From positions 1 to 64,000 of the IMG/VR virus record IMGVR_UViG_3300019471_000109: a stretch of DNA of 64,000 nucleotides; one strand, 5' to 3'. Each line of letters begins with the position of its first letter. Positions within the stretch are counted from its first letter, which is position 1. The notes beneath the pieces were generated by a model that did not search any database, was not told where the DNA came from, and was given only the letters and a program-made list of their open reading frames with translations. Positions 1 through 64,000 of the stretch are shown here, one piece after another. This DNA is from a virus. The translations under genes were made by a program, and so were the position numbers.

Positions 1-72
1 GTGTTAGAAATGTACGCCAAGACCCAGTTAGAAATTTCATTCTTAGTAATGTAGATGCTTATACAGAGTTAA
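1..72 (+). CDS. 3' end of an upstream gene (partial; ends at TAA 70-72)
   Basis: Frame 1 is open from base 1 to TAA at 70-72. It contains an in-frame TAG at 52-54. Confidence 0.3.
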
Positions 73-206
73 CCGTGATATTCACTGGTAGATTTGCACA
101 TAATAACATTTAGTGGAATCCTCATAATTATAATGAGTAGCTAAGCTTAAATGGTAAAAGAATGAAAAAACTTACTATTATTTAGAATGGTATGAATCAA
201 TATTCT

Positions 207-229
207 GGTAATATACGCGGGCGGGGCGC
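207..229. other. GC-rich hairpin (7-bp stem ATACGCG/CGCGTAT, loop GGCGGGG) in an AT-rich intergenic region
   Basis: Perfect inverted repeat read directly from the sequence. It lies upstream of the LigT-like gene. Confidence 0.3.
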
Positions 230-274
230 GTATGAAGCATTTTAGGGATACGATGCAGTTATAACGGAGTTCAG

Positions 275-829
275 ATGATGAAAATAGCATACGGAAGATT
301 AATCGCATCAAAAGAAACTGATGAATATTTATTAAATTTGTGCAAGGAATTAGGTCTAAAAGATATTTAGAAAGAATTTCATATTACTTGCTTATACACA
401 CCCGGAACAGAAGAAACCTTAGAAAAATTAATTACAAGAGAAGCCTCGGATCTTGGTGTATAGTTACCGGCAAAAGCAAAATTTAAATCATTTAGACTTT
501 TTGGTAATACTTTAGTTCTTGAATTAGAATGTAAAGAAGCAACTGAGATTTTTAATCAATTAAAACTCAGAGGCGCAAAATGGAAACACAAAGAATTTAT
601 TGTTCATTGCTCATTAAGTTATAATTGCGATAAAATTCCAGATCAAAAAGTAAATATTAAAGAATTGGTATTTGATGACTATAAAGCAGAATACTAGAAT
701 GATGATATCAGTAAAGATAGTATTATCAGAGAACATATAGCGCAAAAAGAACAGAAATTATATTCTTTAAATGATTATTTCATTCAAAAATTAAATGAAA
801 AATATCAAGATTATAATTTTGGATATTAA
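275..829 (+). CDS. 2H phosphoesterase superfamily protein (LigT-like 2'-5' RNA ligase or cyclic phosphodiesterase); 3 in-frame TAG
   Basis: Two H-x-T/S-x motifs (HITCLY and HCSLSY). One frame is continuous from ATG 275 to TAA 827-829 if TAG is read as sense. Confidence 0.6.
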
Positions 830-835
830 TAATAA

Positions 836-864
836 AGGCAGGAAATCCTGCCTTTTGTTTTTCT
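836..864. terminator. Bidirectional rho-independent terminator (AGGCAGG aaat CCTGCCT + T-run)
   Basis: Hairpin plus T-tract between two convergent genes. Confidence 0.6.
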
Positions 865-956
865 AGCCGCTGCCTAGAACTCCTTCTACTTGCTCATTAT
901 AAGCTGGCCGAAGTTGCACTCTGCGGATTCCTATAAGAGGGAACATTTACTCTTTA

Positions 957-1874
957 TTAAAATTTAAAGAAAATCTAAACTTCTTCAGTTTGGTCCATCT
1001 ATCTAATAATAGGTGTTCTATTTTCAATATAAAGCAATTCACCAGAATGTTGAAGTAAATCATCTTTACGATGAGAATTCCCAGTAGCTTTAATTTTACT
1101 TTTCTAAGTGGAATTTTTTAATTCTGGGTTCATAATTAACCCTAATTGTCTAAACCCAGTATTTCCAGGTAATGTTGTCTCCGGAAAATAAATAGAATCC
1201 ATGTATGCTTTAAATCTAAGAGTATTACATTTTGTTCTGAATACTAATTGATTATCCTAGTCCCAGCTTAATACATTTTTATATCCCCATTTTTCTGGGT
1301 TTTTCTAAAGTTCATCTGGCATAGGAACAACTAGGTATTCATTTGTTACTCTATTCACAACAACATCAACTGGAATCGAATACAAATATTCCCATTTATA
1401 TCCATCTTCCATATCAATCGCATCACCCGTTCCTCTAGGAGCATAAATAGATTCATATTTTGGAGTCCATTTACCGCCAAATTTCTAGCATGTGATTTTA
1501 TCGGTTGCGATATCAATAGAACATTCACCTTCACTCGGAACATCAACACATCTATAAACTTTAATACCTTCACCCGGTGCGATCTGGTTAAAAATACCAG
1601 TATTCACTGCAATAATATCATTAATGTAGAATGTTTTTGAGGTTGCATATCTCTAATCGCCCCAATCCTTTCTTGGAATTACAGCATCAAAATAGGCCTC
1701 TGGTATCTTTATAATACCAACCATGTTATTCCATACGTCTACTATACCAGCAGTGTTATCTAGAGGCATCGGTGGGCTAAAATCCTATTCAGTTTCGCGT
1801 TCAGACCAAGATGATTCTTTACCAAACTACAAATAAATGGAATTTTTATCAGCGGAATCACCCACCTTGTTCAT
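957..1874 (-). CDS. Hypothetical protein, 305 aa, with 8 in-frame TAG codons
   Basis: Single continuous minus-strand frame from ATG (complement 1872-1874) to TAA (complement 957-959). The six-frame track shows only fragments because of the TAGs. Confidence 0.55.
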
Positions 1875-1936
1875 AAAGTTTACTAAGTTTTGTGTTCTAA
1901 ATTTAGATGTAATTAACTATCTATAACTTGGCATGA

Positions 1937-2482
1937 TTAAACTTTTTCAACATACGATTTAACTTTGTTAAATGCTTTTTCATCATCTCCAATGTGCCCT
2001 GAATTATAATCAAGCATAATTGAAGCAGCGATATTTGCATTTTTAAGTTTTGCAATTAAACCATCTAAAAATGTGTCTGTATTGAAATTTTTTGCATCAG
2101 CAACAGTATCTTTCGCAATTTTCATTAATCTTTTTGCATATTCTGTGTATAATGCTCTATAATCATCAGCAGGTTCATCTTTAAATTTTAAAGCTTCTGT
2201 TAAATTATCACGTTCAACCGATTCGAATAATTCTGGGAACATGTCTTCAGCATCTAACTTATCCATGTTATAGCCATCTGGTGATAAAATATATTTTTTA
2301 ACTTTATCTTTAGGGCCAGTGATATCACATTCGTGGCCACGTCTAAATTTAAATTTAATACCAAATTTCTTTTCGGTTTCTTTTTGTTCTTTAGCACCGC
2401 CGTCAAAAATTACATCAGCATCAAGTGTAATATTTTTTTCGGTGATTAAAGATTCGTTCATTAATTCTTGCAAGGATTTCAT
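1937..2482 (-). CDS. Hypothetical protein (181 aa)
   Basis: ORF track; no TAG inside. Confidence 0.6.
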   Translation of the reverse strand: MKSLQELMNESLITEKNITLDADVIFDGGAKEQKETEKKFGIKFKFRRGHECDITGPKDKVKKYILSPDGYNMDKLDAEDMFPELFESVERDNLTEALKFKDEPADDYRALYTEYAKRLMKIAKDTVADAKNFNTDTFLDGLIAKLKNANIAASIMLDYNSGHIGDDEKAFNKVKSYVEKV

Positions 2483-2502
2483 ATTTTACCTCTTTATTCC
2501 AT

Positions 2503-4131
2503 TTAGATAAATTTATTTAATATTCCAAAATCCTTTTCAATTAATTTATATGCATTACTCATATCTTCTTTTGACATATCAGAAATTTTAGATTGAATTT
2601 CTTGTTCAGATAGTTCAACGTATTCAAAACAATATAAATTTGAATCATCTGGGAGTTTATCATATAATTTAATTGATAATTCAATTAATTCATTTACTTT
2701 CTTCGCAAAGAATTCATTATTTTTATGATGTTTACGTTGGAAGAAAACTTTTTCAATTTCAATTGGAATAATGCCACGTTTATCTTTTCGATATAACATG
2801 CCATTTGCTGCTTGAGCATATTCTGTTGAAGTTTCTACTTCTTTATTCAAATATTTTTCAACAGAATGATAATCTGTTCTTCCGGCAATAGTTTCAGGAC
2901 TAATATTCCATTGTCTTACAATTGAGGGATATAAGCTTGTGAGGTCATCTGATACAATCCATCCGTATCTCATTCCAATTTTAGGTTCTTTTACATAAGC
3001 GCCAACATAAGTTTCTTTTGGATGAGATCTTTTCATTGGAACAATTTTATTTTGACTTAAAAGAGAATTAAAAATAATTCCATCCCATGTTGTTACAGGT
3101 GATAATACTTTTTCAAAATTAATATGTGAGTAATATGATAGACTTACCGCTAATAATAAAAATTTTAATTTATTATCAAGCTTTTCAATTAATAAAGTAT
3201 CTTGAATGTTATAATCACAATAACGTTGAGGATCTTCTTCAGCAAGTTTCCATAAAGGACCATCGTATTCAAGTTTATTTTCGCCAAGTTCTAATTCAGC
3301 AATAAAATCTAATTTATATGATGATCTTGCGGTGATTCTGAATTTTTTATATAAAGCAAGATAATCTAAAATAGCAATACCAGCAAATGAATAAGTTTTT
3401 TCCGGAAATTCATCATCAGCGCTTGAACCTTCTGCAATTCTAGAGCCAATAAAGCCAAATGGGCTAAAATTAGATGTGACTTTTTCTCCAAATAATTTAT
3501 TATATCTATTCACCATGTACTGGATATCATAATTGTCAATATTCCAGCCTGTTACAATATGAGGATAATTAGATTTCCAATATGTTAAGTAATCTAATAA
3601 CATTTCTTGTTCTGAATTAAAATACTTATATTTAGCTCGCTTTAAAATTTCTTTAGATAAAGTACTTTTATTTCTGTCCCATTTTCTAGTTGAAAAAAGC
3701 CAGATATCACCTGTAATTGAATCGATGTGAGAAATAGCATCAATTTCTTCTTTTGCTTCATTAGGATATGGGAAACCATTTTTTGAAACTGTTTCAATAT
3801 CGATAGATGCAATTCTTAATTTACTTGCATCAAAACTAACTGGGCCTGGATATAAATCAGCTAAATATAATAATTCAAGATTTTCTTGCCCAAGTACTTC
3901 TTGATTTGCGTCTATCATCAGCCGACGATTATCTCTATATTCTTTAACAGAATTAAAATCAAATCGTTGAACGTTATTCCCGTAAATATCTTGATAACCA
4001 GTTTCATGATTACAGTGCAAAAAATACCAAGGATTCATTTGAAATTTTTCAATTTTATCTTGACCATTTTCAAAATATCTGTGATATAAATATTCACCGC
4101 GCGAATACACATTTGAATAAAATTTATTCAC
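2503..4131 (-). CDS. 43: DNA polymerase (family B, T4 gp43-like), N-terminal gene segment: 3'-5' exonuclease domain through polymerase motif A
   Basis: Strong similarity to the T4 gp43 N-terminus: DIETVS matches T4 DIEVTG, EIDAISHIDS matches EIDAITHYDS, SPVTTWDGIIFNS, and motif A DLTSLYPSIVRQWNISPETI. It ends in TAA before motif B. Confidence 0.9.
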   Translation of the reverse strand: MNKFYSNVYSRGEYLYHRYFENGQDKIEKFQMNPWYFLHCNHETGYQDIYGNNVQRFDFNSVKEYRDNRRLMIDANQEVLGQENLELLYLADLYPGPVSFDASKLRIASIDIETVSKNGFPYPNEAKEEIDAISHIDSITGDIWLFSTRKWDRNKSTLSKEILKRAKYKYFNSEQEMLLDYLTYWKSNYPHIVTGWNIDNYDIQYMVNRYNKLFGEKVTSNFSPFGFIGSRIAEGSSADDEFPEKTYSFAGIAILDYLALYKKFRITARSSYKLDFIAELELGENKLEYDGPLWKLAEEDPQRYCDYNIQDTLLIEKLDNKLKFLLLAVSLSYYSHINFEKVLSPVTTWDGIIFNSLLSQNKIVPMKRSHPKETYVGAYVKEPKIGMRYGWIVSDDLTSLYPSIVRQWNISPETIAGRTDYHSVEKYLNKEVETSTEYAQAANGMLYRKDKRGIIPIEIEKVFFQRKHHKNNEFFAKKVNELIELSIKLYDKLPDDSNLYCFEYVELSEQEIQSKISDMSKEDMSNAYKLIEKDFGILNKFI

Positions 4132-4438
4132 TTTTTACCTCTTCTAAAGTCGTGAAGAAATCACTTAATTTATTTGTTTTATATTTCTTATCTGTAATAA
4201 TTGTAACACATTTCATATTAATTATTTCTACAAATTCACCAGAATAATATTCATTAAACACAAATTCATCTGAATAATAATCATACTTAATTGTTTGGTC
4301 TTCTTTATTTCTTGCTCGTAAAATAAGTTCTTTATTTTGGTCTTTACATAATACATAATAATTATATTGATCATCATTAGAAAAGACACCAGCATTTACG
4401 CTCATCGAAACCAATAAAGCAAATAATAACTTTTTCAT
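4124..4438 (-). CDS. Small secreted protein (signal peptide MKKLLFALLVSMSVNA)
   Basis: ORF track 4124..4489. The start is preferred at the internal ATG with an AAGAGG RBS; the N-terminus reads as a signal peptide. Confidence 0.5.
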   Translation of the reverse strand: MKKLLFALLVSMSVNAGVFSNDDQYNYYVLCKDQNKELILRARNKEDQTIKYDYYSDEFVFNEYYSGEFVEIINMKCVTIITDKKYKTNKLSDFFTTLEEVKSE

Positions 4439-4517
4439 AAAATCCTCTTTATACAAAATTGTTCTTAAATAATATAAAATAATTTGCAAATTATTACTAA
4501 AACAAAGGTTAACTTTA

Positions 4518-5375
4518 ATGAAATTTCAGAATAAGAAAAGATTAATTGACGTCGGAGAAATTGGTAACGCTTAGACCGGCGATATCATTTTTAATGGTGG
4601 CGTAAAAATTAATGAAGTTTTCTAGGATTTGTATAATGTATTTGGTGATAGACGATTACTAAAAGGTAACGATGGTCAAAATTTAATGATCCTTCATGGT
4701 ACTGGATATTATCAAAAACTTCCCAGATCAGAATATACAGCAGAAATAGAAATCGGTTAGATGCATGATATCAGCACATCTGATGGTCCATTAACAATCA
4801 GACTACCGACTAATTGTAAAGCAGGTGAACGAGTAAGAATTTAGAATTTTGATGGTTCATGGAAAAACTTTACTTTATAGGTTGATGCAAATTCTGGCGG
4901 TAATATTGATGGTAAGCAAGTACAAAAATATAATCAAGATTTTTGTGAAATTCAATTTGTGTGTACAGATGATTCACAATTAAACGTTCGTGGATGGAAA
5001 GCTTTAGTTACTCCGTTATATGGGAATCATTATGTTCCTGTAGATGATATTATTGATCTATAGAGACAACAAATTCTACAAAAAGAAATCTTTAAAACAA
5101 AAGACTATACTGCATTAAAATTATTAATTTCTGGCGAAGAGATTATTAATACATCAGAACAGACATATAAACAACTTATGGAAGTTCTTGTTTTAACTGA
5201 TAAAGATCAAGTATTAAGTACTGAATACGGTGTTTTATATACTTCTCCAGAAAAATTATTTACTGTTGAGTTTGTTTTATCCCAAGATAAATCTACAGTG
5301 TATGCAAAAATCTAGTAGAGTTCTACAAAACAACTTAGAATTCAAATTAAATCTATAGAGCAAATCAAAATTTAA
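4518..5375 (+). CDS. Hypothetical protein (285 aa) with 8 in-frame TAG, including a tandem TAG-TAG
   Basis: Continuous frame from ATG 4518 to TAA 5373-5375. It is on the opposite strand between the two polymerase segments. Confidence 0.5.
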
Positions 5376-5376
5376 A

Positions 5377-5401
5377 AAAAGGAGGCAATGCCTCCTTTAT
5401 T
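5377..5401. terminator. Bidirectional terminator (AGGAGGC aat GCCTCCT + T-run)
   Basis: Hairpin plus T-tract. Confidence 0.55.
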
Positions 5402-5614
5402 TTATACTCTTTCCTTCAAAAGATCATAACACTCTTCATATGTTCCGGCAACAGCGGTTAAAATAGTACCATTTTTATGTTCTTCAACAAAATAATGAGT
5501 TGTTAAAATAACATCTTTTATATATGGATGTCCTGATTCAACTTTAGCAACAAAGAAAATTTTATCATCTTTCTTGAATTCTGCTAAAATATTTTCTTTT
5601 ACAAAAATAAACAT
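5402..5614 (-). CDS. Small hypothetical protein (about 70 aa)
   Basis: ORF track 5402..5680. The start is preferred at the internal ATG preceded by AGGAGG. Confidence 0.45.
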   Translation of the reverse strand: MFIFVKENILAEFKKDDKIFFVAKVESGHPYIKDVILTTHYFVEEHKNGTILTAVAGTYEECYDLLKERV

Positions 5615-5669
5615 AAGTCCTCCTGTTAAATACGAATCTATTTTTATATCTTTACTATAATAATTAACT

Positions 5670-6791
5670 TTAAATTTCAAATAATGAACTTAAAGAAGCT
5701 TTTTTCTCATGTTGCCATCCAATTGCTTCAGTCATTAATTTTAATGGAGCATCAAATCCTTTTTCAATCATTGTGTTCAAATCTATCATATTTTCAAGAT
5801 CTAAATTAAATTCTTTTGGCGGCTTAGTTCCTGTTGGCCAACCGAACACTTCACCAACTGTATTAGGCATTGTTAATCTTAACATATAGATTTTATCACC
5901 TGACTTAATTGGTTCAAGGTCTTTATGATATTGTTGCAGTTTATTATATGCAGCAGCAGCCTTATGGTTTTGCCCTGCTCCTTTTAATGTAACCCATAAA
6001 TTAGTATCAATATACTTGTCAAATCCATTTACTGATGAAATTTGCGCAATTTGATCTAAAGGTTGGGATCTATATTCTTCTTTAACTTTCTTAACATATT
6101 TTTGAAGATCAGATTCATCTTTAGTTAACATAATTTCAATTGCTTTTTTCAAAGCTTTTTGCGCAAATGGTGGTGTACTAGATTTCTGAGTTTCTAATCC
6201 CATTACTTTTAGTTTATATGTTAGATGGCCAGTATCATCGTATACTCTATCACCTTCGGAATCCCACACTACTGCTGCATATTTTTTCTTAGCTGTCCAA
6301 AATGCTGAACTTGCAATAATTTCGCGGTCCATGAACATTAAATGTTCTAATGAATTCATATATTTATGGAGATCTTGATATGCATTGTCAATAGCAGGCT
6401 GAATTAATTTATTATGAAGTTCATCAGCTTTATTAACTCTCTGTTCCATAGATGAATCAGGATTTCTTGATATATACATTTGCATTAACGGGTCTATATT
6501 AACATAAGCACTATCGGTATCTTGGTAGACGATATAATCTTTATCATTTGTTTTTAATACTTGGTTTAGTTTATTACTAATAGCATGACCACCCCATTGA
6601 ATAACAAGTTGACCTGTAGAAGTAACTGCTTCTGCATTTCTTAAATCATAAAATCTAAAGTGATTATTCCCTAGCGCGCCATATAACTAATTGATGAGGA
6701 TCTTACGCGCATATTGATTTACATATTCTATAATAGAAATACTCGTTAAGTGTTTTTTGGTATTTTTTAATTTTTCTAATGATGGTTTCAT
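5670..6791 (-). CDS. 43: DNA polymerase (gp43-like), C-terminal gene segment: motif B (KILIN-TAG-LYGALGN), motif C (YQDTDS) and thumb; 1 in-frame TAG at the conserved Ser of motif B
   Basis: Similarity to the T4 gp43 C-terminal third (HLMFMDRE, MGLETQKSSTP, ASLSSLFEI). It has its own ATG and a GAGGA RBS. The TAG is at complement 6687-6689. Confidence 0.85.
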
Positions 6792-6800
6792 ATATCCTCG

Positions 6801-6830
6801 AAATAAAAAAGGGTTTAGAATAATTCTAAA
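6801..6830. terminator. Palindromic hairpin (GGGTTTAGAAT AATTCTAAACCC), likely a bidirectional terminator
   Basis: Perfect palindrome between the capsid gene end and the start of the polymerase C-segment. Confidence 0.5.
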
Positions 6831-6855
6831 CCCAATTATAATTTATTAATCTTAA

Positions 6856-8136
6856 TTAATTACTTTTTAATTTAATACCAACAAACATCTATAACTTCTA
6901 TTTGCCGATTAAGTTATTCCAATCATCACCACGATTAATCTTTTCATTCTAATCAATAAAAGGATTAACTGATAATGCATATCTTGTCATTAATAAGACG
7001 TTATTATGGAAACTCATAGGATCTCTTGAAATATAAATCTATGAGCCATCTTCTTCTTGGTAAGGGCAATAATATAAAGAACCGATAATATCATCTGGAA
7101 TATATTCTTCATCTTCAGGCTCTTCATCTTTTGATACAGCTTCAGCAATATCAATATTATGTTTACATCCAACTACAAAATAGTCAAATTTGCTATAAGT
7201 GTCAATGTAAATTTTGAGACCTGATTTTAAATACCCATGAGATCTTGTCATTTCTGATTCTTGGTTGAAAACAACTAAACCAGCACCACATAATAAACCA
7301 TACACATCAGGAGATACAATTACATAAGTAGCTGAATATGTTGTGTTCTATAACATTTTCGCTGCTGCAGCACCGATCATAGAATTGATATCTCTACCAA
7401 TTTGCCATAAAGGGTCAGTTCTTGTTGATAAATCAATAAAACCATTAGTAATACCCAATGCTTTATCATCAAAACGTTTACTTACAGTGATTAATTTACT
7501 AATAATATCTTTATTAACTTCATTAACCAAAGCTGTTGCTAATGTATCCTCAACAATTGCGACAGAATCCATTCCATTTGCCTCAAGATCTTGAATTAAT
7601 TCTTGTGTTAATTTGATCTAAATTTTTCTAGTTCTACATGGAACAACCCATTTACCAATTTCAAATTTAGCTTCAATAGGTGCTTCACCTTCAGTATATG
7701 AAACTTCAGCGGCGTCTGAATATAATCTTAATGTTCCATCGATAACAGCTTTTAGCACAACAACTGATAAATCTGCATCAGCACTTAATGTTCCAGCTTT
7801 AACTGCGATATAAATTGCATCATTATCAGGCGTTCTATATACTTTATCTTTAGTTACAGATAAACCACTTGATAAAACCGGTAAATCTTTAACTTTATTT
7901 TTACTATTTGTGCCAGTAACAGTTAAATTATTATCATGTAATGTTTGACCATCTTCAGTCAAATATTTTAACCCAAAAATTTGTGCTTCTGGGTTATTTG
8001 TTTGTTGAATAGCTACCATATCACGGAAAACTCTTGAGGCAACTGTTTTCTATAATGATACTAAGTACGGGCGAGTTCCCTAAATTGCGTTGGTTTTTGT
8101 CTATTCTTGTAGTAATTCTTCTAAAATTCTAGCCAT
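6856..8136 (-). CDS. 24: gp23/gp24-family capsid protein (closest to the T4 vertex protein gp24), 426 aa, 9 in-frame TAG
   Basis: The N-terminus MARILEELLQE-TAG-TKTNAI matches T4 gp24 MAKINELLRESTTTNSNSIG. QDLEANGMD, KIYIDTYSKFDYFVVG and LMTRYALSVNPF are also conserved. The track ORFs 7039..7305, 7348..7572 and 7618..8019 are pieces of this one frame. Confidence 0.75.
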
Positions 8137-8148
8137 TATATGCCCTTA

Positions 8149-8892
8149 TTATTTTGTAGAAGTTAAGTACTCATTTACAAGTAGTAAAAGCTCTGTATAT
8201 CCAGGAGCAAATAATACTTTATCTTCAGTGATCCAATAATATAAGTTTGTATTTGTATCGCGATAGAACACAATTTTGTCTTTTACTGAAATTGCTTGGT
8301 TATAAACTTTTCTAGTAGATGGATCTTTAATTGTTCCAGATAAAATTTCATTTGCTTGATATGTAAAAATGAAATCAAATTTAACACTTTGAGTGCTTGT
8401 TAAAATAGGATAGCCAGAAACATCTGTATCAGATTTTTCTTCTGTAGCTGTAGGTTTCTATTCGGTTTCTTCTAAAGTGTCTGTATGGGCTTCTAATTCA
8501 TCCTAAACAGTATTAGTTTCTTGTACTTCAGGTTGTTCAGTAACTTCTGTAGTTTCTTGAACATCTTCATGATGTTCAGTATCTTCAACTGTTTCGGCAG
8601 TTGTTTCAGCAGTTTCTTCTGGACTAGATAATTCAAAGCCAATCACTAATGGCTGAGGCTCATCTTGAATTGTAATATAAAGTTCAACTTTATCTTCTGG
8701 GTTGTCAAATTTAATAACAGCAGATTTGTTTAATTTTACTTCTGGCGTTAAAATATTTGCTGTAGTCTATTTTACTTGAGCAGTAATATTTCTTTGACCG
8801 GTAATTTCTTTTCCATCTTGTTCAATTTTTAATGGAACTGTATAAACGCCGTTTTCAACGGTATATTCTGGAGTATAGTTTAATCTAATCAT
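8149..8892 (-). CDS. Acidic Glu/Thr-rich protein, possibly a prohead core scaffold (gp22-like by position and composition); 3 in-frame TAG
   Basis: Continuous minus frame ending in TAA TAA. It sits immediately upstream of the capsid gene. The gp22 assignment rests on position and composition only. Confidence 0.4.
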
Positions 8893-8973
8893 TTGCAAAT
8901 TTTCTCTATTAACTATATTTTTATTTTATTATTTATTATAAAAATAAAGGCGATTTAATAATCGCCTATAAAA

Positions 8974-10005
8974 TTATAAAGAAATCAAATATTCACGAAC
9001 TGATTCAGCAACACGTTTATTAAAAAGTTTAATTACTTTATCTAATAATGTGATATCTTCAAAATCCTTTTTAATATCTTCTACTGCATCTAACAACGTT
9101 TCTTTCACCACATTACCAAATACTTTTTGTAATTCTTCACGCTCAGAAATACCGAGGTGAGAACACACATTCGAAACACGATTTACATTAGCATATCCAA
9201 TAATCTGTTCTAAGAATTTTTGTTCTTCTTCAGACAAAATAGATTCTTTCTTGATCGGTTTAGATGTATGATTTTCTGAGAATTTTTGATTTTTATTTTT
9301 CAGAATAATACGCCCGAATCTTGCGAAAGTAACTTCAGTTGGCTCAATAACAACACCTTCGGTAATATTTTTACCAGTGAATGTTAGTTTTTCTTTATCA
9401 TATAATTCTTGATTATATTTTAAATTACCGGAAATAGAATCAAAATCATTAGGAAACGATAAAGCTTCATCTAAGTTATTTGTTTGTAACAAAATAACAG
9501 GAGATGCTAAACCATAAGTATTTGCTAAAATTTTAACCGTTTCTTTATTAACTGCTAATGGAACTTCAGCATCATCATTAACAAATGTTAAGAAAATGTC
9601 AAACAAATAAAATTCTTGATTACCATAGTCAACTTCTTTTTGAATTTTATTACCAGCGGTTAATGTTCCGGCATATTCACCAAATAAATTAACTACTTTT
9701 AATGTAGGTCCATAAAAACTACGAAGATAATCGTTTAATTCAGTTACTCGCTGAATTAATGTTTTTCCATTATTTTCTACACGTTTTAACCCAGGCAAAT
9801 CATAGAAACTTGAAAATTCATCTAATAATTGATTTCTTGATGCGAAAGAAATATTATTATTTTCATCAAAGATAATTTGAAAATTAGCACCATGAATTTT
9901 TTCAGAAACAATCCATGTTTGTTCCGGTAAATTCATACGGATATAATCGATTACTTTCTTTTGGGAAGCATTTGTAATACTTGGATATTTTTTAAACAAA
10001 TTCAT
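8974..10005 (-). CDS. rnlB: RNA ligase 2 (T4 Rnl2 / gp24.1-like)
   Basis: The KIHGANF nucleotidyl-transferase motif and overall similarity to T4 Rnl2 (FGEYAG, KNQKFSE). Confidence 0.8.
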   Translation of the reverse strand: MNLFKKYPSITNASQKKVIDYIRMNLPEQTWIVSEKIHGANFQIIFDENNNISFASRNQLLDEFSSFYDLPGLKRVENNGKTLIQRVTELNDYLRSFYGPTLKVVNLFGEYAGTLTAGNKIQKEVDYGNQEFYLFDIFLTFVNDDAEVPLAVNKETVKILANTYGLASPVILLQTNNLDEALSFPNDFDSISGNLKYNQELYDKEKLTFTGKNITEGVVIEPTEVTFARFGRIILKNKNQKFSENHTSKPIKKESILSEEEQKFLEQIIGYANVNRVSNVCSHLGISEREELQKVFGNVVKETLLDAVEDIKKDFEDITLLDKVIKLFNKRVAESVREYLISL

Positions 10006-10014
10006 ATTTTACCT

Positions 10015-10434
10015 TTAATACGTTACTTTAATTGTTACATCAACCGCATCTAATTCTTCAATCATAGTTTCTTTTAAAAGAGGGAGATCCGATAATAAAT
10101 CATCAATAGCATTACCAACAATCGTGGCTGGTGTTAATGAAATCAATAAAATGTTATCATCTACGGTATACAATTTCTCTACAACTAGTTCGTAATCCCC
10201 AAAAGCTTGACGATAATCATACGGTTGTTCCGGGTCAATTTCTTTGCCATCATTTTGGCCAATCATGTTAGCAATAAATTCAGAATGAATGTGTTTCACT
10301 TCATCTCTTGTTAAGCTTCCTTTAGGGTTAGACACATTAATAAAAATCGAAGGTGATAGATTATAAGATAATCTTTGTTCTAAAATCGCAGCCAATTTAT
10401 TAACTACTTGAATGGAAATCATATTTTCTCCCAT
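10015..10434 (-). CDS. Hypothetical protein
   Basis: ORF track. Confidence 0.55.
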   Translation of the reverse strand: MGENMISIQVVNKLAAILEQRLSYNLSPSIFINVSNPKGSLTRDEVKHIHSEFIANMIGQNDGKEIDPEQPYDYRQAFGDYELVVEKLYTVDDNILLISLTPATIVGNAIDDLLSDLPLLKETMIEELDAVDVTIKVTY

Positions 10435-10856
10435 TAGAATTTTTTAAGACGTTGTTCAAGAACGTGCTTATATGCTTTTAATAATTCAAATTGTTTTTGT
10501 AACAATTCATCCGATGATAAATGAGAACAAACTTTAGCTAATTTTTCAAGTTTTGTTTCCAATTCATCAAGTTCAATTTTAACATTATCTTCCCATGTCA
10601 AAACTTTTTCTCGATAATATTTTTCTTGTACTTGATACCCATATACATTCCACATTTTATCAAATGTATTATCGTATGCAACTTTTTTACCAATTTCAAA
10701 ATCAAAATTTTCTGGATCGATTACCCCAGCATCACCCTGAAAAACATATCCATTTTTAACCGTAATAACGCAATGAACACATCTGCCAGGAACAGTTTTA
10801 ATATATTGAACATCTTTGATTTGTGATTCTAAAAATTCTTTTGTTAATCTGTACAT
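10434..10856 (-). CDS. Hypothetical protein
   Basis: ORF track. Confidence 0.55.
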   Translation of the reverse strand: MYRLTKEFLESQIKDVQYIKTVPGRCVHCVITVKNGYVFQGDAGVIDPENFDFEIGKKVAYDNTFDKMWNVYGYQVQEKYYREKVLTWEDNVKIELDELETKLEKLAKVCSHLSSDELLQKQFELLKAYKHVLEQRLKKF

Positions 10857-10857
10857 A

Positions 10858-11268
10858 TTATTTCCAAAATTTTAATAATTTATAAAGTAATGATTCTTCT
10901 TTTGTTGGATATTCAACAACAGGTTCCCAAGAAACCTTAACAATATATCTAATGAATATACTATATTCTGCTTTATACCCATTTGCTTTAAAAATTTTAA
11001 CAAGCTTTTCACATATTTCAACAACTTTTTCATGAAGTCCTAATGCTTGCATATCTATAACATGAAATGGGATATCTCTTTCGTTTTCTAGAAATATGCT
11101 AGCTTGATAATCACCTTCTTTTGCTTTATATGCAATTTCTTGATTTAAATCATTAATGAATTTATTAATATCATTAAGTTCTTCAAGAATTTCACCAGCT
11201 TTATCACGTAAAGGTGATAATTCTCTAGGAATATTAATATCAATTGGTTTAGCTGTTATTTCAGTCAT
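10858..11268 (-). CDS. Hypothetical protein
   Basis: ORF track. Confidence 0.55.
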   Translation of the reverse strand: MTEITAKPIDINIPRELSPLRDKAGEILEELNDINKFINDLNQEIAYKAKEGDYQASIFLENERDIPFHVIDMQALGLHEKVVEICEKLVKIFKANGYKAEYSIFIRYIVKVSWEPVVEYPTKEESLLYKLLKFWK

Positions 11269-11348
11269 TTAAAGTCCTTGTAGTTAAGTTAAATATCTAT
11301 ATAACTTTTATATAATAAATTAAAAATAAATTAATTAAACTTATAATT

Positions 11349-12857
11349 ATGATTAGATTCTAGAAAATTAATGAAACATACGGTAAAATCTAGACTCTTG
11401 ACAACGATGCCTTATGGGAAATTAAAGATTATTGTTAGTTTCAACCAGAAGGCTATAGATTTAACAAAAAATATAAATATGGTGCTTGGTCCGGAAAGAT
11501 TTAGCTCGTTGGATAGAATGGAGAATTTCCATTAGGTTTACTAAAAATCATTGTTAAATTTTGCGTAGAGTCTAAATATAAAATCGAAATCTCTGATACA
11601 TTAAAAACTCATAAAGCATTTGAATCAAAAGAAGAATTTGATAAATGGATCGATTCAAAAGAAATTTGGGCTAAAGGTGTTAGAATTGATCCATATTGGT
11701 ATCAAAGAGAATCTGTTTTTCAAGCATTACAAAAAACCCGTGGAATTATTAATGCGCCTACTTCAGCTGGTAAATCTTTAATGATTGCATTACTTGCAAA
11801 ATGGTTTTCGGAAAATTTTGATCAAAAGGTATTGGTGATTGTTCCAACTACATCTTTAACTGTGCAAATGAAAAATGATTTAGTTGACTATAGATTATTC
11901 AAAGAATCTGATATCGCTGAAATTAGATCCGGAACTTCTCATTTTGTTTATGATAAAACAGTTGTAGTTTAGACCTGGCAATCCGCTCATAAAAAAGACC
12001 CTGAATGGTTTGAACAATTTGGAATGCTTATTGTTGATGAAACACATTTAGCTACAGGTGCTAGCATATAGCAAATGGTTAAACTAATGACTAATTGTGT
12101 TTATAAGATAGGTTTATCCGGTTAGTTAAAAGATGGTAAAGCAAACATTTTAAATTATATCGGTTTATTTGGCGATATTATTAAACTTGTTTAGACTAAT
12201 CAGTTAATGGAAGAAGGACAAGTTGCTAAATTAAAAATCAAAGCACTAAAAATTGATTATCCGGAATCAGACAAAAAAGAGCATAAAAAAGATACTTACG
12301 ACGAAGAAATAAAATTCATTACAAAAAATGAAAAACGTAGTAAATTGCTAGCAAAACTTGCTATTGGGTGTTCTTCAAAAAATAATGATGAAAATACTTT
12401 GTTAATGTTTAGATATTAGGAACATGGTAAAATGATGTACGAAGAAATTTGTAAATCATATCCAAAAGAAAAAGTATTTTTTATTAATGGTGAAATTAAA
12501 ACTAAAGATCGCGTAAAAATTCAAGAATTAGCAGATAAAGTTTCTGGTATTATTATTGTGGCATAGTACGCAACAACAGGTACTGGTATCAGTATTAAAA
12601 ATCTTTAGAATGTTATTTTTGGATAGCCGATTAAATCTAAAGTAACAGTGTTACAAACAATCGGAAGATCTTTAAGATTACATAAAGATAAAGAATTTGC
12701 TACAGTTTATGATATTATTGATGATTTAAGTATCAGATCTGCAAAAACTGGAAAAATTACCCATTAGAATTATGCACTAAAACATGGATTAGATCGTATT
12801 AAACGATATAATGAAGAGAAATTTGAATACTAGATTAATTCTTATTAGTTAAAATAA
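11349..12857 (+). CDS. uvsW: UvsW helicase (SF2 DNA/RNA helicase), 502 aa with 16 in-frame TAG
   Basis: Aligns along its whole length with T4 UvsW (NAPTSAGKSLM, VIVPTTSLT, VVV-TAG-TWQ, DETHLATG, LSG-TAG-LKDGKAN, IVA-TAG-YA, VLQTIGRSLR). The track ORFs 11781.. and 12207.. are in-frame pieces. Confidence 0.8.
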
Positions 12858-12880
12858 AAGGAGCTTAATTGCTCCTTTTT
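12858..12880. terminator. Rho-independent terminator (GGAGC ttaatt GCTCC + T-run)
   Basis: Hairpin plus T-tract directly after the uvsW TAA. Confidence 0.6.
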
Positions 12881-13052
12881 AATTTGTTATGATGCATCGA
12901 CACCCATATTATACTTCCCAACCTTCGTTAGAAATAAATCCATCCCAAGCTTCTGCTGGCGAGCCGTTCCATCCTTCAGAAAGTGTGCCACGTAATTTAA
13001 TAGAATTAATGATTTTACTTAATTCTAAATTTAATAAACCTAATTTACTCAT
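12879..13052 (-). CDS. Small hypothetical protein (57 aa, 1 TAG)
   Basis: Minus-strand ORF in the same direction as the downstream operon. The antisense + ORF 12889..13071 is an alternative reading. Confidence 0.3.
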
Positions 13053-13062
13053 TAAACACTCC

Positions 13063-13257
13063 TTAACTTAATAATTGATATTCAGAAATCTCATTATTTA
13101 CTGATTCAGTAATTGGTTTATCATGATAATTTTCATTATCTTTTGTTAATAATTCAACCATTACCTGGGCACAATAACCTTTATGGACTTTCTTGCCCAT
13201 AATTTCTTCTACATCTTGATCTAATAATTCAGTTTTACAAATAGGACAAATTCTCAT
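13063..13257 (-). CDS. Small Cys-containing protein (CPIC...C, possible zinc ribbon)
   Basis: ORF track. Confidence 0.5.
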   Translation of the reverse strand: MRICPICKTELLDQDVEEIMGKKVHKGYCAQVMVELLTKDNENYHDKPITESVNNEISEYQLLS

Positions 13258-13258
13258 T

Positions 13259-14119
13259 TTATACCTCTAATTCTTTTATCGGATTTTTGTATAATCTTTT
13301 TTCATATTTTTCTTCATATCCATAAGGATTTGAAATAAACTTAATACCTTGTTCTTCAAATTCAATTGGGCTATGAATATGTCCAGAAATCCAATAATTT
13401 GGCTTTCTTTGTAGATCTTTAAACATTTTAGAACAATCAGTAAAATATGAATAATCTAATAATTCAATTTCCGGTTTCCAGTTTCTAAGTTTTCTAAAAT
13501 TATCAACAAACTTTTGCAAAGGAGCATGATGTGTAACTACAATAAATGCTTGATCTTTTCTTAATCCTTGTGAAGCAGAAATTAATTTTTGCCAAGATTG
13601 ATCAAATTCAACAAATGCATCTTCTGGTAAAAATTTTCTATAACCAGCTTTTAGAATCATTTTTCCGAAATCATTCATTTTTAATTTTGCTTCTAACATC
13701 GCCATCGGTTCTGCCTTATTAAAATTTGTCCATAATGTTGCACCGTAAATTCTTACGGGTTTATCTTTTATAAACAAATCAATATATTCTTTTTCTAAAA
13801 AATATAAATTAGAAAATAATTCTTGTTGTATTGATTTGCAAAAGAATTTAGAATCAGTTAATTGATTTTGGTAATTTTCATGGTTTCCCTTAATTAAAAT
13901 AACTGGGCAACCAAAAGAACACATATGTCTGATAAATGTGATATATTTCCCTTTAGCAGTTGAGTTATGACATTGACCTATATCACCAGCTAAAATAATT
14001 AAATCAAATTCATCTGTTTCTTTAATTTTTAATAACTTAAAAACAGTTTCTTTATCAGATAAATCAGAATCCCAGAAGTCAATATGAAAGTCAGACGCAA
14101 TAAATGTTTTTAATTTCAC
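13259..14119 (-). CDS. Calcineurin-like metallophosphoesterase
   Basis: DFH, GDIG and GNHE metallophosphatase motifs. It uses a GTG start. Confidence 0.7.
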   Translation of the reverse strand: MKLKTFIASDFHIDFWDSDLSDKETVFKLLKIKETDEFDLIILAGDIGQCHNSTAKGKYITFIRHMCSFGCPVILIKGNHENYQNQLTDSKFFCKSIQQELFSNLYFLEKEYIDLFIKDKPVRIYGATLWTNFNKAEPMAMLEAKLKMNDFGKMILKAGYRKFLPEDAFVEFDQSWQKLISASQGLRKDQAFIVVTHHAPLQKFVDNFRKLRNWKPEIELLDYSYFTDCSKMFKDLQRKPNYWISGHIHSPIEFEEQGIKFISNPYGYEEKYEKRLYKNPIKELEV

Positions 14120-14533
14120 TTAGAATTCCCCTTGTTCAAATTTATCCCTGTCTAGAATATTCTTCAATGCAAATCCACGTTGTTTAATTGCTTCTAATGC
14201 TTCTCGAATAAAATCTAATTTTAAGCTTAATACATATAACTTCTAGTCTGCTTTTTGTAATTCAGTATCAGCCGCTAAAACAATTTTCAATTCAGACTTT
14301 TCATATGATTCCATACAAATACCTTCGCGGCCAGTATAATAATCAAGTCTTGCTTTTAATGTTCTAGATTTTTCATTTTCAGCTTGCTTCATTAAAAATT
14401 TTACGTTCTAAAAATAATTAAGCCACTTAGAATACAAGTAAGGATTATTTGCGATTTGCTATTGCAACCCAATTAGATTAATTTTAATATCTTCAGCAAG
14501 TTCTTGCTGTAATTGTTCTAAATTTTTTTCCAT
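14120..14533 (-). CDS. uvsY: UvsY recombination mediator (137 aa, 3 in-frame TAG)
   Basis: Clear similarity to T4 UvsY (LYSKWLN, KARLDYYTGR, YEKSELK, RGFALKNI). Confidence 0.8.
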
Positions 14534-14547
14534 AATTACATAAAAAT

Positions 14548-14572
14548 AAAGGTAGACTTATTATCTACCTTA
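14548..14572 (-). terminator. Terminator hairpin (AGGTAGA...TCTACCT) downstream of nadV
   Basis: Inverted repeat plus T-run on the minus strand. Confidence 0.5.
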
Positions 14573-14603
14573 TAATATAATTTTATTTAAGCTTTGTAAC
14601 TTT

Positions 14604-16244
14604 TTAGTTCATTCTGTTATTTCTACGAACATCATCGAATGAATATTCTTTAATCAATTGACCGTTTTCAAATACAAGTTCAAGTTTACCGCCTTCATCT
14701 TGCCCTTTTGACAAATTATCAATAAAGGTTTCAGAATCTAAAACTTTTACACGGCCTTTTTGCGATTTTTTCATTCCGCTATCAGTTTTTGGATCTTTGA
14801 AAATCGGAACTTCTTTACCGTTAATAATTGCTGAAGTTGCTTTGATTGCAAATCCAAAAGTATCACGAGTATTATATTGGAATGTATATGATCCGATACC
14901 TAAGACGATATTACTTGAAGCAAAACCTTTTTCTTTTAATCTTGAAAGAATTTGTTCAGCACGTTCTAAAGTAATAGAATCGCCGTAAATAGCACCGATA
15001 TGAGGATCTAAAACTTTATATCCTTTATCATTAATATATCCACCGAAAGTTTCATATAAGCACTGAATCAAGCCTTTTACATAAGGTTCATTTGTTACTA
15101 ATTTGAAACTAGGTTCAAAAATATTTGTACTTGTTACTAAATAGATATCTTCATTAATAATACAATATTTAGGACCAAAGACTGGCGAATTTACATAATA
15201 ATTAAATGCGTCTTTTAATGAATTGAAGTTAAATGCTTCAGATAAATCTACGCCACAAATAATTTCAACAGGATCGCCAGAATCTGGGCGAATAACCAAT
15301 TTACCTTCACGATTTAAAATTTTATCTTTTAACGCAGGCAAAACATTTTCAACCACGTTCCAGAAATCATATGTGTCCGATACAACTGAGAAAATACCTT
15401 CTTTATATAAATCAAGTAAAAATTCAAATGTTTTCTTATCATCTAAACCGTGTGAACTCATTACAGAATGTTCTGTTGCAGGAATACTTGTTCCAACTAA
15501 ACCTTCTGCGTTATAATATTTTTCAACAGCAGTAATTGCTGGGATTGTATCAGTTCCAACAAATGATACCAAATGGCCTAATCCAGATAATTCAGCAGAT
15601 TCTAAAGAACTCATTCCACGCATTGAAAAATCATGACCTTGGAACATAATATGATTATTATTATCACAAGTTTCTTCAGAGTATTTTTCAAAGATTTTTC
15701 GATATGCTAAAGAAATAGATGCAGAAGTCATTGGTTGCCATGTAGTGCAGCTAATTAAAGTTTCAAAATAATTTGTTAACCAATAAAATTTAGGATGTGT
15801 ATTTTCGATTGTCATTACCGGAACTTTAATTCCAACCGCTTCGCCTTCAGGAATTGCTTTAATTCTTAGCGGTAAGTAGCCAAGTTCATGAAGTTCTTTA
15901 AGGTGTTCGCCATTGTCTTCAACACCTAATGTATTTTTAATAAATGCTTTATACTGAGCTAAAACTTGTTTTAACGGAACTTTAAAGAAGTTATCATTAA
16001 AGAAATCAATTAAGTATTTTTTAATTAAGTATTGAAATCCTAATACAACAACTTGGTCAATAGGTTTTTCATTAACTTTTGGAGCATATTTATTTGTACG
16101 AGGAGTTAATGTACTATAAATTACTTCAGTTCCCGTTGGGTATTGCGCTCGATGCGAAATTTTATAAAAATCGCATAATAAAGCAGGGATACTTGATGTT
16201 TTTAAAATATTATTCATTAGTCTCTCCTTTATAATTGTAGTCAA
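14604..16244 (-). CDS. nadV: Nicotinamide phosphoribosyltransferase (NadV/NAMPT)
   Basis: 546-aa ORF with the overall NAMPT architecture. No TAG. Confidence 0.85.
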   Translation of the reverse strand: MTTIIKERLMNNILKTSSIPALLCDFYKISHRAQYPTGTEVIYSTLTPRTNKYAPKVNEKPIDQVVVLGFQYLIKKYLIDFFNDNFFKVPLKQVLAQYKAFIKNTLGVEDNGEHLKELHELGYLPLRIKAIPEGEAVGIKVPVMTIENTHPKFYWLTNYFETLISCTTWQPMTSASISLAYRKIFEKYSEETCDNNNHIMFQGHDFSMRGMSSLESAELSGLGHLVSFVGTDTIPAITAVEKYYNAEGLVGTSIPATEHSVMSSHGLDDKKTFEFLLDLYKEGIFSVVSDTYDFWNVVENVLPALKDKILNREGKLVIRPDSGDPVEIICGVDLSEAFNFNSLKDAFNYYVNSPVFGPKYCIINEDIYLVTSTNIFEPSFKLVTNEPYVKGLIQCLYETFGGYINDKGYKVLDPHIGAIYGDSITLERAEQILSRLKEKGFASSNIVLGIGSYTFQYNTRDTFGFAIKATSAIINGKEVPIFKDPKTDSGMKKSQKGRVKVLDSETFIDNLSKGQDEGGKLELVFENGQLIKEYSFDDVRRNNRMN

Positions 16245-17073
16245 ATGAATTTGATGTAGTTACTGATTTAAGATCGTCAAGATCTTTTAGTTTTCCTGAA
16301 AAGAATGATCTTTCAAGATGCGATACAATTAAATGAAAACCTGGAATAAACCAACGTTTTTTAATTTCATCAATCGCGCCTATAAATGTTCCTCCATAAG
16401 AACAAATATCATCCACAATAACAACTTCTTTATGGTCGAAGTCATTAACATCAGATAATACTTTCAAGTCAAACGATAATAACTTACCGGTGTTAAAATC
16501 TCTGATTTTTTCAATTGAAATTGCGCCATAAAATTCATTTGCTAAATGACCATAACGTTTAACCGCGGTTTTATCTGGAAAGCAAATTACATAATCCTTT
16601 AATGTTTTTCCAAGTGGAATTTCTGCTATTTTAAATGAATTATAAATTAACGAATCAATTTTGTTAATATTTTCTACATTTTTAACAACATTCAATAACA
16701 TATCTGAATGAGCATCATTGACAATTACTTTTTCAAATCCCAATGAATTTATGAAATCCGCTGCATATTGCAATGAAAAGAATTGATTAGGTGTTTTTAC
16801 ACGGTCCATTCTTGCGTACGGAAAATACGGAATATGTAATTCTTTAAAATTTTTATAATAAGGTGGAATTCCAGGCATACCTTGTTTCATGCTTTTGATT
16901 TTTTGAACAATAAACCATAAAGTCATAAAATCTTTATCATCTTTATAATGCCATTTGATAACAACATCTTTTGATTTCAAAATTGCATTTAGATTTTCTT
17001 CTGATAACTCAAGAATTTGTTCTCCAACAGGGTATTCATTTTGTATAAATTCCGTTCCGTTTATCGTAATCAT
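16210..17073 (-). CDS. prs: Ribose-phosphate pyrophosphokinase-like (Prs; PRPP-binding motif VVIVDDICSYGGTF)
   Basis: Type-I phosphoribosyltransferase/Prs motifs. The start is set at the internal ATG with an AGGAG RBS; the track's N-terminal extension overlaps nadV. Confidence 0.7.
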   Translation of the reverse strand: MITINGTEFIQNEYPVGEQILELSEENLNAILKSKDVVIKWHYKDDKDFMTLWFIVQKIKSMKQGMPGIPPYYKNFKELHIPYFPYARMDRVKTPNQFFSLQYAADFINSLGFEKVIVNDAHSDMLLNVVKNVENINKIDSLIYNSFKIAEIPLGKTLKDYVICFPDKTAVKRYGHLANEFYGAISIEKIRDFNTGKLLSFDLKVLSDVNDFDHKEVVIVDDICSYGGTFIGAIDEIKKRWFIPGFHLIVSHLERSFFSGKLKDLDDLKSVTTSNSFDYNYKGETNE

Positions 17074-17207
17074 AAGATCTCCTATTAAGTTAAACAAAAT
17101 AATTTGAATTTTAATAATAATAATTAAAGAAATTACTTTTATTTGTAAAAATAGTATCATCTAGAATGTACTTTTTCATCTTAAATGATAAATTATATCA
17201 GATAATA

Positions 17208-17278
17208 TCTAGAATGCATTCTAGAGTGTTCTAGATGCATTTATAAGATTTAGTAGAAAATCTGAATAAATATTCAGA
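17208..17278. promoter_or_regulatory. Two perfect palindromes (TCTAGAATGCATTCTAGA at 17208-17225; TCTGAATA-AA-TATTCAGA at 17261-17278) in a 420-bp intergenic region
   Basis: Read directly. Additional TCTAGA-containing half-sites lie at 17161-17235. Confidence 0.4.
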
Positions 17279-17585
17279 AAAACTGAATAATTATACGGTA
17301 GTTTAATAAAATCAAATAGATACACTATCAAAAATTCTATCATAAAACTTTATTCCTTTCTAAATCAATAGGTTATGCATTAGAAGTTAAAAAGTGCATT
17401 TTGACTAGTATAATAAGAATTAAGTTCTGCCGGTTGGGTTAGATATATAGAAAAGAGACTGGAATTAAAATCTTGATATACAAATAATAGAAATAAATAA
17501 AATATCAGATTGGAGCTTGCTCCGTTGACTGGAAACCAGTCAACTAATTCTAGTTTTATAGAAAGGTAAAAAGGTATTTGCTTTA

Positions 17586-18113
17586 ATGAATATATTTCCT
17601 AATAAATAGATAGCTCATAATATAAGAGTAGAATTTCCTTAGTTAAGAGATCAGACTGTTGCTAGTTCATGGGCAGCTCAGATGACTCAGTTACCTTAGT
17701 TTACATTAAATGCTTCTCAGATTGCAAATGGTCCTTGGATGATGTCTAGTATTCCAGCAGCATCAGTACAGTTTGAACCTATCACAATTTAGTTTTTACT
17801 TGATGAGAAATGGCAAGTATACGAAGAAATGTATAAATGGGCTCTAGGTGAAGGTGATTATATCAAAGGTCATTAGAATGAAATAACTACAACTCCTAGA
17901 GATATGCTTATTCATGTGTTAGATAATAAAAATGAAAAGATTGTAATGACATTCAGATTTTCTAAAGCATTTCCTAGTATGTTTGGTGGCGTTGATTTCG
18001 ATTACACAGATGAGCAATCTACATATAATAAACTTCAAATAACCTTCCAGTATGCATGGTTTACTATTGAGAGAAATGGCGAAACATTATATAAAGCTAA
18101 ATTCAAGAAATAA
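17586..18113 (+). CDS. 19: Tail tube protein (T4 gp19-like), 175 aa, 5 in-frame TAG
   Basis: Similarity to T4 gp19 (N-terminal NIRVEF versus NLFQVEI; the C-terminal half). The track ORF 17904..18113 is its C-terminus. Confidence 0.65.
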
Positions 18114-18168
18114 GTTAATTAAAAGATCATTTTGTTATAATTAAAATTATTTTTAGCAAGGAGATTTT

Positions 18169-18840
18169 ATGGTTATTGTATTAACTGGTCAAAAACGAAC
18201 AGGTAAATCTACTGCAGCTGATTTCTTCAATAAGAAGGGATTTAAATCAGTTGCTTTAGCAGATGGATTTAAACGTGATTTAGCGTTTACTATTGATAGA
18301 TTAAAATTTTTAGGTAGACCGTTTAGTTATCAAGACGCGAATGGCGAAACTGAATTTGATAGAGAAGAAAAGATTTTTTCTAAATTTATAAGCGAAATTA
18401 TTGTTCAAGAAACTTTTAAAAGAATTTTAGGTGACGATCAAAAATATTATTTTGTTGATGATATTATTGATGAGTATTTTGATTCAGATGAACGAGAAAT
18501 GTATTCATTTCGTGAATTGATGCAAATAACTGGTACTGATATTGGTTGTGATGAAATTGATACACAAATTTGGACGAAAAAAACTATTTCAGAAATTATT
18601 AATTCTAAAGAACAAAATTTTATTATTTCAGATTGTCGGCAAGATCACGAGTTAAATGCATTTCGTAAATTAGGATTTAAAGTTTTACATATTAAACGAG
18701 ATACAACAGGAATTGTTGAAACTGATACTCATATTACAGAAAGACCTTTGTTAATCAAAGATAATGATATAGTTATTAATAATAATGGAACTTTAGATGA
18801 ATTTTATATCAAGTTAAATAATTTTTTACACAAGGAATAA
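18169..18840 (+). CDS. 1: Deoxynucleoside monophosphate kinase (T4 gp1-like)
   Basis: P-loop GQKRTGKST and DCRQDHE, with overall similarity to T4 gp1. Confidence 0.85.
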   Translation: MVIVLTGQKRTGKSTAADFFNKKGFKSVALADGFKRDLAFTIDRLKFLGRPFSYQDANGETEFDREEKIFSKFISEIIVQETFKRILGDDQKYYFVDDIIDEYFDSDEREMYSFRELMQITGTDIGCDEIDTQIWTKKTISEIINSKEQNFIISDCRQDHELNAFRKLGFKVLHIKRDTTGIVETDTHITERPLLIKDNDIVINNNGTLDEFYIKLNNFLHKE

Positions 18841-18842
18841 AA

Positions 18843-19109
18843 ATGGACCAAACTCAATTATTATAGCAATTACAACAACAAAATGCTGCGTTAAAAATTC
18901 GTGTATTTGATGCGGAAGAAGAATTAAACCATATCAAAACAAATATACAATCGTTTTTGAATGGTGTTGCTGATTTACTTCAACAAGATCAAATTACTCT
19001 TCAGACTGTTTATGATTATATTAAAGAGATTCATCCTGAATCTCAAAAAGAAGCAACTGATACTAATAATGATAACGGTGAAACATTATTGTTAGAGGGT
19101 AAAGAATGA
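18843..19109 (+). CDS. Small coiled-coil protein (88 aa, 1 TAG)
   Basis: Continuous frame; its stop TGA overlaps the next ATG. Confidence 0.45.
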
Positions 19110-19552
19110 GTAAAGTAAATTATGTTGGATGTAATCTTGGTAAAGTTGCTCAACAGATGATTTCTGACCTTTATAAAGAATATAAAATTCCAGAAGAAAA
19201 TCAAGTTAACTTAGACGATTTACATATTACTATTTTCAAGTCAGCTGAATTATTTGATTTTGATGACGATGAAAAAAATCTTTTAGAAGCTTTAGATTTT
19301 AATGAAGTAGAAATTGATTATTGGACACCAACTGGCAATCAAATGATTCTAAAAGTTAAATCTCAATTTTGTAATGATATATTTGAATCGTTACAAAAAA
19401 TTGCGAAACCGATTTATGATGATTATATTCCTCATATCACAATCGCAAGAGATTTACCGGTTGAAGTATTAAATACTTTACCAGAAAGATTAACTAAAGT
19501 AAAATTGAAATATTATCCAATTATTACAGAAGTTTATTCTAAAGTTCTTTAA
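19106..19552 (+). CDS. 2H phosphoesterase (LigT-like) paralogue
   Basis: HITIF and HITIA motifs (two H-x-T-x). Confidence 0.7.
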   Translation: MSKVNYVGCNLGKVAQQMISDLYKEYKIPEENQVNLDDLHITIFKSAELFDFDDDEKNLLEALDFNEVEIDYWTPTGNQMILKVKSQFCNDIFESLQKIAKPIYDDYIPHITIARDLPVEVLNTLPERLTKVKLKYYPIITEVYSKVL

Positions 19553-19594
19553 CAATTTAAATAATTTAAAGTTATATTAAACAATAATATGGTA

Positions 19595-19720
19595 TTATAG
19601 ATCTGTAAACAACAATACGGATCTATAATTTAAACAATATAATAGATTACATGCAGCAACAAAATAGTACTGTTGATTATTAGGTATATAAAAAGAGTGT
19701 AATCTGTTATATTGTTTCAT
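19595..19720 (-). CDS. Small hydrophobic peptide (41 aa) with a strong AGGAGG RBS
   Basis: Minus-strand ORF preceded by AGGAGG at an 8-nt spacing. Confidence 0.3.
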   Translation of the reverse strand: MKQYNRLHSFYIPNNQQYYFVAACNLLYCLNYRSVLLFTDL

Positions 19721-19886
19721 AAGTCCTCCTTGTTGTTTAAGTTGAAACGATTTAGCTTGCAGTAGTATAAAATACAGCAGATCTTATATTAAAATAAGAA
19801 ATTTTCATTTTGGTTGAAAAAAGTTCGAGTAACAGGTCTTGAATTAAAATAATAAAATCTGGAACTATGCAAGCTGTTTTTAATTT

Positions 19887-19963
19887 GGTCCTATGGTATA
19901 GATTGGTTAACATACTGCGCTGTCACCGCGGAGTCACGGGTTCGAGCCCCGTTAGGACCGCCA
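19887..19963 (+). tRNA. tRNA-Asp (GTC)
   Basis: Cloverleaf folded by hand: acceptor GGTCCTA/TAGGACC, anticodon loop CTGTCAC, GGTTCGAGCC T-arm, CCA encoded. Confidence 0.85.
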
Positions 19964-20060
19964 ATTTCAAAAACAACTATAAAAATTTAGTGTTTTAGCG
20001 CTGATGTTCAAGGTTATAATAAATTAACTACAAGGCCTAGTTGTTCACTATTTATTAAAT

Positions 20061-20137
20061 GCCCCGTTAATTCAATTGGATAGAATATTCGCCTTCTAAG
20101 CGAACTGTTGCAGATTCGAATTCTGCACGGGGTGCCA
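20061..20137 (+). tRNA. tRNA-Arg (TCT)
   Basis: Acceptor GCCCCGT/ACGGGGT, anticodon loop CTTCTAA, TTCGAAT T-loop, CCA encoded. Confidence 0.85.
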
Positions 20138-20234
20138 AATATTTTAAATCAGAATACTAACAGCAATAATTATTTTTATATTTTTCATGGTTAGATAGAA
20201 CGATAAAACAGTATTCTGTTTTAAAATATTTCAT

Positions 20235-20308
20235 GCGTCTATGGTATAATGGTATTATTCTTGGCTTCCAACCAAGTGATGAGAGTTCGATTCTCTCTAG
20301 CCGCACCA
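20235..20308 (+). tRNA. tRNA-Gly (TCC)
   Basis: D-arm GTATAATGGTAT as in T4 tRNA-Gly, anticodon loop CTTCCAA, TTCGATT T-loop. One T-C mismatch at acceptor position 4:69. Confidence 0.75.
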
Positions 20309-20531
20309 AATTATAAAATAAAAGTTTATACATAATTTTGTATGATATAATAAAACAGAATTACGTAATCGTGAGTGAACCACGTTAATAGTTCGGTAAG
20401 AGAGGCAAAGTACTCCTTATGGCTAAAACAGAGGTGTAGTTAGTAAAGACAATGTCTAAAGTCGAATTACTAAGTTTAATTTTATATTAAATGGTTTATA
20501 GATACCCAAACGAAATCTAAGAAGACACGTA

Positions 20532-21299
20532 TTATGTATTCTTTTTGCAGTATTTACTACAAAATTTTACTTTAGATTTTCTTTTATTATTAGTAGAAAA
20601 TTCTTTGTTACATCTATCACAAATGTATGTATATTTTGGTTTGTAATTTTGATACATTTCTTGTAATTTTTTATTAGGAAAATTAACTTTAAACCAATTG
20701 AACATAAAATCTAAATCTTTCTTATATAATATTTGTATATTATATCCTTGTGATTTTGCAGCATTTAATTTTAAATCTACTAATGGGGTATGAAATCCTT
20801 TTATTTCTATGATTGTATTATCTCCTAGAATAAAATCTGGATAATATTTTTTATTATTATCATATAAAATATAGAAATCACATCTTTTGAATTTTATATT
20901 ATGATGTAAATTATAGATTACCCATAGTAATTCATATGTTGACCCGCAAAATATATTGTTATAATAACCCTGGATAGATCGACCACTATTTTCTCTATAT
21001 CCTCCGGTGTTACCTTTATTAACATTAGAAATATGTTTCGCAGCACATTCTAGGGAACAACATTTTTTATTCTCTTGACATGGATTGACATACATAATTT
21101 TATTACAAATAATACAATTTTTAATAATTTTAGGCTTCTTTAATTTTTCGGAAGCTTCTTTAAATTTAATCTAATTTTTGATAGATTTCTATAATTTTTC
21201 TTTATGTTCTTTAGACCATGATCTGCTATTAGCACATTTTCTAGAACAGAAAGCGCCGGATTTATTATGTAGTGTTTTACATTTAGGACATTCTTTCAT
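20532..21299 (-). CDS. Free-standing nuclease, probably a homing endonuclease: three CxxC...CxxxC zinc-ribbon repeats plus a PD-(D/E)xK-like core (YYPDF...IIEIKG); 2 in-frame TAG
   Basis: Track ORF 20532..21095 extended upstream through two TAGs to ATG (complement 21297-21299). It lies between tRNA genes, as segB does in T4. Confidence 0.55.
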
Positions 21300-21360
21300 A
21301 ATATTATTTTAAATAAAAAGTTATATATATTGATTATTTAAATAAAATCAATTTAAAAAT

Positions 21361-21388
21361 AAGGGTTCGATTCCCTTACGGAATACCA
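21361..21388 (+). pseudogene. Isolated tRNA 3' fragment (T-arm AAGGG TTCGATT CCCTT + ACGGAAT + A + CCA)
   Basis: T-arm and 3' acceptor strand with CCA, but no upstream D-arm or anticodon arm. Confidence 0.4.
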
Positions 21389-21508
21389 AATAAAAGTTTA
21401 CATACATAAATTTTTATGTATTATTAAAAAGAATTTTGGATTAACTACAGCAACTTAATTAGACTTGACTTTTAATCAATAATCTAGAAAGAATAATCCG
21501 TTTTATTT

Positions 21509-21584
21509 GGCTCAGTAGCACAATGGTTAGTGCGTTCGGCTGTTAACCGAGAGGTTATAGGTTCAAGTCCTATCTGGGCCGCCA
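21509..21584 (+). tRNA. tRNA-Asn (GTT)
   Basis: Acceptor GGCTCAG/CTGGGCC, anticodon loop CTGTTAA, CCA encoded. Confidence 0.85.
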
Positions 21585-21606
21585 AAATTTATTCTATTGA
21601 GTCTAT

Positions 21607-21695
21607 GGAAGACTGGCAGAGCGGTCTAATGCAGCGGATTCTAAATCCGACAACCGGACGTATCCGGTTCCCGAGTTCGAATCTCGGGTCTTCCG
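21607..21695 (+). tRNA. Amber-suppressor tRNA with tRNA-Ser identity and a CUA anticodon (tRNA-Ser(CTA)); the anticodon is at 21641-21643
   Basis: Type-II tRNA with acceptor GGAAGAC/GTCTTCC and G73 discriminator. D-arm GCAGAGCGGTCTAATGC with a 3-bp stem as in E. coli tRNA-Ser. Anticodon loop TTCTAAA has U33, CUA and A37. The long variable arm AACCGGA-cgta-TCCGGTT and T-arm CCGAG TTCGAAT CTCGG follow. CCA is not encoded. Confidence 0.8.
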
Positions 21696-21781
21696 AGAAA
21701 ATTTTAATTTTAGAGTTTTCCCGGAAGATTAAAAATGATTGAGGTTAGACTATTTTGGAATAGTAGTAGAAATATTTCTAT

Positions 21782-22429
21782 TTGTATAAAATTACAAATT
21801 TAGTTAATAATAAAATTTATATCGGTGCTCATTCAACAACAAATTTAAATGATAATTATATGGGCTCTGGTAAGCTAATAAAATTAGCAATTAACAAATA
21901 CGGTATTAATAATTTTAAAAAAGAAATTTTAGAATTTTTTAATTCAGTTGAAGAGTTATATAGCAGAGAAAAAGAAGTTGTTAATCTGGATTTTGTGAAA
22001 AGATCTGACACATATAATTTAATTGTAGGCGGAACTGGTTAGTGGTTTTACGTTAATAAATTTGTTAATTCAAATGAGTTTATGACTAAAATCGGAAAAC
22101 TTGGCAACGAGGCATTTTCCGCTAAACTGAATAATGATTCAAATTTTAAAAATTCTTGGAAAATAAAAATATCTAAAGCTAAAAAGAATTTTTATAAAAA
22201 TAATCCGGAAGCAAGGTTTAAAAATAGATATAAACATGATGGTTTTAAACATTCCGAAGAAACTAAATTAAAAATGAGAGAAATAAAAAAGAAAAATCCT
22301 CCGGTAGGAGATAAAAACTCTCAATATGGCACGATGTGGATTTGTAATTTAGATTTACAACTAAATAAAAAGATTTCAAAATATGAACAAATTCCGGATG
22401 GTTGGATTAAAGGCCGGAAGGTAAAATAA
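21782..22429 (+). CDS. GIY-YIG homing endonuclease (SegB-like) with a NUMOD-like DNA-binding motif; 1 in-frame TAG
   Basis: GIY-YIG N-terminus ([17 protein letters not shown]...R...E). Track ORFs 21782..22042 and 22082..22429 are in the same frame, joined by a TAG. The C-terminal [15 protein letters not shown] is a NUMOD3-like motif. It sits inside the tRNA cluster as segB does in T4. Confidence 0.75.
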
Positions 22430-22473
22430 ATAAGTGTAAAAAAATACTAACAGCAATTATTTGTCGCTGAATG

Positions 22474-22545
22474 TCGGCGGGTAGCTTAATTGGAAAAGCA
22501 GCAGACTGAGAATCTGTATATCTTGGTTCGAATCCAAGCCTTGTA
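22474..22545 (+). ncRNA. tRNA-like element with an unpaired acceptor: good D-arm (GCTT/AAGC), anticodon arm (loop CTGAGAA) and T-arm (CTTGG TTCGAAT CCAAG), but 5' CGGCGGG and 3' CCTTGTA cannot pair
   Basis: Hand-folded. It is either a degenerate tRNA or a tRNA-like structure. Confidence 0.35.
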
Positions 22546-22615
22546 AATAGTATTTTGTTTTTAATTAAAATGAGTTTTATTAAACCAGAATTCGAACAGC
22601 AATTATTTTCTTAAA

Positions 22616-22686
22616 TTTTCCTGGTACGAAAAGGGTGTAGGTTCGAGTCCTACTGCGGAATTTCCGTATGGTGTAATGGGAGCATG
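22616..22686 (+). ncRNA. Permuted or fragmented tRNA-like element: anticodon arm (TTTTC CTGGTAC GAAAA, anticodon GGT/Thr), T-arm (GTAGG TTCGAGT CCTAC) and 3' acceptor TGCGGAA-T, followed directly by a matching 5' acceptor TTCCGTA plus a D-arm (GTGT AATGGGA GCAT)
   Basis: The two halves make a complete cloverleaf only if joined in permuted order. All 7 acceptor positions pair (6 Watson-Crick plus 1 G-U). Confidence 0.35.
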
Positions 22687-22722
22687 TAAAAGAAAGAATC
22701 CTGATTTAATATAATTTGTTAT

Positions 22723-22800
22723 TGCGATGAATTAGAGCTGGTGCACTAACTGGTCTCATAAGCCATGATTAGGTGGGTTCGATTCTCACCATCGCAACCA
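22723..22800 (+). tRNA. tRNA-Met or tRNA-Ile2 (CAT)
   Basis: Acceptor TGCGATG/CATCGCA, anticodon loop CTCATAA, T-loop TTCGATT, CCA encoded. The D-loop is slightly long. Confidence 0.7.
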
Positions 22801-22802
22801 AT

Positions 22803-22878
22803 AGGCCGTTAGCTCAGTCGGTAGAGCAGTTGACTTTTAATCAACTGGTCACAAGTTCAAATCTTGTACGGCCTACCA
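22803..22878 (+). tRNA. tRNA-Lys (TTT)
   Basis: Acceptor AGGCCGT/ACGGCCT, D-arm GCTCAGTCGGTAGAGC, anticodon loop CTTTTAA, CCA encoded. Confidence 0.85.
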
Positions 22879-22891
22879 AATTTATTATTTT

Positions 22892-22968
22892 CTCGGATTA
22901 GCTCAGCTTGGTAGAGCAAAGTCTTGATAAGGCTTGGGTCACTAGTTCGAATCTAGTAACGAGAACCA
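22892..22968 (+). tRNA. tRNA-Ile (GAT)
   Basis: D-arm GCTCAGCTTGGTAGAGC, anticodon loop TTGATAA, T-arm ACTAG TTCGAAT CTAGT, CCA encoded. Two mismatches at the base of the acceptor stem. Confidence 0.7.
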
Positions 22969-22974
22969 ATTTAT

Positions 22975-23050
22975 GTGGCGGTATCATAAATGGTAATGAT
23001 CTGGATTGTGATTTCAGAATATGTTGGTTCGAAGCCAACTCGTCACCCCA
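22975..23050 (+). tRNA. tRNA-His (GTG)
   Basis: Acceptor GTGGCGG/TCGTCAC with two G-U pairs, anticodon loop TTGTGAT, C73 discriminator, CCA encoded. No encoded G-1 is evident. Confidence 0.65.
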
Positions 23051-23099
23051 AATAACTATAATAATATTTGTACCTTAAAATTTTATGGAGTAGCTAATT

Positions 23100-23339
23100 T
23101 TGGTTACTCCTTTTTATTATAAGCGGAGCACAGAATATAATATGAAATATGTGTTTAAATTATTAAATCAGCCTAATACAGATTTAAATTTGAATTTAGA
23201 TGATTTGTATATCGGTGAGTATCAAAAGAGCATTACAGGTGATCTAGTCATCAAAATTACATCAAATATTCAAGAAACTAAATCGTATGATTTTTTAATT
23301 CCAACTGATAAAGCAGAAAAACTTTATACTTGGCAATAA
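23100..23339 (+). CDS. Hypothetical protein (79 aa)
   Basis: ORF track. Confidence 0.5.
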   Translation: MVTPFYYKRSTEYNMKYVFKLLNQPNTDLNLNLDDLYIGEYQKSITGDLVIKITSNIQETKSYDFLIPTDKAEKLYTWQ

Positions 23340-23406
23340 AACTATTTACATTTGTTAAAATTTTTGGTATTATATATTTCTATTAAACAACAAAGAGGAA
23401 TATAAA

Positions 23407-23667
23407 ATGGCTTGGAATGATGGATATGATAGTTGGAGAACTGCAGAACCAGAACCAACAAAAGCTGAAATGTTTTCAGAAAAATATGTTGAAGAAAAAT
23501 CTGAAGAAATTGTAAAATTTTTACAAGGATATGATGAGTTAGATTTATGTGAATTTGTTGATTGGGATAAGTTATCAGAAGTGTTATCGGAAAAATCTGA
23601 AGAAGCACGACAAGATGCTAAAGACCAAGCAAAAATTGATGCATATGAATCTAGATTCGATTACTAA
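23407..23667 (+). CDS. Small acidic protein (86 aa)
   Basis: ORF track. Confidence 0.55.
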   Translation: MAWNDGYDSWRTAEPEPTKAEMFSEKYVEEKSEEIVKFLQGYDELDLCEFVDWDKLSEVLSEKSEEARQDAKDQAKIDAYESRFDY

Positions 23668-23669
23668 AG

Positions 23670-23693
23670 AAGGTGGCGAATGCCACCTTTATT
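23670..23693. terminator. Bidirectional terminator (AAGGTGGC gaat GCCACCTT + T-run)
   Basis: Hairpin between convergent genes. Confidence 0.6.
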
Positions 23694-23694
23694 T

Positions 23695-24327
23695 TTATGC
23701 TAATAGTTCTTTATATTCTCTAGTTCTATCTTCTAATCCAATTGTGCCGCCATTAACTCTTTTTGTTAATAACACAAAATCAGAGATTCCCTAAAGTTTA
23801 TTTACATCCCAAAAGAAAACACCAGTCAAGACAATCAATTTAGCTGAACTTAAAATTTTATCGGGATTTGATAAAATTTCTGGGTCACCTAACCATTTCT
23901 AAAATCTTGTGTAATTATCTTTTCCTGTTAATTGAACTACACCACGACCACGATATTTCCAACCGTCGCCCGTAGATGCAGGGCCATTTCCCATTCTGTT
24001 TGCATACACAATATTTGCGATTCCAGCTTGGTCGGCTTTTTGAACAATTACGCCTGCTTTGTTTTTAATGTAACCATATTTCTATGATGTTATTCCTGGA
24101 AAATATTTTGGAAATGTTTTTCTTAAACCATCAGAAGAGTAATTTAAATTTTCCTAAAATTTCTAAAAACCAGCTGATTCATGGGCACATTGAGCAATAA
24201 ACATGGCTAACTGATTATCGGTCTAAATACCAGCTTTTTGTACATTCTAAATGATCTCCTGATAAATTCCGGGTAATGCTTTTGGGTATAATTTGTTGAA
24301 CTTTTGTTCTGTTAATTTAAAAGCCAT
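23695..24327 (-). CDS. Endolysin, glycoside hydrolase family 19 (chitinase-like lysozyme), 210 aa, 7 in-frame TAG
   Basis: GH19 signatures [31 protein letters not shown] and INGG..G, in a single continuous minus frame. Confidence 0.75.
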
Positions 24328-24346
24328 AATCACCTCATAAAATTAA

Positions 24347-24378
24347 AGGCAGATAACTTGTTGCCATCTGCCTTTATT
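24347..24378. terminator. Hairpin (AAAGGCAGAT...ATCTGCCTTT)
   Basis: Inverted repeat plus T-run between the endolysin and the holin-like gene. Confidence 0.5.
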
Positions 24379-24390
24379 ATTTAATTTTAG

Positions 24391-24606
24391 TTATTTATTA
24401 TTTTGTGATTTATGATATTCGATACACTGAGAAGATTCTGGGTTTTTACAGATTTGATCTTCCATTTCAAAATACCCAGCGGCACCTAATGCTAATAAAA
24501 TAAAAATTAAGTATCTGTATTTGTACAGAAGAGCTGATGCCTTTTCAGAGAGATCTGCAATTTTTGTTAATAAACTGCGGTTATCATTAAATTTTACGTT
24601 TTTCAT
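24391..24606 (-). CDS. Small membrane protein with one transmembrane segment, holin or antiholin candidate
   Basis: Hydrophobic segment YLIFILLALGAAGYF. It lies immediately upstream of the endolysin on the same strand. Confidence 0.45.
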   Translation of the reverse strand: MKNVKFNDNRSLLTKIADLSEKASALLYKYRYLIFILLALGAAGYFEMEDQICKNPESSQCIEYHKSQNNK

Positions 24607-24649
24607 ATTGAACTCCTAGTTGTTAAGTTAATTTGTTTTTGTTGTAGAT

Positions 24650-24678
24650 ATAATACTACTTTTATCAGTTGATGTAAA
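24650..24678 (-). promoter_or_regulatory. Sigma70-like early promoter (-35 TTTACA, 17-nt spacer, -10 TATTAT) on the minus strand
   Basis: Matches the recurrent TATTTACAT ... TATTAT motif of this window. Confidence 0.5.
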
Positions 24679-24737
24679 TAGAAATTTTAAGTTATTTTTA
24701 AAATTTTTTCATTAAATTGATATAAACAGGAGGATTT

Positions 24738-25388
24738 ATGTCAAAAGTATATTTTATTTCAGACCTACATCTTGGTCACCGAAACATTCCGAAGTATCGT
24801 GAACAATATGGTGATCAATTTAAAACTTTAGAATCCCATAATGAATTCATTATCTCTCAGATTCAGAAAACTGTTGGGCCTCGTGATACATTATGGATTT
24901 TAGGTGATACATGTTTTACTAAAGAAACGCTACCTTTATTAAATGAAATTAACTGTGTTAAACATTTGATTTTAGGAAATCATTGCACGGAACGACTACA
25001 TATTTCTGAATACTTAAAATATTTTAAAGATATTCACGGAATGTTTAAACATAAATCCGGTATGTGGCTGACGCATGCTCCTATTCACCCAGATCAATTA
25101 CGTGGTAGATTTAATATCCATGGTCATATTCACGGTGATAAATTAAGTATTCAGTCATGGAAATATTTTAACTGCTCTGGCGAAAATATTAATTTTAAAC
25201 CGATTGAACTTGAAGAAATTCGTGAAAAAATTTGGAATAACTTTTTGTTGAGTAATCAAGATATTTTAACAGAAACAAATATTTCAATTCAAGATATTTT
25301 GATTCATAATGGATTTACAATTCATAAAGTAAACAAAATGTTAAATAAAAATCTTTCATTACCTGAGGTAAAGCATGAATCAAAATAA
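24738..25388 (+). CDS. Metallophosphoesterase (Ser/Thr phosphatase or ApaH-like; DLHLGH, GD, GNH motifs)
   Basis: ORF track; calcineurin-like motifs. Confidence 0.7.
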   Translation: MSKVYFISDLHLGHRNIPKYREQYGDQFKTLESHNEFIISQIQKTVGPRDTLWILGDTCFTKETLPLLNEINCVKHLILGNHCTERLHISEYLKYFKDIHGMFKHKSGMWLTHAPIHPDQLRGRFNIHGHIHGDKLSIQSWKYFNCSGENINFKPIELEEIREKIWNNFLLSNQDILTETNISIQDILIHNGFTIHKVNKMLNKNLSLPEVKHESK

Positions 25389-25590
25389 AGAAGTAAAAGT
25401 TTTTAATAATCCATTAGGTATTCCATCAGAAAATATCAATGGACTTATTTCAAATGGTGTAACAGATAGCATTGAAGTTTCCTCAATAAAATCTATTATC
25501 ACCAATTATATTAAAGGTAATGATTTACCTGAACACAAAAAGCTTCGATTAATTGAAGCAACAAATAAGTTAATTGTTTTACTTAACTGA
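25375..25590 (+). CDS. Hypothetical protein (71 aa)
   Basis: ORF track. Confidence 0.5.
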   Translation: MNQNKEVKVFNNPLGIPSENINGLISNGVTDSIEVSSIKSIITNYIKGNDLPEHKKLRLIEATNKLIVLLN

Positions 25591-25597
25591 TGATAAT

Positions 25598-25696
25598 ATG
25601 AATTACTTAGCAATGATATTAGGCGCCGTGATTATGTATGGCATTATGGAATTTTTCAAAAAACACAAAATCGTTAAAAAGGATGACAATGAATGA
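25598..25696 (+). CDS. Small membrane peptide (32 aa, MNYLAMILGAVIMYGIMEFF...)
   Basis: Short ORF whose TGA overlaps the downstream ATG. Confidence 0.3.
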   Translation: MNYLAMILGAVIMYGIMEFFKKHKIVKKDDNE

Positions 25697-26628
25697 ACAA
25701 ATTAAACGTATCAATTATTTCTTTTGTGCTACTGGCTATTGTCGCTATTTTTGCAATCGGTTCATCGATTTATTCTGTAGATGCTGGCGAGACAGCTATC
25801 GTTACCAAATACGGTGAAATCGTTGACCAAAAAACATCTGGATTAAATTTTAAATCACCAGTTGAAAATGTTACATTTTTCAGTACACGCGAAGCTAAAG
25901 TAGATTTTGGCGATTTTGATAAAACTAGCGGCGATGTTATTTCTGGGTTGTCTGCTTATACTGCAGACCAACAAACCGCAACCGTTGCTTTAACTGTTAC
26001 TTACCAGATTCACGATCCAGAACAAGTTTATACACGATACAAAACAACAGAAAACATGATTAACACTTTGTTGTCACCTAAAGTTCGTCAACAACTTGAA
26101 ATCGTATTTTCTAAATATACCGCTCAAACAGCAATTCAAAATCGTGGTGAATTTGGTGCAGCATTAAGATCTGGTATTCAAGATGCGTTTAAAGGTTATC
26201 CATTAATTATTACTGATGTTCAATCTGTTATTAATTTCTCAAAAGAATATGAAGCACGTATTGAAGCTTCTGTTAATAAAGATGTTGAAATCAGAAATAA
26301 AGAGCGTGAAACTAGAATTGCAATGGAAGAAGCGCGTGCTCAAAAAGCAAGAGCTGAAGGTGAAGCCGCTGCAAGATTAGCATTAGCCGAAGGTGAAGCA
26401 AAACAAAAAGTTGTTCAAGCGGATGCTGATGCTCATGCAATTAAAGTTAAAGGGGAAGCTGAAGCTGCAAATGTAAAAGCAATGGCGGATGCTTTAGCGA
26501 AAAATCAAGAACTTGTTGCTTTGGAAACTGCTAAACGTTGGGATGGTAAATTACCAACATATTTACCTCAAGGTACTATGATGCCATTTATTAATTTACC
26601 AAATATGCCTCAAGCAGTTCAAAAATAA
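25693..26628 (+). CDS. SPFH/band-7 (prohibitin or HflK/C-like) membrane protein with an Ala/Glu-rich coiled-coil C-terminus
   Basis: N-terminal transmembrane segment, then SPFH motifs (ETAIVTKYGEI, GLNFK.P) and a coiled coil. Confidence 0.75.
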   Translation: MNKLNVSIISFVLLAIVAIFAIGSSIYSVDAGETAIVTKYGEIVDQKTSGLNFKSPVENVTFFSTREAKVDFGDFDKTSGDVISGLSAYTADQQTATVALTVTYQIHDPEQVYTRYKTTENMINTLLSPKVRQQLEIVFSKYTAQTAIQNRGEFGAALRSGIQDAFKGYPLIITDVQSVINFSKEYEARIEASVNKDVEIRNKERETRIAMEEARAQKARAEGEAAARLALAEGEAKQKVVQADADAHAIKVKGEAEAANVKAMADALAKNQELVALETAKRWDGKLPTYLPQGTMMPFINLPNMPQAVQK

Positions 26629-26652
26629 TTTTATAAAATCTTAAAATAATAG

Positions 26653-26704
26653 TTTACATCCTCATTTGTTCTTGATATTATAGCTACATCAACAAACAAA
26701 TGAG
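26653..26704 (+). promoter_or_regulatory. Promoter/palindrome cassette copy A: -35 TTTACA (26653-58), -10 TATTAT (26676-81), flanked by the inverted repeat CCTCATTTGTT / AACAAATGAGG
   Basis: Shares the 3' 50 nt with the cassettes at 37975 and 62378. Confidence 0.55.
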
Positions 26705-26715
26705 GATTTTTTATT

Positions 26716-26922
26716 ATGAAAACATTAGAATTTAAAAATGACAGCGAAGAACTTATCGTTGAAAAATTTAATGATGGATCTGTAGAATTGTCTATTGAAT
26801 ACGAAACGCCGATTTGGGCTTCATCGGATTCCCCTGCTTTTGTGTCATCATCATTTACTCTTCCAAAAGAACAAGTCGCTTCTCTAATTGAATTTTTAAC
26901 CAAAAGTTTAGAAGGAAAATAA
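26716..26922 (+). CDS. Hypothetical protein (68 aa)
   Basis: ORF track; it follows promoter copy A. Confidence 0.55.
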   Translation: MKTLEFKNDSEELIVEKFNDGSVELSIEYETPIWASSDSPAFVSSSFTLPKEQVASLIEFLTKSLEGK

Positions 26923-26923
26923 A

Positions 26924-27934
26924 ATGGGTGGTAATGCATTTCATGGTTTATCCAGAATGACTGAAGCTGGATATATTTTTGCTACAAATGTAGTTGCAAA
27001 ACATATGAACCTAATTGGTTTACATAATTCTTATTTTCCAAAAACATTTAGAAAAGAAAGTTATGGTGATGTTGATGTATTTTTAAAATGTGATGATAAA
27101 ACATTATTTGAACAAGATACAGGTCTTTTGAATATTATTGACAAAAGAACAAATGGTGATTCAGTTCATTATCTTTGCGAAGTTAAATTAGATTTAGATA
27201 CATCATTTAAATTCCAGGTTGACTTGAATTACTGTGATAATCCATTATTCCAAGCTGAATATTTTTCTTACGGTGGATTATGTGTATTTTTAAGCTTAAC
27301 CGCAAAAACACTTGGTTTAAAATTTAATAATAAAGGGTTATTTTTAGAAAAAGAATACATTAATTTAAAAGGTCGTAAAGAAGAACCTATTACAATTTTA
27401 ATTGATAGTTCTTTTGATAGAATCCTTAAAAAGTTGGGATTCAGCCCAGTTGAATTCAGTCGTATAACTAATTTTGAAGAAGCTGTTTTATTTTTGAAAA
27501 AGTCGAAATACTTTAATGACTATGAAATTTTAGATGCAAAAATTAAACAAAAATTTGAGTTATTAGATTATTTCAGAAATAACTATTTAAGATTATCACC
27601 AACATATAAAAACGATTATTCTTTTTCTGTTGAATCTGTAATTAATTATTCTTATTTAGCATATAAATTGCGTTTTGAAATTAAACAACGACGAGCTAAA
27701 GAACATTTTAATAATCGTTTTAAATTTAACCGAGTTTATAAATTATCAAAATATTTACTTAGAACACATAGAATTAAATGTGAATTAACTAATGAAGATA
27801 TTGGAAATGTAATTCGTTTATCAAAACAGCGATATTATATGAACAAATTAAAATATGAATCACGAGCAGCATTAAATTGTTTAATCTCATGCGTGATTAC
27901 AGAATATTGTGCAGCAAATAAAAGTTATTCTTAA
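26924..27934 (+). CDS. Hypothetical protein (336 aa)
   Basis: ORF track. Confidence 0.6.
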   Translation: MGGNAFHGLSRMTEAGYIFATNVVAKHMNLIGLHNSYFPKTFRKESYGDVDVFLKCDDKTLFEQDTGLLNIIDKRTNGDSVHYLCEVKLDLDTSFKFQVDLNYCDNPLFQAEYFSYGGLCVFLSLTAKTLGLKFNNKGLFLEKEYINLKGRKEEPITILIDSSFDRILKKLGFSPVEFSRITNFEEAVLFLKKSKYFNDYEILDAKIKQKFELLDYFRNNYLRLSPTYKNDYSFSVESVINYSYLAYKLRFEIKQRRAKEHFNNRFKFNRVYKLSKYLLRTHRIKCELTNEDIGNVIRLSKQRYYMNKLKYESRAALNCLISCVITEYCAANKSYS

Positions 27935-27993
27935 TCAAAACAGATTAAAATAAAAATCTCAATTTCCGATAAACAGACAAGAAGGATAAAATT

Positions 27994-29457
27994 ATGTCAG
28001 CATTATTTCAAGCATTAACTGCAACCCCAACAGTATATACTGAAAATGGTATGCCAACCCTAGCCACATCTGGTAATGAATTACTTGATTTATTTGGTAT
28101 TATTGGTAATCGTAATTTCAATTTTGAATATAACAATCATAAAATTGAAGTTGCAAAAACAACAGATCCTGTATTAACCGGCCGTTTATTTTTATGGGCA
28201 CGTGATTGCCGTGGTGGTGCAGGTCATCGCGATCCTATCCGTAAATTAATTTTAAAATATGCAGGAAGCGATTTAAAATTTGCATTAGCATTAGCTGCTA
28301 AATTGCCAGAAGTTGGTTATTATAAAGATTTAATTTATCTTTATGAAAACACCTTCTCAAAAGATGAATTTGTTGCATTTAAAACTGGTATTGTTGATTT
28401 AATCATCATTGAGTTAACTAATGCATTAAAAGAAAAACGTTTTTCATTATTAGCAAAATATATGCCTCGAAAAGGTCAAACTGCTGTAATGCTACGTAAT
28501 GAATTGAAATTATCGCCTAAACAATATCGCAAACTCGTAGTTCAATTATCAAAAACAGTTGAACAACAAATGTGTATGAAAGAATGGGATAAAATTAAAT
28601 TTGAAAATGTTCCATCTGTTGCAATGATGCGTTACCGCCGTGCTTTTGAACGTCATACTTCTAATTATGAAGAATTCCAAAATAAAGTAGCAAAAGGCGA
28701 AACTAAACTTAACGCAGCACAATTAACACCGGGCGAAATTGTATACCAAGTTGAGCGAACTTCTCGTTCTGAGAGCACTCAATTAACATATTTGCAAAAT
28801 GCGTGGAATTCATTACCGGATTATCTTGATAATTCAACTGAACGTTGGTTACCTGTAATTGATGTATCTGGCTCAATGACAACTCAAGCGGGAAATACAA
28901 ATATGACTTGTATGCAAATTGCAATGGGTTTAGGTGTATATTTGTCAGAACGTAATAAAGGAATCTTCCAAGAACAATTTATTACATTCTCAAGTAATCC
29001 AGCTTTCGTTGATATGAAAGGTAAAAAATTCCAAGATATCAAAAATAAATTTGATTGGATTGCTCGTCAAAACTGGGATATGTCAACAAATTTAGAACGA
29101 GTATTTGATTTAGTATTAAATGCAGCTGTTGAAAATTCTATTAAAGAATCTGAAATGCCAACAAAAATTGTTATTTTCTCTGATATGGAATTTAACTCTG
29201 CAACACGCAATTCAAATGATCGTGCGTTAACAATGATTAAACGTCGTTATGTAGAAGCTGGTTATTCAATGCCTCAATTAGTTTTTTGGAATTTAGCTGG
29301 TCGTGGTAATAACATGACAGTTAATATTAACGATAAAGGTACTTGTCAAGTTTCTGGTTATAGCCCAGCGGTGTTGAAAAACTTAACTAATTTGGAAGCA
29401 TTTACTCCAATGTCTGTGATGCTGCAAACATTAGGTTCAGATCGTTATTCATTTTAA
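27994..29457 (+). CDS. vWA-domain protein (MIDAS DVSGSM) with an N-terminal region carrying a GxGHRD-x-IR motif reminiscent of Ro60/TROVE proteins
   Basis: The vWA MIDAS motif is clear. The TROVE-like resemblance (WARDCRGGAGHRDPIRKLI versus Ro60 GWSHKDLLRL) is tentative. Confidence 0.6.
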   Translation: MSALFQALTATPTVYTENGMPTLATSGNELLDLFGIIGNRNFNFEYNNHKIEVAKTTDPVLTGRLFLWARDCRGGAGHRDPIRKLILKYAGSDLKFALALAAKLPEVGYYKDLIYLYENTFSKDEFVAFKTGIVDLIIIELTNALKEKRFSLLAKYMPRKGQTAVMLRNELKLSPKQYRKLVVQLSKTVEQQMCMKEWDKIKFENVPSVAMMRYRRAFERHTSNYEEFQNKVAKGETKLNAAQLTPGEIVYQVERTSRSESTQLTYLQNAWNSLPDYLDNSTERWLPVIDVSGSMTTQAGNTNMTCMQIAMGLGVYLSERNKGIFQEQFITFSSNPAFVDMKGKKFQDIKNKFDWIARQNWDMSTNLERVFDLVLNAAVENSIKESEMPTKIVIFSDMEFNSATRNSNDRALTMIKRRYVEAGYSMPQLVFWNLAGRGNNMTVNINDKGTCQVSGYSPAVLKNLTNLEAFTPMSVMLQTLGSDRYSF

Positions 29458-29463
29458 AAGTAA

Positions 29464-29490
29464 AGGAGGGAAACCTCCTTTTTATAATGG
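29464..29490. terminator. Terminator (AGGAGGGAAACCTCCT + T-run)
   Basis: Hairpin plus T-tract. Confidence 0.55.
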
Positions 29491-29498
29491 AGAAATAA

Positions 29499-29753
29499 AT
29501 GGAAGATAAAGTTGTTGAAATGACAGATGAAGTTGCTAATAAATTAATTGAAAATATTCAAAAATCCATTGATAAAGAAAACAATACAGAAGTAAAAATT
29601 TGGCATGATCCTAATACAGATATGTTAAAAATTGAAACCGAAAATTATTCATTTTATCAAAACGTTTGGGATTTTTCAATTAATGATGTTATTGAGTTGC
29701 TTCAATCATTAGGTCATAGTACATTCTTAAAGGAATTTAATTACGATGAATAA
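29499..29753 (+). CDS. Hypothetical protein (84 aa)
   Basis: ORF track. Confidence 0.5.
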   Translation: MEDKVVEMTDEVANKLIENIQKSIDKENNTEVKIWHDPNTDMLKIETENYSFYQNVWDFSINDVIELLQSLGHSTFLKEFNYDE

Positions 29754-30234
29754 GTTAACAAAAGAACAAACTTTTATTTCAATGGCTTTGTCAATGGCAG
29801 GTTTATCGAAATGTGTTTCTCATAAGGTTTGCGCTCTAATTGTTAAAGATAACCGTGTAATTTCAACTGGTATTAACGGTACTGCTCATGGTAGAATTAA
29901 TTGCTGCGATTATTGCGAAACCAAAGGATGGTTAAATGATGACGGTACATTAAATCAAGTATACCGACAAGATCATTCTAAATGGTCAAAAATCAATGAA
30001 TTACATGCGGAATTAAATGCAATATGTAATTCAGCTAGACTAGGAATTTCATTAGAAGATTCAGAGATGTATTGTACATTAGCTCCGTGTACAGATTGCG
30101 CCAAAATTATTAGTTCTGCTGGGATTAAAAAATTATATTATTATAAAGAATATGACAATCCAGCTCAACAGGATTTATCATGGAAACAGATTCTAGAAGA
30201 ATCTGGTGTTAAAGTAGAAAAGGTTGACTTATGA
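29746..30234 (+). CDS. cd: dCMP deaminase (T4 Cd-like; HAELNAI and PCTDC zinc motifs)
   Basis: Cytidine/deoxycytidylate deaminase motifs H-A-E and PC..C. Confidence 0.8.
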   Translation: MNKLTKEQTFISMALSMAGLSKCVSHKVCALIVKDNRVISTGINGTAHGRINCCDYCETKGWLNDDGTLNQVYRQDHSKWSKINELHAELNAICNSARLGISLEDSEMYCTLAPCTDCAKIISSAGIKKLYYYKEYDNPAQQDLSWKQILEESGVKVEKVDL

Positions 30235-30569
30235 CAAATAAATATGATAGCTTAACAGAAGCTCAAAAAACTAAAGTACGTAAACATTTATCTGGTTTAT
30301 TTTTAAATGGAAATGTTTCATTCAGATTTTACAAAAAGGATGGTACACTTCGCGATTCTGTTGGCTGCTTAGATCAAGCAGTAATGGAAGCAAATAATGC
30401 TTTACCTAAAGAAAAATCTGAATCAGAACAAAAACCAATTAATTTAAATGTGTTTAAGTATTTTGATTTAGATAAAAAAGCATGGCGATCATTTAATTTA
30501 TCATCCCTAGAAGATGTGATGGAAGTTAAATTTGATGATTTGATTGATAAAATTATTACAAATCCTTAA
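30231..30569 (+). CDS. Hypothetical protein (112 aa)
   Basis: ORF track. Confidence 0.5.
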   Translation: MTNKYDSLTEAQKTKVRKHLSGLFLNGNVSFRFYKKDGTLRDSVGCLDQAVMEANNALPKEKSESEQKPINLNVFKYFDLDKKAWRSFNLSSLEDVMEVKFDDLIDKIITNP

Positions 30570-30632
30570 TTGGATTTTAGGTTCCGGAATTTATTCCCGG
30601 GTTTTATTAACCCTTAATTATTAAAGGTTATT

Positions 30633-30992
30633 ATGTCAGATAAACAATTTCATATTGTTCCCCTCGCTATCGGTGAATATGTTGTTCTAGAAACATTTGC
30701 AATTCATCCTGATAATTTAGAAGAAACGACTGATTCCGGTATTGTGATTTCAACACAAAAACAGGATTTCTCTAAAGCATTGCCTCGATATGCTAAAGTT
30801 GTGTCGAAAGGTTCTTTAGTTCCTGACTCAGAATTAAATGTTGGTGATTTTGTTGTATTTCCATTAGGAGGTCATGCTTCAAATATTGAAGATCCTCGTA
30901 TTGTAAATGGACAAAAAATTACTGAAAAAGAAAAGCGTCAATTTTCATATGTTCACTGGAAAAATATCGGCGCACGTTATATTCAAGAATAA
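30633..30992 (+). CDS. 31: Co-chaperonin (T4 gp31-like GroES analogue)
   Basis: P.AIGEYVVL, SGIVI and VGDFVVFP resemble T4 gp31. The position next to cd matches T4. Confidence 0.65.
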   Translation: MSDKQFHIVPLAIGEYVVLETFAIHPDNLEETTDSGIVISTQKQDFSKALPRYAKVVSKGSLVPDSELNVGDFVVFPLGGHASNIEDPRIVNGQKITEKEKRQFSYVHWKNIGARYIQE

Positions 30993-31009
30993 ATTAAAAG
31001 GAAAAGAAA

Positions 31010-31348
31010 ATGTCATATATTGATTTAGAACGACCAAACGCGCCAACTTTCGAAACTCAAGAAAAAGTTCGCAAAATTATTAAAGACGCATTAACTGCAC
31101 AACGTAAATACTACGATAAAGAATGGCCTAAAGATCAAGGAAATTCTGTAATTGATATTTTATCTTATGCAGTTGATAATATTGCTGGAACTAAACGTGT
31201 GTTATATTCATTACCTGAATTCACTGGTTCTAATTACTCTGCAATGTATCATTTAGCTCATGCTAAACGTTTAAATCATTCTGTAGTTACTTTCTTGAAA
31301 AAAGAACTTGCGTTTTTGGCACCAGTAGAACAAACCGAAACTAAATAA
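31010..31348 (+). CDS. Hypothetical protein (112 aa)
   Basis: ORF track. Confidence 0.5.
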   Translation: MSYIDLERPNAPTFETQEKVRKIIKDALTAQRKYYDKEWPKDQGNSVIDILSYAVDNIAGTKRVLYSLPEFTGSNYSAMYHLAHAKRLNHSVVTFLKKELAFLAPVEQTETK

Positions 31349-31362
31349 TAAGGGAACAACAA

Positions 31363-31839
31363 ATGGCAAAATTAAAAGCATCAACAAATAAAAAAGCTCG
31401 TTTTCAAATTTACGAAAAAGAAAATCGTTTTGCAAAAAACAAAAAACGTGATTTAGAACGTCATTTAAAATTACACCCAAAAGATGAAGTTGCAAAAGAA
31501 GCGGTTAAAAATATTCCAGCAAAACCAAGCCGCAGTACGCATGTATCATCTGGTGTTCCGGAATTTAAAGAGATCACTAATAAAACATTAGTGAAAGGTA
31601 AATGGATTGATGTTGTTGAACGTAAGATTCGTGTTAGCCGTTTAGATAAACAAATTGCTAAATTAGTTAAACGAACTTTAGTATTCAAAGATCCAACTTT
31701 AAAAGCTAAGGATGAATTGTTTAAACAAACCTCATTAGCAAATGGTTTAAAAACTGCTCATGAACATTTCGATCGTATTCGTAAAGAAAAAGAAGAACGT
31801 AGTAAGAAGCAAGTTAAACCTGCTGGTAAATTAAAATAA
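31363..31839 (+). CDS. Lys-rich basic protein (158 aa), possibly nucleic-acid-binding
   Basis: Composition only. Confidence 0.5.
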   Translation: MAKLKASTNKKARFQIYEKENRFAKNKKRDLERHLKLHPKDEVAKEAVKNIPAKPSRSTHVSSGVPEFKEITNKTLVKGKWIDVVERKIRVSRLDKQIAKLVKRTLVFKDPTLKAKDELFKQTSLANGLKTAHEHFDRIRKEKEERSKKQVKPAGKLK

Positions 31840-31883
31840 AATATGTAAGGAAGCATTTGCTTCCTTATTTTATAGAGGTATAA

Positions 31884-32528
31884 ATGAAAAAAGTTATCAT
31901 TACTGATGTTGATGGTGTATTATTAAAGTGGCAAAGTATGTTACCATTTTTCGCCCAAGAAAAAGGTATTGATTTGTCTGAAATTTTGAAGTGTCAATAT
32001 ACTGAGGAATTCATTCATACTAAAGATCTCTTTAAATGCACATTAGACAGAGCTAGAAAGCTTAAACATGAATACCATAATTCTAATTGGATTCGTCATT
32101 TAACAGCTTATAATGATGCTCTAGAAGTGTTGAACTCTTTAAAAGATGAATATATTTTTATTGCGGTCACAGCTTTAGATAATACAGACACTGCTTTAGA
32201 AAATAGATCGTATAACTTAAATGTTTTATTCCCGGGTGTATTCTCTGAAATTCATTTAACTGATAATGATAAAACTGGTGCATTTACTGAAATTATTGTT
32301 AATCAGAGTAGAAAAGGTAATGAAATTGTTGCTTATGTTGATGATTTACCTGATCATATTTTAACATTCAGAGAAACATATAAAAATTTAACGCGGGATG
32401 ATTTCCCATTCGAAAATTTATTTTTATTAGCAAGAGGCCCTAGAGATTCATTTTTTAGCTATGACACCGAAAAATATAGAGATTGTAAAGTGAATAACTG
32501 GTATGAAATTAAGGAAAAATTATTATGA
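31884..32528 (+). CDS. HAD-superfamily hydrolase (DVDGVL motif; possible 5'(3')-deoxyribonucleotidase or polynucleotide 3'-phosphatase)
   Basis: HAD motif I DxDGV and a C-terminal DD. Confidence 0.6.
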   Translation: MKKVIITDVDGVLLKWQSMLPFFAQEKGIDLSEILKCQYTEEFIHTKDLFKCTLDRARKLKHEYHNSNWIRHLTAYNDALEVLNSLKDEYIFIAVTALDNTDTALENRSYNLNVLFPGVFSEIHLTDNDKTGAFTEIIVNQSRKGNEIVAYVDDLPDHILTFRETYKNLTRDDFPFENLFLLARGPRDSFFSYDTEKYRDCKVNNWYEIKEKLL

Positions 32529-33592
32529 GTTTAAAAGAACGACTTTTAAAACGAAGCACATTAAAATCAACAGCAGTTTTTGCTGAACAGGAATTATTTT
32601 AGTTCGATAAAATCCCAACAGAAGTCCCGTTAATTAATTTAGCATTAACTGGTAAGTTTGACGAAGGTGTAACTCCAGGTTTAACAGTTTTAGCAGCGCC
32701 TAGTAAACATTTTAAATCAATGCTCGGCCTTGTAATGGTAGCAGCATATTTAAAAAAATACGATGATGCTATTTGTTTATTTGTAGACTCTGAATTCGGC
32801 GCATCTAAACAATACTTCAAAAATGCTGGAATTGACCCGGAAAGAGTTATTCATATTCCAGTTCTAAATGTTGAAGAAGCAAAATTTGAATTAACTGCTC
32901 AGTTAGATGAAATTCAAAAAGGTGATCATGTTATTATCTTTATGGATTCTATTGGTAATCTTGCGTCTAAAAAAGAAGCAGATGATGCATTAGATCAAAA
33001 AAGCGTCGCAGATATGGGGCGTGCTAAACAAATTAAGAGTTTATTCCGTATTATTACACCTCATTTAACTTTAAAAAATATTCCGATGGTTGCAATTAAT
33101 CATACAATTCAGACTATGGAAATGTTTTCTAAAACTGTAATGACTTCTGGCACTGGTGTTATGTACAGCTCTAACACAGTTTTATTTGTAACGAAAGCTC
33201 AAGAAAAAGAAGGTACAGAGCTTGTTGGATATAATTTCACGTTAAAAGCAGAAAAATCTAGATTCATCAAAGAAGGCTCTAAATTACCATTAACGGTAAC
33301 ATTTGATAAAGGTATTAATAAATATTCCGGTTTATTTGATTTAGCTTTAGAATTAGGATTCATTCATAAAAATTCTGCAGTAAGTTATTCAAGAATGTTT
33401 TTGGATAAAAACACAGGGGAATTAGTTCCAGAAGATAAAAAATGGCGTCGTAAAGAAGCCGATTGTAAAGAATTTTGGGAACCTATGTTAAATGATGAAT
33501 ACTTCAAAGAAACAGTAGAAAAACATTATTTACTAGATGCTCCTACATTTTCAACATCAGAAGCAGATGAACTTGTAAGTGAAGATGAATAA
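32525..33592 (+). CDS. uvsX: UvsX recombinase (RecA-like), 355 aa, 1 in-frame TAG near the N-terminus
   Basis: Aligns with T4 UvsX (PSKHFKSMLGL, CLFVDSEFG, DPERVIH.PV, NLASKKEADDAL, MGRAKQIKSLFRI, AINHT, ALELGF). Confidence 0.85.
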
Positions 33593-33893
33593 TTTATCAT
33601 TTCAAGAAATCCAAAATTATATTGAGGAGTTAGAACGCTCCTCTTATAAAATAGTTATAGATGGCATTAATGTCTATATTATTGATATGAAATACGTGAA
33701 CGGTAAATTGGATTTATCTTATATCTGTTTTGACCAAAGATCAAAAACTCCAGAATTTGATTTAAAAATCAGAACAACCGTTCAAAGTTTAATTAATAAA
33801 GAAATTCAACAAGGACAAAAATGGTACAGCATCTTATCTTCGAAAATCTATGCTTTAATAAAGATTATTAGAAAACGGTTTGGCCTTTCCTAA
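33579..33893 (+). CDS. Hypothetical protein (104 aa; gp40-like by position)
   Basis: ORF track. It overlaps the start of gene 41 in another frame. Confidence 0.4.
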   Translation: MKMNNLSFQEIQNYIEELERSSYKIVIDGINVYIIDMKYVNGKLDLSYICFDQRSKTPEFDLKIRTTVQSLINKEIQQGQKWYSILSSKIYALIKIIRKRFGLS

Positions 33894-35245
33894 AAAAAGA
33901 ATATTTCAATTCCAATCAAGAAAAGATTATTTTCGATTTGTTTAATTCTTATTATGAGAAATATAAACAAATGCCAAGTAAAGAATCTTTGTTAATTGAT
34001 TTAGCTGCTAAAACTGGAATTAATACTGCAGATCATGATTCTGTAAAAGAAACTATTTCTTCTTTTAAAGAAAAAACAAATAACTTGCAATGGTTAATCG
34101 ATACTACAGAAAAATTCTGTAAATCACAAGCAATTTTTAATGCTCTTTCAGAGTCTATTATAATCCAAGAAAACTTTAAGAAAGATGAATCGCAAAGATC
34201 TTCTAAAATCCAAGATATCGGTGCTATTCCAGATATTCTTAAAAATGCTTTATCAGTTTCTTTTGATAGTTCTATTGGTATGGACTATTTTAACGATGCT
34301 GAAGCTAGATATCAGTCTTATATTCAAAAAGTCGATAAAATTCCATTTCAACTAGACATCCTAAATAAAATTACAAATGGCGGTGTTGAAAGAAAAACAT
34401 TAAATCTTGTAATGGCTGGAACTAATGTTGGTAAATCTATTTGGTTAGTAAATATGGCATCCCAGTATGTACAACAAGGATACAATGTTTTATATATCTA
34501 GATGGAAATGTCAGAAAAAGTTGTTGGTAAACGTATTGACGCAAATGTTTTAAATGTATCGTTAGAAGATTTTGAAACATTAACGAAAAATACATTTTTA
34601 GATCGTTTTAGCAATTTATAGAATACTAAAAAACTTGGTAAATTATTCATTAAAGAATATCCTACATCAAGTGCTCATGCTGGCCATTTTAGAACATTAT
34701 TAAATGAATTATCATTAAAGAAAAATTTTGTTCCTGATGTAATTTGTGTAGACTACTTAGGAATTTGTGCATCCTCAAGAATTAGATCTGGCGCTGAAAA
34801 CAGTTATGCTTTAGTTAAAGCAATTTCTGAAGAAATTCGTGGTTTAGCTGTAGAACAAAATTGTGCCGTTTGGTCTGCTACTCAAACTAATAGAGGCTCA
34901 TGGGAAAATTCTGATTTTGGATTAGAAGCTATTTCTGAATCAACTGGCCAAGCAATGACTGCTGATATGATTTTGGCGTTAATTGAAACCGAACAATTAG
35001 CTTTACAAGGTCAACAAATGGTTAAACAGCTTAAATCTAGATATGCCGATAGAAATCAGAATTCTCATTTTATTTTAGGTGTATCTAAATCTAAACAAAA
35101 ATATTTTGAGTGTGAAACTCAACAAGTAAATTCACAACAAAATAAAATTGAAGAGACTAGTACAAAACTTGAAAAACAAGTTATTCAAAATAAGCTTCAA
35201 ACATCACAAGAAAAACGATCAAGTATGGAAGAAATACAATGGTAA
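33821..35245 (+). CDS. 41: Replicative helicase (T4 gp41, DnaB-like), 474 aa, 3 in-frame TAG
   Basis: The N-terminus MVQHLIF...KTVWPFLKKEYF matches T4 MVEIILSHLIF...SKVWPYMDSEYF. GAIPDIL, NLVMAGTNVGKS, VLYI-TAG-MEM versus T4 VLYISMEM, NELSLKKNFVP and SRYADRN also match. The track ORFs 33938.. and 34955.. are pieces. Confidence 0.85.
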
Positions 35246-35421
35246 AATAGTTAAAACAATTAGTTGAAGAAGTTGTAGCTGGCGATGCTGGCGGGAATCC
35301 TCAAAACATTGCAGCGGGAACGAACTCTGGTGCAATTGTAAATAAAGGCCCAGAAGTTATAGGTAAAAAGAAAAAGATTAAAGAATCTGATGAAACAAAA
35401 GATTCTGACAAGAATAAGTAA
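35239..35421 (+). CDS. Small protein (60 aa, 1 TAG)
   Basis: Its ATG overlaps the gene 41 stop (ATGGTAA). Confidence 0.35.
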
Positions 35422-35478
35422 TTTTTTAATAAAGTCTATTGTATAATTATTATATGATAGACTTTTGTTTTAATTATT

Positions 35479-36531
35479 ATGAATGATAATTTATTTTTTG
35501 AAATTCAAAAAGCAATAGAAGTATGTTCTACTTTTGATAGATACCGTTTGGTTCGTTGGAGCCCACTTAAGCTAAACTGCAGATGCCCTGTTTGTTCTGA
35601 TAGTCAGAAATCTAAAATAAAAGCAAGATTTTGGGTAAATGAAAAAAATGGCGCTTTATTAGTGGGTTGTTTCAACTGCGGTTATCATTCAAATTTTACT
35701 TCATTTTGTAAAGATTATTATCCAGAAACATTCAAAGAACTGATGTTTCAAAAATATAATAAAGATAAGCCTAATGATCAACCTAAACCAGAATTACCAA
35801 AAGAACATGGTAATTCGTTAAAAGTATCTGAAAAATCAAATATTGAAATACAAGTAAGAAAATATTGTAAATGTGTTAAAGAATTGCCAGAATCGCATCC
35901 TATTGTAAAATATATTAAAAACAGACAAATTCCTGAAGAATTTTATGATTACTTTTGGTTTACGGATAAATGGCAAGAATTAGTTCATAATATTCAATCA
36001 GAATCATATAAAGATCCTAAACCTGAGTATAGATTGGTGATGATTATAAAGGATTTTGATAAAAGATGGACTGCGATTCAAGGCAGATCATTAGAAGATA
36101 ATCCTAGAAACAAGTACATCACTATCAAAGAATCAGATACTGCAAATAAAATTTTTGGATTAGATAAAGTTGATATTAATAAAACAGTATTTTTAGTTGA
36201 AGGTATTGTAGATTCTTTGTTTATAGATAATGCAATCGCTATTACAGGCGGTTCATTAAACTTTGACGAAATCCCGATTAAAAAAGAAAATCGCGTATGG
36301 TGTTGGGATAATGAACCTTATGCAGAACATACAATAAAACGAATTGAAAAAGCCGTAGAAAATAATGAGAACATTGTGTTATTTGATAAAACTCAATGGT
36401 CCTCAAAAGATATTAATGACCTGATTACAAAAGAACATATTAGTCAAAAAGAAGTTAATGATTATCTTAAGGATAATATTATAAATGGTCTAATGGCTCA
36501 ACTTAGATTTAAACAATGGAGAAAAGTATAA
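35479..36531 (+). CDS. 61: DNA primase (T4 gp61-like; zinc ribbon CRCPVC...CFNC plus TOPRIM)
   Basis: ORF track; zinc-ribbon and TOPRIM features. Confidence 0.8.
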   Translation: MNDNLFFEIQKAIEVCSTFDRYRLVRWSPLKLNCRCPVCSDSQKSKIKARFWVNEKNGALLVGCFNCGYHSNFTSFCKDYYPETFKELMFQKYNKDKPNDQPKPELPKEHGNSLKVSEKSNIEIQVRKYCKCVKELPESHPIVKYIKNRQIPEEFYDYFWFTDKWQELVHNIQSESYKDPKPEYRLVMIIKDFDKRWTAIQGRSLEDNPRNKYITIKESDTANKIFGLDKVDINKTVFLVEGIVDSLFIDNAIAITGGSLNFDEIPIKKENRVWCWDNEPYAEHTIKRIEKAVENNENIVLFDKTQWSSKDINDLITKEHISQKEVNDYLKDNIINGLMAQLRFKQWRKV

Positions 36532-37052
36532 TGTCAGAATTTAACAGTTGTGCTTCTTTAATTAATAAAGAAGATTACGAAAAAGCAAAATTAGAATATG
36601 AACGCGAATTAATCGCTGGTCGTGATCCTTTATGTGTTTTGTTTGGTATGCAAAAATCATTACAAGATAAACTTGCTGATTCATTAGGTCGTATTCCAAG
36701 AATTGAAGATATTAAAACCAAAGGCCAATTATATGATTGGATCGAAGACCAAGAATTAGCTTTACGGGATGAACATCGTGAATTAGTTGAAGCTATCGCT
36801 GGTATGGAAAAACCTGAAAAAGATCGCTCTGCAATCTGGAAAAAATGGAAAGCTAAATATAACGAAATTCGCAATGAACCTATTTCTAGCTTAAGTGATT
36901 TTGAACAAAAAGAACTTAAATTTGAAATTATAGACGCCCTACATTTTTATATCAATAAGCTATTAGCACTAGGCATTGATCCAAAAGAAATGTTCATCCT
37001 TTATTATCTAAAAAATAAAGAAAATTTTGCAAGACAAGAACGGAACTATTAA
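36516..37052 (+). CDS. 56: dCTP pyrophosphatase (T4 gp56-like, MazG family)
   Basis: KDPLCVLFGMQ, AIWKKWKAKY and LYYLKNKENFARQ closely match T4 gp56. Confidence 0.85.
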   Translation: MEKSIMSEFNSCASLINKEDYEKAKLEYERELIAGRDPLCVLFGMQKSLQDKLADSLGRIPRIEDIKTKGQLYDWIEDQELALRDEHRELVEAIAGMEKPEKDRSAIWKKWKAKYNEIRNEPISSLSDFEQKELKFEIIDALHFYINKLLALGIDPKEMFILYYLKNKENFARQERNY

Positions 37053-37320
37053 TATGCAAGCTAAATGGAAATCACCTTTAAAGTATTTGCCTACAGAAGG
37101 TGCTAGAACTATTGTTTTATATTATAAAAATGGTTTCAAAAACACAGAAAATAATTTAGAATTTTGTTGCTGTGTATATCAAAAAGGTAAATTTTATTCT
37201 ATTGAAACTCAAGTTTCAAAGGATGTTTATAAATGGGATTATTTAGACCCGCAAAATTCTTTAATGGAATTTTGGAAAAGCCTTAAATTGCCTCAACTAA
37301 AAGAAGGTCTTACAGTATGA
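37027..37320 (+). CDS. Hypothetical protein (97 aa)
   Basis: ORF track. Confidence 0.5.
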   Translation: MQDKNGTINMQAKWKSPLKYLPTEGARTIVLYYKNGFKNTENNLEFCCCVYQKGKFYSIETQVSKDVYKWDYLDPQNSLMEFWKSLKLPQLKEGLTV

Positions 37321-37970
37321 AATCATTTATCTTTGATACAGAAACATTAGGAAAATCACCTGATGGTGTAATTCTTGATATCAGTTGTTTAGTGGTTGAT
37401 TTAGATCAAGTAGAAAACCCTCCTAAATTTATGGATTTGGTTAGAGCTGGTAAACAGTGGAAACTTGATGTAAAAGATCAACTTAAACTTGGCCGCAAAA
37501 CTGATCCTAAAGTTATTGAATGGTGGAAAGGTAAATCTGATGAAGCTAAAAAAGTTTTAGTTACAAATGGAACTGAAGTAAAACTTAACGATGCTCTTGA
37601 TGAATTTAGCTTATATCTAACATCAAACGGAATTGACCAAAAAACTTCATTAGGTTTTTGCCGTGGAATGTCGTTTGATTTCCCATTACTGGTTCATAGT
37701 TTAGCTCAAAAATATAATCAAGATACTTTTGAATATGAACCATGCAGATTTTGGAACCAACGAGATATCAGATCTGTTATTTCTGGTTTATTACTTGATG
37801 ATAAACGAACAACTACTCCGTTAAGAAAAGGTATTCTCCAAGGATTTGTTAAACATAATAGTTTACATGATATTGCAAAAGATGCATTGATGATAATTTA
37901 TGCTAAACGTTATGCTCTTGGATTAGAAGAAATACCATTAAATGATGACGTAGACCCAGAAAGTTTGTAA
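37317..37970 (+). CDS. dexA: Exonuclease A (T4 DexA-like, DnaQ-fold 3'-5' exonuclease)
   Basis: FIFDTETLG, CRGMSFDFPLLV, CRFWNQRDIR and HNSLHDIAKD match T4 DexA. Confidence 0.85.
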   Translation: MKSFIFDTETLGKSPDGVILDISCLVVDLDQVENPPKFMDLVRAGKQWKLDVKDQLKLGRKTDPKVIEWWKGKSDEAKKVLVTNGTEVKLNDALDEFSLYLTSNGIDQKTSLGFCRGMSFDFPLLVHSLAQKYNQDTFEYEPCRFWNQRDIRSVISGLLLDDKRTTTPLRKGILQGFVKHNSLHDIAKDALMIIYAKRYALGLEEIPLNDDVDPESL

Positions 37971-37974
37971 AATC

Positions 37975-38052
37975 TTAAAAATTTTTTGAAAAATCTATTT
38001 ACATCCTCATTTGTTTTTGGTATTATAGCTACATCAACAAACAAATGAGGAT
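37975..38052 (+). repeat. About 78-bp promoter/palindrome cassette copy B, identical to the copy at 62378..62455 (-35 TTTACA 37998-38003, -10 TATTAT 38021-26, inverted repeat CCTCATTTGTT/AACAAATGAGG)
   Basis: Read directly; identical to copy C over about 78 bp. Confidence 0.7.
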
Positions 38053-38058
38053 TTTAAA

Positions 38059-38580
38059 ATGAAAACAGAGCGTGATTTAGTATTAGATTTTTTTGATGCA
38101 ACAGAGATTTCTCCGTGTGGATGCAAAGCTGTGGTAAATAATCGTTGGGAATTTATTACAGACTTAATCGTTAAATACCGCAGAAATCAAAAATCTAAAC
38201 AAACTGCAAAAATCAGACAACAAAAAATCGTAGCTGAATTTAATTTAGTTAGAGATACCTTAGTATCAGAAGTCGAAGATTTTTGTAATGATTTATTTAG
38301 AAATAATGAAGATATCGTGGTTTTTGTAAATAGATCATCTGTTAATGTGTTTGACCCAATTACACAAACAACAGTTTACACAATGTTATCACCTATTTCG
38401 CATTGTATTTGTTTTAAATCAAAAACAGTAGAATTTTCTGCAATCAAAGATTTAGCTAAATCGTTAAATTATAATGTTGCTAAAAGTAAACATGAAGAGT
38501 GTATGGTAAATCAGTTAAAAGAAACCCGTGAAGTAGCCGAAGCAATTTTCGATATTTTATTAAAAGTTCGTTATGAGTAA
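38059..38580 (+). CDS. Hypothetical protein (173 aa)
   Basis: ORF track; it follows promoter copy B. Confidence 0.55.
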   Translation: MKTERDLVLDFFDATEISPCGCKAVVNNRWEFITDLIVKYRRNQKSKQTAKIRQQKIVAEFNLVRDTLVSEVEDFCNDLFRNNEDIVVFVNRSSVNVFDPITQTTVYTMLSPISHCICFKSKTVEFSAIKDLAKSLNYNVAKSKHEECMVNQLKETREVAEAIFDILLKVRYE

Positions 38581-39949
38581 TATTCAATTTATTTTACAAA
38601 AGCTTAAACAGAAATGTTCTGATAAGGTATTTGAGGAAATCATAACAGATATCAAGCAGTTAAATGAGGACCAACGAGCTGCGTTGGTCACCTCTATTAA
38701 TATTTTGTATAATACAAGAGATTCTGTTTGCATTTCTGGCCCTGCTGGAACTGGTAAAACATTTTTAACTAAAGTTTTATTAAAAATTTTAGAATCGTTA
38801 TATGATTCATCTAAGATTGCGTTATCAGCACCAACTCACCAAGCTAAAAAAGTATTAGCAAATAGTTCTGGTAGAGATGCATTTACTGTCCATTCATTAT
38901 TTAGAATTCTGCCTAATCTTGAAGAAGACCGAACAGAATTTACTCAACGGGGTGATGACCTTCCTAAATTACAAGATATTTTATTTTTAGTTATTGATGA
39001 AGTATCGATGATTGATGAGAAGTTATTCAGAATCATTTACGAAAAACTTCCAATGAATACACGAATCATTGCTCTTGGTGACCCTTATCAATTAGCACCA
39101 GTGAATTCAGAGTCAATCTCATTATTCTTTACCCACAAAGATTTTACTCAAATAAAGTTAACTAAGATTATGAGACAGTCATCTGGTTCGCCAATTATTG
39201 AACAGGGTGATAATATTCGAAGACGAGTACAGAATAGTTTAGTAACATCAAATGATGGAAAAAATGGAATCTTTGGTTTTAATACTGAACGAGAATTTTT
39301 AGACAAATATTTAAGTATTGTTAAAACCGCGGATGATGCTATTGATAACAGAATTATTGCTTACACTAATAATAAAGTTAATGAGCTGAATAACATTATC
39401 AGAAAAGTTATTTACAAAACGAATGATCAAATAGTCAAAGGTGAATTACTTGTATTACAACAAGCAGTAATTAACGATAATGAATCGGTTTTCGATAACG
39501 GAGAAATTTTAAAGGTTCTTAATATTAAAGAAAAACACCAGTATTTTTTCTTTCCTGAGTCAAAAGATGAAATAAAGGTTAAATATTATAATATTGAAGT
39601 ATTATCTTTAGATACTAGTTGTTCTCATTTTATTAATATCATTTCTGATGAAGACATCGGCGATTTTAATTTTAAAATGCATTGTGAAGCTTCACAATTA
39701 AAATTAAGAAAGAAAAAACAACCTTATATTAGACTAGGCCAAGAGTGGAAAGAATGGTGGGCAAACAAAAATTTCTTTGTTGAAACAAAACCAATTTTTG
39801 CATCTACTGTTCATAAAGCACAAGGTGTTAGTTTAGATAATTGCTTTGTTTATCAAAATGATTTTGATAAAGCTAGATTAGTTGATAATTATTATCAGCT
39901 ATTATATGTAGCAGTCACTAGAGCAAAGAATAATATTTATTTTGTATAA
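38573..39949 (+). CDS. dda: Dda-like SF1 DNA helicase
   Basis: Walker A GPAGTGKTF and SF1B motifs, with a size and position similar to T4 Dda. Confidence 0.8.
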   Translation: MSNIQFILQKLKQKCSDKVFEEIITDIKQLNEDQRAALVTSINILYNTRDSVCISGPAGTGKTFLTKVLLKILESLYDSSKIALSAPTHQAKKVLANSSGRDAFTVHSLFRILPNLEEDRTEFTQRGDDLPKLQDILFLVIDEVSMIDEKLFRIIYEKLPMNTRIIALGDPYQLAPVNSESISLFFTHKDFTQIKLTKIMRQSSGSPIIEQGDNIRRRVQNSLVTSNDGKNGIFGFNTEREFLDKYLSIVKTADDAIDNRIIAYTNNKVNELNNIIRKVIYKTNDQIVKGELLVLQQAVINDNESVFDNGEILKVLNIKEKHQYFFFPESKDEIKVKYYNIEVLSLDTSCSHFINIISDEDIGDFNFKMHCEASQLKLRKKKQPYIRLGQEWKEWWANKNFFVETKPIFASTVHKAQGVSLDNCFVYQNDFDKARLVDNYYQLLYVAVTRAKNNIYFV

Positions 39950-39995
39950 GAAGTTCTGGCGAAACTTCTTTTAAACTATAATAGGAGAATAAAGG

Positions 39996-40562
39996 ATGAA
40001 ATCCTTAAGGTTACTATCGAAATGTTTAATTGTAATTGCTAGTTTAATTACTTTTAACGTACACGCATCGGGGTCTAATCATAATAATCCAAAATCCTGG
40101 GAATTTTCTAAAGACCAAATTAATGTCTTAAAACATGTTAAGCAGAAATGTAATTCTAAAGGTGTTAATGGGGATTTATGTGCTGCGATTGTTTGGCATG
40201 AATCATCTGCTGGGAAGAATAAAATCGGTGGTGGGTCTGTTGGAAATTTTCACAATCAAGTTAGTACAGTTGTGAATAGAGAAAAAGAATGGAAAAAGAT
40301 TAATGATTCCAGATACTCTGGGTTTGTTTCTAGATCTGCTGTAAAAAGTAAATTATTAAATTCGATGGATTATGAGGTGAAACATGCATCCGCTCAATTA
40401 AGTGAATGTAAATCTCATTTGTCAAAGATTAATAAATTTAATAATCAGAATATGTTATCTTGTTATAACGGCGGGTTAAATGGATATAAAATTCCGGCTG
40501 CTAAAACGTATGCAAAAAATGTTTTAAAGAAAAAAGATTATCTTAAACAAAAAGGAGTTTAA
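39996..40562 (+). CDS. Secreted SLT-domain (lytic transglycosylase or lysozyme-like) protein
   Basis: Signal peptide plus the SLT catalytic motif AIVWHESSAG. Confidence 0.6.
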   Translation: MKSLRLLSKCLIVIASLITFNVHASGSNHNNPKSWEFSKDQINVLKHVKQKCNSKGVNGDLCAAIVWHESSAGKNKIGGGSVGNFHNQVSTVVNREKEWKKINDSRYSGFVSRSAVKSKLLNSMDYEVKHASAQLSECKSHLSKINKFNNQNMLSCYNGGLNGYKIPAAKTYAKNVLKKKDYLKQKGV

Positions 40563-40564
40563 CT

Positions 40565-40966
40565 GTGTTGAACTTTTTAATTCAGAATACTAAATTTATT
40601 CTAGTTGTTTTAACACTTCTATTAAGTGTATAGGGATATTTTAATTATCAGCAATAGGTTACCATTAACTCATTAAATCAGCGTATTCTAGACGTTTCTA
40701 ATGAGCTTAAAGAAGCTAAATTAAAAATATCCAAGCTTGAAGAAATTGAAAAATTTAGAGTAGAGCAAATTAACAAATGGGAAACCGAATCATTAGCAAA
40801 AGAAACAGAACTTGCAAAAGCAACTGCTAAAATTTTAAATCAACAAAACCAATTAGATTCTTTATCTAAAGATAAATGGGAAAAGATTGAATTTACTAAT
40901 GATTGTAAGAAAGATATTAATATTCTAAAACATCATGCTTTAGATATTAAAGGAAAATGGAAATGA
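40565..40966 (+). CDS. i-spanin (Rz-like: N-terminal transmembrane segment plus coiled coil), 2 in-frame TAG
   Basis: GTG start after a GGAG RBS. Membrane anchor then coiled coil; the stop overlaps the o-spanin start. Confidence 0.5.
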
Positions 40967-41259
40967 AGAAGTTAATATTTTTATTTTAGATTGTATTATT
41001 AGGATGTATTTAGTGTACATAGAAGCCTAAAGTACAAGTTGTGAAGGTTCCTGTTTATAGTTGCCCTGTGGTAGAAATTCCAGAAAAACCAAATTTAGCA
41101 TTAAATGATATTAATGAAAAATCTTAGGATTCATTTGTGTTAAAATCTTATGGCAGATCTATAGATCAACTTATAAATTACTAGAATTCACTTATAAGTA
41201 TTATACAAAAACAAAATGAGTTATCAGAGAATAGTAAATTACATCAAAATGATAAATGA
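40963..41259 (+). CDS. o-spanin (Rz1-like lipoprotein, lipobox LLGC), 5 in-frame TAG
   Basis: MKKLIFLF-TAG-IVLLGC lipobox. Pro-rich. Its start is embedded in the i-spanin end. Confidence 0.5.
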
Positions 41260-41518
41260 CATCAAAAGAGATTTAAATTTACTTAAAGAATATGATATCC
41301 ACTTTGAATATCAAAACGGGCTTGGATTTATTTGTTCAAGCCCGTTCTTTTTTAACTTTTATTTTTTAATTGTTCTTTTTGATGGCGGTTATCAAATAAG
41401 AACATATAGAAATGGGTTACTTGAGCATAATTTCAAAGAGCAAGAATACTTTTCATATTTTTTAATTAAAGATATTATAAACATTATCAACAAGGAAATT
41501 CAATATGAGCTTCAGTAG
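41216..41518 (+). CDS. Hypothetical membrane protein (100 aa)
   Basis: ORF track. Confidence 0.45.
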   Translation: MSYQRIVNYIKMINDIKRDLNLLKEYDIHFEYQNGLGFICSSPFFFNFYFLIVLFDGGYQIRTYRNGLLEHNFKEQEYFSYFLIKDIINIINKEIQYELQ

Positions 41519-41996
41519 ACCAAATAATCTTTGGATCACCGTTGGTATTTCTGGTTCTGGCAAAACATTTTACTCTAAATTTTTAACTAAAAATTTTGAT
41601 TTTGTAAATGTTAATAATGATGATATCAGAAGAAGTTTATTTGGTATAGATCATTGGGATGAATATGATTTTAGATTAAATGAAAAATTAGTTGATAAAA
41701 TTAGAAAAGATAGTATCAAGAGATTAATTGAAGATTCTAGAGATATTATAGTTTCTAATATTCATTTAACAGAAAAACATCTTAGATATTACAAAAAACT
41801 TGCAGAAGATGCTGGGTATAATTTTAAAGTTATTTTGCTTGACACACCTATTGACGTTTGTTTAGAACGAAATAGTAAAAGAACTGAAATGAGATTAAGA
41901 GATGAAAGAATAGTTAGTCAACATGTAGAATTTTGTAAAATATATCAAATTGTTCTGAAAGAATATAATTATGAAATTATAAAATGGAGAAAATGA
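41505..41996 (+). CDS. pseT: Polynucleotide 5'-kinase (T4 Pnk kinase-domain-like, no phosphatase domain)
   Basis: P-loop GISGSGKTF, VNNDDIR, SNIHLTEK.R and ERNSKR match the T4 Pnk kinase domain. Confidence 0.65.
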   Translation: MSFSRPNNLWITVGISGSGKTFYSKFLTKNFDFVNVNNDDIRRSLFGIDHWDEYDFRLNEKLVDKIRKDSIKRLIEDSRDIIVSNIHLTEKHLRYYKKLAEDAGYNFKVILLDTPIDVCLERNSKRTEMRLRDERIVSQHVEFCKIYQIVLKEYNYEIIKWRK

Positions 41997-42448
41997 TGTT
42001 AGAAAAATTTTTGAAATTAAAAGAAGATTCTATTTTATATACAAGTACTATTGTTGACGAAATTAATTTTAGGCTGGATGAAAAGGATCGCATACCATTT
42101 GCTCCATTTAAGGAACTTGGAATTACTCGTCCAATTGATTATATTAATAATGTAGAAAATCTATTGAATTACATCTCTGATAATTATTCTACAAAAATAA
42201 ATCCGGATCTCCCGTTATTGTATGAATTAAACTATAACGATAAATTAACTTTACAAACTTTTAAATTATCAAATTATAATAAGTTGTCTAGCGAAGTTAA
42301 CCCAAAAATCAGAAATTACATTTTTGAAGTCGTTGATTACTTTAAGCGTAATGGGATAACTAATTTTGACGGTAAGATTACATTTTGTTTTAATAAAAAA
42401 GACCTATTTGTTTACTTATTAAGGGTTAAAGAAAACGATGTAGACTGA
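41984..42448 (+). CDS. Hypothetical protein (154 aa)
   Basis: ORF track. Confidence 0.5.
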   Translation: MEKMMLEKFLKLKEDSILYTSTIVDEINFRLDEKDRIPFAPFKELGITRPIDYINNVENLLNYISDNYSTKINPDLPLLYELNYNDKLTLQTFKLSNYNKLSSEVNPKIRNYIFEVVDYFKRNGITNFDGKITFCFNKKDLFVYLLRVKENDVD

Positions 42449-42857
42449 TTTAAAGCAATTAAAACAAATAGGGTTTTAGTTTTTAACCGATGTTTAGTTA
42501 GATCAAAATGGTTTATTACAAATAAACAAAAATGATGTAAAAAATTAGGTTTATGCTATTTACATCAATGATACATTAGTTTATATTGGTAAAACAAAAC
42601 GATGGAGAAAACGCTGGGATACTTATAGAAATGCGGTTAATTGGGTATCTGGTAATTCATCAAATGTTAAAAAGACATCTTTATTAACAGAAGCTATAAA
42701 GCAAGGAAATGTTATAAAGGTTTATTATAAACAAGCAATTTTTTAGTATTCTTTTAAAGATTTTGATAATAATGATCTTATTGTTTAGTCATTATTAGAA
42801 GAAGAAAAAAGAATGATTAAAAAATTCAAACCAAAGTGGAATATTCAACATGCCTAA
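42438..42857 (+). CDS. Small GIY-YIG endonuclease (139 aa) with 6 in-frame TAG, including codon 2
   Basis: VYAIYINDTLVYIGKTKR...R is a GIY-YIG core. The frame is continuous from ATG 42438 to TAA 42855-57. Confidence 0.55.
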
Positions 42858-44010
42858 TTATACAGCTAAAGAAAAGGTAAAAATGTTATCCTTGTTTGAT
42901 AACCTAATGGAACTATGTTCTGATGAAAGCAATACATTTTTCTTTGTAGATACTACAAGTTCAATGCAATCTAAATTCCGAATTTTTTCATATTATATTG
43001 CAAGTTATTCTGAGTGGTTAAAACCAGGTGCCTTAGAATGCCGCGGTATTATGTTTGAACTTGATGACAACAATAATCCTATTCGTATTGCAGTAAGACC
43101 GCCTAAAAAATTCTTTAATCTTTTTGAAAATCCATTTACGGAAGATATTAAAGATGATCAAGTCGGTTTAGCTTTTAAAAAAGAAGATGGCTCATTAATT
43201 AGTTCATTTATTGATAAAGGCGAATTGTTTTTAAAATCTAAAGGTTCTTTATTTTCTCAACAAGTTTTAGATTCTCAAAAATGGTTATATGATGAACGCC
43301 GTAAACCTTTACTTGAATGTTTAAAATGGTATGCAGAAAATGATATTACTATTAATATGGAATGGGTATCGCCAGATAACCGAGTCGTTTTAACATATGA
43401 TGAACCTAGACTTATTATTTTAAATGCAAGAAATAATATCACTGGTGAATATATTGATCTTGAAGATTTAGTTAAAGACCAAACAGTTAACCAATATATG
43501 GTAGATAACCATCCATTTGAAACGATTAACGAATTAATTAAAGAAGTTCAAGAATTAAAGGACCAAGAAGGTTATGTTGTGTATGATTCAAAAGGAGCAG
43601 AACCTGTATTTAAAATTAAATGCCCATGGTATGTTCATTTGCATTCTGTAAAATCTTCTGTTAGTTCTGATAAAAATTTATGGGAAGCTGTTGCTGAAGG
43701 TGTTTCTGATGATATTAAAGCACTATTTGAAACAGATAAAGCATCGTTAGATAGAATTGCTAAATTCGAATCTATTTACAAAAAACAATTTTCTTTTGTT
43801 TATAAAACTACAACAGAAATTTATAATAAATTGCGTGGAAGCAGCCGTAAAGATTACGCAATTGAATCTCAATCAATTTTAAATGAAATGGGTTGCCCAC
43901 AGATGTTTAATATTGTAATGCGTTTGTACTTAAATGGCCCAGATGAATCAATCGTTGATTTGATTAAGGATCATTTAGTTAAATTTATTGATGTGTATTT
44001 GGAGTTATAA
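42850..44010 (+). CDS. rnlA: RNA ligase 1 (T4 Rnl1 / gp63-like)
   Basis: LFDNLMELC, RIFSYY.ASYSEWL.PGALECRGIMFE, KEDGSLIS and FKIK.PWYV.LHS.KSS match T4 Rnl1. Confidence 0.85.
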   Translation: MPNYTAKEKVKMLSLFDNLMELCSDESNTFFFVDTTSSMQSKFRIFSYYIASYSEWLKPGALECRGIMFELDDNNNPIRIAVRPPKKFFNLFENPFTEDIKDDQVGLAFKKEDGSLISSFIDKGELFLKSKGSLFSQQVLDSQKWLYDERRKPLLECLKWYAENDITINMEWVSPDNRVVLTYDEPRLIILNARNNITGEYIDLEDLVKDQTVNQYMVDNHPFETINELIKEVQELKDQEGYVVYDSKGAEPVFKIKCPWYVHLHSVKSSVSSDKNLWEAVAEGVSDDIKALFETDKASLDRIAKFESIYKKQFSFVYKTTTEIYNKLRGSSRKDYAIESQSILNEMGCPQMFNIVMRLYLNGPDESIVDLIKDHLVKFIDVYLEL

Positions 44011-44012
44011 TC

Positions 44013-44375
44013 ATGATTGATATCAGAAATGAAAATGCTTTGCCTATTAGTATTACACTTATTAAGAAAGTTCAGAATGAATACGATTTACAAATGATGA
44101 ATGCTTCTATGCAATTCAAAACTGCGATTGACAAAAATCAAAGCATTGAACGACAAGTTTTCGGTTATCTTAAAGGAAAGGAAATTTTTACAGGATCAGT
44201 TGATATTATTATTACTAAATTTAGCAGAGATGCTTTATTGAAATTAATGAATCATGAACCTAATCAAAATTATACTGAATTGGTTAAAGAATTTCAAAAA
44301 TCTGAAGAAAAGGTTTTGTCTTTATCGGTTTGGATTAAAAATGAAACTAAAATCGAATTGTTGGAAAATTGTTAA
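44013..44375 (+). CDS. Hypothetical protein (120 aa)
   Basis: ORF track. Confidence 0.5.
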   Translation: MIDIRNENALPISITLIKKVQNEYDLQMMNASMQFKTAIDKNQSIERQVFGYLKGKEIFTGSVDIIITKFSRDALLKLMNHEPNQNYTELVKEFQKSEEKVLSLSVWIKNETKIELLENC

Positions 44376-44378
44376 TAA

Positions 44379-44400
44379 AAAGGGATCGTATAGATCCCTT
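44379..44400. terminator. Bidirectional terminator (AAGGGATC gtata GATCCCTT)
   Basis: Hairpin. Confidence 0.55.
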
Positions 44401-44405
44401 TGAAG

Positions 44406-44795
44406 TTATTTAGGCAGCTTAGATTTATTTCGCTTCCATGCATACCAACCAAATAATCTAACAAATAAATGAATTAAATGACGGATTCCTGCAGCAACCT
44501 TATCATCTTTCATTGCTTCGTAGAAAATTTTATCAGCTTCTTTCCTAGTTGTGTTTTGTTTTGAATACAAATAATCATGAACAACAGCAGATTTCTAATA
44601 TCTACCAAATGGAGCATATAAAAACCATAATGCTCTAGGAATCTAAGCTAAATCTGTTATAAATCCTTTAGGGACCGTAATAACCTCATTTGTTTTTGTT
44701 ACTGTGTAAACAACATCTTCCTTAAGTTTCCATTTAACGTTAGTATTGCTAATTGGTAACTCTTCTAAAATAAGATTTTTTGTCTAAAATCCCAT
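44406..44795 (-). CDS. Hypothetical protein (129 aa, 3 in-frame TAG)
   Basis: Continuous minus frame with a GGAGAAAATC ATG RBS. Confidence 0.45.
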
Positions 44796-44906
44796 GATTT
44801 TCTCCTTTTATAAACAGATATTTTATTTATATTATTAAGTTCAAATAGTATTTTGATCAAAAAATGACCATTTAAAAGATTTTTCTAAAATTTCTTAAAA
44901 TAACTA

Positions 44907-44934
44907 TTTACATACTTCAAAAATATGATATTAT
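44907..44934 (+). promoter_or_regulatory. Early promoter (-35 TTTACA, 16 nt, -10 TATTAT)
   Basis: Motif match. Confidence 0.5.
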
Positions 44935-44997
44935 AGCTACATAAAGTTAATCAACAAGAAGTTAAGTTGAAAACTTAAAAAAAAATTCAAATAACTA

Positions 44998-45026
44998 TTT
45001 ACATCTGTGGATTTCTGATATAGAAT
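44998..45026 (+). promoter_or_regulatory. Early promoter (-35 TTTACA, 17 nt, -10 TAGAAT)
   Basis: Motif match. Confidence 0.45.
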
Positions 45027-45059
45027 AACCACAATAAAACAACAAATGAGGGCAACAAA

Positions 45060-45734
45060 ATGACTACTTCAATCAAATCTGTAAACCATCACGAAAACTT
45101 TGTTAAAGCAATTGTTCCATCAGAAAAACAAATTGCTAAATTAGCAGAATTTGGATATGATGAAGAAACCACAAAATTATTCGTAAATGCTGTTAACTGG
45201 ATTTCTGTAAATGACAACGATCGCAAATCAATGAAATTTTTCAAGAAAAATCAACCTTTAGTTGATTTAGGTTTAGCAGAAACTTTTGAAGAAGATGGTA
45301 ATACTTACATGCGTTTAACTAATAAAGCAGTTAAAGTAATGCAAGGCCGCAAAAATAAAATCAATGTATCATCTGAACCTCGTCAAAAAATTAAACAATC
45401 AAAAGGATATACTGCAAAAGCAGAAATTCCGGTTGAAGTTCAAGAATTTTTAGACAGAACTGGTTGGTCAGTTCGTTCAACTGAATTAATGAAACCTACT
45501 TACAACCTACGTGTTCATAAAGAAGGTTCTGCTCGTGCGATGCTAGTTGCTATTTATGAAAATGATGTTAAATTCTGCTTCTTTGGTAAATATAAACAAG
45601 ACATGATGAATCATGTATTAAGTTTAATCCCATCTGATTTAGTATTACATCAAAAAATGTCGAACACCTTTGGATTTATTTTAGTAAAACAATCAGATTT
45701 AGTTAATTTAACTGAAGAAATGTTTACATTTTAA
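45060..45734 (+). CDS. Hypothetical protein (224 aa)
   Basis: ORF track. Confidence 0.55.
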   Translation: MTTSIKSVNHHENFVKAIVPSEKQIAKLAEFGYDEETTKLFVNAVNWISVNDNDRKSMKFFKKNQPLVDLGLAETFEEDGNTYMRLTNKAVKVMQGRKNKINVSSEPRQKIKQSKGYTAKAEIPVEVQEFLDRTGWSVRSTELMKPTYNLRVHKEGSARAMLVAIYENDVKFCFFGKYKQDMMNHVLSLIPSDLVLHQKMSNTFGFILVKQSDLVNLTEEMFTF

Positions 45735-45776
45735 TAATTAATTGGAGGGAAACCTCCAATATTTTTAGGAGTAAAT

Positions 45777-46265
45777 ATGTTAATTATTAAACACGGCGAT
45801 ATTTTTGAGGAATTTAAAAATTCTACAAATTGCATTTTAGTTCATGGATGTAATTGTTGTAATATTATGGGTGCTGGTATCGCAGCTGCTATTAGCATAA
45901 AATATCCTATGGCGTATGATATTGATAAAGCTATGCACAATTTACCAAATAATAAAGTAAATGAATTAATGGCAGGTAGATATTCAATTGTTCCAGATTT
46001 CTCAAATAGATGTAAGTCAAATTATATTGGAAATCTTTATACTCAATTATTTCCCGGAAAACATTTTAGCTACGACTTATTCATTTCTTGTTTACATAAT
46101 TTAGAAAAAGAAGTGTTAAAATCGTTTGGAATCAAAAAGATCCTGATGCCTGCTATCGGTTGCGGTATTGGCGGAGGCAATTTTGATTATGTAGTTAATA
46201 TTGTTATGAATTGGTGTAGATTTAATGTTCCGGATATTGAAGTACATTTATATTATCCGCAATAA
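45777..46265 (+). CDS. Macro-domain protein (ADP-ribose binding or ADP-ribosyl hydrolase)
   Basis: ILVHGCNCCNIMGAGIAAAI is a macro-domain signature (N-x-x-G-G-G/A-V-x-x-A-I pattern). Confidence 0.6.
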   Translation: MLIIKHGDIFEEFKNSTNCILVHGCNCCNIMGAGIAAAISIKYPMAYDIDKAMHNLPNNKVNELMAGRYSIVPDFSNRCKSNYIGNLYTQLFPGKHFSYDLFISCLHNLEKEVLKSFGIKKILMPAIGCGIGGGNFDYVVNIVMNWCRFNVPDIEVHLYYPQ

Positions 46266-46281
46266 ACTATAAGGTAATAAG

Positions 46282-48183
46282 ATGACTGATTTTAAAGTAT
46301 TAACTGACCGAGATCATATTTTGCTCCGTCCTGCAATGTATATCGGTTCAACTACATTAGAAGAACACCAACAATTTATTTCTGGTAAATGGACGGAATT
46401 AAAGTATTCTTCTGGTTTAGTAAAAATCATTAATGAAATTATTGATAACTCTGTGGATGAAGCAATCCGTACTAAATTTAAATTTGCAAATAAAATTGAT
46501 GTGCAAATTGACAATGAAAAAATTAGTGTTGCTGATAACGGCCGAGGAATCCCACAGGATTTAATTGAAACTCCTGAAGGTGAGAAATTATTAAGACCCG
46601 TTCTTGCATGGACTAGAACAAAAGCTGGTAGTAATTTCTCTAACGATCGCGTTACTGTTGGAATGAATGGCGTTGGCTCAAGTTTAACAGCAATTTTCTC
46701 GAAAGAATTTATAGGTATCACATCAGACGGTAAAAATGAAGTTCTGGTGCAGATTAATAATAATGCTGATGATATCAATTGGACTCAAAAGAAAAGTGCT
46801 TCTATGGGCACTACAGTGTCATTTAAACCAGATTTAAAAAGATTTGAATGTACAGAAATTTCTGAAGATGTAGAAAAATTAATTTTAGAAAGACTCCAAT
46901 CATTATCTGTTGTATATCCAAAAATTAAATTTTCTTTAAACGGTAAAAATGTTAATTTGAAGTTAACTGATTATTTTGATCAATTTGGGTTAAATGTTCA
47001 ATACAAATCAGAAAATTATTCTGTTGCATTAGCTGCTTCTGAAGACGGGCTAAAACAAAACTCATATATTAATGGGCTTTATATTAAAAATGGTGGTTCG
47101 CATCAAGATTTCTTTTTAGACCAATTTTGTCAAGAATTATTGGTACTAATTAAAAAGAAACATAAAAAGTTAGATATCAAGCCTGCTAGAATTAAAGAGT
47201 GTATTACTTTTGTGATGATTGGTTCAAATTTTAATAATCCAAAATTTGATTCACAAACAAAAGAACGATTAACAAATTCAGTTTCTGAGGTGAAGGAATA
47301 TTTTAATTTAGATGAGAAAAAATTTAAAAAATTCGTAAAAGAATTTTTTGAAACATCTGAATTATTAGATCCTATTATTGAATCTGCATTAGCTAGAATT
47401 TTGGCTGCAGAAAAGGCGCTAGAAACAAAATTAGCTAAAAAGATCAAAAAGGTTAACGTTCCATCACATATCAAAGCAGGACAGAAAGAAAATAGTATTT
47501 TATTCTTAACAGAAGGTGATAGTGCCATTTCATCTTTATTAGATTCAAGAAATCCAAAAATTCATGGAGGATTTCCGTTAAGGGGTAAAGTACTTAATAC
47601 ATTTGGTGAAACTAATGCAAGAATTTTAGAAAATAAAGAACTTGCGAACATTATTAATATTCTTGGATTAGAATTTAACAAATCGCCAATTGAAATCGAT
47701 AAACGTGGTAATGTTATTTGTAATATGAATTATGATTATATTGGTATCATGACTGATGCTGATGTGGACGGTGGCTCTATTCAATTATTATTATGTTTAT
47801 TCTTCTCTAAATGGCCTGATTTGTTTAAACATAATAGAGTAAAAATTGTTAAGTCGCCTAGATGGATTTTAACATCTAAAACTGAATCGTTATTCTTTTA
47901 TACAGATGAATCGTATGAAGAATTTTGTAGTAAGAACAAAATTAATTCATATGAAATTAGATATATCAAAGGTCTTGGTAGTTTACGTAAACATGAATAT
48001 AAGAAAATGTTAAATGAACCTTTCTTTGTTGATGTTAAGTTAAATGATAATTATCAAGATTGGTTAGATATGTTATTTGGTAATAATGCAGATTTACGAA
48101 AAGATTGGATGTTAGAAGGAATTACCCCAGCAGAAGTTAAATCCGCTCAAAATAATAAACAAAATATTTTTGAAGGTTTATGA
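46282..48183 (+). CDS. 39: DNA topoisomerase II large subunit (fused T4 gp39+gp60, GyrB-like ATPase plus TOPRIM)
   Basis: GHKL ATPase motifs (DNGRGIP) and TOPRIM; 633 aa as in T4-likes with fused 39/60. Confidence 0.85.
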   Translation: MTDFKVLTDRDHILLRPAMYIGSTTLEEHQQFISGKWTELKYSSGLVKIINEIIDNSVDEAIRTKFKFANKIDVQIDNEKISVADNGRGIPQDLIETPEGEKLLRPVLAWTRTKAGSNFSNDRVTVGMNGVGSSLTAIFSKEFIGITSDGKNEVLVQINNNADDINWTQKKSASMGTTVSFKPDLKRFECTEISEDVEKLILERLQSLSVVYPKIKFSLNGKNVNLKLTDYFDQFGLNVQYKSENYSVALAASEDGLKQNSYINGLYIKNGGSHQDFFLDQFCQELLVLIKKKHKKLDIKPARIKECITFVMIGSNFNNPKFDSQTKERLTNSVSEVKEYFNLDEKKFKKFVKEFFETSELLDPIIESALARILAAEKALETKLAKKIKKVNVPSHIKAGQKENSILFLTEGDSAISSLLDSRNPKIHGGFPLRGKVLNTFGETNARILENKELANIINILGLEFNKSPIEIDKRGNVICNMNYDYIGIMTDADVDGGSIQLLLCLFFSKWPDLFKHNRVKIVKSPRWILTSKTESLFFYTDESYEEFCSKNKINSYEIRYIKGLGSLRKHEYKKMLNEPFFVDVKLNDNYQDWLDMLFGNNADLRKDWMLEGITPAEVKSAQNNKQNIFEGL

Positions 48184-48356
48184 TGGAAGTTTATCAAAAT
48201 TTATCCGGAGATCACACAGAAGGAATTGAAATCAGGAAAGAACAGAATCTCGTTAAGCTTACTGTTGTTAATTTTAATAAATCAGTATCTGTTTATTTGT
48301 CTGAAAAACAAATCATAGAGTTACATAAAAATTTAATCTTGGTAACTCAGTCATAA
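48183..48356 (+). CDS. Small protein (57 aa)
   Basis: Short ORF overlapping the gene 39 stop (ATGATGG). Confidence 0.35.
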   Translation: MEVYQNLSGDHTEGIEIRKEQNLVKLTVVNFNKSVSVYLSEKQIIELHKNLILVTQS

Positions 48357-48363
48357 TTCTTGA

Positions 48364-48392
48364 ATGGTCAATTTTTAATCAATTGACCATTT
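48364..48392. terminator. Hairpin (AATGGTCAATT tttta AATTGACCATT)
   Basis: 11-bp inverted repeat followed by a T-run. Confidence 0.5.
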
Positions 48393-48407
48393 TCTTTTAA
48401 AAATCTA

Positions 48408-48435
48408 TTTACATCACTTTTGAAATGTATATAAT
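48408..48435 (+). promoter_or_regulatory. Early promoter (-35 TTTACA, 16 nt, -10 TATAAT)
   Basis: Motif match upstream of 48460. Confidence 0.5.
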
Positions 48436-48459
48436 AGACCTTGTTAAATCAATTTATTA

Positions 48460-48786
48460 ATGAGGACTTACAAAATGATTAAAACAGAAAACCAAAAACC
48501 AGAAAACAAAAATTATGAATTATGCGCTGACATCTTAGCAACATTTTCGATTTTAGAAAAATGGGGATTTGATAGTATCACAAGTAATTTATCTTTGTTT
48601 GCTGAGGTGTTAAATGAATTAGATTTCAAAACCTTTAATGGATTACCGCTGAATTCATCGAACTTATCTAATATGTTCCGCCGTTTATCTAAAAAAGAAC
48701 GTGAATCATTATTAGAAGAATTCAATTCTGGTTTCAGATCATTCCATTTAATGCAAGAACAAAACACAAGAAACATTATTCACTAA
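48460..48786 (+). CDS. Hypothetical protein (108 aa)
   Basis: ORF track. Confidence 0.55.
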   Translation: MRTYKMIKTENQKPENKNYELCADILATFSILEKWGFDSITSNLSLFAEVLNELDFKTFNGLPLNSSNLSNMFRRLSKKERESLLEEFNSGFRSFHLMQEQNTRNIIH

Positions 48787-48806
48787 CAGCATGTAGGAGA
48801 AATTAA

Positions 48807-51320
48807 ATGATTATTAATCAACCTAAATCAGAAATCTTTGGCTCACAGGTAGAAACAAATAGTTTTTCTATCAAAAGTTCACCAAAAGCATTCCAGATTT
48901 TGTCATCTAATTTATATTCAAACAAAATCCGTGCTGTGATTCGTGAATATTCTTGTAATGCATTAGATGCTCATCGTTATGCTAAAAAGGAAAAAGAACC
49001 ATTTCAAGTAACATTACCATCTGAACTGCAACAAAATTTTATTGTTCGCGATTTTGGTAATGGATTATCGGAACAAGAAATTAAAGAATTATTTACCACA
49101 TATTTTGGTAGTTCAAAAGACCAATCAAATGATTTTACTGGTGCATTAGGATTAGGTTCTAAATCTGCGTTTAGTTATACAGATTCATTTAATTGTACTT
49201 CTTATCATAATGGAACTAAATCAGTTTATTCATTATTTTTAGACCAAGGTGAACCTAAAGTTACTTTGATGTATCAATCAGAATCAGATGAACCGTCTGG
49301 GGTTGAAATTAATATTCCAGTTCAATATAACGATATTTACTCATTTGAAAATGAAGCTCAAATTGTTTACTCTGCATTTGATGTAAAACCAATTGGATTT
49401 GATAATAAAACAGAAATTCAATATTACTTTAAAGACTTTGGTACAATTAATTTACAAAAATCTAGCATTAGTCGTGATGAATTCGCTGGTAAATACATTT
49501 ACGCTAGAATGGGTAATGTTTTATATCCAATTTCATCAGAATATACAAAAAATTATAGATTTAATCTAGAATTATATGGATTTGATTCTTGGTCAAACAT
49601 CGTATTTGTTGATTTTAATATCGGTGAATTAGATATTGCCCCATCTCGTGAATATTTATCTTACGATAAAACAACGAGTGAAAACATCGACAATAAATTA
49701 AAACAAATTTTTGAAAATACTATTTCTAAAATGGTAGAATTCCATAAAGATGAAGTCAATAAGGAATCATGGTTTAAATTTGGTAAATCTATTGCAGAAA
49801 TTACTATAAAATGCCATGGGTTATCGCGATTTACTCGTGCTTGTCATTGGATGGCTGATTCGCATGGAATTCAAAAATATCTACTTAGTTTATCTGAAAA
49901 AATTAATGGGTATACATACCAAGAATATAAAAAGCTTACATTTAAAGATGTGGTTAATGATTCTTATTATAATAAAGTAGATCTTAATGGTGTTGAAATT
50001 GTTCCTGAGCCGGTTACAGTTTATTCACGAAATCGATCTTTAAACCGATATAAACCAGTTCGTACTGGTTCTAATTATATTGACCAAGTTTCGCATACTG
50101 ATTTGTATGAAAAACCGCAAATGTTCTTTGATGTATTGTGGTATGATATGCAAGAAACAGATGTGGTTATTGTTTTAGACAAATCTGATTATAAAAGACG
50201 TAAATCAGTTATGGATTATCTGGTTCATGAATATAGCAAAACTAAAAACGGATTTTTGATTATTTCAACTAACAATAAAATTTGTGATGACATCAAAAAA
50301 TTCTTAGAAACTAAATACAAAAATACAGAATTAGTTCTATTAGATTTAGATAGCAATCTAGAACAAAAAGTTAAGGATTATACAAGTTCATTAAAACCAG
50401 AAACAAAAAATAAACCTCAAAAAACAGATCCAATGGGAACTATTTTTGAAATTAATAAAAATACTTTTGATAAAGAAGGAACAACTAAAGACGATTTAAC
50501 TAAAATTGATTTATTTGGTATCAAAGATCTTCGCGCATTTGTTGCAGATAATCCAGATGCTTTATTTGTTCCTTTATATGAAGGTTGGTATAACTTGCGT
50601 TGGATATTTAATAATTCTGGTTTTAATGATATCAGCACATCTAATTCGCAGGAAATTAAAAACCTTATTGAATTAGCAGAACAAACCGGTAAAAAAGTTT
50701 ATGGATATATGTTTAAAGACAGATGTTCCGATTCTTGGTATGATGTAATAAAACCATTTAAATATGACTTACAAACATTCTTATCAGCAAACCCATTAGG
50801 AGCTGACGCTAAAGATATCTATAAACCTTTGATTAAACTTGGTTTTTATAACAGTTATGGTAGCTGGGAATCATATAATTTAAAATGGGATTTAGGAGTA
50901 TTCAATCTTGGTCGTTTTGTTAAATTAAATGATAAAGAACAAGCCGTATATGAACAGTTAAAAGACATTGCTAGAAAAAATGCATTTTGGATTGAGCCTA
51001 ATTTAGACTTTTTTGATTCTCAACTAGATGAAATGGAAATAGATATTCCGTTTTATGAATCAGAATTAAGAAATCTATTTACAAAGGTTTTAGAACTTGA
51101 TAAAATTAAATTCGAAACATTAAATGAAACAATTAACAAAATTATTTCTAAAATTAAACCGTTAGAATATATCCAAGAAATTTTAGGTGAATTCGGTCCA
51201 AATAATGTTTCACAATATTCTGATTTTTTAGGGGATTCTGATTCAGGCTCCTATGAAGAACAAGTTAAAGTATACGAATCATTTAGTAAAATGATGAAAA
51301 ATCAACAAGAGGTATTTTAA
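48807..51320 (+). CDS. rIIA: rIIA (membrane-associated GHKL-ATPase-like protector from prophage-induced early lysis)
   Basis: N-terminal GHKL motifs (CNALDAH, VRDFGNGLS) and size. It is followed by rIIB as in T4. Confidence 0.8.
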   Translation: MIINQPKSEIFGSQVETNSFSIKSSPKAFQILSSNLYSNKIRAVIREYSCNALDAHRYAKKEKEPFQVTLPSELQQNFIVRDFGNGLSEQEIKELFTTYFGSSKDQSNDFTGALGLGSKSAFSYTDSFNCTSYHNGTKSVYSLFLDQGEPKVTLMYQSESDEPSGVEINIPVQYNDIYSFENEAQIVYSAFDVKPIGFDNKTEIQYYFKDFGTINLQKSSISRDEFAGKYIYARMGNVLYPISSEYTKNYRFNLELYGFDSWSNIVFVDFNIGELDIAPSREYLSYDKTTSENIDNKLKQIFENTISKMVEFHKDEVNKESWFKFGKSIAEITIKCHGLSRFTRACHWMADSHGIQKYLLSLSEKINGYTYQEYKKLTFKDVVNDSYYNKVDLNGVEIVPEPVTVYSRNRSLNRYKPVRTGSNYIDQVSHTDLYEKPQMFFDVLWYDMQETDVVIVLDKSDYKRRKSVMDYLVHEYSKTKNGFLIISTNNKICDDIKKFLETKYKNTELVLLDLDSNLEQKVKDYTSSLKPETKNKPQKTDPMGTIFEINKNTFDKEGTTKDDLTKIDLFGIKDLRAFVADNPDALFVPLYEGWYNLRWIFNNSGFNDISTSNSQEIKNLIELAEQTGKKVYGYMFKDRCSDSWYDVIKPFKYDLQTFLSANPLGADAKDIYKPLIKLGFYNSYGSWESYNLKWDLGVFNLGRFVKLNDKEQAVYEQLKDIARKNAFWIEPNLDFFDSQLDEMEIDIPFYESELRNLFTKVLELDKIKFETLNETINKIISKIKPLEYIQEILGEFGPNNVSQYSDFLGDSDSGSYEEQVKVYESFSKMMKNQQEVF

Positions 51321-51322
51321 TT

Positions 51323-52492
51323 ATGAAAGATTTATCTTTATTAGATATTACACGTGAAAGACGCAACGAATATCTTCGCGATTATTATTCACAAGGTTAT
51401 ACATATTCAGAAATTGCTAAAGCAACTGGATTAACTTATGATACTGTTCGCGGTGTATTACGCAATGAACCAAAACCAACTACCCAAAAAGTAGATTCAA
51501 CCCAAGCACCTGGTTTATCTGAACTTCATTCATTAATGGGTATCAGTACAGTAACACAAGATGAACTTGATGCACCGGTTGAAGGTAATTCAGGTCAAGA
51601 TTACAATTATTCAGATGATTTTGCTGTGGCTGACGAACATTTAGTTCCACCTGTTGAACCTAAAAATGTGAAATGGGTTGCAAATAATACGATGGTTAAT
51701 ATTGTTATTAACGGTGAAGTAGTAAATGCTGATTATACACATCCATCTTTTAAAGAAATTATTGCAGCATGTTTAGCAGAAGATTTTGAAAAAGCAATTA
51801 CTTTAGCTAATACAGGTAAAACTATTGAAAAATGGTCTTTAGGTGCATTTGAATTCAAAAATGGTAAATTATATTTTTGTGGTGAAACATTACACGGTTC
51901 TTTAATTGAAAAGATTATTAAATCAATTCAAGAAGGTGATCAAAATGTGAACAAGTACGTATTCTTCCTTGAAGATGCACTACGTAATGATAAAAACTCG
52001 TATAATGAAATGTGGGATTTTATTAAACACAATGATATTAAGATTCATGATAATGGTGCAATTATCGGTTATAAAAAAGTAACCGTTGGTGCTGATGGTA
52101 AATTATACGATTCTTATACTCATACAGTTCCTAATGACCCAGGCACATTAGTTCAAATGCCACGTCATTTAGTTAACGATAATAAATCAGAAACTTGTTC
52201 TTATGGTTTACATGTTGGTTCAATTGATTATGTTCGTAATTTCTCTGGCAATCAAATCGTAAAAGTATTAGTCGCACCGGCAAATGTTGTTTCTGTTCCA
52301 ACAGATTATAACGGCCAAAAAATGCGTTGCTCTGAATATTTTGTTTTAGAAACTTTAGACTATGACATGAACACTTTAGTGCATGAAACTAAATGTTTAC
52401 GAGTTGCAACTGTTAACCGCGAAGGTTTATATTCTGTGGAAGAAGTTGATGCAGGTTCTGCATAGAACATTTATGTAAGAGAAATTAAGTAA
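51323..52492 (+). CDS. rIIB: rIIB (389 aa; 1 in-frame TAG 9 codons from the end)
   Basis: YSQGYTYSEIAKATGLTYDTVRGVLRN matches T4 rIIB YSSGNYTQQELADWQGVSVDTIRRVLKN. The C-terminal CSYGLHVGS...VKVLV...VSVP.DYN...MRCSEY is also conserved. Confidence 0.85.
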
Positions 52493-52496
52493 TATA

Positions 52497-52520
52497 AAGG
52501 GCTAAATGCCCTTTATTTGG
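52497..52520. terminator. Terminator (AAAGGGC taaat GCCCTTT + T-run)
   Basis: Hairpin plus T-tract. Confidence 0.6.
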
Positions 52521-52527
52521 AGCACAA

Positions 52528-53178
52528 ATGATTACTAAAACAGATTTATTTTTTAATAAGTATCATGAACATTTAAAACCGTATATAATGCCAATTAAAT
52601 AGTTCAATAATTGCAGAACATCTGGTGCATTACATTATTCTCATCCAGGTGATGAAAGATCCGTTGAGGATAAAATACTTAATATTAGTATTGGCGAAAC
52701 TGTTGAAGATTATTTTATTAATCGATTTGATGATTTAAAATTAAACGGAAACAAACATAATAAAGAAGATCTACATTCTTATTAGTATGATCTGTTTGAT
52801 ATTCAAAACAATCTCAGAATTGAAGTGAAAACATATTCTAGTAATACGATTTCATTTACGATGAGAAATAATAAATGGTCTCCAAGACATGGCACTTATC
52901 ATCAAAGATGTTTAGATTTAACACATCCTATTAATGGTTCTGCTGATATTATTATTTTCTGTCATTATGAAATGCTTAATGAATTTGAAATCAAAATTAC
53001 ACCAACATTAATTATTGATGCTGAACTTCATATTCTTGATAAAATTGGCAACAAAACATTAAGTCATAATACATATACGAAAAATGGAAAGTTATATGTA
53101 GGTGCAAATTGGATAGGATGTAATACAAATTAGGTAAACGCACATAATAAAGAAGGCGAAGGTATTAGAAAGCTATGA
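52528..53178 (+). CDS. denB: Endonuclease IV (T4 DenB-like), 216 aa, 3 in-frame TAG
   Basis: Its position between rIIB and gene 52 matches T4. The frame is continuous from ATG 52528 to a TGA that overlaps the gene 52 ATG. The track ORF 52825..53133 is an internal piece. Confidence 0.55.
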
Positions 53179-54509
53179 CAAACAAAGACCACAATAGATT
53201 ATTATCTGACATTATTAATACAGAAGGGTTAGAATATGCGATGTACACAATTGAAAATCGTGCAATTCCTTCAATGATTGATGGTTTAAAACCGGTACAA
53301 CGATTCTTCTTATATTCTGCGCTTCAAACGGCAAAAGATAAATTTAATAAAGTAGCATCTATTGGTGGTCGAGTTTCTGAATGGGGATATCATCACGGTG
53401 AACAAAGCGCATGTGAAGCAGGTATTTTAATGGCTGCTGATTATTGTAATAATATTACATTACTTACTGGCGATGGCGCATTTGGTTCTAGATTTATTCG
53501 TAAAGCAGCTGCTGCTCGTTATATCTTTGCAAAAATTTCTGATAATTTTAATAAGATCTATAAAGATATTGATATTTCCCCGGTTCACGAAGATCCAGAA
53601 CATATTCCACCAAAATACTATTTGCCATTAATTCCTTTTGTGTTAATTAATGGTGTAAAGGGTATCGCAACTGGATTTGCAACACAAATTTTACCTCATG
53701 ACTATCAATCAGTTGCTGATAAAGTTAAAGAATACTTAGAAACAGGTGATATCAAGGAAAATCCACTCGTTAAGTATTATGACTTCAAAGGAACTATTGA
53801 ACCATATAGCAAAATTGTGAACCAGAAGCTTATTAAAGGAGTTACTCTAACTGGTCTATATAAACTATCAGGGTTTACTTTAACAATCTCAGAACTTCCT
53901 TTTAACACTGAACGGGAAGACTATATTGCATTACTTGATAAGTTAGAAGAATCTGGTAAAATCGTTTCATATACAGAAGAAATTAGTTCAGAACGAGTTC
54001 ATATTGTTGTTAAATTAAAACGCGATTTTTTAACAACAGATACAGAAAAAAATCATCAATTAATTTTAAAAGAATTTAAACTACAAGAATCTATTGCTCA
54101 AAATATTACTGTACTTGATGAAAATAATAAATTGAAAGTATATGATGAGCCAAAAGAATTAATTAAGGATTTCGTAGATTTTAGATTAACGTATTTTGAT
54201 AAACGTATTCAAAACAACATCAAAAAAGAAACCGATAAATTTAATTTAGCTACCGCAAAAATTATTTTTATCAAAAAAGTAGTTAACAAAGAAATTGTTT
54301 TAGATAAATTATCAAGAAAGGATTCTATTAAACTTATTGAAAGTTATGATGAATTGAAGGATTATTCAGAAGAACTTATTAATATGAAGCTTTATCATTT
54401 AACAACAGATGAAGTTAAAAAACTGGAACAGCAGCAAGAAGAACTAAAAAAATCTTTAGATTATTGGAAAACTACTACTGCTAAAACAGAATATCTTAAA
54501 GACTTATAG
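53175..54509 (+). CDS. 52: DNA topoisomerase II medium subunit (T4 gp52, GyrA-like)
   Basis: KPVQRFFLY and the rest of the GyrA-like N-terminal region; 444 aa versus 442 in T4. Confidence 0.85.
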   Translation: MTNKDHNRLLSDIINTEGLEYAMYTIENRAIPSMIDGLKPVQRFFLYSALQTAKDKFNKVASIGGRVSEWGYHHGEQSACEAGILMAADYCNNITLLTGDGAFGSRFIRKAAAARYIFAKISDNFNKIYKDIDISPVHEDPEHIPPKYYLPLIPFVLINGVKGIATGFATQILPHDYQSVADKVKEYLETGDIKENPLVKYYDFKGTIEPYSKIVNQKLIKGVTLTGLYKLSGFTLTISELPFNTEREDYIALLDKLEESGKIVSYTEEISSERVHIVVKLKRDFLTTDTEKNHQLILKEFKLQESIAQNITVLDENNKLKVYDEPKELIKDFVDFRLTYFDKRIQNNIKKETDKFNLATAKIIFIKKVVNKEIVLDKLSRKDSIKLIESYDELKDYSEELINMKLYHLTTDEVKKLEQQQEELKKSLDYWKTTTAKTEYLKDL

Positions 54510-54526
54510 AACAAGTGAGGTAAGTT

Positions 54527-55201
54527 ATGAAATTATTAAAGAAAATTATTATTGCTCTACTTTTATTAGTTGTTGGCGCAGGAGCATATGTTGGATATTA
54601 TTATGTAACACATGATGAAGTAGTTTCTCCTCAAAAATACAAGGAATCATTAATCCTAAAAAATAAAGTGTATGAAAAAGATTTAGTTCAAAAAGAAGGC
54701 GTTTCGTTTACTACAATGGGTAAATGGAATATTTTCAAATCAGAATTAAACTGTAATACTGATAAATACATCAAAGCTTACAGACTAGGTTCTATAGATT
54801 ATAAAAAATGTACAGACAAAGAAACATTAGAATATTCACCTGATTTGAGTTATAGCACAGATAAATTAGACAGATTAATTGATGATGCAAATGCTTTTGA
54901 TCGTTATGTTTCTAGCGGAGATTTTGAGAAAAATAAATTTAAAGTAAACACCCCTGAAGAAGTATTTACATTTTTAATTGAAGGCCATGATGTTGTTAAA
55001 TCATTATATTCAGACATGCAGTCCGGTAAATTAAGAACCAATGATAAATTTTTTGTATCACAAATTACATGCGATTTTGTTAATGCATCAAAAGCAAAAG
55101 AAGAAAATAAACCATTTAAAAATTGTGATTCGTATGATGTATTTAAATACTATAAAACAGAACGGTATATGACGCTGTTGCGTAAATTGGCAAGTATTTA
55201 A
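54527..55201 (+). CDS. Membrane-anchored protein (224 aa)
   Basis: N-terminal transmembrane segment. Confidence 0.55.
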   Translation: MKLLKKIIIALLLLVVGAGAYVGYYYVTHDEVVSPQKYKESLILKNKVYEKDLVQKEGVSFTTMGKWNIFKSELNCNTDKYIKAYRLGSIDYKKCTDKETLEYSPDLSYSTDKLDRLIDDANAFDRYVSSGDFEKNKFKVNTPEEVFTFLIEGHDVVKSLYSDMQSGKLRTNDKFFVSQITCDFVNASKAKEENKPFKNCDSYDVFKYYKTERYMTLLRKLASI

Positions 55202-55558
55202 ATGTATCAATTATTTGGAAAAAAGATTAAAGAATATAAAAAACAATTATTTGAAGAACAAAATGGTTTATGCAAAATTTGTAAAAGACCATTGAATTCA
55301 GTTGGTGAAGCTCATCTTGATCATGACCACTCTGTAGTTGGCGAAAATGCCGGTAGATGCCGTGGGTTATTATGTAGAGCATGCAATAGCCTAGAAGGAC
55401 GAATTAAAAATCGTTTTGTTAGGGAAGGTCTTAGAGATAAGGTTGATTACAAAACATTTTTAAGATCGTTAGCTGATTATTATGAACAAGATTTTACAAA
55501 AAATCCAATTCACCAAAATTTTCCAAATGATTTTATTAAACACTATAAGCGATTGTAG
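55202..55558 (+). CDS. 49: Endonuclease VII (T4 gp49 Holliday-junction resolvase)
   Basis: QNGLCKICKRPL...HLDHDH...RGLLCRACN matches the T4 gp49 zinc-binding core. Confidence 0.85.
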   Translation: MYQLFGKKIKEYKKQLFEEQNGLCKICKRPLNSVGEAHLDHDHSVVGENAGRCRGLLCRACNSLEGRIKNRFVREGLRDKVDYKTFLRSLADYYEQDFTKNPIHQNFPNDFIKHYKRL

Positions 55559-55567
55559 TTATCTGAG

Positions 55568-55681
55568 ATGAAGGATTATTATAATCAATATGGATTTGTA
55601 TTACCTAATGGAAAAATCACAAAAGAAATTTTGATTAAAGATTTTTCAAAACAATTTAAGAAGTATCAGAAGTAGTTATGA
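55568..55681 (+). CDS. Small protein (37 aa, 1 TAG)
   Basis: Short ORF; its TGA overlaps the next ATG. Confidence 0.3.
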
Positions 55682-55938
55682 AAAAATATTCTTTACAAGA
55701 ACAAGAACTTATTAAAATTTTCCGTTTAAACCAAGGAAATCAATTTTTAGCCGATTTTGTTGAGTTATTTGAAAAATTATATTATGGTCCTAAAACATTT
55801 ATTTGCGAATGTGTTGACAATGTTATTGTGAAAGTAGTTAACAACGAAGAAATCACTGGTGATTTTTCTAAAGAAATTTTTAAAGCGATGCAAGTATATG
55901 CCGCTGGATATGCAAATGGGCAGGTTGATAATGAATAA
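55678..55938 (+). CDS. Hypothetical protein (86 aa)
   Basis: ORF track. Confidence 0.5.
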   Translation: MKKYSLQEQELIKIFRLNQGNQFLADFVELFEKLYYGPKTFICECVDNVIVKVVNNEEITGDFSKEIFKAMQVYAAGYANGQVDNE

Positions 55939-56287
55939 TTTAGAATTTTATGATAAAGTAAAATCAGCTTTAACAGATAAAGAATTAGAACGCGAAGTTA
56001 TTTACATGTTCGCCTCTGACGGTGAAACTACTGATGGTTCTAGTTTTATTAAAGAATATGGCTACTACAAAGAAGTTTTGAATATATTAATGGGTAGTAT
56101 GTTGAATACATTATCAGATGATAATTCTCATTATGCGGATAAATACTTACCATTGCTTAAAACATTTTTCTATGGTTATTTTTCTGGGCAGCAAAGAATG
56201 CTAAAAGGCTCGTCTGAATTTTATAAACCAAAAACAGGTTGTATGCCGGCAAATATCAGACTTTATGGAGATGTTGGTGAAAGTTAA
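55931..56287 (+). CDS. Hypothetical protein (118 aa)
   Basis: Track ORF 55859..56287 trimmed to the ATG that overlaps the upstream stop. Confidence 0.5.
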   Translation: MNNLEFYDKVKSALTDKELEREVIYMFASDGETTDGSSFIKEYGYYKEVLNILMGSMLNTLSDDNSHYADKYLPLLKTFFYGYFSGQQRMLKGSSEFYKPKTGCMPANIRLYGDVGES

Positions 56288-56555
56288 AATTTATGGATTT
56301 GATTCGTCGTTAAAATATTGTATGTATTGCGAAATGGCGAAAAAATTATGTAGTCGTAAAAAAATTGATTTCGATTTTATTTCTGTAATTAAAAAAGCAG
56401 ATAATAAAGATGGGTATGAATTGATCCCAGAAATTGAAAGTGAATTAGTTAAACTTTTAGGTAAGTCTGAATTGAAAGGAACAACAATGCCTCAGATTTT
56501 CGTGGATGGAAATCATATTGGCGGTTGCGATGATTTTAAAAAATTTTTAAATTAA
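56265..56555 (+). CDS. nrdC: Glutaredoxin/thioredoxin-like (T4 NrdC-like, CMYC active site)
   Basis: KIYGFDSS...CMYC...PQIFVDGNHIGGCDDF. Confidence 0.7.
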   Translation: MEMLVKVKIYGFDSSLKYCMYCEMAKKLCSRKKIDFDFISVIKKADNKDGYELIPEIESELVKLLGKSELKGTTMPQIFVDGNHIGGCDDFKKFLN

Positions 56556-56619
56556 TTTAGTTTTAAACAAGTCTTTATAGTGTATTATTCATTATAAAGA
56601 CTTTTCTTTTAGGTGGTTT

Positions 56620-56913
56620 ATGAAAGTTAAAATTTATGGATTTGACACTAATTTATATCCATGCGAATCATGTTTAAGAGCAAAAGAATTTCTAGATTAT
56701 CATAAAATTGATTATGAATTTCTTTCAGTTATTGAACGCGATGAAAATGGTAAATTAGTACATAAGGAATCTGTTGTTAAGCAATTAGAACTAGAATATG
56801 GTGATGATGTATCTGGTATAAGTTTACCTCAGATTTTTGTAAATGGCAAATACGTCGGAAAATTTGCAATCTTTAAACAAAAGTTTCTTGAAGGAGTTTT
56901 TAATGGAACTTGA
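56620..56913 (+). CDS. Second glutaredoxin-like protein (CESC active site)
   Basis: KIYGFDTN..CESC...PQIFVNGKYVG. Confidence 0.65.
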   Translation: MKVKIYGFDTNLYPCESCLRAKEFLDYHKIDYEFLSVIERDENGKLVHKESVVKQLELEYGDDVSGISLPQIFVNGKYVGKFAIFKQKFLEGVFNGT

Positions 56914-57142
56914 TCTAGCAAAAATTGATAAAACTAGTAAAGAATATAAAACAGCAGTACGTAATATGATTAAGTCTGATTGTTTTGAAAAATATTCTGA
57001 TGGTTTAGAAAATGGTTGGAAAATTTCAAACAAAGAAATTTCTAGTTTCTGTGAAGACTATAAAGAGTATGGTTCTGAAAATTATATCAGAGCAATTATT
57101 GTTCCGATGCTTTTAGAAAATTTTGGTGATTGTATCAAATAA
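56903..57142 (+). CDS. Hypothetical protein (79 aa)
   Basis: Track ORF trimmed to the ATG that overlaps the upstream stop. Confidence 0.45.
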   Translation: MELDLAKIDKTSKEYKTAVRNMIKSDCFEKYSDGLENGWKISNKEISSFCEDYKEYGSENYIRAIIVPMLLENFGDCIK

Positions 57143-57495
57143 GGATAATTATGAAAACTATTAGTTATTATATTTCATTATTCATTCGTTGGTTTTTGTT
57201 CCAAAATGCAACGTTTGAAAATGTTGTTAAAGATTTAGACCAAAAGAATTTTTATATTTCTGGTAACTTTAATCATGCCCATGATTTAGTTCACAAAGAT
57301 CAAACGTATAAAATTTGCGGGTTAAATCATCTTAAACCAACATTTTTAAATATCAAGGATCTTAATACGAATAGCATTGGGATTGATTCTGAATATATCC
57401 CATTAATTTATCGTGTAATCATTTTCATCAAAGCTAAAAAATTATATACAGAATTATTTTTTGAAAAGGTTGAAGAAAAACTAAAAAGTGAATAA
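57130..57495 (+). CDS. Hypothetical membrane protein (121 aa)
   Basis: ORF track. Confidence 0.5.
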   Translation: MYQIRIIMKTISYYISLFIRWFLFQNATFENVVKDLDQKNFYISGNFNHAHDLVHKDQTYKICGLNHLKPTFLNIKDLNTNSIGIDSEYIPLIYRVIIFIKAKKLYTELFFEKVEEKLKSE

Positions 57496-57500
57496 ATCTA

Positions 57501-57529
57501 TTTACAACAGATCTTAAATAGATTAATAT
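57501..57529 (+). promoter_or_regulatory. Early promoter (-35 TTTACA, 17 nt, -10 TAATAT) inside an inverted repeat AATCTATTTA/TAAATAGATT
   Basis: Motif match. Confidence 0.45.
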
Positions 57530-57560
57530 AGATCTAAATTTTAGTAAATAGGAAACAAAA

Positions 57561-57743
57561 ATGAAACAGATCAAAATCACAAAACAAGAATACCTTGGCA
57601 TCTTAAATGATAACTCTAAAAAATTAGTTGTTAAAAAAGTTAAGCAAGGTCTTAAATTTAAAGAAGTTATTTTTTCTGGTGTTGATGTAGTTGCTGAACG
57701 TGTAGTAACTGCTGATGGTGTTGAGTACTTTAAATATGCGTAA
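57561..57743 (+). CDS. Small protein (60 aa)
   Basis: ORF track. Confidence 0.5.
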   Translation: MKQIKITKQEYLGILNDNSKKLVVKKVKQGLKFKEVIFSGVDVVAERVVTADGVEYFKYA

Positions 57744-58362
57744 ATTTTTATAGATTATTTTATTAGGATTAACATTTGCAAGCCCATCAATCGCTAAAGC
57801 AGTTGAGTGTCCTGATATTGAAACTTAGTTAAAAGTTGAAGTACAGTCTGATGATATTGTAAAAATTTGCAATGATCAGTATATTTAGTACTTTAGTAAA
57901 GAATGGAAAATTCCAGTTGCTGTTGTTGAAAAATTAGAAGAATCTGATTTTAAACAAAATAAAGCTCATAGAACAAATGATTTTAGATTTGATTCTAGAC
58001 TTAGCTATAAAGATCAATTAAATCCTAAGCAATATGCTAAAAGTGGTTATGATAAAGGTCATCTAGCAGCATAGTCAGATACATCTGATTATGATACTGT
58101 AAGTCAATAGTACTTAATGACAAATATTGTTCCACAAGATCCTGTTTTAAACAGAACTACATGGAAAAATATGGAAACATTTGCAAAGGATTTAAGAAAG
58201 TCTAATTATCATGCTAAGTATGTGATTTCTGGTATTGTATTTGATAATTGTGAAATTCATAAAACAAAAAACGGAATGAATATTCCTGATAAAATGTTTA
58301 AAATCATTGCGCATGATAGAATTTCTACTGTATTCTTTATTGACAATATAAAACCAGAATAG
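57736..58362 (+). CDS. Secreted non-specific DNA/RNA endonuclease (EndA/NucA family, DRGH-like GYDKGHLAA), 208 aa, 5 in-frame TAG
   Basis: Signal peptide MRKFL-TAG-IILLGLTFASPSIAKA and the catalytic KGH motif. The track ORF 58117..58362 is its C-terminus. Confidence 0.55.
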
Positions 58363-58457
58363 AATAAAATTTTTAATTATGAATCTAATTTAGGTGTTGT
58401 AAATTCATAGTTATGCAAGGTAAAAATTAAGTTTAATCCAGAATAAAGGTAATTATA

Positions 58458-58874
58458 ATGGCTTTGATAAACGAAATTGAAAAACTTGATGAAAAAGAAC
58501 GTCAACAACTGTTTAATGATTTTATTAAACTTTTGAATAAAAAACACGAATATCACGAAATCCAAGAAAGAATTGTGTGTTCGGCTTGTCAAGTTTTTGT
58601 TGATGAACGTGATGGCACTTTAGAAAACGGCGATTATATTATTCACGAAGTATATGGTTTAAGACACTATGATTCTTTTATGAATAAACAAATTAAAGAA
58701 CTTGAGAAAATGTATAAACATGCTTTATTAGATTGGGAACAAGGTTTTTTGACAAATAAAGGTCGTTTTGTTGGACGTGAAGAAGCAATGAAAATTGCTA
58801 AAGAACAAAATCAGATTATTCGTTTATCAGGCTCACCTAATTCTGATATTTTGTTTTCCGAGGATTTATATTAA
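58458..58874 (+). CDS. Hypothetical protein (138 aa)
   Basis: ORF track. Confidence 0.55.
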   Translation: MALINEIEKLDEKERQQLFNDFIKLLNKKHEYHEIQERIVCSACQVFVDERDGTLENGDYIIHEVYGLRHYDSFMNKQIKELEKMYKHALLDWEQGFLTNKGRFVGREEAMKIAKEQNQIIRLSGSPNSDILFSEDLY

Positions 58875-59158
58875 TGGCTGCAATTTAGTTAGATGGTGCA
58901 AGCACTACAGGACATGGAAATTTTCCTCCAACAACATGTAAAGCAACTGTATAGAATGTTGTTGTAAATGGAAAGGCTCCATTAATCGATGGCGATCAAA
59001 TGTTAACCCATTGTGATCCATCGCCATCTTGTCATGACTCTGTTGTAATCGGAAGTTCAACAGTGTTCATAAATGGGAAATCTGCAATTAAAATCGGTGA
59101 TTCTACTGCGTGTGGAGATACTGTTGCGGATGGTTCTGGTAATGTATTCATAGGATAA
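58874..59158 (+). CDS. 5.4: PAAR-repeat protein (T4 gp5.4-like spike tip), 94 aa, 2 in-frame TAG
   Basis: GDQMLTHCDP...H...VVIGSSTVFINGKSAIKIGDSTACGD is a PAAR pattern. Confidence 0.6.
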
Positions 59159-59163
59159 AATAA

Positions 59164-59364
59164 ATGAAAAGATTAGAAAATGGTCGTTTTGAATTAACTG
59201 AAGAAGAATTGGTTAAGTTATTTGCGGCTGAAGCTGAATTAGAAGCATTAGAATGTGCTGGTGTCGATAACTGGAGCGGTTACGATTATCGTTGGGAATA
59301 TCTTGAAGAAGATGGTTTTGAAACATTCCGTGGGTATGCTGAAGATAAAGTAAAAAATCTTTAA
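59164..59364 (+). CDS. Small acidic protein (66 aa)
   Basis: ORF track. Confidence 0.5.
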   Translation: MKRLENGRFELTEEELVKLFAAEAELEALECAGVDNWSGYDYRWEYLEEDGFETFRGYAEDKVKNL

Positions 59365-59371
59365 AAATTAG

Positions 59372-59400
59372 TTTACATCATATAAATTTTGTAATATTAT
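59372..59400 (+). promoter_or_regulatory. Early promoter (-35 TTTACA, 17 nt, -10 TATTAT)
   Basis: Motif match upstream of the adhesin gene. Confidence 0.5.
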
Positions 59401-59465
59401 AAAAATCGTTACTCGGTTAGATTCTGCGGTAACGATTTTATTTTTCTTAATTAATAGGAGTTTAA

Positions 59466-64000: not shown

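Follow-up and report, generated by a model that had tools for sequence, protein, structure and literature searches.

Stop-codon recoding has been modelled as a gate on the expression of late phage genes (Borges et al.). The same logic has been proposed for phages that read TAG as glutamine and for those that read TGA as tryptophan, and it appears to apply to the locus described here, the first 64 kb (64,000 nucleotides, hereafter the window) of the roughly 151-kb genome of a T4-like phage that probably infects a member of the Pasteurellaceae. In this phage comparison assigns TAG to serine, in contrast to the glutamine of the TAG-to-Gln systems. It is probable that TAG is decoded as serine by the phage's own tRNA-Ser(CUA), that the genes form two codon classes, and that this arrangement gates late and potentially toxic genes at the level of translation. 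The kind of gate is known; the amino acid and the phage lineage are new.

Spread of TAG over the window

Open reading frames (ORFs) were called with TAA and TGA as the only stops and TAG as a sense codon. With this setting the ORFs that reach 100 aa sum to 19,270 aa rather than 14,453 aa, and 96 non-overlapping ORFs are obtained in the window, which comprise 19,703 codons, 126 of them in-frame TAGs. Stops of the ORFs of at least 60 aa are then TAA (76 of 91) or TGA (15 of 91). The uneven density of TAG between genes is confirmed and lies far beyond chance. Pearson chi2 dispersion among ORFs is 394, compared with a mean of 95 and a maximum of 203 in 20,000 length-proportional multinomial simulations, and of the 70 genes that reach 100 codons, 43 are TAG-free where 18.9 are expected. 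The pattern is also wider than positions 957-24327, for which it was first noted, spanning the whole window and continuing past its end.

The gene counts of the preliminary description are all reproduced (Table 1). UvsW, gp19, the gp24-like protein, the endolysin, the o-spanin, the small GIY-YIG endonuclease and the secreted nuclease are TAG-rich as reported, and no TAG occurs in the polymerase N-terminal part, NadV, rIIA, topoisomerase 39/60, Dda, Rnl1, Rnl2, primase, the adhesin or the OmpA/PlpD-like gene. The gene given as 958-1874 is likewise TAG-rich (10 TAG), but its coordinates are 957-1934 on the minus strand. The statement that gp52 lacks TAG holds internally, its sole TAG being the standard-code stop, with two more codons behind it. 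Three genes end at TAG in the standard code: rIIB, gp52 and 41216-41527.

Table 1. Features of the window, with in-frame TAG counts where TAG is read as sense
Feature	Position	Strand	Remarks
Acb1-like 2H phosphoesterase	275..829	+	3 TAG
gp8-type baseplate wedge protein	957..1934	-	10 TAG in 325 codons, 34% of Ser+TAG; Pfam Phage-Gp8 match on identical gene in relatives
DNA polymerase, N-terminal part	2503..4131	-	0 TAG, 42 Ser codons
gp9/gp10-like baseplate protein	4518..5375	+	8 TAG in 285 codons
DNA polymerase, C-terminal part	5670..6791	-	low-TAG; 1 TAG, in KILINXLYG (X = TAG)
gp24/gp23-family head protein	6856..8136	-	9 TAG in 426 codons
Protein without assigned function	8149..8898	-	3 TAG; one unit with head protein 6856..8136
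TAAATAA, T4 late-promoter-like	8929..8935	-	31 nt upstream of 8149..8898 / head-protein unit
Similar TAAATAA sites (starts)	4466(+), 14589(-), 17494(+), 21340(-), 24383(-), 24397(-), 44829(-), 2519(-)
Terminator-like hairpin	8948..8967	-	between TAG-free Rnl2 and TAG-containing unit
Similar hairpins	834-855, 5378-5398, 6811-6833, 12856-12879, 14549-14571		bracketing other TAG units
UvsW helicase	11349..12857	+	16 TAG in 502 codons, 36% of Ser+TAG
UvsY	14120..14533	-	3 TAG in 137 codons
NadV and Prs	14604..17160	-	0 TAG, 57 Ser codons
gp19 tail tube protein	17586..18113	+	5 TAG in 175 codons
HNH endonuclease	20532..21299	-	2 TAG; within tRNA cluster
Sigma-70-like pair TTTACA-N16-TATTAT	21397..21424	+	5' of tRNA-Asn / tRNA-CUA pair; consensus match only
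Amber-suppressor tRNA, anticodon CUA, serine type	21606..21696	+	ARAGORN; Rfam tRNA 49.2 bits
GIY-YIG homing endonuclease	21755..22429	+	4 TAG, three in a row at 21761-21769 (codons 3-5 from inferred TTG start); directly 3' of suppressor tRNA
Endolysin	23695..24333	-	7 TAG in 212 codons, 44% of Ser+TAG
UvsX	32525..33592	+	low-TAG; 1 TAG, codon 26
gp41 replicative helicase	33821..35245	+	low-TAG; 3 TAG in 474 codons, 6% of Ser+TAG
Primase	35479..36531	+	TAG-free
Dda helicase	38573..39949	+	TAG-free
Putative i-spanin	40565..40966	+	2 TAG; N-terminal membrane segment, coiled coil, adjoins o-spanin; no match in family searches
o-spanin-like lipoprotein	40957..41259	+	5 TAG in 100 codons; lipobox LLGC; no match in family searches
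Small GIY-YIG endonuclease	42438..42857	+	6 TAG in 139 codons, 50% of Ser+TAG
Tail assembly chaperone	44406..44795	-	3 TAG
Exact TATAAATA	44824-44831		28 nt upstream of tail assembly chaperone
Topoisomerase 39/60	46282..48183	+	TAG-free; family from preliminary label and sequence motifs
AsiA-like anti-sigma factor	48460..48786	+	TAG-free
rIIA (preliminary label)	48807..51320	+	0 TAG, 76 Ser codons
rIIB	51323..52492	+	single TAG 52463-52465, standard-code stop; read-through +9 residues
DenB-like endonuclease	52528..53178	+	3 TAG
gp52 topoisomerase subunit	53175..54518	+	single TAG 54507-54509, standard-code stop; read-through +2 residues
Endonuclease VII (gp49)	55202..55681	+	2 TAG
Secreted non-specific nuclease	57715..58446	+	7 TAG in 243 codons
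PAAR (gp5.4-like) spike tip protein	58874..59158	+	2 TAG
YadA-like adhesin and PlpD/OmpA-like lipoprotein, host-like	59466..62379	+	0 TAG, 82 Ser codons

Serine assignment and the suppressor tRNA

The CUA tRNA is of class II, with a long variable arm (a 7-bp stem in the predicted fold) and discriminator G73, and among phage and E. coli records every match that covers at least 88% of it carries a tRNA-Ser annotation. Six TAG columns of UvsW are serine in 54-108 of 108 standard-code homologues, and 62 TAG sites compared with relatives show serine at 24 and TAG at 15. Together these features indicate that TAG is read as serine, and not as glutamine on the pattern of the TAG-to-Gln systems cited earlier. 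The one TAG of the polymerase C-terminal part occupies what we take to be the serine position of the family B polymerase KxxxNSxYG motif. With TAG confined almost wholly to late, lysis and nuclease genes and read there as serine, completion of their products would therefore require the phage's suppressor tRNA, in agreement with the preliminary description. The tRNA itself appears to have an early-type promoter, so that any delay would have to stem from accumulation of the tRNA or from competition with RF1.

Two codon classes

The expression times of the genes are taken from their T4 orthologues and from weak promoter motifs. The ratio TAG/(TAG+Ser) is 0.319 in nine virion and lysis genes, 0.350 in uvsW, uvsY and 49, 0.259 in five nuclease and homing endonuclease genes, and 0.011 in 28 early/middle genes (late-type versus early/middle, Fisher odds ratio 45.6, p=1e-39). 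T4, the model for timing, is a distant relative, the polymerase being about 40-44% identical to those of cultured T4-like phages. Each class is homogeneous within itself (chi2 p=0.77 and 0.48), and TAG is the commonest serine codon of the late set (30.8%). GC is 0.291 versus 0.295 in the two classes and GC3 is equal. Out-of-frame TAGs per 1000 codons number 21 versus 26 and 17.5 versus 12 in TAG-rich versus early genes, where the in-frame values are 24.9 versus 0.7. The class bias is independent of composition and of gene length, the two factors to which, it had been suggested, a genome-wide count might reduce it.

Lack of TAG is the default state of early genes generally, at the same GC. The TAG-free set consists mainly of core T4 early genes (polymerase, primase, topoisomerase, rIIA/B, Dda, Rnl1/2 and AsiA), and the AsiA-like protein marks a T4-type early-to-middle programme. 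Between the classes lies a low-TAG tier formed by the polymerase C-terminal part, UvsX, gp41 and NrdA. Some essential early-type genes contain sense TAGs (one in the polymerase, at the motif serine, three in gp41, one in UvsX and five in NrdA), so that such a gate would not act on 'late' genes alone. Several genes are also TAG-free though likely late or periplasmic, such as that for the signal-peptide protein at 39996-40562, which lies beside the spanins and at the late-class rate would lack TAG with P=2e-4. The preliminary description had taken uvsW, uvsX and 41 as TAG-rich early-type genes, and had suspected from this that the logic may differ from that of other recoded phages. Although uvsW is indeed TAG-rich, in T4 it is a late gene, expressed from a late promoter (PMC3016281), and uvsX and 41 hold only one and three TAGs (4-6% of serine codons). 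The arrangement therefore follows the model already published (Borges et al.).

Within genes, TAGs crowd toward the 5' end. The first fifth holds 36% of TAGs versus 16% of ordinary serine codons (p=7.5e-5), and the first TAG stands at a median codon of 13 versus 29.5 after shuffling of TAGs among serine sites (p=0.0014). The bias persists when the nine TAGs that precede the first profile-aligned residue are removed (p=0.0075); part of it could come from weaker N-terminal constraint or misplaced start codons. An A follows 53% of TAGs, versus 36% of codons overall.

Relatives at 73-76% identity retain TAG in UvsW, UvsY, the head protein, sheath and tube. Their Rnl2, NadV and Prs are TAG-free (identities of 62-71%, about 70% for NadV and Prs), and their phosphoesterase has zero or one TAG. 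At about 75% identity the partition of genes is the same, yet most single TAG sites differ. In the next 20 kb, as represented by a 97% relative, TAG occurs in every identified structural gene (pooled TAG share 0.24). Just past the window are genes for RF2, with no TAG in 342 codons (TIGR00020 455.7 bits, cut-off 370), and for an ArfA-like peptide. ArfA acts together with RF2.

A proposed translational gate and its alternatives

On the proposed reading, genes that have to function from the outset of infection, while the standard code of the host prevails (replication, nucleotide metabolism, host take-over and RF2), have essentially no TAG. Late-type genes (virion parts, endolysin, spanins, the T4-late uvsW, uvsY and 49, nucleases and homing endonucleases) spend about one serine in three on TAG, with a preference for the first few dozen codons. 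With the host machinery alone, RF1 would stop translation of TAG-rich genes close to the 5' end. Complete products would appear only with the suppressor tRNA, and the phage RF2 could carry termination at TAA and TGA. This gate would overlie T4-type transcriptional timing. Competition of the suppressor with host RF1, timing by its accumulation and gating as a selected function are what we infer from the arrangement, and the earlier reading of TAG density as a control layer is to that extent partly supported.

The two classes might instead be a passive by-product, early genes being purged of TAG because their translation precedes the suppressor, and later-translated genes gaining it by mutation and drift, with transcription alone setting the timing. 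Turnover of TAG is indeed fast (15 of 62 sites kept as TAG at about 75% identity), its late-gene share (0.31) is close to that of TCT (0.29), the other A+T-rich serine codon, and the TAG units already seem transcriptionally insulated by hairpins and late-promoter-like motifs. However, drift does not readily give the crowding of TAG at 5' ends compared with the remaining serine codons in these genes, the A bias after TAG or the triple TAG just after the start of a homing endonuclease, and the DenB-like and small GIY-YIG nucleases are TAG-rich here but early in T4. Only TCG among serine codons is a single step from TAG, so a share of 31% needs many non-synonymous or two-step paths. We regard this account as possible but rather doubtful; even so, the dependence of TAG genes on the tRNA would hold. 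Much less probable is the suggestion that TAG-free genes were acquired recently from hosts or phages with the standard code, the TAG-rich ones being the ancestral recoded backbone; such an origin was earlier proposed for the adhesin module and nadV. The PlpD/OmpA-like protein shares 55-59% identity with proteins of Pasteurellaceae and GC of the adhesin gene is 0.376 versus about 0.29 for the phage, but the TAG-free set is chiefly core T4 early genes with the GC and GC3 of the TAG-rich genes. The Acb1-like paralogues are split (275-829 with TAG, 19106-19552 without), and NadV, Prs and Rnl2, TAG-free in relatives as well, are therefore long-standing residents. For most of the genes a mosaic origin is already contradicted. 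The adhesin/PlpD pair alone has the look of host genes, and even this is not a recent transfer.

Recoding could also serve conflict rather than timing, either by keeping the host, or standard-code phages and satellites in a mixed infection, from expressing late or toxic genes, or as part of an attack on host RF1-dependent termination in which phage RF2 and ArfA sustain phage translation. The neighbouring RF2 and ArfA-like genes, the absence of TAG stops from all 91 ORFs and the rank of homing endonucleases and other nucleases among the most TAG-rich genes are in keeping with these ideas, which taken together are nevertheless improbable. No RF1 inhibitor was identified, and the three standard-code TAG stops noted above suggest early use of RF1. 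Conflict and timing could moreover operate together, and the two cannot be told apart from sequence alone.

Promoter-like sites and hairpins

Exact copies of the T4 late promoter TATAAATA number only four, one of them 5' of the PlpD-like gene, which lacks TAG. No MotA was detected in the window, and neither gp55 nor gp33 is among its annotations. In an exploratory search of AT-rich spacers, TAAATAA was found no more than 70 nt upstream of 6 of 12 TAG genes with an upstream gap versus none of 25 TAG-free genes (p=4e-4). The TAG-containing units, bracketed by hairpins, look like separate transcription units. The tail assembly chaperone is the sole minus-strand gene in its neighbourhood.

Distribution of in-frame TAG codons

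In calling open reading frames, stops were limited to TAA and TGA. Once TAG is treated as sense, the summed length of ORFs of at least 100 amino acids rises from 14,453 to 19,270 aa; the control in which TGA is sense gives 16,795 aa. With TAG as sense, gp8, gp9/10, the head protein, UvsW, gp19 and the endolysin all give full-length profile matches. The 96 non-overlapping ORFs comprise 19,703 codons, of which 126 are in-frame TAGs and 1,283 are standard codons for serine. The spread of TAG between genes (Pearson chi-squared 394) exceeds that of all 20,000 length-proportional simulations (mean 95, maximum 203), and 43 of the 70 genes of at least 100 codons contain no TAG, where 18.9 are expected. 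The tRNA-cluster ORFs and ORF 23324-23686(-) were judged spurious as genes; they are kept in the totals for the 96 ORFs and excluded from the class statistics and the promoter-motif comparison.

Gene identities were assigned by PHROG, Pfam and NCBIfam scans. The TAG share, that is in-frame TAG over TAG plus standard serine codons, is 0.319 in nine virion and lysis genes (51 TAG, 109 Ser), 0.350 in uvsW, uvsY and 49 (21 TAG, 39 Ser), 0.259 in five nucleases and homing endonucleases (22 TAG, 63 Ser), and 0.011 in 28 early and middle genes (7 TAG, 656 Ser). The odds ratio between late and early genes is 45.6 (p=1e-39), and TAG density per gene also differs from that of the early genes in both the late genes (Mann-Whitney p=2e-8) and the nucleases (p=9e-6). 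Within each pooled class the TAG rate is homogeneous (chi-squared p=0.77 and 0.48), and the data can therefore be described by two rates. TAG is the commonest serine codon of the late set (30.8%), followed by TCT (29.2%), and TCA and TCG are correspondingly lower. The two classes do not differ in GC or GC3 (0.291/0.193 versus 0.295/0.171), and TAG is equally common in their other two frames, whereas in frame it occurs at 24.9 and 0.7 per 1000 codons, respectively. This equality rules out composition or codon bias as the cause. The TAG counts quoted in the preliminary description are all reproduced, and the class bias that it suspected is borne out, as TAG frequency does not follow gene length and composition only.

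Positions and in-frame TAG counts of genes and RNA features (L005, stretch of the JGI contig that overlaps the window end)
Feature	Position	Strand	TAG	Remarks
gp8, baseplate wedge	957-1934	-	10	
gp9/10-like	4518-5375	opposite to polymerase parts	8	late baseplate gene
gp24/23-like head protein			9	
Neighbour of head protein			3	
gp19, tail tube			5	
Endolysin			7	
Putative i-spanin			2	
o-spanin-like			5	
Tail assembly chaperone			3	
PAAR			2	
UvsW			16	
UvsY			3	
Endonuclease VII (gene 49)			2	
HNH homing endonuclease	20532-21299	opposite to tRNA halves	2	tRNA cluster
GIY-YIG homing endonuclease			4	after suppressor tRNA; TAG triplet at 21761-21769
Small GIY-YIG endonuclease			6	
DenB-like			3	
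Secreted nuclease			7	
Acb1-like phosphoesterase	275-829	+	3	phrog_755
Acb1-like/2H phosphoesterase	19106-19552	+	0	phrog_755
Polymerase, N-terminal part	2503-4131	-	0	
Polymerase, C-terminal part	5670-6791	-	1	
UvsX			1	
gp41			3	
rIIB	51323-52492		1	
gp52	53175-54518		1	
Rnl1, Rnl2, NadV, Prs, dNMP kinase, dCMP deaminase, phosphoesterases, gp31, primase, MazG, DexA, Dda, Pnk			0	
Topoisomerase 39/60			0	family from preliminary label and motifs
rIIA			0	identity from preliminary label
AsiA-like	48460-48786		0	
Adhesin/PlpD pair	59466-62379		0	
Serine-rich protein	39996-40562	+	0	signal peptide
tRNA, anticodon CUA	21606-21696			91 nt; tRNA cluster at 19.9-23.1 kb
Possible split tRNA	20330-21395			3' half at ~21360-21390
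tRNA-like	22480-22540			
tRNA-like	22723-22797			anticodon CAT
Repeats between tRNA genes	~20157-20175, 22448-22465, 22600-22615			
RF2	L005 12491-13495		0	contig ~64,105-65,109, past window end
ArfA-like peptide, 52 aa	L005 15904-16062			contig ~67,518-67,676
NrdA	L005 17465-19138	-	5	
NrdB	L005 19148-20128	-	0	adjoins NrdA

The first TAG-rich gene was correctly recognized as such; the limits proposed for it (958-1874) give way to those of gp8. By contrast, uvsW is not an early-type exception as had been supposed, since the T4 gene is driven by a late promoter (PMC3016281), and uvsX and gene 41, named with it as TAG-rich, carry few TAGs. The suggestion that the TAG-free cargo (adhesin module, nadV) is recently acquired fails as well. 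Core early genes are TAG-free, and NadV, Prs and Rnl2 lack TAG in relatives too; horizontal transfer is rejected as the origin of TAG-free genes, with the adhesin/PlpD pair as the only possible exception. The first gene of this pair (GC 0.376) encodes a trimeric autotransporter adhesin of the YadA type (694 aa), and the second a BamE/OmpA (PlpD-like) lipoprotein whose identity to Pasteurellaceae proteins is 55-59%. The pair is host-like, but its transfer was not recent.

Several individual genes deserve mention. The polymerase C-terminal part, UvsX and gp41 make up a low-TAG tier, with one, one and three TAGs, respectively. The single TAG of rIIB is its standard-code stop, and read-through adds 9 residues; that of gp52 is likewise its standard-code stop, with read-through adding 2. 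Both genes could give early and late isoforms differing at the C-terminus. The DNA polymerase is encoded by two separate genes in reversed order: read along the coding strand, the C-terminal part comes first and the N-terminal part lies downstream. The late baseplate gene and two small ORFs lie between them, and this layout also occurs in relatives. The two Acb1-like paralogues provide a contrast of codon classes within one family, as the TAG-containing copy lies in a late-gene neighbourhood and the TAG-free copy beside early genes. Directly upstream of the TAG-containing spanin pair is the TAG-free serine-rich protein (12% serine), with a WHESS motif reminiscent of lytic transglycosylases. 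If active in lysis, it is an exception to the presence of TAG in lysis genes.

Identity of the residue at TAG

Serine occupies TAG columns 30, 208, 241, 259, 282 and 406 of the UvsW alignment in 94, 90, 68, 95, 54 and 108, respectively, of 108 standard-code homologues, and Gln is the commonest residue at none of the 16 TAG columns. When the TAGs of the window are compared with two relatives of ~75% identity (62 sites), the aligned codon or residue is Ser at 24, TAG at 15, Thr at 6 and Gln at 3, a substitution spectrum typical of serine. The sole TAG of the polymerase C-terminal part lies in KILINXLYG, at the serine position of the KxxxNSxYG polymerase motif, and one gp41 TAG falls within the conserved motif YIXMEMS.

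When folded, the CUA tRNA shows a variable arm with a stem of 7 bp and is therefore class II. Its acceptor stem, as read from the sequence, is GGAAGAC/GUCUUCC with discriminator G73. Recognition by E. coli SerRS depends on a long variable arm (class II), G73, and the pairs G2:C71 and A3:U70 in the acceptor stem, all of which are present here. Matches covering at least 88% of this tRNA are annotated as tRNA-Ser in 9 of 9 phage records and 6 of 6 E. coli genomes, and Tyr or Asn labels are confined to matches over the first 44 nt. Charging of the tRNA with serine by SerRS is supported only indirectly, by the alignments. The anticodon plays no part in recognition by SerRS, so a serine tRNA offers a simple way to suppression, and no phage aminoacyl-tRNA synthetase is expected to be needed.

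The UvsW and relatives alignments, together with the Ser-type class II tRNA, rule out genetic code 15, and the residue is not the glutamine of the TAG-to-Gln systems to which the preliminary description refers. Public protein databases translate the clade with code 15, placing Q at TAG (as in the database proteins P0001-P0005 and further protein clusters). By the alignments, this is the wrong residue at every TAG, an error at about one-third of serine positions in the structural, lysis and nuclease proteins of the clade. To our knowledge, TAG as serine is absent from the standard translation tables. A literature search, with much of the subscription literature outside its reach, found no report of TAG-to-Ser recoding in phages or of recoded T4-like phages.

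Position of TAG codons within genes

The TAG codons are concentrated toward the 5' ends of genes. The first fifth of the gene holds 36 of 100 TAGs compared with 36 of 230 ordinary serine codons (odds ratio 3.0, p=7.5e-5), and the median position of the first TAG is codon 13, compared with 29.5 after shuffling TAGs among serine sites (p=0.0014). Nine TAGs precede the first profile-aligned residue and are possible start-codon artefacts; with these removed the bias remains (p=0.0075). The base following TAG is A in 53% of cases versus 36% for all codons (p=2e-4), and in E. coli an A following UAG favours suppression. In the GIY-YIG endonuclease after the suppressor tRNA, codons 3-5 are TAG TAG TAG if translation starts at the TTG codon assigned to it. 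Judged from the sequence, the 5' placement, the following A and the TAG triplet look designed.

Flanking sequence, relatives and host

Over its final 12,386 bases the window agrees exactly with positions 51,615-64,000 of JGI contig 3300022582 Ga0248032_1046 (metagenome, 151,383 bp), and the window therefore represents the first 64 kb of this contig. Exact 35-mers used to walk along the contig gave no match in viral_contigs or metagenome_contigs. A further ~20 kb past the window start was viewed through a 97%-identical relative rather than the contig itself. TAG occurs there in every identified structural gene (gp8, neck gp14, gp13, fibritin-like, an S74 tail fibre with 27 TAGs, gp12-like, gp11, gp10 and gp7), with a pooled TAG share of 0.24.

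Past the window end is an RF2 gene (TIGR00020, 455.7 bits against a cut-off of 370) with SPF and GGQ motifs, no TAG in its 342 codons and no visible frameshift site. An ArfA-like peptide with a KGKGSYSRK motif is encoded further along. ArfA recruits RF2, and the phage RF2 and ArfA could therefore supply RF1-independent termination and ribosome rescue. The same region contains a series of small ORFs that lack TAG, a small endonuclease-like ORF in which TAG occurs 4 times, and the adjoining nrdA and nrdB. TAG makes up 12% of Ser plus TAG codons in NrdA and is absent from NrdB, placing two subunits of one enzyme in different codon tiers.

The window has a GC content of 29% and T4-type genes on both strands. 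No close cultured relative was found: Megablast matches are confined to fragments of tRNA genes and nadV, and in its N-terminal part the polymerase shares ~40-44% identity with those of Vibrio, Cronobacter and other cultured T4-like phages. The clade is large, with over 100 protein clusters at 57-99% identity that lie on contigs of 135-185 kb. Relatives at 73-76% identity have the same gene partition, with most of the individual TAG positions different. One clade member carries the label Herelleviridae, at odds with the T4-type gene content. Hint/intein or LAGLIDADG domains in UvsW homologues (P0030, P0107, P0109) indicate intein insertions in uvsW of close relatives; one such homologue is 93% identical over an aligned part equal to 46% of the query. 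The PlpD-like matches and the ArfA-like gene point to a probable host among the Pasteurellaceae.

Comparison with known systems and interpretation

Gating of late and lysis genes has been proposed for crAss-like and Lak phages with TAG-to-Gln recoding, or code 15 (Borges et al., bioRxiv 10.1101/2021.08.26.457843), and this recoding has been validated by proteomics (PMC9523058). As in those phages, in-frame TAG is restricted to some of the genes, recoding favours structural and lysis genes (endolysin, spanin, tail tube), and replication genes largely keep the standard code. A phage-encoded CUA suppressor tRNA and an RF2 gene are likewise shared with TAG-recoded phages. The present locus differs from the crAss-like and Lak phages in having serine rather than Gln at TAG, in the scattering of TAG genes as small units among early genes, and in the sharply binary separation of the two classes (0.31 versus 0.01). 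It also belongs to a T4-like lineage with a probable gammaproteobacterial host, unlike Crassvirales and Lak phages on Bacteroidota. The locus shows those defining traits of a late-biased recoded phage that can be tested, and does not fit code 15.

The Agate and Jade phages (TGA-to-Trp) have a 'code change module' in which code-change genes use the standard code and downstream lysis genes are recoded, and the heavy recoding of a homing endonuclease located within an early gene was read as delaying production of the enzyme (Borges et al., bioRxiv 10.1101/2021.08.26.457843). Similarly, TAGs are present in the GIY-YIG and HNH genes of the tRNA cluster and absent from RF2. However, the stop codon and amino acid are different, and the RF2 gene is not beside lysis genes. 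No aminoacyl-tRNA synthetase was seen here, in comparison with Agate and Jade. In T4, the ribosome-binding sites of lysozyme e and I-TevI are sequestered on early transcripts. The present phage resembles T4 in gene repertoire, including an AsiA homologue, and in that lysozyme and homing endonucleases would go untranslated early despite read-through transcription. In T4, which uses the standard code, this involves RNA structure and late promoters, whereas the block here would consist of in-frame TAGs. T4 psu1+ is a laboratory amber-suppressor mutant of the T4 tRNA-Ser, obtained by selection and with no recoded genes. Both cases involve a T4-type phage serine tRNA with a CUA anticodon and serine at UAG; the suppressor gene here is a fixed natural one, serving all of the in-frame TAGs in 64 kb.

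The gating logic of Borges et al. is the simplest reading of these observations. Early and code-change genes would keep the standard code, and late, lytic and self-damaging genes would carry in-frame stops at which host RF1 terminates until the phage suppressor becomes effective. The timing, the competition with RF1 and the adaptive purpose are what we infer. The main rival explanation is that purifying selection on early genes produced the partition as no more than a side effect.

The gating reading can be extended to a programmed genetic-code switch in mid-infection, with TAG as serine, in an uncultured T4-like clade. There would be two discrete gene classes, with late and toxic genes locked by TAGs near their 5' ends, and an early-expressed tRNA-Ser(CUA) would release this lock. 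The phage RF2 and ArfA would take over termination and ribosome rescue without host RF1, and replication itself would await the switch on account of the TAGs in the polymerase motif and in gp41, UvsX and NrdA. With all of its parts taken jointly, this extended reading is tentative, and somewhat more likely to fail than to hold. New here are the serine assignment, the T4-like lineage, the binary split, the 5' TAG placement, the low-TAG tier of replication genes and the RF2/ArfA pair. The idea that late and lytic genes are gated by stop-codon recoding is based on comparative genomics of uncultured gut phages. In the T4 framework the timing class is known for almost every orthologue, and the Pasteurellaceae, as probable hosts, are culturable; the gating hypothesis is therefore directly testable. 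TAG-to-Ser recoding would make the mechanism independent of any one amino acid, and the 31% versus 1% split and 5' placement could guide suppressor-dependent gene locks.

Promoters, terminators and the tRNA cluster

The exact T4 late promoter TATAAATA occurs at four sites in the window, of which one precedes a TAG gene and another lies 22 nt upstream of the TAG-free PlpD-like gene. With so few sites it is not discriminating, and it was dropped as a marker of class in favour of an exploratory k-mer comparison. TAAATAA is found within 70 nt upstream of 6 of 12 TAG genes with an upstream gap and 0 of 25 TAG-free genes (p=4e-4, from an exploratory test of 11 k-mers), an enrichment that is suggestive only. 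Terminator-like hairpins bracket TAG-containing units. A TTTACA-N16-TATTAT pair lies upstream of the tRNA-Asn/tRNA-CUA pair. All of these elements are consensus matches only; a generic sigma-70 scan is uninformative in this A+T-rich DNA (135 sites versus 126 expected in shuffles). PHROG matches include T4 core early and late genes in addition to the AsiA-like gene. Among the window genes scanned with PHROGs or Pfam there is no match to MotA, gp55 or gp33 (the latter two by general annotation only), and 45060-45734 (224 aa), considered as a MotA candidate, gave no match.

The tRNA cluster also contains less regular features. A 3' tRNA half (GGTTCGATTCCC with a CCA-like end) lies ~1 kb from a possible 5' tRNA sequence, and the HNH endonuclease gene occupies the gap. 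The arrangement resembles a tRNA gene that has been interrupted by an insertion or contains one; group I intron families gave no match in the region, even at E<0.1. Two further tRNA-like sequences have no ARAGORN call. The first matches the Rfam tRNA model partially (52 bits, model positions 6-65) and may be truncated or rearranged, and the second scores 31.5 bits. The motif AACAGCAAT(A/T)ATTT is repeated three times between the tRNA genes and could be a processing or promoter signal.

Follow-up and report, generated by a model that had tools for sequence, protein, structure and literature searches.

The stretch of viral DNA analysed here (64,000 nucleotides, IMG/VR record IMGVR_UViG_3300019471_000109; hereafter the window) carries its T4-type DNA polymerase gene, gene 43, in two pieces, with the gene for the C-terminal part lying upstream of the gene for the N-terminal part on the same strand. 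Is this the order of a real phage genome, do the two pieces still make up one polymerase, and how did they come to lie where they do? The original prediction, made from the sequence alone, had described the split, the inverted order and an intervening gene on the opposite strand, and had regarded the whole as a rearranged locus beside capsid genes.

Two genes for one family B polymerase

We compared the two ORFs (Table 1), both on the minus strand as predicted, with Pfam profiles and with the polymerases of phages RB69 and T4. The first, 43A, contains the N-terminal domain, Exo I-III (exonuclease motifs IASIDIET, NIDNYDIQY and YNIQDT), palm motif A (DLTSLYPS), the first finger helix and ~55 aa of fingertip, and matches DNA_pol_B_exo1 at 1.4e-24. 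The second, 43B, contains the second finger helix with motif B (KILIN-S-LYG), motif C (YQDTDS), the KKKY motif (AKKKYA), the thumb and the tail. The Pfam matches divide accordingly, with the PolB exonuclease profile and PolB profile positions 18-136 in 43A, and PolB 152-257 onward in 43B. Alignment of 43A covers residues 1-538 of RB69 gp43 (E = 2.6e-113), and residues 21-372 of 43B align with T4 gp43 548-897 (E = 5e-69) and RB69 554-902. The chain is broken between RB69 residues ~538 and ~554, in the fingertip between two long finger helices; the fingers domain of RB69 gp43 we take to be residues 469-572. This settles the location of the split point, which had been proposed to lie in the palm or fingers. 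The full-length relative P0015 aligns across both halves with no part missing or doubled, its residues 1-520 matching positions 4131..2560 and its residues 516-889 matching 6782..5673. The C-terminal end of 43B, KKASLSSLFEI, aligns with T4 EEKASLDFLFG and is thereby a candidate clamp-binding tail; a gp45 gene is present on a sister contig of 151.6 kb. We conclude that 43A and 43B together encode the complete chain of a T4 gp43-type family B polymerase, with all catalytic motifs.

Table 1. Features at the polymerase locus, and the suppressor tRNA gene, in the window.
Feature	Position	Strand	Basis
gp8 baseplate wedge gene, 10 TAG codons, downstream of 43A and X	957..1934	-	Pfam
ORF X, 181 aa in window	1937..2482	-	ORF
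43A, N-terminal polymerase subunit, 542 aa	2503..4131	-	ORF, Pfam, alignment
43A cassette, 1,943 bp: 104-aa signal-peptide ORF and 43A	2523..4465	-	absent from L104
104-aa ORF, N-terminal signal-peptide-like sequence, part of 43A cassette	4124..4438	-	ORF
gp9/10-type baseplate wedge / tail-fibre connector gene, 285 aa, 8 TAG codons	4518..5375	+	T4_gp9_10_N 1.6e-27 (Pfam)
Bidirectional terminator-like hairpin, 9 bp, 5 GC pairs	5378..5398	.	sequence
70-aa ORF, downstream of 43B	5402..5614	-	ORF
43B cassette, 1,212 bp: terminator hairpin, RBS, 43B, 45-nt spacer	5624..6835	-	absent from L104
43B, C-terminal polymerase subunit, 373 aa	5670..6791	-	ORF, Pfam, alignment
In-frame TAG in 43B at conserved motif B serine	6687..6689	-	sequence
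Intrinsic-terminator-like hairpin, 10-bp stem then T run, after gp23-like gene	6811..6833	-	sequence
gp23-family head protein gene, 426 aa, 9 TAG codons, directly upstream of 43B cassette	6856..8136	-	Pfam
Suppressor tRNA, anticodon CUA, long variable arm, G73 (serine type)	21606..21696	+	sequence

Each gene has its own signals for translation. The 43A ORF has no in-frame stop and no TAG codons, and ends, as had been noted, with TAA (2503-2505). Its start codon is GTG, not ATG; this GTG has GAGG 6 nt 5' of it and overlaps the stop codon of the 104-aa ORF. As predicted, 43B has its own ATG and ribosome-binding site (GAGGA). The 43B frame is open across its full length only with TAG as a sense codon (translation table 11 would place its start at 6485), and its motif B, KILIN(TAG)LYG, is complete only with TAG read as Ser. 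Five strains of this species have TAG at this serine, whereas L016 has TCG there and L012 and L013 have TCT. TAG is clearly sense in this genome, and the original call of the 43B gene was therefore right. Judging from its codons, 43B needs TAG to be decoded as serine, a dependence absent from the original prediction, and translation of 43B and of the late genes requires the suppressor tRNA.

Purifying selection on both halves is strong, with dN/dS of 0.02-0.05 against strains at dS 0.17-0.35, and of 0.14-0.17 against relatives at 80% identity.

Recurrence of the inverted layout and a sister phage without it

43B sits 1,538 bp (~1.5 kb) upstream of 43A, and the interval holds the 104-aa ORF, the gp9/10-type gene and the 70-aa ORF, of which the second is the predicted opposite-strand gene. 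The same C-then-N layout is common to L001-L005, L098, L099 and L017, from at least eight independent assemblies (five from IMG/VR, from different samples, two from ENA and one from Logan). Their differences from the window, at 15-28% of synonymous sites, show that they represent separate strains. Misassembly, which the original prediction had raised against itself, would mean that a chimeric or mis-joined contig gave a wrong order of the halves. The window is metagenome-like sequence, and repeated promoter cassettes in this genome do break some assemblies; however, the order is constant in independent contigs, as is the spacing of the halves (1,537-1,540 bp in L001-L005), the Logan assembly (L017) has the same order with a sequence of its own (aa identity of 86% for 43B and of 91% for gp9/10), and there is no repeat at the cassette borders. 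Recurrence in this many independent assemblies indicates that the layout is not an artefact, and we regard the chance of one as negligible. The original impression of an unusual order agrees with a survey of 92 related loci, in which the inverted order was confined to this clade, with N-then-C order in all 80 non-clade loci showing both parts.

Each polymerase half lies in its own terminator-bounded unit outside the replication gene cluster, and no read-through is possible from one polymerase gene to the other. The hairpin after the gp23-like gene ends ~10 nt before the 43B RBS, and the bidirectional hairpin marks the convergence point of the 43B/70-aa unit and the gp9/10 gene. 43A is apparently in one transcription unit with the late gene gp8. 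A scan of the window for early promoters of the type TATTTACA-N17-TATTAT found none at either cassette, the nearest being >15 kb off. These points, and the position of 43B directly behind a terminator, which does not account for early expression, we count against the explanation that we prefer. A circularly permuted single gene encoding a C-N fusion was rejected, as the halves are held apart by three ORFs, one on the opposite strand, and by the bidirectional terminator-like hairpin.

We next compared the locus with that of a sister genome, ERZ1740124 NODE_6 (149 kb), whose corresponding locus (L104) has the order gp23L/70-aa/gp9-10/X/gp8 with no polymerase parts. The two sequences are 93-95% identical at the nucleotide level outside two clean indels (1,212 and 1,943 bp) and a patch in ORF X. 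In place of the 43B cassette, L104 has 38 bp with a different terminator; in place of the 43A cassette, it has 12 bp. Identity is 99.7% for gp8, 99.1% for gp23L and 98.2% for gp9/10. By contrast, the polymerase halves of the window are only 59-60% identical to the pair that the sister genome carries, in 43A-43B order, at the canonical site (L101). The 5' part of ORF X is only ~70% identical in nucleotides and 62% in amino acids, despite the 99.7% identity of the adjoining gp8, and this divergent part marks the edge of an exchanged tract; ORF X is only 87-89 aa long in L001 and L003. The 70-aa ORF is resident, being present in the sister phage without 43B (2 aa differences) and also in L017, and the gp9/10-type gene is a resident late-type gene between the two cassettes. 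We conclude that the locus consists of two cassettes, each with its own borders, on either side of a baseplate gene that is resident. This refines the original idea of a rearranged locus next to capsid genes: a gp23-family gene does lie directly upstream, and the locus is not one rearranged gene. What is new here is the sister phage that lacks both cassettes and instead has, at the canonical site, another pair in the normal order.

At that canonical site, L012, L013 and L101-L103 have the order gp45-gp44-gp62-43A-43B, with 43A of 538-545 aa, 43B of 374 aa, and the two genes 3 nt apart in L101. The chain termini of these halves are homologous to those of the window. The polymerase halves fall into two groups, W (window, L003, L014-16) and L (L012/L101, L013), and this grouping conflicts with that obtained from gp8, gp23L and gp9/10. 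The sister contig of 151.6 kb (IMGVR_UViG_3300006521_000001) holds a W locus (L004) that is 97-99% identical to the window's; the window itself is without the gp45/44/62 cluster. At the canonical site of this contig (L097), gp62 is followed 8 bp on by YqeY, with no polymerase; the missing 4,047 bp carry 43A-43B-Tmk-like-Thy-like in L101, and the flanks are 93-96% identical. A scan of the contig for PolB motifs (two peptide patterns; ~42 kb read directly) found this locus only, and the 64-kb window contains no other PolB piece or similarity. The 43A/43B pair thus appears to be the phage's only polymerase, and an essential polymerase appears to be exchanged between phages as movable gene cassettes.

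Competing accounts of the locus

We favour, with a probability of about 80%, an explanation that as a whole comprises a two-polypeptide polymerase, two relocated cassettes, a fractured-gene origin and exchange of the W and L types. gp43A and gp43B would be separately transcribed and translated, and would most likely associate non-covalently into one enzyme; we infer this assembly in trans from the purifying selection and the absence of another polymerase. Within the structural gene region, 43B occupies an intergenic site between the gp23-like gene and the 70-aa ORF, and 43A, with the small secreted-type ORF in front of it, a neighbouring one between the gp9/10 gene and ORF X/gp8. These two sites flank gp9/10, and this accounts for the position of 43B upstream of 43A. 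The split is older than the relocation, since the halves of relatives, 57-61% identical, have the same break point with 43A-43B adjacent after gp62. The origin would be a gene fractured into 43A, a Vsr-like homing endonuclease and 43B, the parts of which later became genomically uncoupled. The W and L types would then have been exchanged by recombination between co-circulating phages ~99% identical otherwise, with the redundant polymerase copy lost after each exchange.

Decay of one or both halves, with a second polymerase, full-length or encoded by adjacent genes, at work elsewhere in the genome, would agree with the presence of a second-type 43A-43B pair at the canonical site of close relatives, since a genome with both types is expected at least transiently, and under the standard code the in-frame TAG of 43B resembles a nonsense mutation. 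This reading, also raised in the original prediction, is improbable: selection on both halves is strong, their motifs are intact and 80% identity is kept across lineages; TAG is decoded genome-wide and stands where relatives have TCG or TCT; and the canonical site is empty on the contig with the W locus, where a single PolB-motif locus was found, in line with the lack of further PolB similarity in the window. More improbable still is that a split intein joins both products into one chain by protein trans-splicing, as in DnaE and Nanoarchaeum PolB. Inteins are common in this clade, with a true split intein within 43B of the relative L017, at motif C, and intein blocks in gp44 of L012. However, neither intein blocks (A/B or F/G) nor a Pfam intein match were found at the end of 43A (...EKDFGILNKFI) or at the start of 43B (MKPSLEKLKN...), these broken ends align to fingertip residues of full-length polymerases, and the halves sum to 915 aa, compared to 885-900 aa in full-length relatives, which leaves no room for an intein.

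The C-N order could also have arisen locally from an adjacent 43A-43B pair, by excision of a circle and re-opening between the halves or by tandem duplication with loss of the outer copies, with gp9/10 and the small ORFs inserted between the halves later. Both routes yield exactly a same-strand C-N permutation, and T4-type phages have gene-shuffling promoter/stem-loop cassettes (PeSL; PMC2839356, PMC4122927), of which this genome has PeSL-like repeats. In the 80% relatives, 43B (L016) and 43A (L014) could be C-N neighbours with genes between: the 5' half of a promoter/stem-loop cassette closes the L016 contig, and the complementary 3' half opens the L014 contig, although the join is ambiguous because this cassette is repeated. 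We consider a local origin unlikely, though less so than decay or trans-splicing. gp9/10, the 70-aa ORF and X are resident, and stand in the same order in the sister phage, at 93-99% identity, without a polymerase; in the more distant L100, gp9/10 and gp8 are direct neighbours; a similarity search of the window detected no remnant of a duplicated half; and the 15 kb around the cassettes contain no PeSL.

Relation to other split and mobile genes

Bicistronic (split) gp43 of T4-related phages was reportedly described by Petrov and Karam. Such genes occur in Aeromonas phages 25, 31, 44RR and 65 and in Acinetobacter phage 133 (PMC2988022, PMC3061061, PMC2677866); gp43A and gp43B of Aeromonas phage 25 co-purified and were active (PMC2988022), the breaks of naturally split gp43 fall in the fingertip, and a Pfu polymerase split at that site was fully active (PMC3061061). 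The window shares with these phages the polymerase family, the break in the hypervariable fingertip, and the division into 43A (exonuclease and motif A) and 43B (motifs B and C and thumb); a homing endonuclease gene is tied to the split in some members. By contrast, their 43A immediately precedes 43B within the replication cluster, at a distance of 2 bp to 3 kb, whereas the halves of the window lie outside it, C-then-N, in separate units with an opposite-strand baseplate gene between. Compared to the Acinetobacter/Aeromonas type, 43A is ~40 aa longer and 43B ~17 aa shorter; this different break point suggests that the split was probably independent.

In L002-L004 and L098, 1,181 bp with a Vsr-like endonuclease ORF are inserted precisely at the ATGAAA start of 43B, with a homolog at the same position in the 79%-identical L016; the window and L001 have none. 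The search for remnants at the breakpoints that the original prediction had suggested turned up this ORF in other strains, but no intein at the break, and neither in the window. We tentatively assign the ORF as a nuclease from Vsr-like motifs (D..YIPE, AIEFNGDYWHS) and sub-threshold Pfam matches (7.9e-6, 6.9e-4) that include REase_MTES_1575. In fractured genes (Dassa et al. 2009), mostly phage replication genes, a free-standing homing endonuclease lies between the N-part and the C-part, upstream of the latter, and its loss can uncouple the parts (PMC2677866). The sister strains and the 80% relative have a putative endonuclease ORF of the family described there directly upstream of the C-part, but here it is not preceded by the N-part, the broken ends carry no split-intein halves, and the window strain lacks the ORF.

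Cyanobacterial DnaE (dnaE-n / dnaE-c), Nanoarchaeum equitans PolB and Methanothermobacter PolB, with parts 85 kb apart in the last (PMC3061061), are likewise replicative polymerases made from two unlinked genes, and in such uncoupled polymerases, as here, gene order on the chromosome no longer matters. DnaE and the Nanoarchaeum enzyme are rejoined by split inteins and the Methanothermobacter enzyme is cut in the palm, whereas the cut here is in the fingertip, with no intein; those splits are fixed in cellular lineages, whereas the present arrangement is polymorphic between phages ~99% identical elsewhere. T4 topoisomerase 39/60 with mobA and Aeh1 nrdA with mobE (PMC2988022) resemble what is proposed for the window, in that a mobile endonuclease gene cuts an essential enzyme that is reassembled from separate polypeptides, but their pieces stay adjacent and in order. 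PeSL shuffling (PMC2839356, PMC4122927) also produces clean presence or absence of cassettes between near-identical genomes; it involves accessory early genes in hyperplastic regions, whereas the window has a core polymerase in a late-gene region with no flanking PeSL.

We tentatively raise a further idea, which we consider rather unlikely, that the polymerase types are rival endonuclease-linked selfish cassettes, with the Vsr-like endonuclease driving W into co-infecting phages and the redundant copy being lost. On this idea, the core replicative polymerase of a T4-like phage would be a mobile module that hops between loci and has to work with one and the same clamp, clamp loader and helicase. 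In addition, with its halves in late-type units and a TAG codon at the essential serine of motif B, the supply of polymerase could be coupled to the phage's switch of genetic code.

A gp43-type polymerase in two permuted halves

Under translation table 11 the polymerase region looks fragmented, but taking TAG as a sense codon turns the ORFs that it interrupts in frame into full-length conserved genes (Table). On this reading, both ORFs of the split polymerase proposed in the original prediction are present: the N-terminal half, 43A, ends in TAA as described, and the C-terminal half, 43B, has its own ATG at the 6791 end and a ribosome-binding site (GAGGA). The GTG start of 43A overlaps the stop of an upstream 104-aa ORF of secreted type, with GAGG 6 nt before it. 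In alignments based on the RB69/T4 structures, 43A corresponds to RB69 gp43 residues 1–538 and 43B to T4 gp43 residues 548–897, placing the cut at the tip of the fingers domain; residues 1–520 and 516–889 of a full-length relative, P0015, align to 43A and 43B, respectively. Exo I–III and motif A lie in 43A, and motifs B and C, KKKY and a clamp-type tail in 43B. Pfam, the structures and the full-length relative together show that the two proteins are complementary parts of a single gp43-type polymerase. Their order is also as predicted: 43B, a gp9/10-type gene on the other strand, then 43A. Searches of Pfam and PHROGs returned no matches for the 104-aa, 70/92-aa and 181-aa ORFs.

Features of the window and its alignment to the structural locus of the sister phage (L104)
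Feature	Position	Strand	Details
43A (N-part)	2503..4131	complement	542 aa; TAA stop; zero TAG codons
43B (C-part)	5670..6791	complement	373 aa; ATG; GAGGA preceding
gp8	957..1934		10 TAG codons
gp9/10-type baseplate gene	4518..5375		8 TAG codons
gp23-family head gene	6856..8136		9 TAG codons
UvsW-type helicase	11349..12857		16 TAG codons
tRNA, anticodon CUA	21606..21696	+	91 nt; long variable arm; G73
Early-promoter cassettes	~37,980-38,060; 62,380-62,460	+	
Other early-promoter cassette copies	near 23,343; 24,680(-); 44,905; 44,996; 48,406; 57,499; 62,996		
NAD-salvage-type genes	14604-17160	-	nicotinamide/nicotinate phosphoribosyltransferase; phosphoribosyltransferase-domain protein
YadA-type trimeric autotransporter adhesin	59466-61550	+	head repeats, stalk, membrane anchor
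OmpA/BamE-type lipoprotein	61615-62379	+	
Aligned to L104	14603..6836		94.7% identity
Missing in L104	6835..5624		1,212 bp (terminator, RBS, 43B, spacer); 38 bp with a different terminator there
Aligned to L104	5623..4466		92.8% identity
Missing in L104	4465..2523		1,943 bp (secreted-type ORF, 43A); 12 bp there
Aligned to L104 (5' part of ORF X)	2522..2221		70% identity
Missing in L104	2220..1935		
Aligned to L104	1934..278		95.4% identity

Each of the five strains of the species has TAG as the codon of the conserved motif B serine in 43B (6687–6689), where relatives have TCG or TCT, and 43B needs the suppressor tRNA (anticodon CUA) for its translation. The phage appears to translate TAG as serine rather than glutamine: at the 10 TAG columns of gp8, homologs have Ser in 26% of cases (background 6.9%) and Gln in 4%. 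Public gene calls render these codons as Q (P0121, a W-type 43B allele: KILINQLYG), and the open-access papers that we searched mention, for phages, TAG-to-Gln alone. Further in-frame TAG codons lie at 4572 and 4623. TAG codons cluster in structural and late-type genes (gp8, gp9/10, gp23-like, UvsW and UvsY) and are almost missing from the early-type region at 24–64 kb and from 43A, a distribution consistent with recoding as a means of keeping early and late translation apart.

A terminator-like hairpin (6833–6811) lies just before the 43B ribosome-binding site, and a bidirectional one (5378–5398) follows the 70-aa ORF. The transcription units of 43A and 43B appear to be separate, and 43A seems to share its unit with the late gene gp8. 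A scan for sigma-70-type promoters gave 45 matches, equal to the shuffled expectation of 44.7 in this 29% GC DNA, and we therefore assign no promoter to either half. The T4 late promoter octamer TATAAATA has no copy near the polymerase cassettes; both strands of the 64 kb hold 4 copies, two of them upstream of a gene, against ~30 expected from base composition. The early-promoter motif TATTTACA-N17-TATTAT, present elsewhere in the window, has no copy closer than 15 kb to the polymerase genes. Repeated early-promoter cassettes (aaaatcTATTTACAt-N17-gGTATTATAgctac) are followed by a stem-loop pairing with the ribosome-binding site, and two copies are identical over ~75 bp. These cassettes resemble PeSL promoter/stem-loop elements, through which modules are shuffled in T4-type phages (PMC2839356, PMC4122927).

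Recurrence of the inverted order and selection on both halves

The original prediction had named two ways in which the arrangement could be spurious, misassembly or a pseudogene accompanied by a full-length polymerase elsewhere. We observed the order gp23-like, 43B, gp9/10 (other strand), 43A, gp8 in five IMG/VR contigs from different samples (L001–L005), in two ENA contigs (L098 and L099), and in a more distant Logan contig, L017 (43B 86% and gp9/10 91% identical). Contigs sharing the inverted layout have dS values of 0.17–0.35 relative to the window and are therefore different strains, so that the recurrence argues strongly against misassembly. Both halves have dN/dS values of 0.02–0.05 (0.14–0.17 when compared with 80%-identical relatives). 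The 64-kb window holds no further PolB similarity or remnant, relaxed tblastn (E up to 5) detected no remnants of duplicated halves, and the canonical site is empty in a related genome, IMG/VR 3300006521_000001. We conclude that the inverted arrangement is not an artefact and that the halves are not pseudogenes.

Among the 92 related loci that our gene-order survey covered, the N-part lies upstream of the C-part, fused or adjacent, in 80, with apparent gaps of 40–1,047 bp between aligned cores; six have a single part only, either where a contig ends or on a contig that is short. The C-part comes first in the remaining six, namely L001–L005 and L017, all of this clade, consistent with the view that the inverted order is unusual. 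Known natural gp43 splits are adjacent, in order, and 2 bp to 3 kb apart (PMC3061061, PMC2677866). The window shares with this known kind a gp43-type polymerase split at the fingertip; it differs from bicistronic gp43 in that 43A does not immediately precede 43B within the replication cluster, and it is without the split inteins that trans-spliced polymerases carry. Our searches of the open-access literature turned up no earlier description of a 43A/43B pair that is inverted or relocated, a negative result that does not prove that none exists.

Two polymerase types at two loci

A sister phage, ERZ1740124 NODE_6 (ENA, 149,037 bp), has a canonical 43A-43B pair in its replication cluster (L101). 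Its structural locus (L104) reads gp23-like, 70-aa ORF, (gp9/10), ORF X, gp8, with no polymerase parts, and nucleotide alignment to the window localised the segments that it lacks (Table). The two phages are 99.7% identical in gp8, 99.1% in the gp23-family head protein and 98.2% in gp9/10; by contrast, their polymerase halves are only 59–60% identical. The reciprocal absence was observed in IMG/VR 3300006521_000001 (151,593 bp), which has a window-type locus (L004) and, ~50 kb away, a replication cluster (L097) with proteins 91–98% identical to those of another canonical locus, L012. There, 8 bp separate gp62 from YqeY, which comes next; 4,047 bp of L101 (43A, 43B, Tmk-like and Thy-like genes) are missing between flanks 93–96% identical, and a PolB-motif scan of IMG/VR found a single locus on this record. 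The polymorphism is clean: two polymerase types occupy two loci, and each phage has an empty site where the other carries its polymerase genes.

Other differences accompany these loci. By the replication cluster, L101 has a 398-aa DNA methylase (4704–5900), and ~5 kb replaces it in L097 (3804–8891), including a methylase only 34% identical. ORF X (1937–2482, minus strand) encodes 181 aa in the window and L098 but is shorter in L001 and L003 (87–89 aa) and in the sister phage (~90 aa); its extra C-terminal half resembles a 101-aa ORF after 43A in L014 (34% identity over 76 aa).

The canonical (L-type) loci, L012, L013 and L101–L103, share the order gp45-gp44-gp62-43A (538–545 aa)-43B (374 aa), with halves 57–61% identical to those of the window and, in L101, a gap of 3 nt between the two genes. 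The chain ends of these halves and of the window's are homologous (...LHKYI / ML-P-S.EEL...), and the break point differs from that of the Acinetobacter/Aeromonas type (43A ~500 aa, 43B ~390 aa). Judged from these sequences, the split predates the relocation of the halves. The relocated (W-type) group, comprising the window, L003 and L014/L015/L016, has a mutual identity of ~80%, the L group (L012/L101 and L013) one of 79–85%, and identity between the polymerase halves of the two groups is 56–61%. Unlike the polymerase halves, gp8, the gp23-family protein and gp9/10 place the window with L101/L104, and this conflict implies that one of two near-identical phages recently exchanged both polymerase type and locus. 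In the 80% relatives, 43A adjoins gp8 (L014 and L015) and 43B adjoins the gp23-family gene (L016), while in L100, from the sample of L013, gp9/10 and gp8 are back to back with no polymerase; together, these placements argue that both polymerase types are old. Cluster members in public data number 104 and 96 sequences for W1 and 22 and 17 for L1, and contigs of both types occur in samples sharing a project label (L098, L103). We infer the evolutionary route of the relocated halves.

The Logan contigs L016, which ends after 43B, and L014, which starts 2.3 kb before 43A, come from one sample and have no k-mers in common. Their ends are complementary halves of a promoter/stem-loop cassette; because this element is repeated, we treat their join as a bare possibility.

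Endonucleases, inteins and significance

The original prediction had proposed looking for intein or endonuclease remnants at the breakpoints. The 43A/43B break has no intein, and a putative endonuclease is found only in other strains: L002–L004 and L098 have a 396-aa ORF between the gp23-family gene and 43B (L003 ~8,814–10,002; L098 3954–5144), with Vsr-like motifs (LDFYIPE...AIEFNGDYWHS) and sub-threshold Pfam matches to a restriction-endonuclease fold, and L016 carries a homolog of 362 aa at the corresponding position (8937–10025). In L003 the ORF is a precise 1,181-bp insertion directly after ATGAAA of 43B, taking over the 43B ribosome-binding site, duplicating (T)ATGAAA and ending in an ATGA overlap with 43B. 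Some strains have this putative Vsr-like free-standing homing endonuclease gene and others lack it, and its site is precisely the 43B start codon. Fractured genes likewise have an endonuclease directly upstream of the C-part, and the published fractured-gene model has uncoupling of the parts as its final step.

In L017 (Logan SRR30769982; 3–431, 491–1471), 43B is itself broken at motif C (YSDTD/S) by a naturally split intein: ORF1 ends in an N-intein (SVVGDTLI...VTEDHSVM) and, after 60 bp and in a different frame, ORF2 starts with a C-intein (VYDIEVDDNHNFF...ILVHN/S). The polymerase of this phage would be encoded in three pieces. In its blocks the intein agrees with a PolB split intein known from Pseudomonas phage MIJ3 (PMC6892783), and proteins P0123, P0124 and P0128 belong to the same observation. 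Relative to the window 43B, P0121 has dense substitutions around motif C (IIYSDTDSVYVD; residues ~78–105) that match the L017 split-intein flanks, as expected for a co-conversion tract from intein or endonuclease homing. The clamp-loader gene gp44 of some strains (L012 7110–9447; L093; L102 5490–7827) has intein blocks (…VYDIGIEDPHLYVTPNGLIHHN/TS) at the P-loop and is preceded by a 386-aa ORF; it seems to be a further replication gene that is fractured or carries an intein. In L013, L101 and L097, gp44 is uninterrupted (318 aa).

The OmpA/BamE-type lipoprotein of the phage has its closest genomic relatives in Pasteurellaceae (Glaesserella 54%, Volucribacter 51%), which weakly hints at a host in that family.

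Sequence evidence supports the proposed biochemical mechanism well, and in its predicted trans-assembly step gp43A and gp43B would assemble non-covalently at the fingers; assembly from separate parts is known for phage 25 gp43A/B and split Pfu (PMC2988022, PMC3061061). The clamp and clamp loader partnering the W-type halves would be almost the same as those that serve the L-type enzyme.

Split gp43 genes and fractured genes were already known. What is new is that the halves are permuted in order, that they are inserted separately on either side of a baseplate gene, and that otherwise near-identical phages show a clean polymorphism of two polymerase types at two loci. The T4-type replication gene cluster is regarded as among the most stable parts of the genome, and T4-type phages have been described with adjacent, ordered pairs, whereas here the halves are unlinked, permuted and placed among capsid and baseplate genes. 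Gene callers using table 11 or TAG=Gln mis-annotate this polymerase, and synteny-based annotation would call it missing. The window and its sister phage form a natural pair for asking how an essential multi-subunit enzyme is replaced without fitness loss, and they bear on how far a polymerase can diverge and still be tolerated by a clamp and clamp loader that have not changed (replication-module proteins 91–98% identical). The system also offers a test of whether essential genes are mobilised by homing endonucleases next to them.

Follow-up and report, generated by a model that had tools for sequence, protein, structure and literature searches.

Which pathway do two adjacent phage genes encode when one resembles a PRPP synthetase (Prs) and the other a nicotinamide phosphoribosyltransferase (NAMPT, or NadV)? 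Such a pair lies in the 64,000-nucleotide stretch of viral DNA analysed here (IMG/VR record IMGVR_UViG_3300019471_000109, hereafter the window; genome ~150 kb), and its public labels are 'phosphoribosyltransferase' and 'nicotinamide phosphoribosyltransferase'. The initial annotation had read it as an NAD salvage module in which Prs supplies PRPP for NadV. Such a scheme, with PRPP made by Prs and NMN by NadV, had been predicted from annotation for this operon type, and experiments refuted it (Osterman et al. 2024). In NAD+ reconstitution pathway 1 (NARP1), the same gene pair in the same order yields ADPR-pyrophosphate (ADPR-PP) and then NAD+, not PRPP and NMN: Adps, which has the Prs fold, converts ADP-ribose and ATP to ADPR-PP, and Namat, which has the NAMPT fold, converts ADPR-PP and nicotinamide to NAD+ (Osterman et al. 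2024). From its sequence we predict with high confidence that the locus is a NARP1 operon.

Layout of the operon

Open reading frames and family matches far beyond chance confirmed the two same-strand genes, one NAMPT-like and one Prs-like, on the minus strand. Their order had been given as NAMPT followed by the Prs-like gene; it is the reverse, with the Prs-like gene upstream and transcribed first. Read from the sequence, adps starts at an ATG at 17073 and stops at a TAA at 16212-16210. A longer version of this ORF, from 17160, gains nothing but a hydrophobic leader that is AT-rich and has no counterpart in homologues. For namat, the ORF list gives a TTG start at 16244, and we prefer the ATG at 16217, with AAAGGAGAG ahead of it. 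The namat start and the adps stop overlap by 8 nt (ATGAATAA), and the two genes are translationally coupled. On a Logan contig that encodes an identical Adps protein, genes called independently had products of the same two lengths, 287 and 537 aa.

The terminator reported after the pair was found as a hairpin followed by a T-run; a scan of 4.2 kb yielded only two such sites. Upstream of adps, a TATAAT is invariant in relatives, with an extended TG in the window only. It is preceded by a perfect 18-bp palindrome (TCTAGAATGCATTCTAGA, 17208-17225) that is partly conserved in relatives. The palindrome has no second copy in the window, and we rejected it as a promoter class because the motif does not recur there.

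Table 1 Coordinates of the features of the operon and of the unlinked Macro-domain gene.
Feature	Coordinates	Strand	Details
adps, predicted ADP-ribose pyrophosphokinase (Prs-like), operon gene 1	16210..17073	-	287 aa; ORF and RBS
namat, predicted nicotinamide ADP-ribose transferase (NAMPT-like), operon gene 2	14604..16217	-	537 aa
RBS of adps, AGGAG	17079..17083	-	Read from sequence; kept in relatives
RBS of namat, AAAGGAGAG	16222..16230	-	Inside adps 3' end; read from sequence
Intrinsic-terminator-like hairpin and T-run 3' of namat	14541..14571	-	9-bp stem 14571-14549, then TATTTTTAT
Candidate promoter region (inferred)	17192..17225	-	TATAAT 17197-17192 and palindrome upstream
Macro-domain (Poa1p/tk.4-like) gene, unlinked	45777..46265	+	PF01661 30.8 bits, cut-off 22; only Macro gene found in window

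The Prs-like protein groups with Adps

We considered whether the upstream gene could be a genuine PRPP synthetase. Against TIGR01251 its product scored 74 bits (E=9.5e-21), under the cut-off of 113, as do the validated Adps proteins of SPbetaL1 (106 bits) and ICP1 (98 bits); E. coli Prs scores 423 bits. All other Prs models gave 24-56 bits against cut-offs of 296-536, so that every curated Prs cut-off was missed. The initial annotation had proposed a profile assignment of this gene to Prs or NatV, and had named an unrelated phosphoribosyltransferase as an outcome that would count against its reading. The Prs fold stood and membership of the Prs family did not: a protein with that fold that lies outside the family by curated cut-offs matches the latter outcome in spirit.

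In simple neighbour-joining (NJ) trees with a solely gammaproteobacterial Prs outgroup, Adps-like proteins including that of the window separated from 13 cellular Prs with 100/100 bootstrap support. The window clade was never basal, and the protein nested within the Namat-linked Adps clade. Its median identity is 30.6% to other Adps-like proteins versus 21% to E. coli Prs. The protein is divergent: no Adps of a deposited phage exceeds 34% identity to it, and the two validated enzymes share 25-31%.

The published functional residues are kept despite this distance. We mapped Y14, R88, H122, D167, K189, D221, D222 and the PP loop C224-T229 onto the ICP1 and SPbetaL1 Adps. The catalytic K189 lies on the beta-hairpin and corresponds to ICP1 K185 and SPbetaL1 K162. 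The acceptor-site residues R88, H122, D167, D221 and D222 are conserved as well (ICP1 R87, H121, D161, D212 and D213), and all six are invariant in 14 natural variants. The hairpin is of the Adps type (EKIRDFNTGK), and the protein carries HSD, not HAE. Adps homologues are described as sharing a remodelled PP loop. That of the window protein, C-S-Y-G-G-T-F, resembles S-S-F-G-G-T-F of the validated SPbetaL1 enzyme and the loop of many Namat-linked homologues but not C-D-G-A-A-S-F of ICP1, and its GGT also occurs in Prs. The protein has 287 aa to the 315 of E. coli Prs, a difference of 28, and in alignment it starts ~21 residues later and stops ~30 residues earlier. Loss of the Prs C-terminal helices, the alpha11-alpha12 regulatory/filament module, is a published feature of Adps, and by alignment the window protein is predicted to lack this module.

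Gene context points the same way. A Namat-type gene adjoins 97% of Adps-clade genes (Osterman et al. 2024), and in our own sample a Namat-like gene followed on the same strand in all 83 Adps-like loci long enough to judge.

The NAMPT-like protein carries Namat signatures

In profile searches the downstream product matched NAPRTase (E=2.8e-45), NAMPT_N (E=4e-09) and NF006629 (571 bits). A PDB search matched SPbetaL1 Namat at E=1.2e-170 for 9W5W (~1e-170 for 9W5W and 9W5X), versus ~1e-77 for true NAMPTs, and SPbetaL1 was also the closest match among deposited phages by tblastn (51.5% identity).

We examined the adenine clamp, for which a helix signature, GSxPhixPhixPhiTRD with aromatics at the X positions, has been published for Namat. 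The window protein fits it with G442-S-Y-T-F-Q-Y-N-T-R-D452 (GSYTFQYNTRD). In our own set, G[S/A][Y/F]x[Y/F]..TRD was present in nearly all Adps-linked proteins, and all five NAMPTs without an Adps partner had GGG[L/I]. In the Namat clamp loop, residue 3 is Arg, Lys or Tyr, and after Lys or Tyr it is residue 4 that stacks; the loop of the window protein, T-N-K43-Y44, follows this rule. The catalytic residues D16, Y18, F197, R200, D223, H250, R310 and D312 are conserved.

A simple NJ tree, with only five NARP2-type sequences as outgroup, placed the protein in the Adps-linked clade against NMNAT-linked NAMPTs (bootstrap 100/100), at a distance of 0.61 to SPbetaL1 versus 1.3-1.6 to NARP2-type proteins. 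An insertion of ~48 aa follows RPDSG; 21 of 57 homologues have an insertion at the same site.

The best PDB match overall was 9ke8 (E=3e-185). We dropped it as a reference: its origin was not established, and its clamp region, GAQTYQRNTRD, deviates. Its best deposited-phage match is only ~65% identical, and a literature search on the code was empty. The SPbetaL1 structures 9W5W and 9W5X served as reference in its place.

Proposed pathway and alternatives

In the mechanism that we propose, a host SIR2-, TIR- or SEFIR-type defence would split NAD+ into ADP-ribose and nicotinamide. Adps would then move the beta-gamma pyrophosphate of ATP onto the 1'' position of ADP-ribose to give ADPR-PP, and Namat would replace the pyrophosphate with nicotinamide to give NAD+ in one step. 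NAD+ would thus be rebuilt with no need for PRPP, NMN or an NMN adenylyltransferase (NMNAT). Both enzyme activities, and a role in counter-defence, are expected from homology to the tested operons of Bas63, SPbetaL1, FADO, ICP1 and Paenibacillus. The view that the pair is a two-gene NAD-restoring module directed against NAD-depleting defences probably holds on the same grounds, since homologous operons defeated Thoeris I, DSR1, DSR2, SIR2-HerA and SEFIR in experiments (Osterman et al. 2024).

The supply of PRPP by Prs fits poorly with proteins that bear Adps and Namat signatures. In its full form, this alternative has a genuine PRPP synthetase feeding a genuine NAMPT, with the resulting NMN turned into NAD+ by host NadR or PncC/NadD or by a phage NMNAT elsewhere. 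The Pfam, NCBIfam and PHROG names agree with it, and enzymes of the Namat type accept PRPP in vitro. A search with three phage NMNATs by tblastn found no NMNAT homologue in the 64-kb window (best E=0.3), and ~90 kb of the genome lies beyond. Against it stand the Prs-like protein, under all Prs cut-offs and inside the Namat-linked Adps clade, and the adenine clamp and clade of its partner. Both members of the Adps clade that have been assayed made ADPR-PP, and the one also assayed for the Prs reaction yielded no product. For Bas63 the model was refuted by experiment, as rescue required neither pncC nor nadR, and NARP1 and NARP2 have been reported together in no phage. We therefore regard a PRPP-based route as highly improbable. 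Some NMN production is a separate matter: because Namat enzymes keep PRPP-dependent NMN synthesis in vitro, the window Namat may also make some NMN. No PnuC- or NadR-type fold was present in the two proteins; these folds define NARP3 (a PnuC-like transporter and a NadR-like enzyme).

Could the pair remake NAD+ from ADP-ribose and nicotinamide mainly as phage metabolic housekeeping and not as counter-defence, for example by recycling NAD+ spent by T4-type ADP-ribosyltransferases or by sustaining nucleotide metabolism? According to T4 annotation, enzymes of the Alt/ModA/ModB type use up NAD+ in T4-like phages, and NARP2 increases NAD+ also when no defence system is present. Yet ADPR-PP was seen in a tested phage only with an active NADase defence, and the phenotype of NARP1 deletion was specific to defence-carrying hosts. 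ADP-ribosyltransferases, moreover, do not release free ADP-ribose, the Adps substrate, as is established biochemistry. We judge a housekeeping role very unlikely.

A third alternative is that a divergent Adps and an insertion-bearing Namat have shifted in specificity, for example to another ADP-ribose derivative, so that product or input differ from canonical NARP1. The ~30% identity of the Adps to characterised enzymes, a PP loop unlike that of the solved ICP1 structure, and the insertion and longer clamp loop of the Namat would allow for this. Every mapped acceptor, catalytic and clamp residue is conserved, however; the PP loop is of the type found in the biochemically validated SPbetaL1 Adps, and the insertion site varies in a third of ordinary Namats. 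Such a shift appears extremely unlikely, and we retain canonical NARP1 as the preferred reading.

Lineage, conservation and neighbours

Metagenomic contigs of ~150 kb carry the pair in ~95-100 natural sequence variants, and the operon is also conserved in relatives. Across the variants, functional residues either do not vary or have conservative replacements; the exception is clamp position Y448, where 6 of 15 have Met. A near-identity DNA search of deposited phages returned only a 53-bp match, and no cultured relative was found among them (best rIIA match, 29% identity). The phage represents a T4-like lineage that branches deeply. NARP1 in this lineage would imply that its host uses NAD-depleting immunity.

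The neighbours of the operon are uvsY, a downstream metallophosphoesterase gene, DUF2685, a gp3/gp19-like gene and a dNMP kinase gene. None of these, nor an Acb1-like gene or others, occurred beside NARP1 in 83 distant loci. We had considered the metallophosphoesterase as an analogue of Adpp, the ADPR-1''-phosphate phosphatase that counters aRES-type defences, and abandoned it because of this negative result.

An unlinked Macro gene and stop-codon recoding

No Macro-domain gene lies within two genes of adps or namat. The Macro gene found elsewhere in the window (Table 1) is homologous to Macro ORFs that sit between adps and namat in four other loci (L016, L021, L024 and L042), and it matched the operon-embedded Macro of Vibrio phage Pontus at E=6e-12. 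Yeast Poa1p is among its top PDB matches. The family, which includes T-even tk.4, is also widespread among T4-like phages that lack NARP1. The gene could be a candidate Adpp-type accessory enzyme, with membership in the module only a hypothesis.

In this lineage TAG is a serine codon, read by a tRNA-Ser(CUA). The amino acid was settled by an alignment test against T4; TAG-to-sense swaps in close relatives offered only 3-4 informative sites. Neither the adps-namat operon nor the Macro gene contains a TAG codon. The absence of TAG suggests that the operon is translatable in the standard code of the host, ahead of the action of the Ser-suppressor tRNA.

One could envisage a split NARP1, in which the Adpp step is supplied in trans by the Macro gene, and the operon and the Macro gene, both TAG-free and so translatable in the standard code, are translated before tRNA-Ser(CUA) changes how TAG-rich genes are decoded. 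We hold this to be unlikely. If it were true, the tk.4-type Macro genes that are so common in T4-like phages would encode enzymes of NAD salvage and counter-defence, and stop-codon recoding would be a timing device that separates counter-defence from TAG-bearing genes.

Implications for annotation

The operon almost certainly belongs to an already-described pathway type, and its carrier is an uncultured T4-like phage that reads TAG as serine. It is an ordinary further NARP1 member of a system already known; what is unusual is its context, TAG-free counter-defence genes in a TAG=Ser lineage. With it, NARP1 reaches a T4-like lineage that is recurrent, uncultured and deep-branching and has genomes of ~150 kb.

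The locus is also a clean example of systematic mislabelling. Reading the pathway from the names goes wrong because generic HMMs cannot separate the families: Pfam, PHROG 619 and NF006629 distinguish neither Adps from Prs nor Namat from NAMPT. E. coli Prs scored 193 bits against phrog_619 and the window Adps 196 bits, and a NARP2-type NAMPT also matched phrog_448 strongly. On these scores we rejected PHROG assignment as a discriminator. Three checks do separate the families: the clamp motif, failure at the Prs cut-offs, and adjacency.

Comparison with known systems

Cellular Prs (TIGR01251) shares with the window Adps the fold, the acceptor-site Asp, His and Arg, and the catalytic-loop Lys. 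It differs in its flexible loop and PP loop, and the window Adps is only 21% identical to the E. coli enzyme.

NARP2 combines NAMPT with a bifunctional NMNAT/Nudix enzyme (Vibrio phage KVP40 type) and is common in T4-like and phiCbK-like phages. It too employs a NAMPT-fold enzyme and restores NAD+ in infection, and it is the partner arrangement that had been expected for T4-like phages. The window Namat, in contrast, is 27-29% identical to NAMPTs without an Adps partner, which have GGG[L/I] and not an aromatic clamp; it falls outside the NARP2-type clade (100/100), and its partner is Adps, not NMNAT. A Prs-like partner had also been thought an unusual variant, whereas it is the commoner one: NARP1 (Prs-like and NAMPT-like) is found in 4.3% of phages and NARP2 (NAMPT and NMNAT) in 1.1%.

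NARP1-AP (adps, Macro-domain Adpp, namat; Vibrio phage Gary type) has the same Adps and Namat as the window. We made this comparison with Vibrio phage Pontus, presumed to be a relative from the same host strain. In the window, the Macro gene is ~29 kb away and outside the operon.

The ICP1 Adps, from a Vibrio phage, is the only solved Adps (structures in PMC13586617) and is likewise a Prs-like two-domain protein of ~280 aa. The window Adps keeps its R87, H121, D161, K185, D212, D213, the aromatic at F18 and the beta-hairpin K-x-R-D-x-x-T-G. The two differ in overall sequence (25.5% identity) and in the PP loop (C-D-G-A-A-S in ICP1, C-S-Y-G-G-T in the window), and the window Adps has no equivalent of F92 or F223. 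SPbetaL1 Adps also departs from ICP1 in the PP loop and at F92.

The SPbetaL1 NARP1 (Adps WIT26982, Namat WIT26983; Namat structures 9W5W and 9W5X) comes from an SPbeta prophage, unlike the T4-like, TAG=Ser phage of the window. The window Adps is only ~31% identical to its counterpart. In the window Namat, the clamp loop has Lys-Tyr in place of the stacking Arg of SPbetaL1 and is longer by 6 residues, and the extra ~48-aa insertion follows RPDSG. The two systems nevertheless share the order of the two genes, which overlap or abut. Their Adps proteins have the S-[Y/F]-G-G-T-F type of PP loop and the catalytic Lys in common, and their Namats, 58% identical over MAFFT-aligned columns (51.5% by tblastn), have the same catalytic residues and clamp class.

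Layout of the operon

As the initial annotation described, two genes share one strand (the minus strand); a terminator-like hairpin with a T-run follows the pair. It had placed the NAMPT-like gene first; in transcription order the Prs-like gene, adps, comes first and the NAMPT-like gene, namat, second. We preferred the adps start at 17073 over 17160, where the longest mechanical ORF begins, because aligned homologues begin at the equivalent of 17073; the extra part is only a hydrophobic, AT-rich leader. For namat, the automatic ORF start is a TTG at 16244. The alternative ATG has AAAGGAGAG upstream, and its overlap with the adps stop is 8 nt (ATGAATAA). Products of 287 and 537 residues were also called independently on Logan contig SRR5637669, which encodes an identical Adps protein.

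Features of the window discussed in the text
Feature	Position	Strand	Remarks
TAG-bearing example gene	957-1934	minus
TAG-bearing example gene	6856-8136	minus
140-aa gene	10434-10856	minus	Logan record: PF13876 (Phage_gp49_66), weakly PF21825 'Sequestin'
TAG-bearing example gene	11349-12857	plus
Calcineurin-like metallophosphoesterase	13259-14119	minus	same strand as operon, downstream of uvsY
TAG-bearing example gene	14120-14533	minus
Hairpin (9 bp), then T-run	14571-14541		downstream of namat
namat (NAMPT-like)	ATG 16217 to 14604	minus	537 aa, downstream gene
Namat insertion	15067-15225		residues about 325-377
adps (Prs-like)	ATG 17073 to TAA 16212-16210	minus	287 aa, upstream gene
adps ribosome-binding site AGGAG	17083-17079	minus	read from sequence
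TATAAT	17197-17192		upstream of adps
18-bp palindrome	17208-17225		just upstream of TATAAT
Acb1-like gene (anti-CBASS 2H phosphoesterase)	19106-19552	plus	PF23474, E=2.7e-11, above cut-off
tRNA cluster, eight genes	19887-23050		Asp, Arg, Gly, Asn, CUA suppressor, Lys, Ile, His
Class-II tRNA, anticodon CUA	21606-21696	plus	91 nt, within tRNA cluster
Macro-domain gene (Poa1p/T-even tk.4-like)	45777-46265	plus	162 aa

The operon is collinear in relatives, and ~95-100 natural variants of it are known. Across these variants every mapped residue is either unchanged or conservatively replaced (Y226/F, F446/Y), except for Namat Y448, in whose place 6 of 15 have Met. Two IMG/VR relatives carry a 1-nt frameshift in namat near codon 61 (L007:7036-7039 and L008:1404-1407), probably an assembly or sequencing error of older metagenomes, since namat is intact in a third relative, L009, and in the window.

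Leftward and rightward gene blocks diverge from the 425 bp upstream of adps. A TATAAT in this region is invariant in relatives and carries an extended TG in the window alone; the adjacent perfect palindrome, TCTAGAATGCATTCTAGA, occurs in a single copy in the window and is partly degenerate in relatives. Together they may represent a promoter with its operator. The adps upstream region also holds four TCTAGA sites inside 76 bp. At the other end of the operon, L009 (89-95% identical) has an extra 421-aa gene (L009:2963-4228) between namat and uvsY, matching the spacer near window position 14570; this spacer is accordingly a plastic site, open to insertion. With its DPPY motif, the extra gene resembles one for a DNA methyltransferase.

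The upstream protein resembles Adps

Pfam, NCBIfam and PHROGs label the upstream protein a Prs-like phosphoribosyltransferase, a name that points toward the initial reading in which Prs supplies PRPP to NadV. We compared it with Adps, a Prs-fold enzyme that converts ADP-ribose and ATP to ADPR-pyrophosphate (ADPR-PP). On TIGR01251 it scored 74 bits against a cut-off of 113, and it fell far under the cut-offs of all other Prs models. Two validated Adps enzymes, from Bacillus phage SPbetaL1 (106) and Vibrio phage ICP1 (98), were likewise below the TIGR01251 cut-off, whereas E. coli Prs reached 423 bits. PHROG 619 was rejected as a discriminator, giving 196 bits for the window protein and 193 for E. 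coli Prs.

In neighbor-joining trees, the window protein and two close relatives formed a clade (100/100) that was never basal and nested with both validated enzymes. Adding 13 cellular Prs sequences, gammaproteobacterial only, split the Adps-like proteins from Prs at 100/100. Median identity was 30.6% to other Adps-like proteins versus 21% to E. coli Prs. Residues mapped onto the ICP1 structure paper were Y14 (F18), R88 (R87), H122, D167 and D221/D222, and K189 corresponds to catalytic K185 of ICP1 and K162 of SPbetaL1. The beta-hairpin reads EKIRDFNTGK in the window, VKIRDVKTGD in ICP1 and DKRRPRANVS in Prs. The PP loop (C-S-Y-G-G-T-F) gives mixed evidence, being like that of SPbetaL1 (S-S-F-G-G-T-F) and unlike that of ICP1 (C-D-G-A-A-S-F). 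In the alignment, E. coli Prs extends beyond the protein at both ends; the ICP1 structure paper gives loss of the C-terminal alpha11-alpha12 module as an Adps trait.

The downstream protein resembles Namat

The downstream protein is labeled NAMPT/NAPRTase by Pfam, NCBIfam (NF006629, 571 bits) and PHROGs. In a PDB search it matched SPbetaL1 Namat (9W5W/9W5X) at E ~1e-170 and mammalian NAMPTs at ~1e-77, and its top deposited-phage match was also SPbetaL1 (51.5%). Identity was only 27-34% to those NAMPTs from T4-like and phiCbK-like phages that adjoin NMNAT or lack Adps. The Adps-linked Namat clade, including the window protein, separated from a NARP2-type (NAMPT plus NMNAT) outgroup at 100/100. 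The best PDB match overall, 9ke8/9keo (E=3e-185), bears no label beyond 'nicotinamide phosphoribosyltransferase'; the sequence of its clamp region, GAQTYQRNTRD, departs from the Namat consensus, and its nearest deposited phages are ~65% identical.

The Namat structure paper describes a selectivity-clamp helix, G-S-X-Phi-X-Phi-X-Phi-T-R-D, whose aromatic X residues stack on adenine. The window helix reads G442-S-Y-T-F-Q-Y-N-T-R-D452. Within our own set, G[S/A][Y/F]x[Y/F]..TRD occurred in almost all Adps-linked proteins, and NAMPTs without an Adps partner had GGG[L/I] in five of five. The clamp loop, T-N-K43-Y44, fits the rule 'Lys or Tyr third, stacker fourth', and catalytic residues D16, Y18, F197, R200, D223, H250, R310 and D312 are kept. 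An insertion of ~48 aa after RPDSG, weakly similar to a larger insert in the Namat of Listeria phage LMSP-25, is by these comparisons ordinary variation: same-site insertions of 30-90 aa occur in 21 of 57 Namats, LMSP-25 included.

A probable NARP1 operon

Working with phage Bas63, Osterman et al. deleted its 'prs-nampt' operon; rescue from SIR2-HerA proved independent of host pncC and nadR, and ADPR-PP was detected in infected cells only when the defence system was present. Purified SPbetaL1 Adps adds pyrophosphate to ADP-ribose and yielded no product when assayed for Prs activity, and purified SPbetaL1 Namat forms NAD+ from ADPR-PP and nicotinamide, preferring ADPR-PP over PRPP (Osterman et al.). 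A route from Prs through PRPP and NadV to NMN, as the family labels would have it, is contradicted for this operon type, and the window pair bears Adps and Namat signatures; we regard that route as highly improbable here. On the question first posed, Prs versus NatV, the Prs-like gene lies under all curated Prs cut-offs, and three phage NMNAT/Nudix protein queries found no match (best E 0.3) in the window, 64 kb of a ~150-kb genome. From its sequence, the pair is very probably a NARP1 operon, that is, the Adps plus Namat pathway.

The earlier description of a Prs partner as an uncommon variant does not hold, since NARP1 occurs in 4.3% of phages and NARP2 in 1.1%, with both together in none (Osterman et al.). 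The theme of NAD-restoring counter-defence is upheld, by homology: homologous NARP1 operons overcome five NAD-depleting systems, Thoeris I, DSR1, DSR2, SIR2-HerA and SEFIR (Osterman et al.).

As a context sample, we gathered 83 Adps-like loci from IMG/VR. A Namat-like gene adjoins adps in every locus extending far enough, downstream and on the same strand in 83 comparable loci. In 83 distant loci, no gene that neighbors the window pair was seen again next to NARP1, so the two genes alone make up the conserved unit. The metallophosphoesterase, never beside NARP1 in these loci, is therefore probably unrelated to the module. The Acb1-like gene lies 2 kb from the operon and adjoins dNMP kinase in T4-like synteny (57B/gene 1), and the 140-aa gene sits between Rnl2 and uvsW.

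TAG decoding in the phage genome

The phage is T4-like and carries genes for gp8, gp9/10, a gp23-family capsid protein, UvsW, UvsY, gp41, DNA polymerase, rIIA, Rnl1, Rnl2 and dNMP kinase, as well as the Acb1-like gene; no close cultured relative was found, rIIA being at best 29% identical. In-frame TAG codons occur in many of these genes (16 in uvsW, 10 in gp8, 9 in gp23-like), and allowing read-through gave 90 genes at 90.6% coding density. By our own reading, the CUA tRNA resembles tRNA-Ser, with a G discriminator. Of 59 TAG sites aligned with T4, 16 paired with Ser (27% versus a 6% background, p=4e-7); Thr and Asn came next, and Gln occurred once. TAG also occupies the Ser that is invariant in the family-B polymerase motif KxxxNSxYG, and the 'YISMEM' position of gp41. 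The phage reads TAG as a sense codon, most likely for Ser. In a large survey of recoded gut phages, TAG-to-Gln and TGA-to-Trp were the only changes reported where the phage code differs from that of the host, and our literature searches turned up no account of phages that use TAG for Ser.

The 56 Ser positions of adps and namat include no TAG (P about 0.008, given the TAG share across the genome), and both are therefore translatable in the standard code, which would fit expression ahead of any switch in code. Among genes of at least 200 aa, 21 in the window lack TAG, rIIA, dNMP kinase and Rnl2 among them; TAG is abundant in the structural genes, uvsW and uvsY. This suggests a division into genes that the host code can read and genes that depend on the suppressor. 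Because TAG-rich uvsW is not a late structural gene, an early/late divide alone does not describe the partition.

Comparison with known NARP systems

The NARP1 system itself is already known, and the window pair is a further example. Its main value lies in the annotation lesson, that family names are insufficient, and in the unusual phage genome that carries the operon. Elsewhere in the window, a Macro-domain gene has homologues among the Macro ORFs that lie inside adps-macro-namat operons of other phages (E=6e-12 to that of Vibrio phage Pontus) and weakly matches yeast Poa1p. Its family is that of Adpp, the phosphatase by which NARP1-AP overcomes aRES defence; however, this family (T-even tk.4) is widespread among phages, T4-like ones included, that have no NARP1. 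The gene is a possible unlinked Adpp, its functional link to the operon being only a hypothesis. In NARP1-AP the Macro gene is embedded in the operon, whereas here it is unlinked.

Follow-up and report, generated by a model that had tools for sequence, protein, structure and literature searches.

A tRNA-Glu remnant and probable Y-RNA-like small-RNA modules in the tRNA cluster of a T4-like phage

Results

The tRNA cluster and its unusual elements

The locus is the tRNA cluster of an AT-rich, T4-like phage, contained in a stretch of 64,000 nucleotides (nt) that we refer to as the window. The initial annotation had singled out three anomalies among the ordinary tRNA genes: the pieces of a tRNA in permuted order, a cloverleaf without acceptor pairing and an isolated tRNA 3′ end. 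All three are present as described, as are the two homing endonuclease genes it placed in the cluster, both of which contain in-frame TAG codons. The features discussed below are:

19632–19717, + strand, module M0 (stem scan and fold)
20150–20218, + strand, module M1 (closing stem CAGAATACT / AGTATTCTG; box ACAGCAA at 20160–20166)
20532–21299, − strand, HNH homing-endonuclease ORF, sitting in an 818-nt cassette (phrog_1271 and translation)
21356–21388, + strand, 3′ remnant of tRNA-Glu(UUC), by comparison with two metagenomic relatives, L159 and L160
21438–21499, + strand, module M4 (closing stem GGATTA / TAATCC; box ACAGCAA at 21447–21453)
21782–22429, GIY-YIG/NUMOD3 SegB-like endonuclease
22441–22556, + strand, module M2, the element without acceptor pairing (Rfam tRNA, fold and model R2)
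22572–22717, + strand, module M3, the permuted-order element (folds, alignment of relatives and model R1)
27994–29457, + strand, Ro60-like protein gene (Pfam DUF2828 and DUF7788, phrog_850 'RNA-binding protein', AlphaFold2 and Foldseek)

Three further observations concern RNA-related genes of the window. The 2H phosphoesterase at 19106–19552 is Acb1 (anti-CBASS), and was rejected on that ground as a tRNA-splicing enzyme; a tRNA-repair ligase of the T4 Rnl1 type is encoded at 42850–44010; and the tRNA-Ile is a Pro/Ile chimera formed by deletion.

A homing-endonuclease cassette in place of part of a tRNA-Glu gene

The isolated 3′ end comprises a variable region, T-arm, 3′ acceptor strand, A73 and CCA (AAGGG-TTCGATT-CCCTT-ACGGAAT-A-CCA at 21361–21388), and no upstream 5′ tRNA part was found at the locus. 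L159 and L160, which lack the HNH endonuclease, carry an intact tRNA-Glu(UUC) gene at exactly this site (GTTCCGTGCGTCTAACGGTTAGGACATCTGACTTTCTATCAGAAAATAAGGGTTCGATTCCCTTACGGAATACCA in L160). In the window, the 818-nt cassette (20538–21355, with insertion boundaries between 20537 and 20538 and between 21355 and 21356) stands in place of tRNA-Glu nucleotides 3–43, and nucleotides 1–2 are still present at 20536–20537. Since the endonuclease-free relatives have the intact gene there, the element is, as judged from this alignment, a dead remnant, the 3′ end that the HNH cassette, whose ORF has two in-frame TAG codons, left of a tRNA-Glu(UUC) gene. The earlier suggestion that the anomalies are scars of endonuclease activity is therefore borne out for this element.

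Two other readings of the fragment were discarded. An HNH-bearing group I intron within a tRNA gene was rejected because Rfam finds no intron and the tRNA-Glu gene is uninterrupted in the endonuclease-free relatives. A compensatory change in the T-stem (GGG/CCC versus GAG/CTC) had been considered a sign of function; both alleles occur in the intact tRNA-Glu genes of L160 and L159, and the change is therefore uninformative about the fragment. A by-eye search for a trans-acting 5′ acceptor strand for this fragment or for M2 (ATTCCGT, TACAAGG) gave only chance-level matches.

Seg/HNH insertions in T4-type tRNA clusters, such as SegB, likewise involve a free-standing homing endonuclease gene that overwrites part of a tRNA gene, and SegB-like genes occupy the corresponding position of the cluster in T-even relatives. 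Unlike those insertions, the one in this phage destroyed the tRNA-Glu gene, and it offers a clean case of a homing endonuclease costing a phage a tRNA gene.

Five stem-closed modules share a box

The two remaining anomalies belong to a set of five modules (M0–M4), all on the + strand, that follow one plan: the 5′ strand of a closing stem, an (A/G)CAGCAA box, a cargo, an A-rich tract and the 3′ strand of the closing stem. Closing stems comparable to the basal helix of Y RNAs are seen in all five. The motif AACAGCAATWATT occurs three times on the + strand (20159, 22449 and 22595) against 0.01 expected. The recurrent motif reported at the outset is thus real, although its three copies had been placed 1–4 nt off and a fourth and fifth copy of its core had been missed (ACAGCAA at 21447 and GCAGCAA at 19653); it is the conserved box of the stem-closed modules.

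Three modules have short cargos. M0 has a 21-bp closing stem (19632–19652 / 19697–19717), its GCAGCAA box at 19653–19659 and a fold of −24.6 kcal/mol (z = −4.6); L160 carries an equivalent with ACAGCAA. The 43-nt cargo of M1 has little structure and ends in an A-rich tract; its stem is kept in L003 and L160 and its cargo is variable. In M4, the cargo hairpin ends in a tip (TTGA-CTTTTAA-TCAA, 21465–21479) whose sequence is exactly that of the anticodon arm in the tRNA-Lys(UUU) encoded by the phage itself. The TAATCC strand of M4 is kept in all relatives; an alternative 3′ strand, TAATCTA, is disrupted in both L159 and L160.

The cargo of M2 is a tRNA fold in normal order with a local hairpin substituting for the acceptor stem. 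Between the closing strands AAAATACTA and TAGTATTTT (22441–22449 and 22548–22556) lie the ACAGCAA box (22450–22456), a hairpin standing where the acceptor stem would be (CGCTG-AATGT-CGGCG, 22466–22480), a D-arm (22484–22500), an anticodon arm with the loop CTGAGAA (22502–22518) and a T-arm (22523–22539). The flanking 'acceptor' strands, TCGGCGG and CCTTGTA, form at most four of seven pairs, and the Rfam tRNA model matches 22480–22540 with 52 bits over its positions 6–65 only.

M3 has as its cargo a complete tRNA fold whose parts stand in permuted order. Its long closing stem (22572–22593 / 22696–22717) encloses the ACAGCAA box (22596–22602) and an arm-bearing region at 22616–22686. This opens with an anticodon-like hairpin (TTTTC-CTGGTAC-GAAAA, 22616–22632, with a GGT 'anticodon') and GGGT, continues with a T-arm (GTAGG-TTCGAGT-CCTAC, 22637–22653) and a closed acceptor hairpin (TGCGGAA-T-TTCCGTA, 22654–22668), and finishes, after TG, with a D-arm (GTGT-AATGGGA-GCAT, 22671–22685); the A-rich tract TAAAAGAAA follows at 22687–22695. 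The 3′ half thus precedes the 5′ half and the two jointly make a full cloverleaf. The acceptor strands, separated by one nucleotide only, pair at seven of seven positions with one G-U (about 1e-3 by chance), and RNAfold renders them, as one continuous RNA, as a 6-bp hairpin with a 3-nt loop. In relatives, the closing stem has 22 bp with one G-U; the window copy has three mismatches, all on the 5′ strand and absent from four relatives, and may therefore be weakened.

Permuted gene, decaying pseudogene or conserved module

The initial annotation had likened M3 to the circularly permuted tRNA genes of a red alga and some archaea. Read as a true permuted or split tRNA-Thr(GGU) gene, M3 would be cut by RNase P 5′ of TTCCGTA, trimmed at the 3′ end and given CCA; translation would then use an aminoacylated tRNA in two pieces, joined through base-pairing in the acceptor and closing helices. 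The 7-bp acceptor pairing, full set of arms and 7-nt anticodon loop are what such a gene would show, and the window has no other tRNA-Thr, its relatives carrying tRNA-Thr(TGT). However, CCA is absent from M3, though encoded by most ordinary tRNAs of the cluster, and a single nucleotide separates the acceptor strands. One module of another phage does have A-CCA inside its acceptor loop (L091, 4098–4218), but this is a single case in a family whose other acceptor loops lack CCA and span 2–8 nt, tetraloops such as GCAA or TTTT included. The anticodon-like loops of the family vary freely (GGT, TAT, GTA, GCT and CAT), and modules with non-tRNA cargo share the same box. ThrRS uses G1-C72/C2-G71, whereas the acceptor end of M3 is U1-A72/U2-A71. 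Even with the precedent of Mycobacterium smegmatis YrlA, a Y RNA with a 7-bp acceptor stem that RNase P cleaves and that acquires CCA (PMC4201824), we consider this reading very unlikely.

As in the permuted genes of Cyanidioschyzon merolae and some archaea, the 3′ half of M3 lies upstream of the 5′ half and the flanks pair, so this part of the comparison stands. The gene type itself is not supported: M3 has no CCA and a capped acceptor, and its family mostly lacks a complete tRNA fold. The transcripts of those genes pass through a splicing endonuclease and a circular intermediate to become ordinary CCA-ended tRNAs; no splicing-endonuclease-type motif or enzyme is evident for M3, and no bacterial or phage enzyme is known for this route.

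A second alternative takes M2 and M3 as functionless, decaying pseudo-tRNAs or scars of endonuclease-driven recombination. Such events have marked this cluster, with its two homing endonucleases, its tRNA-Glu scar and a chimeric tRNA-Ile arisen by deletion, and the closing helix of M3 is degraded in the window. Nevertheless, five related genomes have identical or almost identical copies of M2 and M3, with all substitutions confined to loops and linkers; the intervening spacer is variable. L159 and L160 keep both essentially unchanged, with at most two substitutions each, again all in loops or linkers; M2 and M3 are therefore not endonuclease remnants. The comparison with relatives' tRNA clusters that the initial annotation had proposed thus divides the anomalies, with tRNA-Glu(UUC) at the site of the isolated 3′ end and the same modules at the other two.

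Models built from single loci of unrelated phages also argue against decay, as each aligns over its full length, with flanking stems and box included. R1, for which L060 was the only source, matches 22586–22703 with 43.1 bits and E = 2.1e-8, its best match in the window, and aligns the T, acceptor-like and D arms of M3; R2 (built from L094 only) matches 22441–22556 with 63.4 bits and E = 1.7e-12, the best match of the entire R2 search, these E-values of custom models being rough. The helices covary across the family: among 22 R1 matches, in an alignment fitted to R1's own structure, 95.6% of cells pair, compared with 57.6% in shuffled and 40–46% in slid sequences, and two-sided changes occur at 8/8 closing-stem pairs and 7/7 acceptor-hairpin pairs. 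Decay or scarring of M2 and M3 is accordingly exceedingly improbable.

A Ro60-like protein gene on the same strand

The ORF at 27994–29457 lies on the strand of the modules, 5.3–8.4 kb from them with other genes between. Pfam assigns it DUF2828 and DUF7788 with a weak VWA_2 match. Its AlphaFold2 model (pLDDT 88.9) has a TROVE-like HEAT-repeat ring followed by a vWA domain, the Ro60/TROVE fold as predicted. The top Foldseek matches were Ro60 structures (2i91, 1yvp and 9nep) and the TROVE protein of phage phiLo (9kop), with E from 1e-9 to 2e-7, the Ro60 and phiLo matches being full length (TM about 0.6 and E about 1e-9 for Ro60). A PDB sequence search with the protein gave no match, the Ro60 likeness coming from fold comparison only. 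In GenBank, the homologues of mycobacteriophages are annotated as 'Ro-like RNA binding protein', and homologues occur in 710 GenBank phage records, including Felix O1 relatives and Listeria P100. We propose this product as a candidate protein partner of the modules.

The module family in other phages

Matching modules occur in Felixounavirus, a KVP40-sized contig and a mycobacteriophage, where they adjoin homologues of the Ro60-like gene; in unrelated phages the sequences differ, the pairings are the same and the CAGCAA box is conserved. Short modules were sought by a scripted scan for stem plus box, a general covariance model having been dropped because MAFFT misaligned the closing stems. Across 29 loci around homologues with 32–39% identity, the scan found 144 modules on the gene's strand, compared with 18 on the opposite strand and about 11 in shuffled sequence. 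They come in arrays of 3–8 with varied cargo.

As a control, we used 117 tRNA-cluster loci, mostly tRNA dimers, drawn from viral contigs with the pattern GGTTCGAGTCC-N-GGTGTAATGG. At least four modules on the gene's strand were present in 5/5 loci with a Ro60-like gene, and at least four modules in 10/112 loci without one (Fisher p = 1.8e-5). Since those ten loci have modules and no Ro-like gene in the stretch analysed, the link to the protein is statistical, not absolute. The tRNA cluster of T4-like RB51, with no Ro-like gene annotated at the locus, has zero modules.

In Felixounavirus BPS17W1, the 'RNA-binding protein' gene is followed directly by four modules, one of them with permuted cargo. 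Mycobacteriophage Jubie has three CAGCAA modules after its Ro-like gene, in a 6.4-kb stretch with a single annotated tRNA gene; its permuted-cargo module is matched by R1 (E = 1e-6) and, below the gathering score of 69, by the Rfam YrlA family RF02553 (39.3 bits, E = 4e-6).

These distributions bear on whether phage tRNA operons use the modules for processing, stability or punctuation, independently of a Ro60-like protein, as nuclease entry sites, transcript stabilisers or attenuators, their co-occurrence with the gene reflecting a shared home in tRNA clusters. Modules are interspersed among tRNA genes in the window, the KVP40-sized contig (L130) and Felixounavirus, M0 and M3 have closing helices of sufficient length for RNase III, and the ten control loci do without a Ro-like gene in the stretch analysed. 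Yet at many loci the modules directly flank the Ro-like gene (within about 200 nt upstream and 100–800 nt downstream) instead of tRNAs. Jubie has more modules than annotated tRNA genes, the RB51 cluster has tRNAs and no modules, and a plain processing signal needs no tRNA-shaped cargo. We regard this explanation as unlikely.

ARAGORN skipped both M2 and M3, Rfam labels M2 a partial tRNA, and BLAST of the anomalous stretches against GenBank phages returned generic tRNA similarity only. None of four annotated GenBank stretches marks such RNAs. In literature on DUF2828, Ro-like proteins and YrlA, these modules were found described for neither T4-like nor Felix O1-like phages, although an earlier description is possible.

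Discussion

The tRNA cluster of this phage holds one gene remnant, of tRNA-Glu, and two elements, M2 and M3, that are probably stem-closed small-RNA modules. The best reading of M2 and M3, resting on sequence and predicted structure, is that they are phage Y-RNA-like tRNA mimics with a divergent box.

YrlA-type Y RNAs (RF02553; PMC4201824; 10.1101/312249) have, like the modules, paired ends and a short conserved box after the 5′ strand. In YrlA, the T stem-loop is followed by the acceptor hairpin and then by the D stem-loop, and the RNA is encoded on the Ro60 strand, nearly always within 4 kb of a Ro60 orthologue (Chen et al. 2014, PMC4201824). M3 has this topology: an optional hairpin, here anticodon-like, and then, at 22637–22685, the T, closed acceptor-like and D stem-loops, with the tRNA tertiary nucleotides that YrlA keeps (U8, A14, G18-G19, the T-loop TTCGA and an A15:U48 option). 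The modules also share their strand with a Ro60-family gene. The phage modules differ in their box, (A/G)CAGCAA as against GNCGAAN0-1G or 'CGAA'; no GNCGAAN0-1G box is present near the module 5′ end, where the sequence is AACAGCAAT. Unlike YrlA, M3 retains the whole anticodon-like arm, its loop of 7 nt included, and the break therefore falls at tRNA position 26/27 and not in the anticodon stem. The putative partner is of the DUF2828 branch of Ro60-like proteins, missed by Pfam TROVE, and the modules form arrays of varied cargo inside tRNA clusters, in this phage at a greater distance from the protein gene. Rfam RF02553 had no match at E ≤ 10 in 22430–22725 (296 nt) and none in 19000–24000.

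M2 has a counterpart in Yrn1 of Deinococcus radiodurans, in which D-like, anticodon-like and T-arms stand in normal order between paired ends (PMC4201824). Yrn1 has partial D-loop features and a 6-nt 'anticodon' loop (PMC4201824), whereas M2 has a near-perfect tRNA core, an extra hairpin at the acceptor position and the CAGCAA box. Among phages, Thermus phage phiLo has a Ro60 homologue, whose crystal structure is among the fold matches above, with adjacent Y-like RNAs, Yrl1 and Yrl2 (PMC12135203); these were selected for a stem-bulge-stem shape and a CGAA motif, and the parts of that report consulted do not mention tRNA-like cargo.

We infer that the cluster would be transcribed as a long + strand precursor from which modules are freed by cleavage at or near the closing helices, which in M0 and M3 (20–22 bp) are of a length that an RNase III-like enzyme would accept. 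The closing helix and CAGCAA box may then be bound by the phage Ro60-like ring protein, and the tRNA-shaped domain may engage factors that recognise tRNAs, such as RNase P, exonucleases, modification enzymes or tRNA-targeting nucleases of the host. The same is known or proposed for the bacterial Y RNAs YrlA and Yrn1; RNAs of the YrlA type are characteristically bound by Ro60/Rsr and serve the tRNA enzymes TruB, DusA and RNase P as substrates.

A different emphasis would make the cargos decoys or sponges for host tRNA-targeting nucleases or tRNA-modifying enzymes, with the Ro60-like protein only a stabilising chaperone or irrelevant. The M4 tip that copies the tRNA-Lys(UUU) anticodon arm, the CTTTTAA and CTTTTAC loops of the L135 modules and the Rnl1-type ligase of the phage would fit such a role. 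Against it, M0, M1 and many 50-nt modules have cargo without any anticodon-like loop; as pure inference, a decoy function seems quite improbable.

Taking the modules as Y-RNA-like, a broader idea can be put forward tentatively, at rather low confidence: phages with large tRNA sets (T4-like, Felixounavirus, KVP40-like and others) may encode a dedicated ribonucleoprotein, made of a divergent Ro60-like ring and an array of CAGCAA Y RNAs, that protects, surveys or repairs the tRNA pool during infection. Cargos would be interchangeable in such a particle, as copies of whole tRNAs, permuted tRNAs or single arms (the tRNA-Lys(UUU) arm of M4). It might act as a decoy for host anticodon nucleases, or serve as a tether that holds damaged tRNAs to the ring and to either an exonuclease of the host or the Rnl1 ligase of the phage.

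For annotation, a closing stem plus a CAGCAA box is a simple signature of Y-RNA-like modules, which tRNA finders miss or mislabel and which readers may take for pseudogenes or exotic permuted tRNAs. As to what phage Ro60/Y RNA particles do, tRNA-shaped arrays within tRNA clusters point to tRNA surveillance or anti-defence, a reading open to test in genetically tractable phages, Felix O1 relatives and Listeria P100 among them.

tRNA cluster of a T4-like phage

The window derives from a T4-like, AT-rich phage (GC about 29%). Its tRNA cluster lies just downstream of dNMP kinase and Acb1 genes, an arrangement as in T-even phages, is followed by genes for UvsX, a Dda-like helicase, Rnl1 and topoisomerase, and has a strong terminator-like hairpin (23087–23110) on its 3′ side. 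No close relative was found among GenBank phages; relatives of the cluster at 90–98% identity comprised four IMG/VR contigs and three metagenome contigs. Both homing endonucleases recognized in the cluster by the initial annotation are genuine:

20532–21299, minus strand, homing endonuclease of HNH type
21782–22429, homing endonuclease of GIY-YIG/NUMOD3 type

The GIY-YIG SegB-like gene (region 21600–22441) is confined to the window. It is absent from relatives L003, L159, L160 and L161, in which the suppressor tRNA beside the insertion point is a different allele from the window's, and this looks like co-conversion by homing. Between tRNAs Lys and His, relatives L001–L004 carry tRNAs Gln, Pro, Thr(TGT), Trp and Ile; by comparison, the window is short of about 600 nt and four tRNAs, a loss apparently due to recombination between D-arm regions of similar sequence. 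The window's 'tRNA-Ile(GAT)' (22891–22968) is a chimera, and its acceptor stem has mismatches because its 5′ part is the relatives' tRNA-Pro. A tRNA(CAT) at 22723–22797 (Rfam, 31.5 bits) with an unusual D-arm, next in line after the permuted element at 22616–22686 described below, was missed by ARAGORN. Lastly, 228 nt separate tRNA-Gly from the former tRNA-Glu (20310–20537). This spacer begins with a promoter-like TTTATA-N-TGATATAAT and is 99.6–100% identical among relatives that differ by 2–8% elsewhere, including the endonuclease-free L159; it gave no Rfam match, no ORF and no significant fold (z = −0.45).

Gaps in the standard-code ORF map of the window are filled by long TAA/TGA-free frames carrying 3–16 in-frame TAGs, and TAG is read through in many of its genes, with in-frame TAGs also present in both homing endonuclease ORFs.

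Examples of TAG-containing frames
957–1946, minus strand
4473–5375, plus strand
6856–8145, minus strand
11319–12857, plus strand, UvsW helicase (E = 2e-143 to T4 UvsW)
17529–18113, plus strand
23695–24342, minus strand
57709–58446, plus strand

The 12 aligned TAG positions of UvsW face S (four), V (two) and T, G, R, Y, H and L (one each). The suppressor tRNA(CTA) at 21606–21696 is of tRNA-Ser type (long variable arm, G73, GGAAGAC acceptor), so serine, and not the glutamine of code 15, is the probable reading of TAG.

A tRNA-Glu remnant

Three tRNA-like anomalies had been described in the cluster, none of them reported by ARAGORN. One, an isolated T-arm with 3′ acceptor and CCA (21361–21388), is present as claimed (ACGGAAT-A-CCA), and the sequence upstream of it is not tRNA-like. 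At this position two relatives without the HNH gene, L159 (QWCO01000022.1) and L160 (QWCF01016041.1), carry an intact tRNA-Glu(UUC), which reads GTTCCGT-GC-GTCT-AACGGTTA-GGAC-A-TCTGA-CTTTCTA-TCAGA followed directly by AAAT-AAGGG-TTCGATT-CCCTT-ACGGAAT-A-CCA. The window agrees with both through 20537 (tRNA nt 1–2) and again from 21356, so that 818 nt with the endonuclease replaced tRNA-Glu nt 3–43. Judged from these endonuclease-free relatives, the fragment is a deletion remnant of tRNA-Glu(UUC); endonuclease-driven scarring, proposed for all three anomalies, thus holds here, and a deletion remnant is the outcome that the initial annotation had itself named as refuting. Relative to L003, whose T-stem is GAG/CTC, the fragment has GGG/CCC, a compensatory change; both alleles occur in intact tRNA-Glu genes of L160 and L159, and the change is therefore silent on function of the fragment.

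Two elements share a closed, boxed frame

The element at 22616–22686 begins with an anticodon-like hairpin (TTTTC-CTGGTAC-GAAAA), GGGT and a T-arm (GTAGG-TTCGAGT-CCTAC), and continues with TGCGGAA-T-TTCCGTA, TG and a D-arm (GTGT-AATGGGA-GCAT), bearing out the description of a 3′ half preceding its 5′ half. In the element at 22474–22545, the Rfam tRNA match (52 bits) is limited to model positions 6–65 (22480–22540), and the outer strands indeed cannot form an acceptor stem. The motif said to recur before such elements, AACAGCAATWATT, has three plus-strand copies (20159, 22449 and 22595, a few bases from the positions first reported) against 0.01 expected. What had been missed is that the strand just 5′ of each CAGCAA box pairs with a strand 3′ of the element, preceded in every case by an A-rich tract, giving five modules:

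Stem–CAGCAA modules in the window
19632–19717, M0, 21-bp stem, box GCAGCAA, fold z-score −4.6
20150–20218, M1, enclosed by closing stem CAGAATACT / AGTATTCTG
21438–21499, M4, box at 21447, cargo tip identical to the tRNA-Lys anticodon arm
22441–22556, M2, around the second element, closing stem AAAATACTA / TAGTATTTT (22441–22449 / 22548–22556)
22572–22717, M3, around the permuted element, long closing helix (22572–22593 / 22696–22717)

Across five related genomes, all substitutions in M2 and M3 fall in loops or linkers, whereas the spacer between them has indels and many changes. One point against is that the window's M3 closing helix has three mismatches, absent in the four relatives (22 bp with a single G-U).

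Covariance models built from single foreign modules, for which E-values are rough, recovered both elements. The L060 model (R1) had its best window match at 22586–22703 (43.1 bits, E = 2.1e-8), full length and spanning closing stem, box, hairpin, T, acceptor hairpin, D and A-rich tract, while the L094 model (R2) placed 22441–22556 at the top of its search (63.4 bits, E = 1.7e-12). In the R2 alignment, the 'unpairable' 5′ acceptor strand is part of a local hairpin, CGCTG-AATGT-CGGCG (22466–22480), which occupies the acceptor-stem place. By these independent models, both elements are members of one module family. Over 22 R1 matches, 95.6% of pairing cells could pair (57.6% shuffled, 40–46% with partners slid) and changes on both sides occurred in 8/8 closing-stem and 7/7 acceptor-hairpin pairs, in an alignment fitted to the model's structure. 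Conservation and covariation contradict the reading of these two elements as pseudo-tRNA scars of endonuclease activity.

Linkage to a Ro60-like gene

AlphaFold2 modelled the product of the ORF at 27994–29457 (plus strand; Pfam DUF2828+DUF7788; phrog_850 'RNA-binding protein') with confidence (pLDDT 88.9). The model's best PDB fold matches were full-length Ro60 (2i91, 1yvp and 9nep; E about 1e-9, TM about 0.6) and included the Thermus phage phiLo TROVE structure 9kop. Homologues were present in 710 GenBank phage records (tblastn). A Band-7/SPFH gene (25693–26628) lies shortly upstream, as it does in mycobacteriophage Jubie (L163, genes 48 and 54), and the two may be a conserved gene pair.

Loci of 29 viral homologues (32–39% identity) usually have same-strand tRNA clusters. 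There, a simple script with measurable background counted 144 stem+NCAGCAA modules on the strand of the gene; the opposite strand had 18, and shuffled sequences gave about 11. Many modules directly adjoin the gene (for example, L134, L135, L139 and L142). Among 117 tRNA-cluster control loci, chosen by a tRNA-like pattern, all five that include the Ro60-like gene have four or more modules on its strand, against 10 of the remaining 112 (Fisher p = 1.8e-5). The tRNA cluster of T4-like RB51 had zero modules in a stretch with no annotated Ro-like gene. We consider it improbable that the modules are operon punctuation acting independently of the Ro protein.

Felixounavirus BPS17W1 has four modules among tRNAs right after an 'RNA-binding protein' gene, one with permuted cargo. 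Eight further distinct modules combine T-arm, closed 7-bp hairpin and D-arm, each with its own closing stem and acceptor hairpin, and cargo like that of M2 recurs in L094 and L135. That the permuted element is a processed, aminoacylatable tRNA-Thr (anticodon GGT) is unlikely, because it lacks CCA, family members have capped acceptor loops and anticodons vary freely across the family. Separately, a permuted-cargo module in L091 (4098–4218) encodes discriminator and CCA in its acceptor loop (A-CCA-AATTATAC) and could, upon RNase P cleavage, yield a CCA-ended two-piece tRNA-like RNA. In L142, two Rfam tRNA matches of 112–120 nt (11541–11660 and 11835–11946; full model, 1–71) are tRNAs with large insertions; they lie downstream of the Ro-like gene, with modules on either side.

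Relation to Y RNAs and possible roles

According to Chen et al. (2014, PMC4201824), the two ends of YrlA Y RNAs pair, and a 5′ box and an optional hairpin precede T, acceptor-like and D stem-loops, in that order; bacteria and 22 phages encode these RNAs next to Ro60 and on its strand. Deinococcus Yrn1 has the normal D/anticodon/T order, shared with M2. In Jubie, three CAGCAA modules come after a homologue that carries the annotation 'Ro-like RNA binding protein', and the permuted-cargo one matched both R1 (E = 1e-6) and Rfam YrlA (39.3 bits, E = 4e-6, under the gathering score). Because the window's permuted element gave no Rfam YrlA match and CAGCAA replaces the published box (GNCGAAN0-1G), we class both elements with the Y-RNA/tRNA mimics, as a divergent variant outside RF02553.

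The modules thus combine a conserved, covarying structure with tRNA-like cargo and are statistically linked, on the same strand, to the gene for a Ro60-fold protein. Given the terminator-like hairpin, they would be transcribed within the plus-strand tRNA operon and freed at their closing helices; the Ro60-like ring would bind closing helix and box, leaving the tRNA-shaped domain to engage tRNA-recognizing factors. Such a putative particle might take part in RNA quality control together with a host exonuclease or in tRNA repair alongside the phage Rnl1 ligase, or it might act as a decoy for anticodon nucleases.
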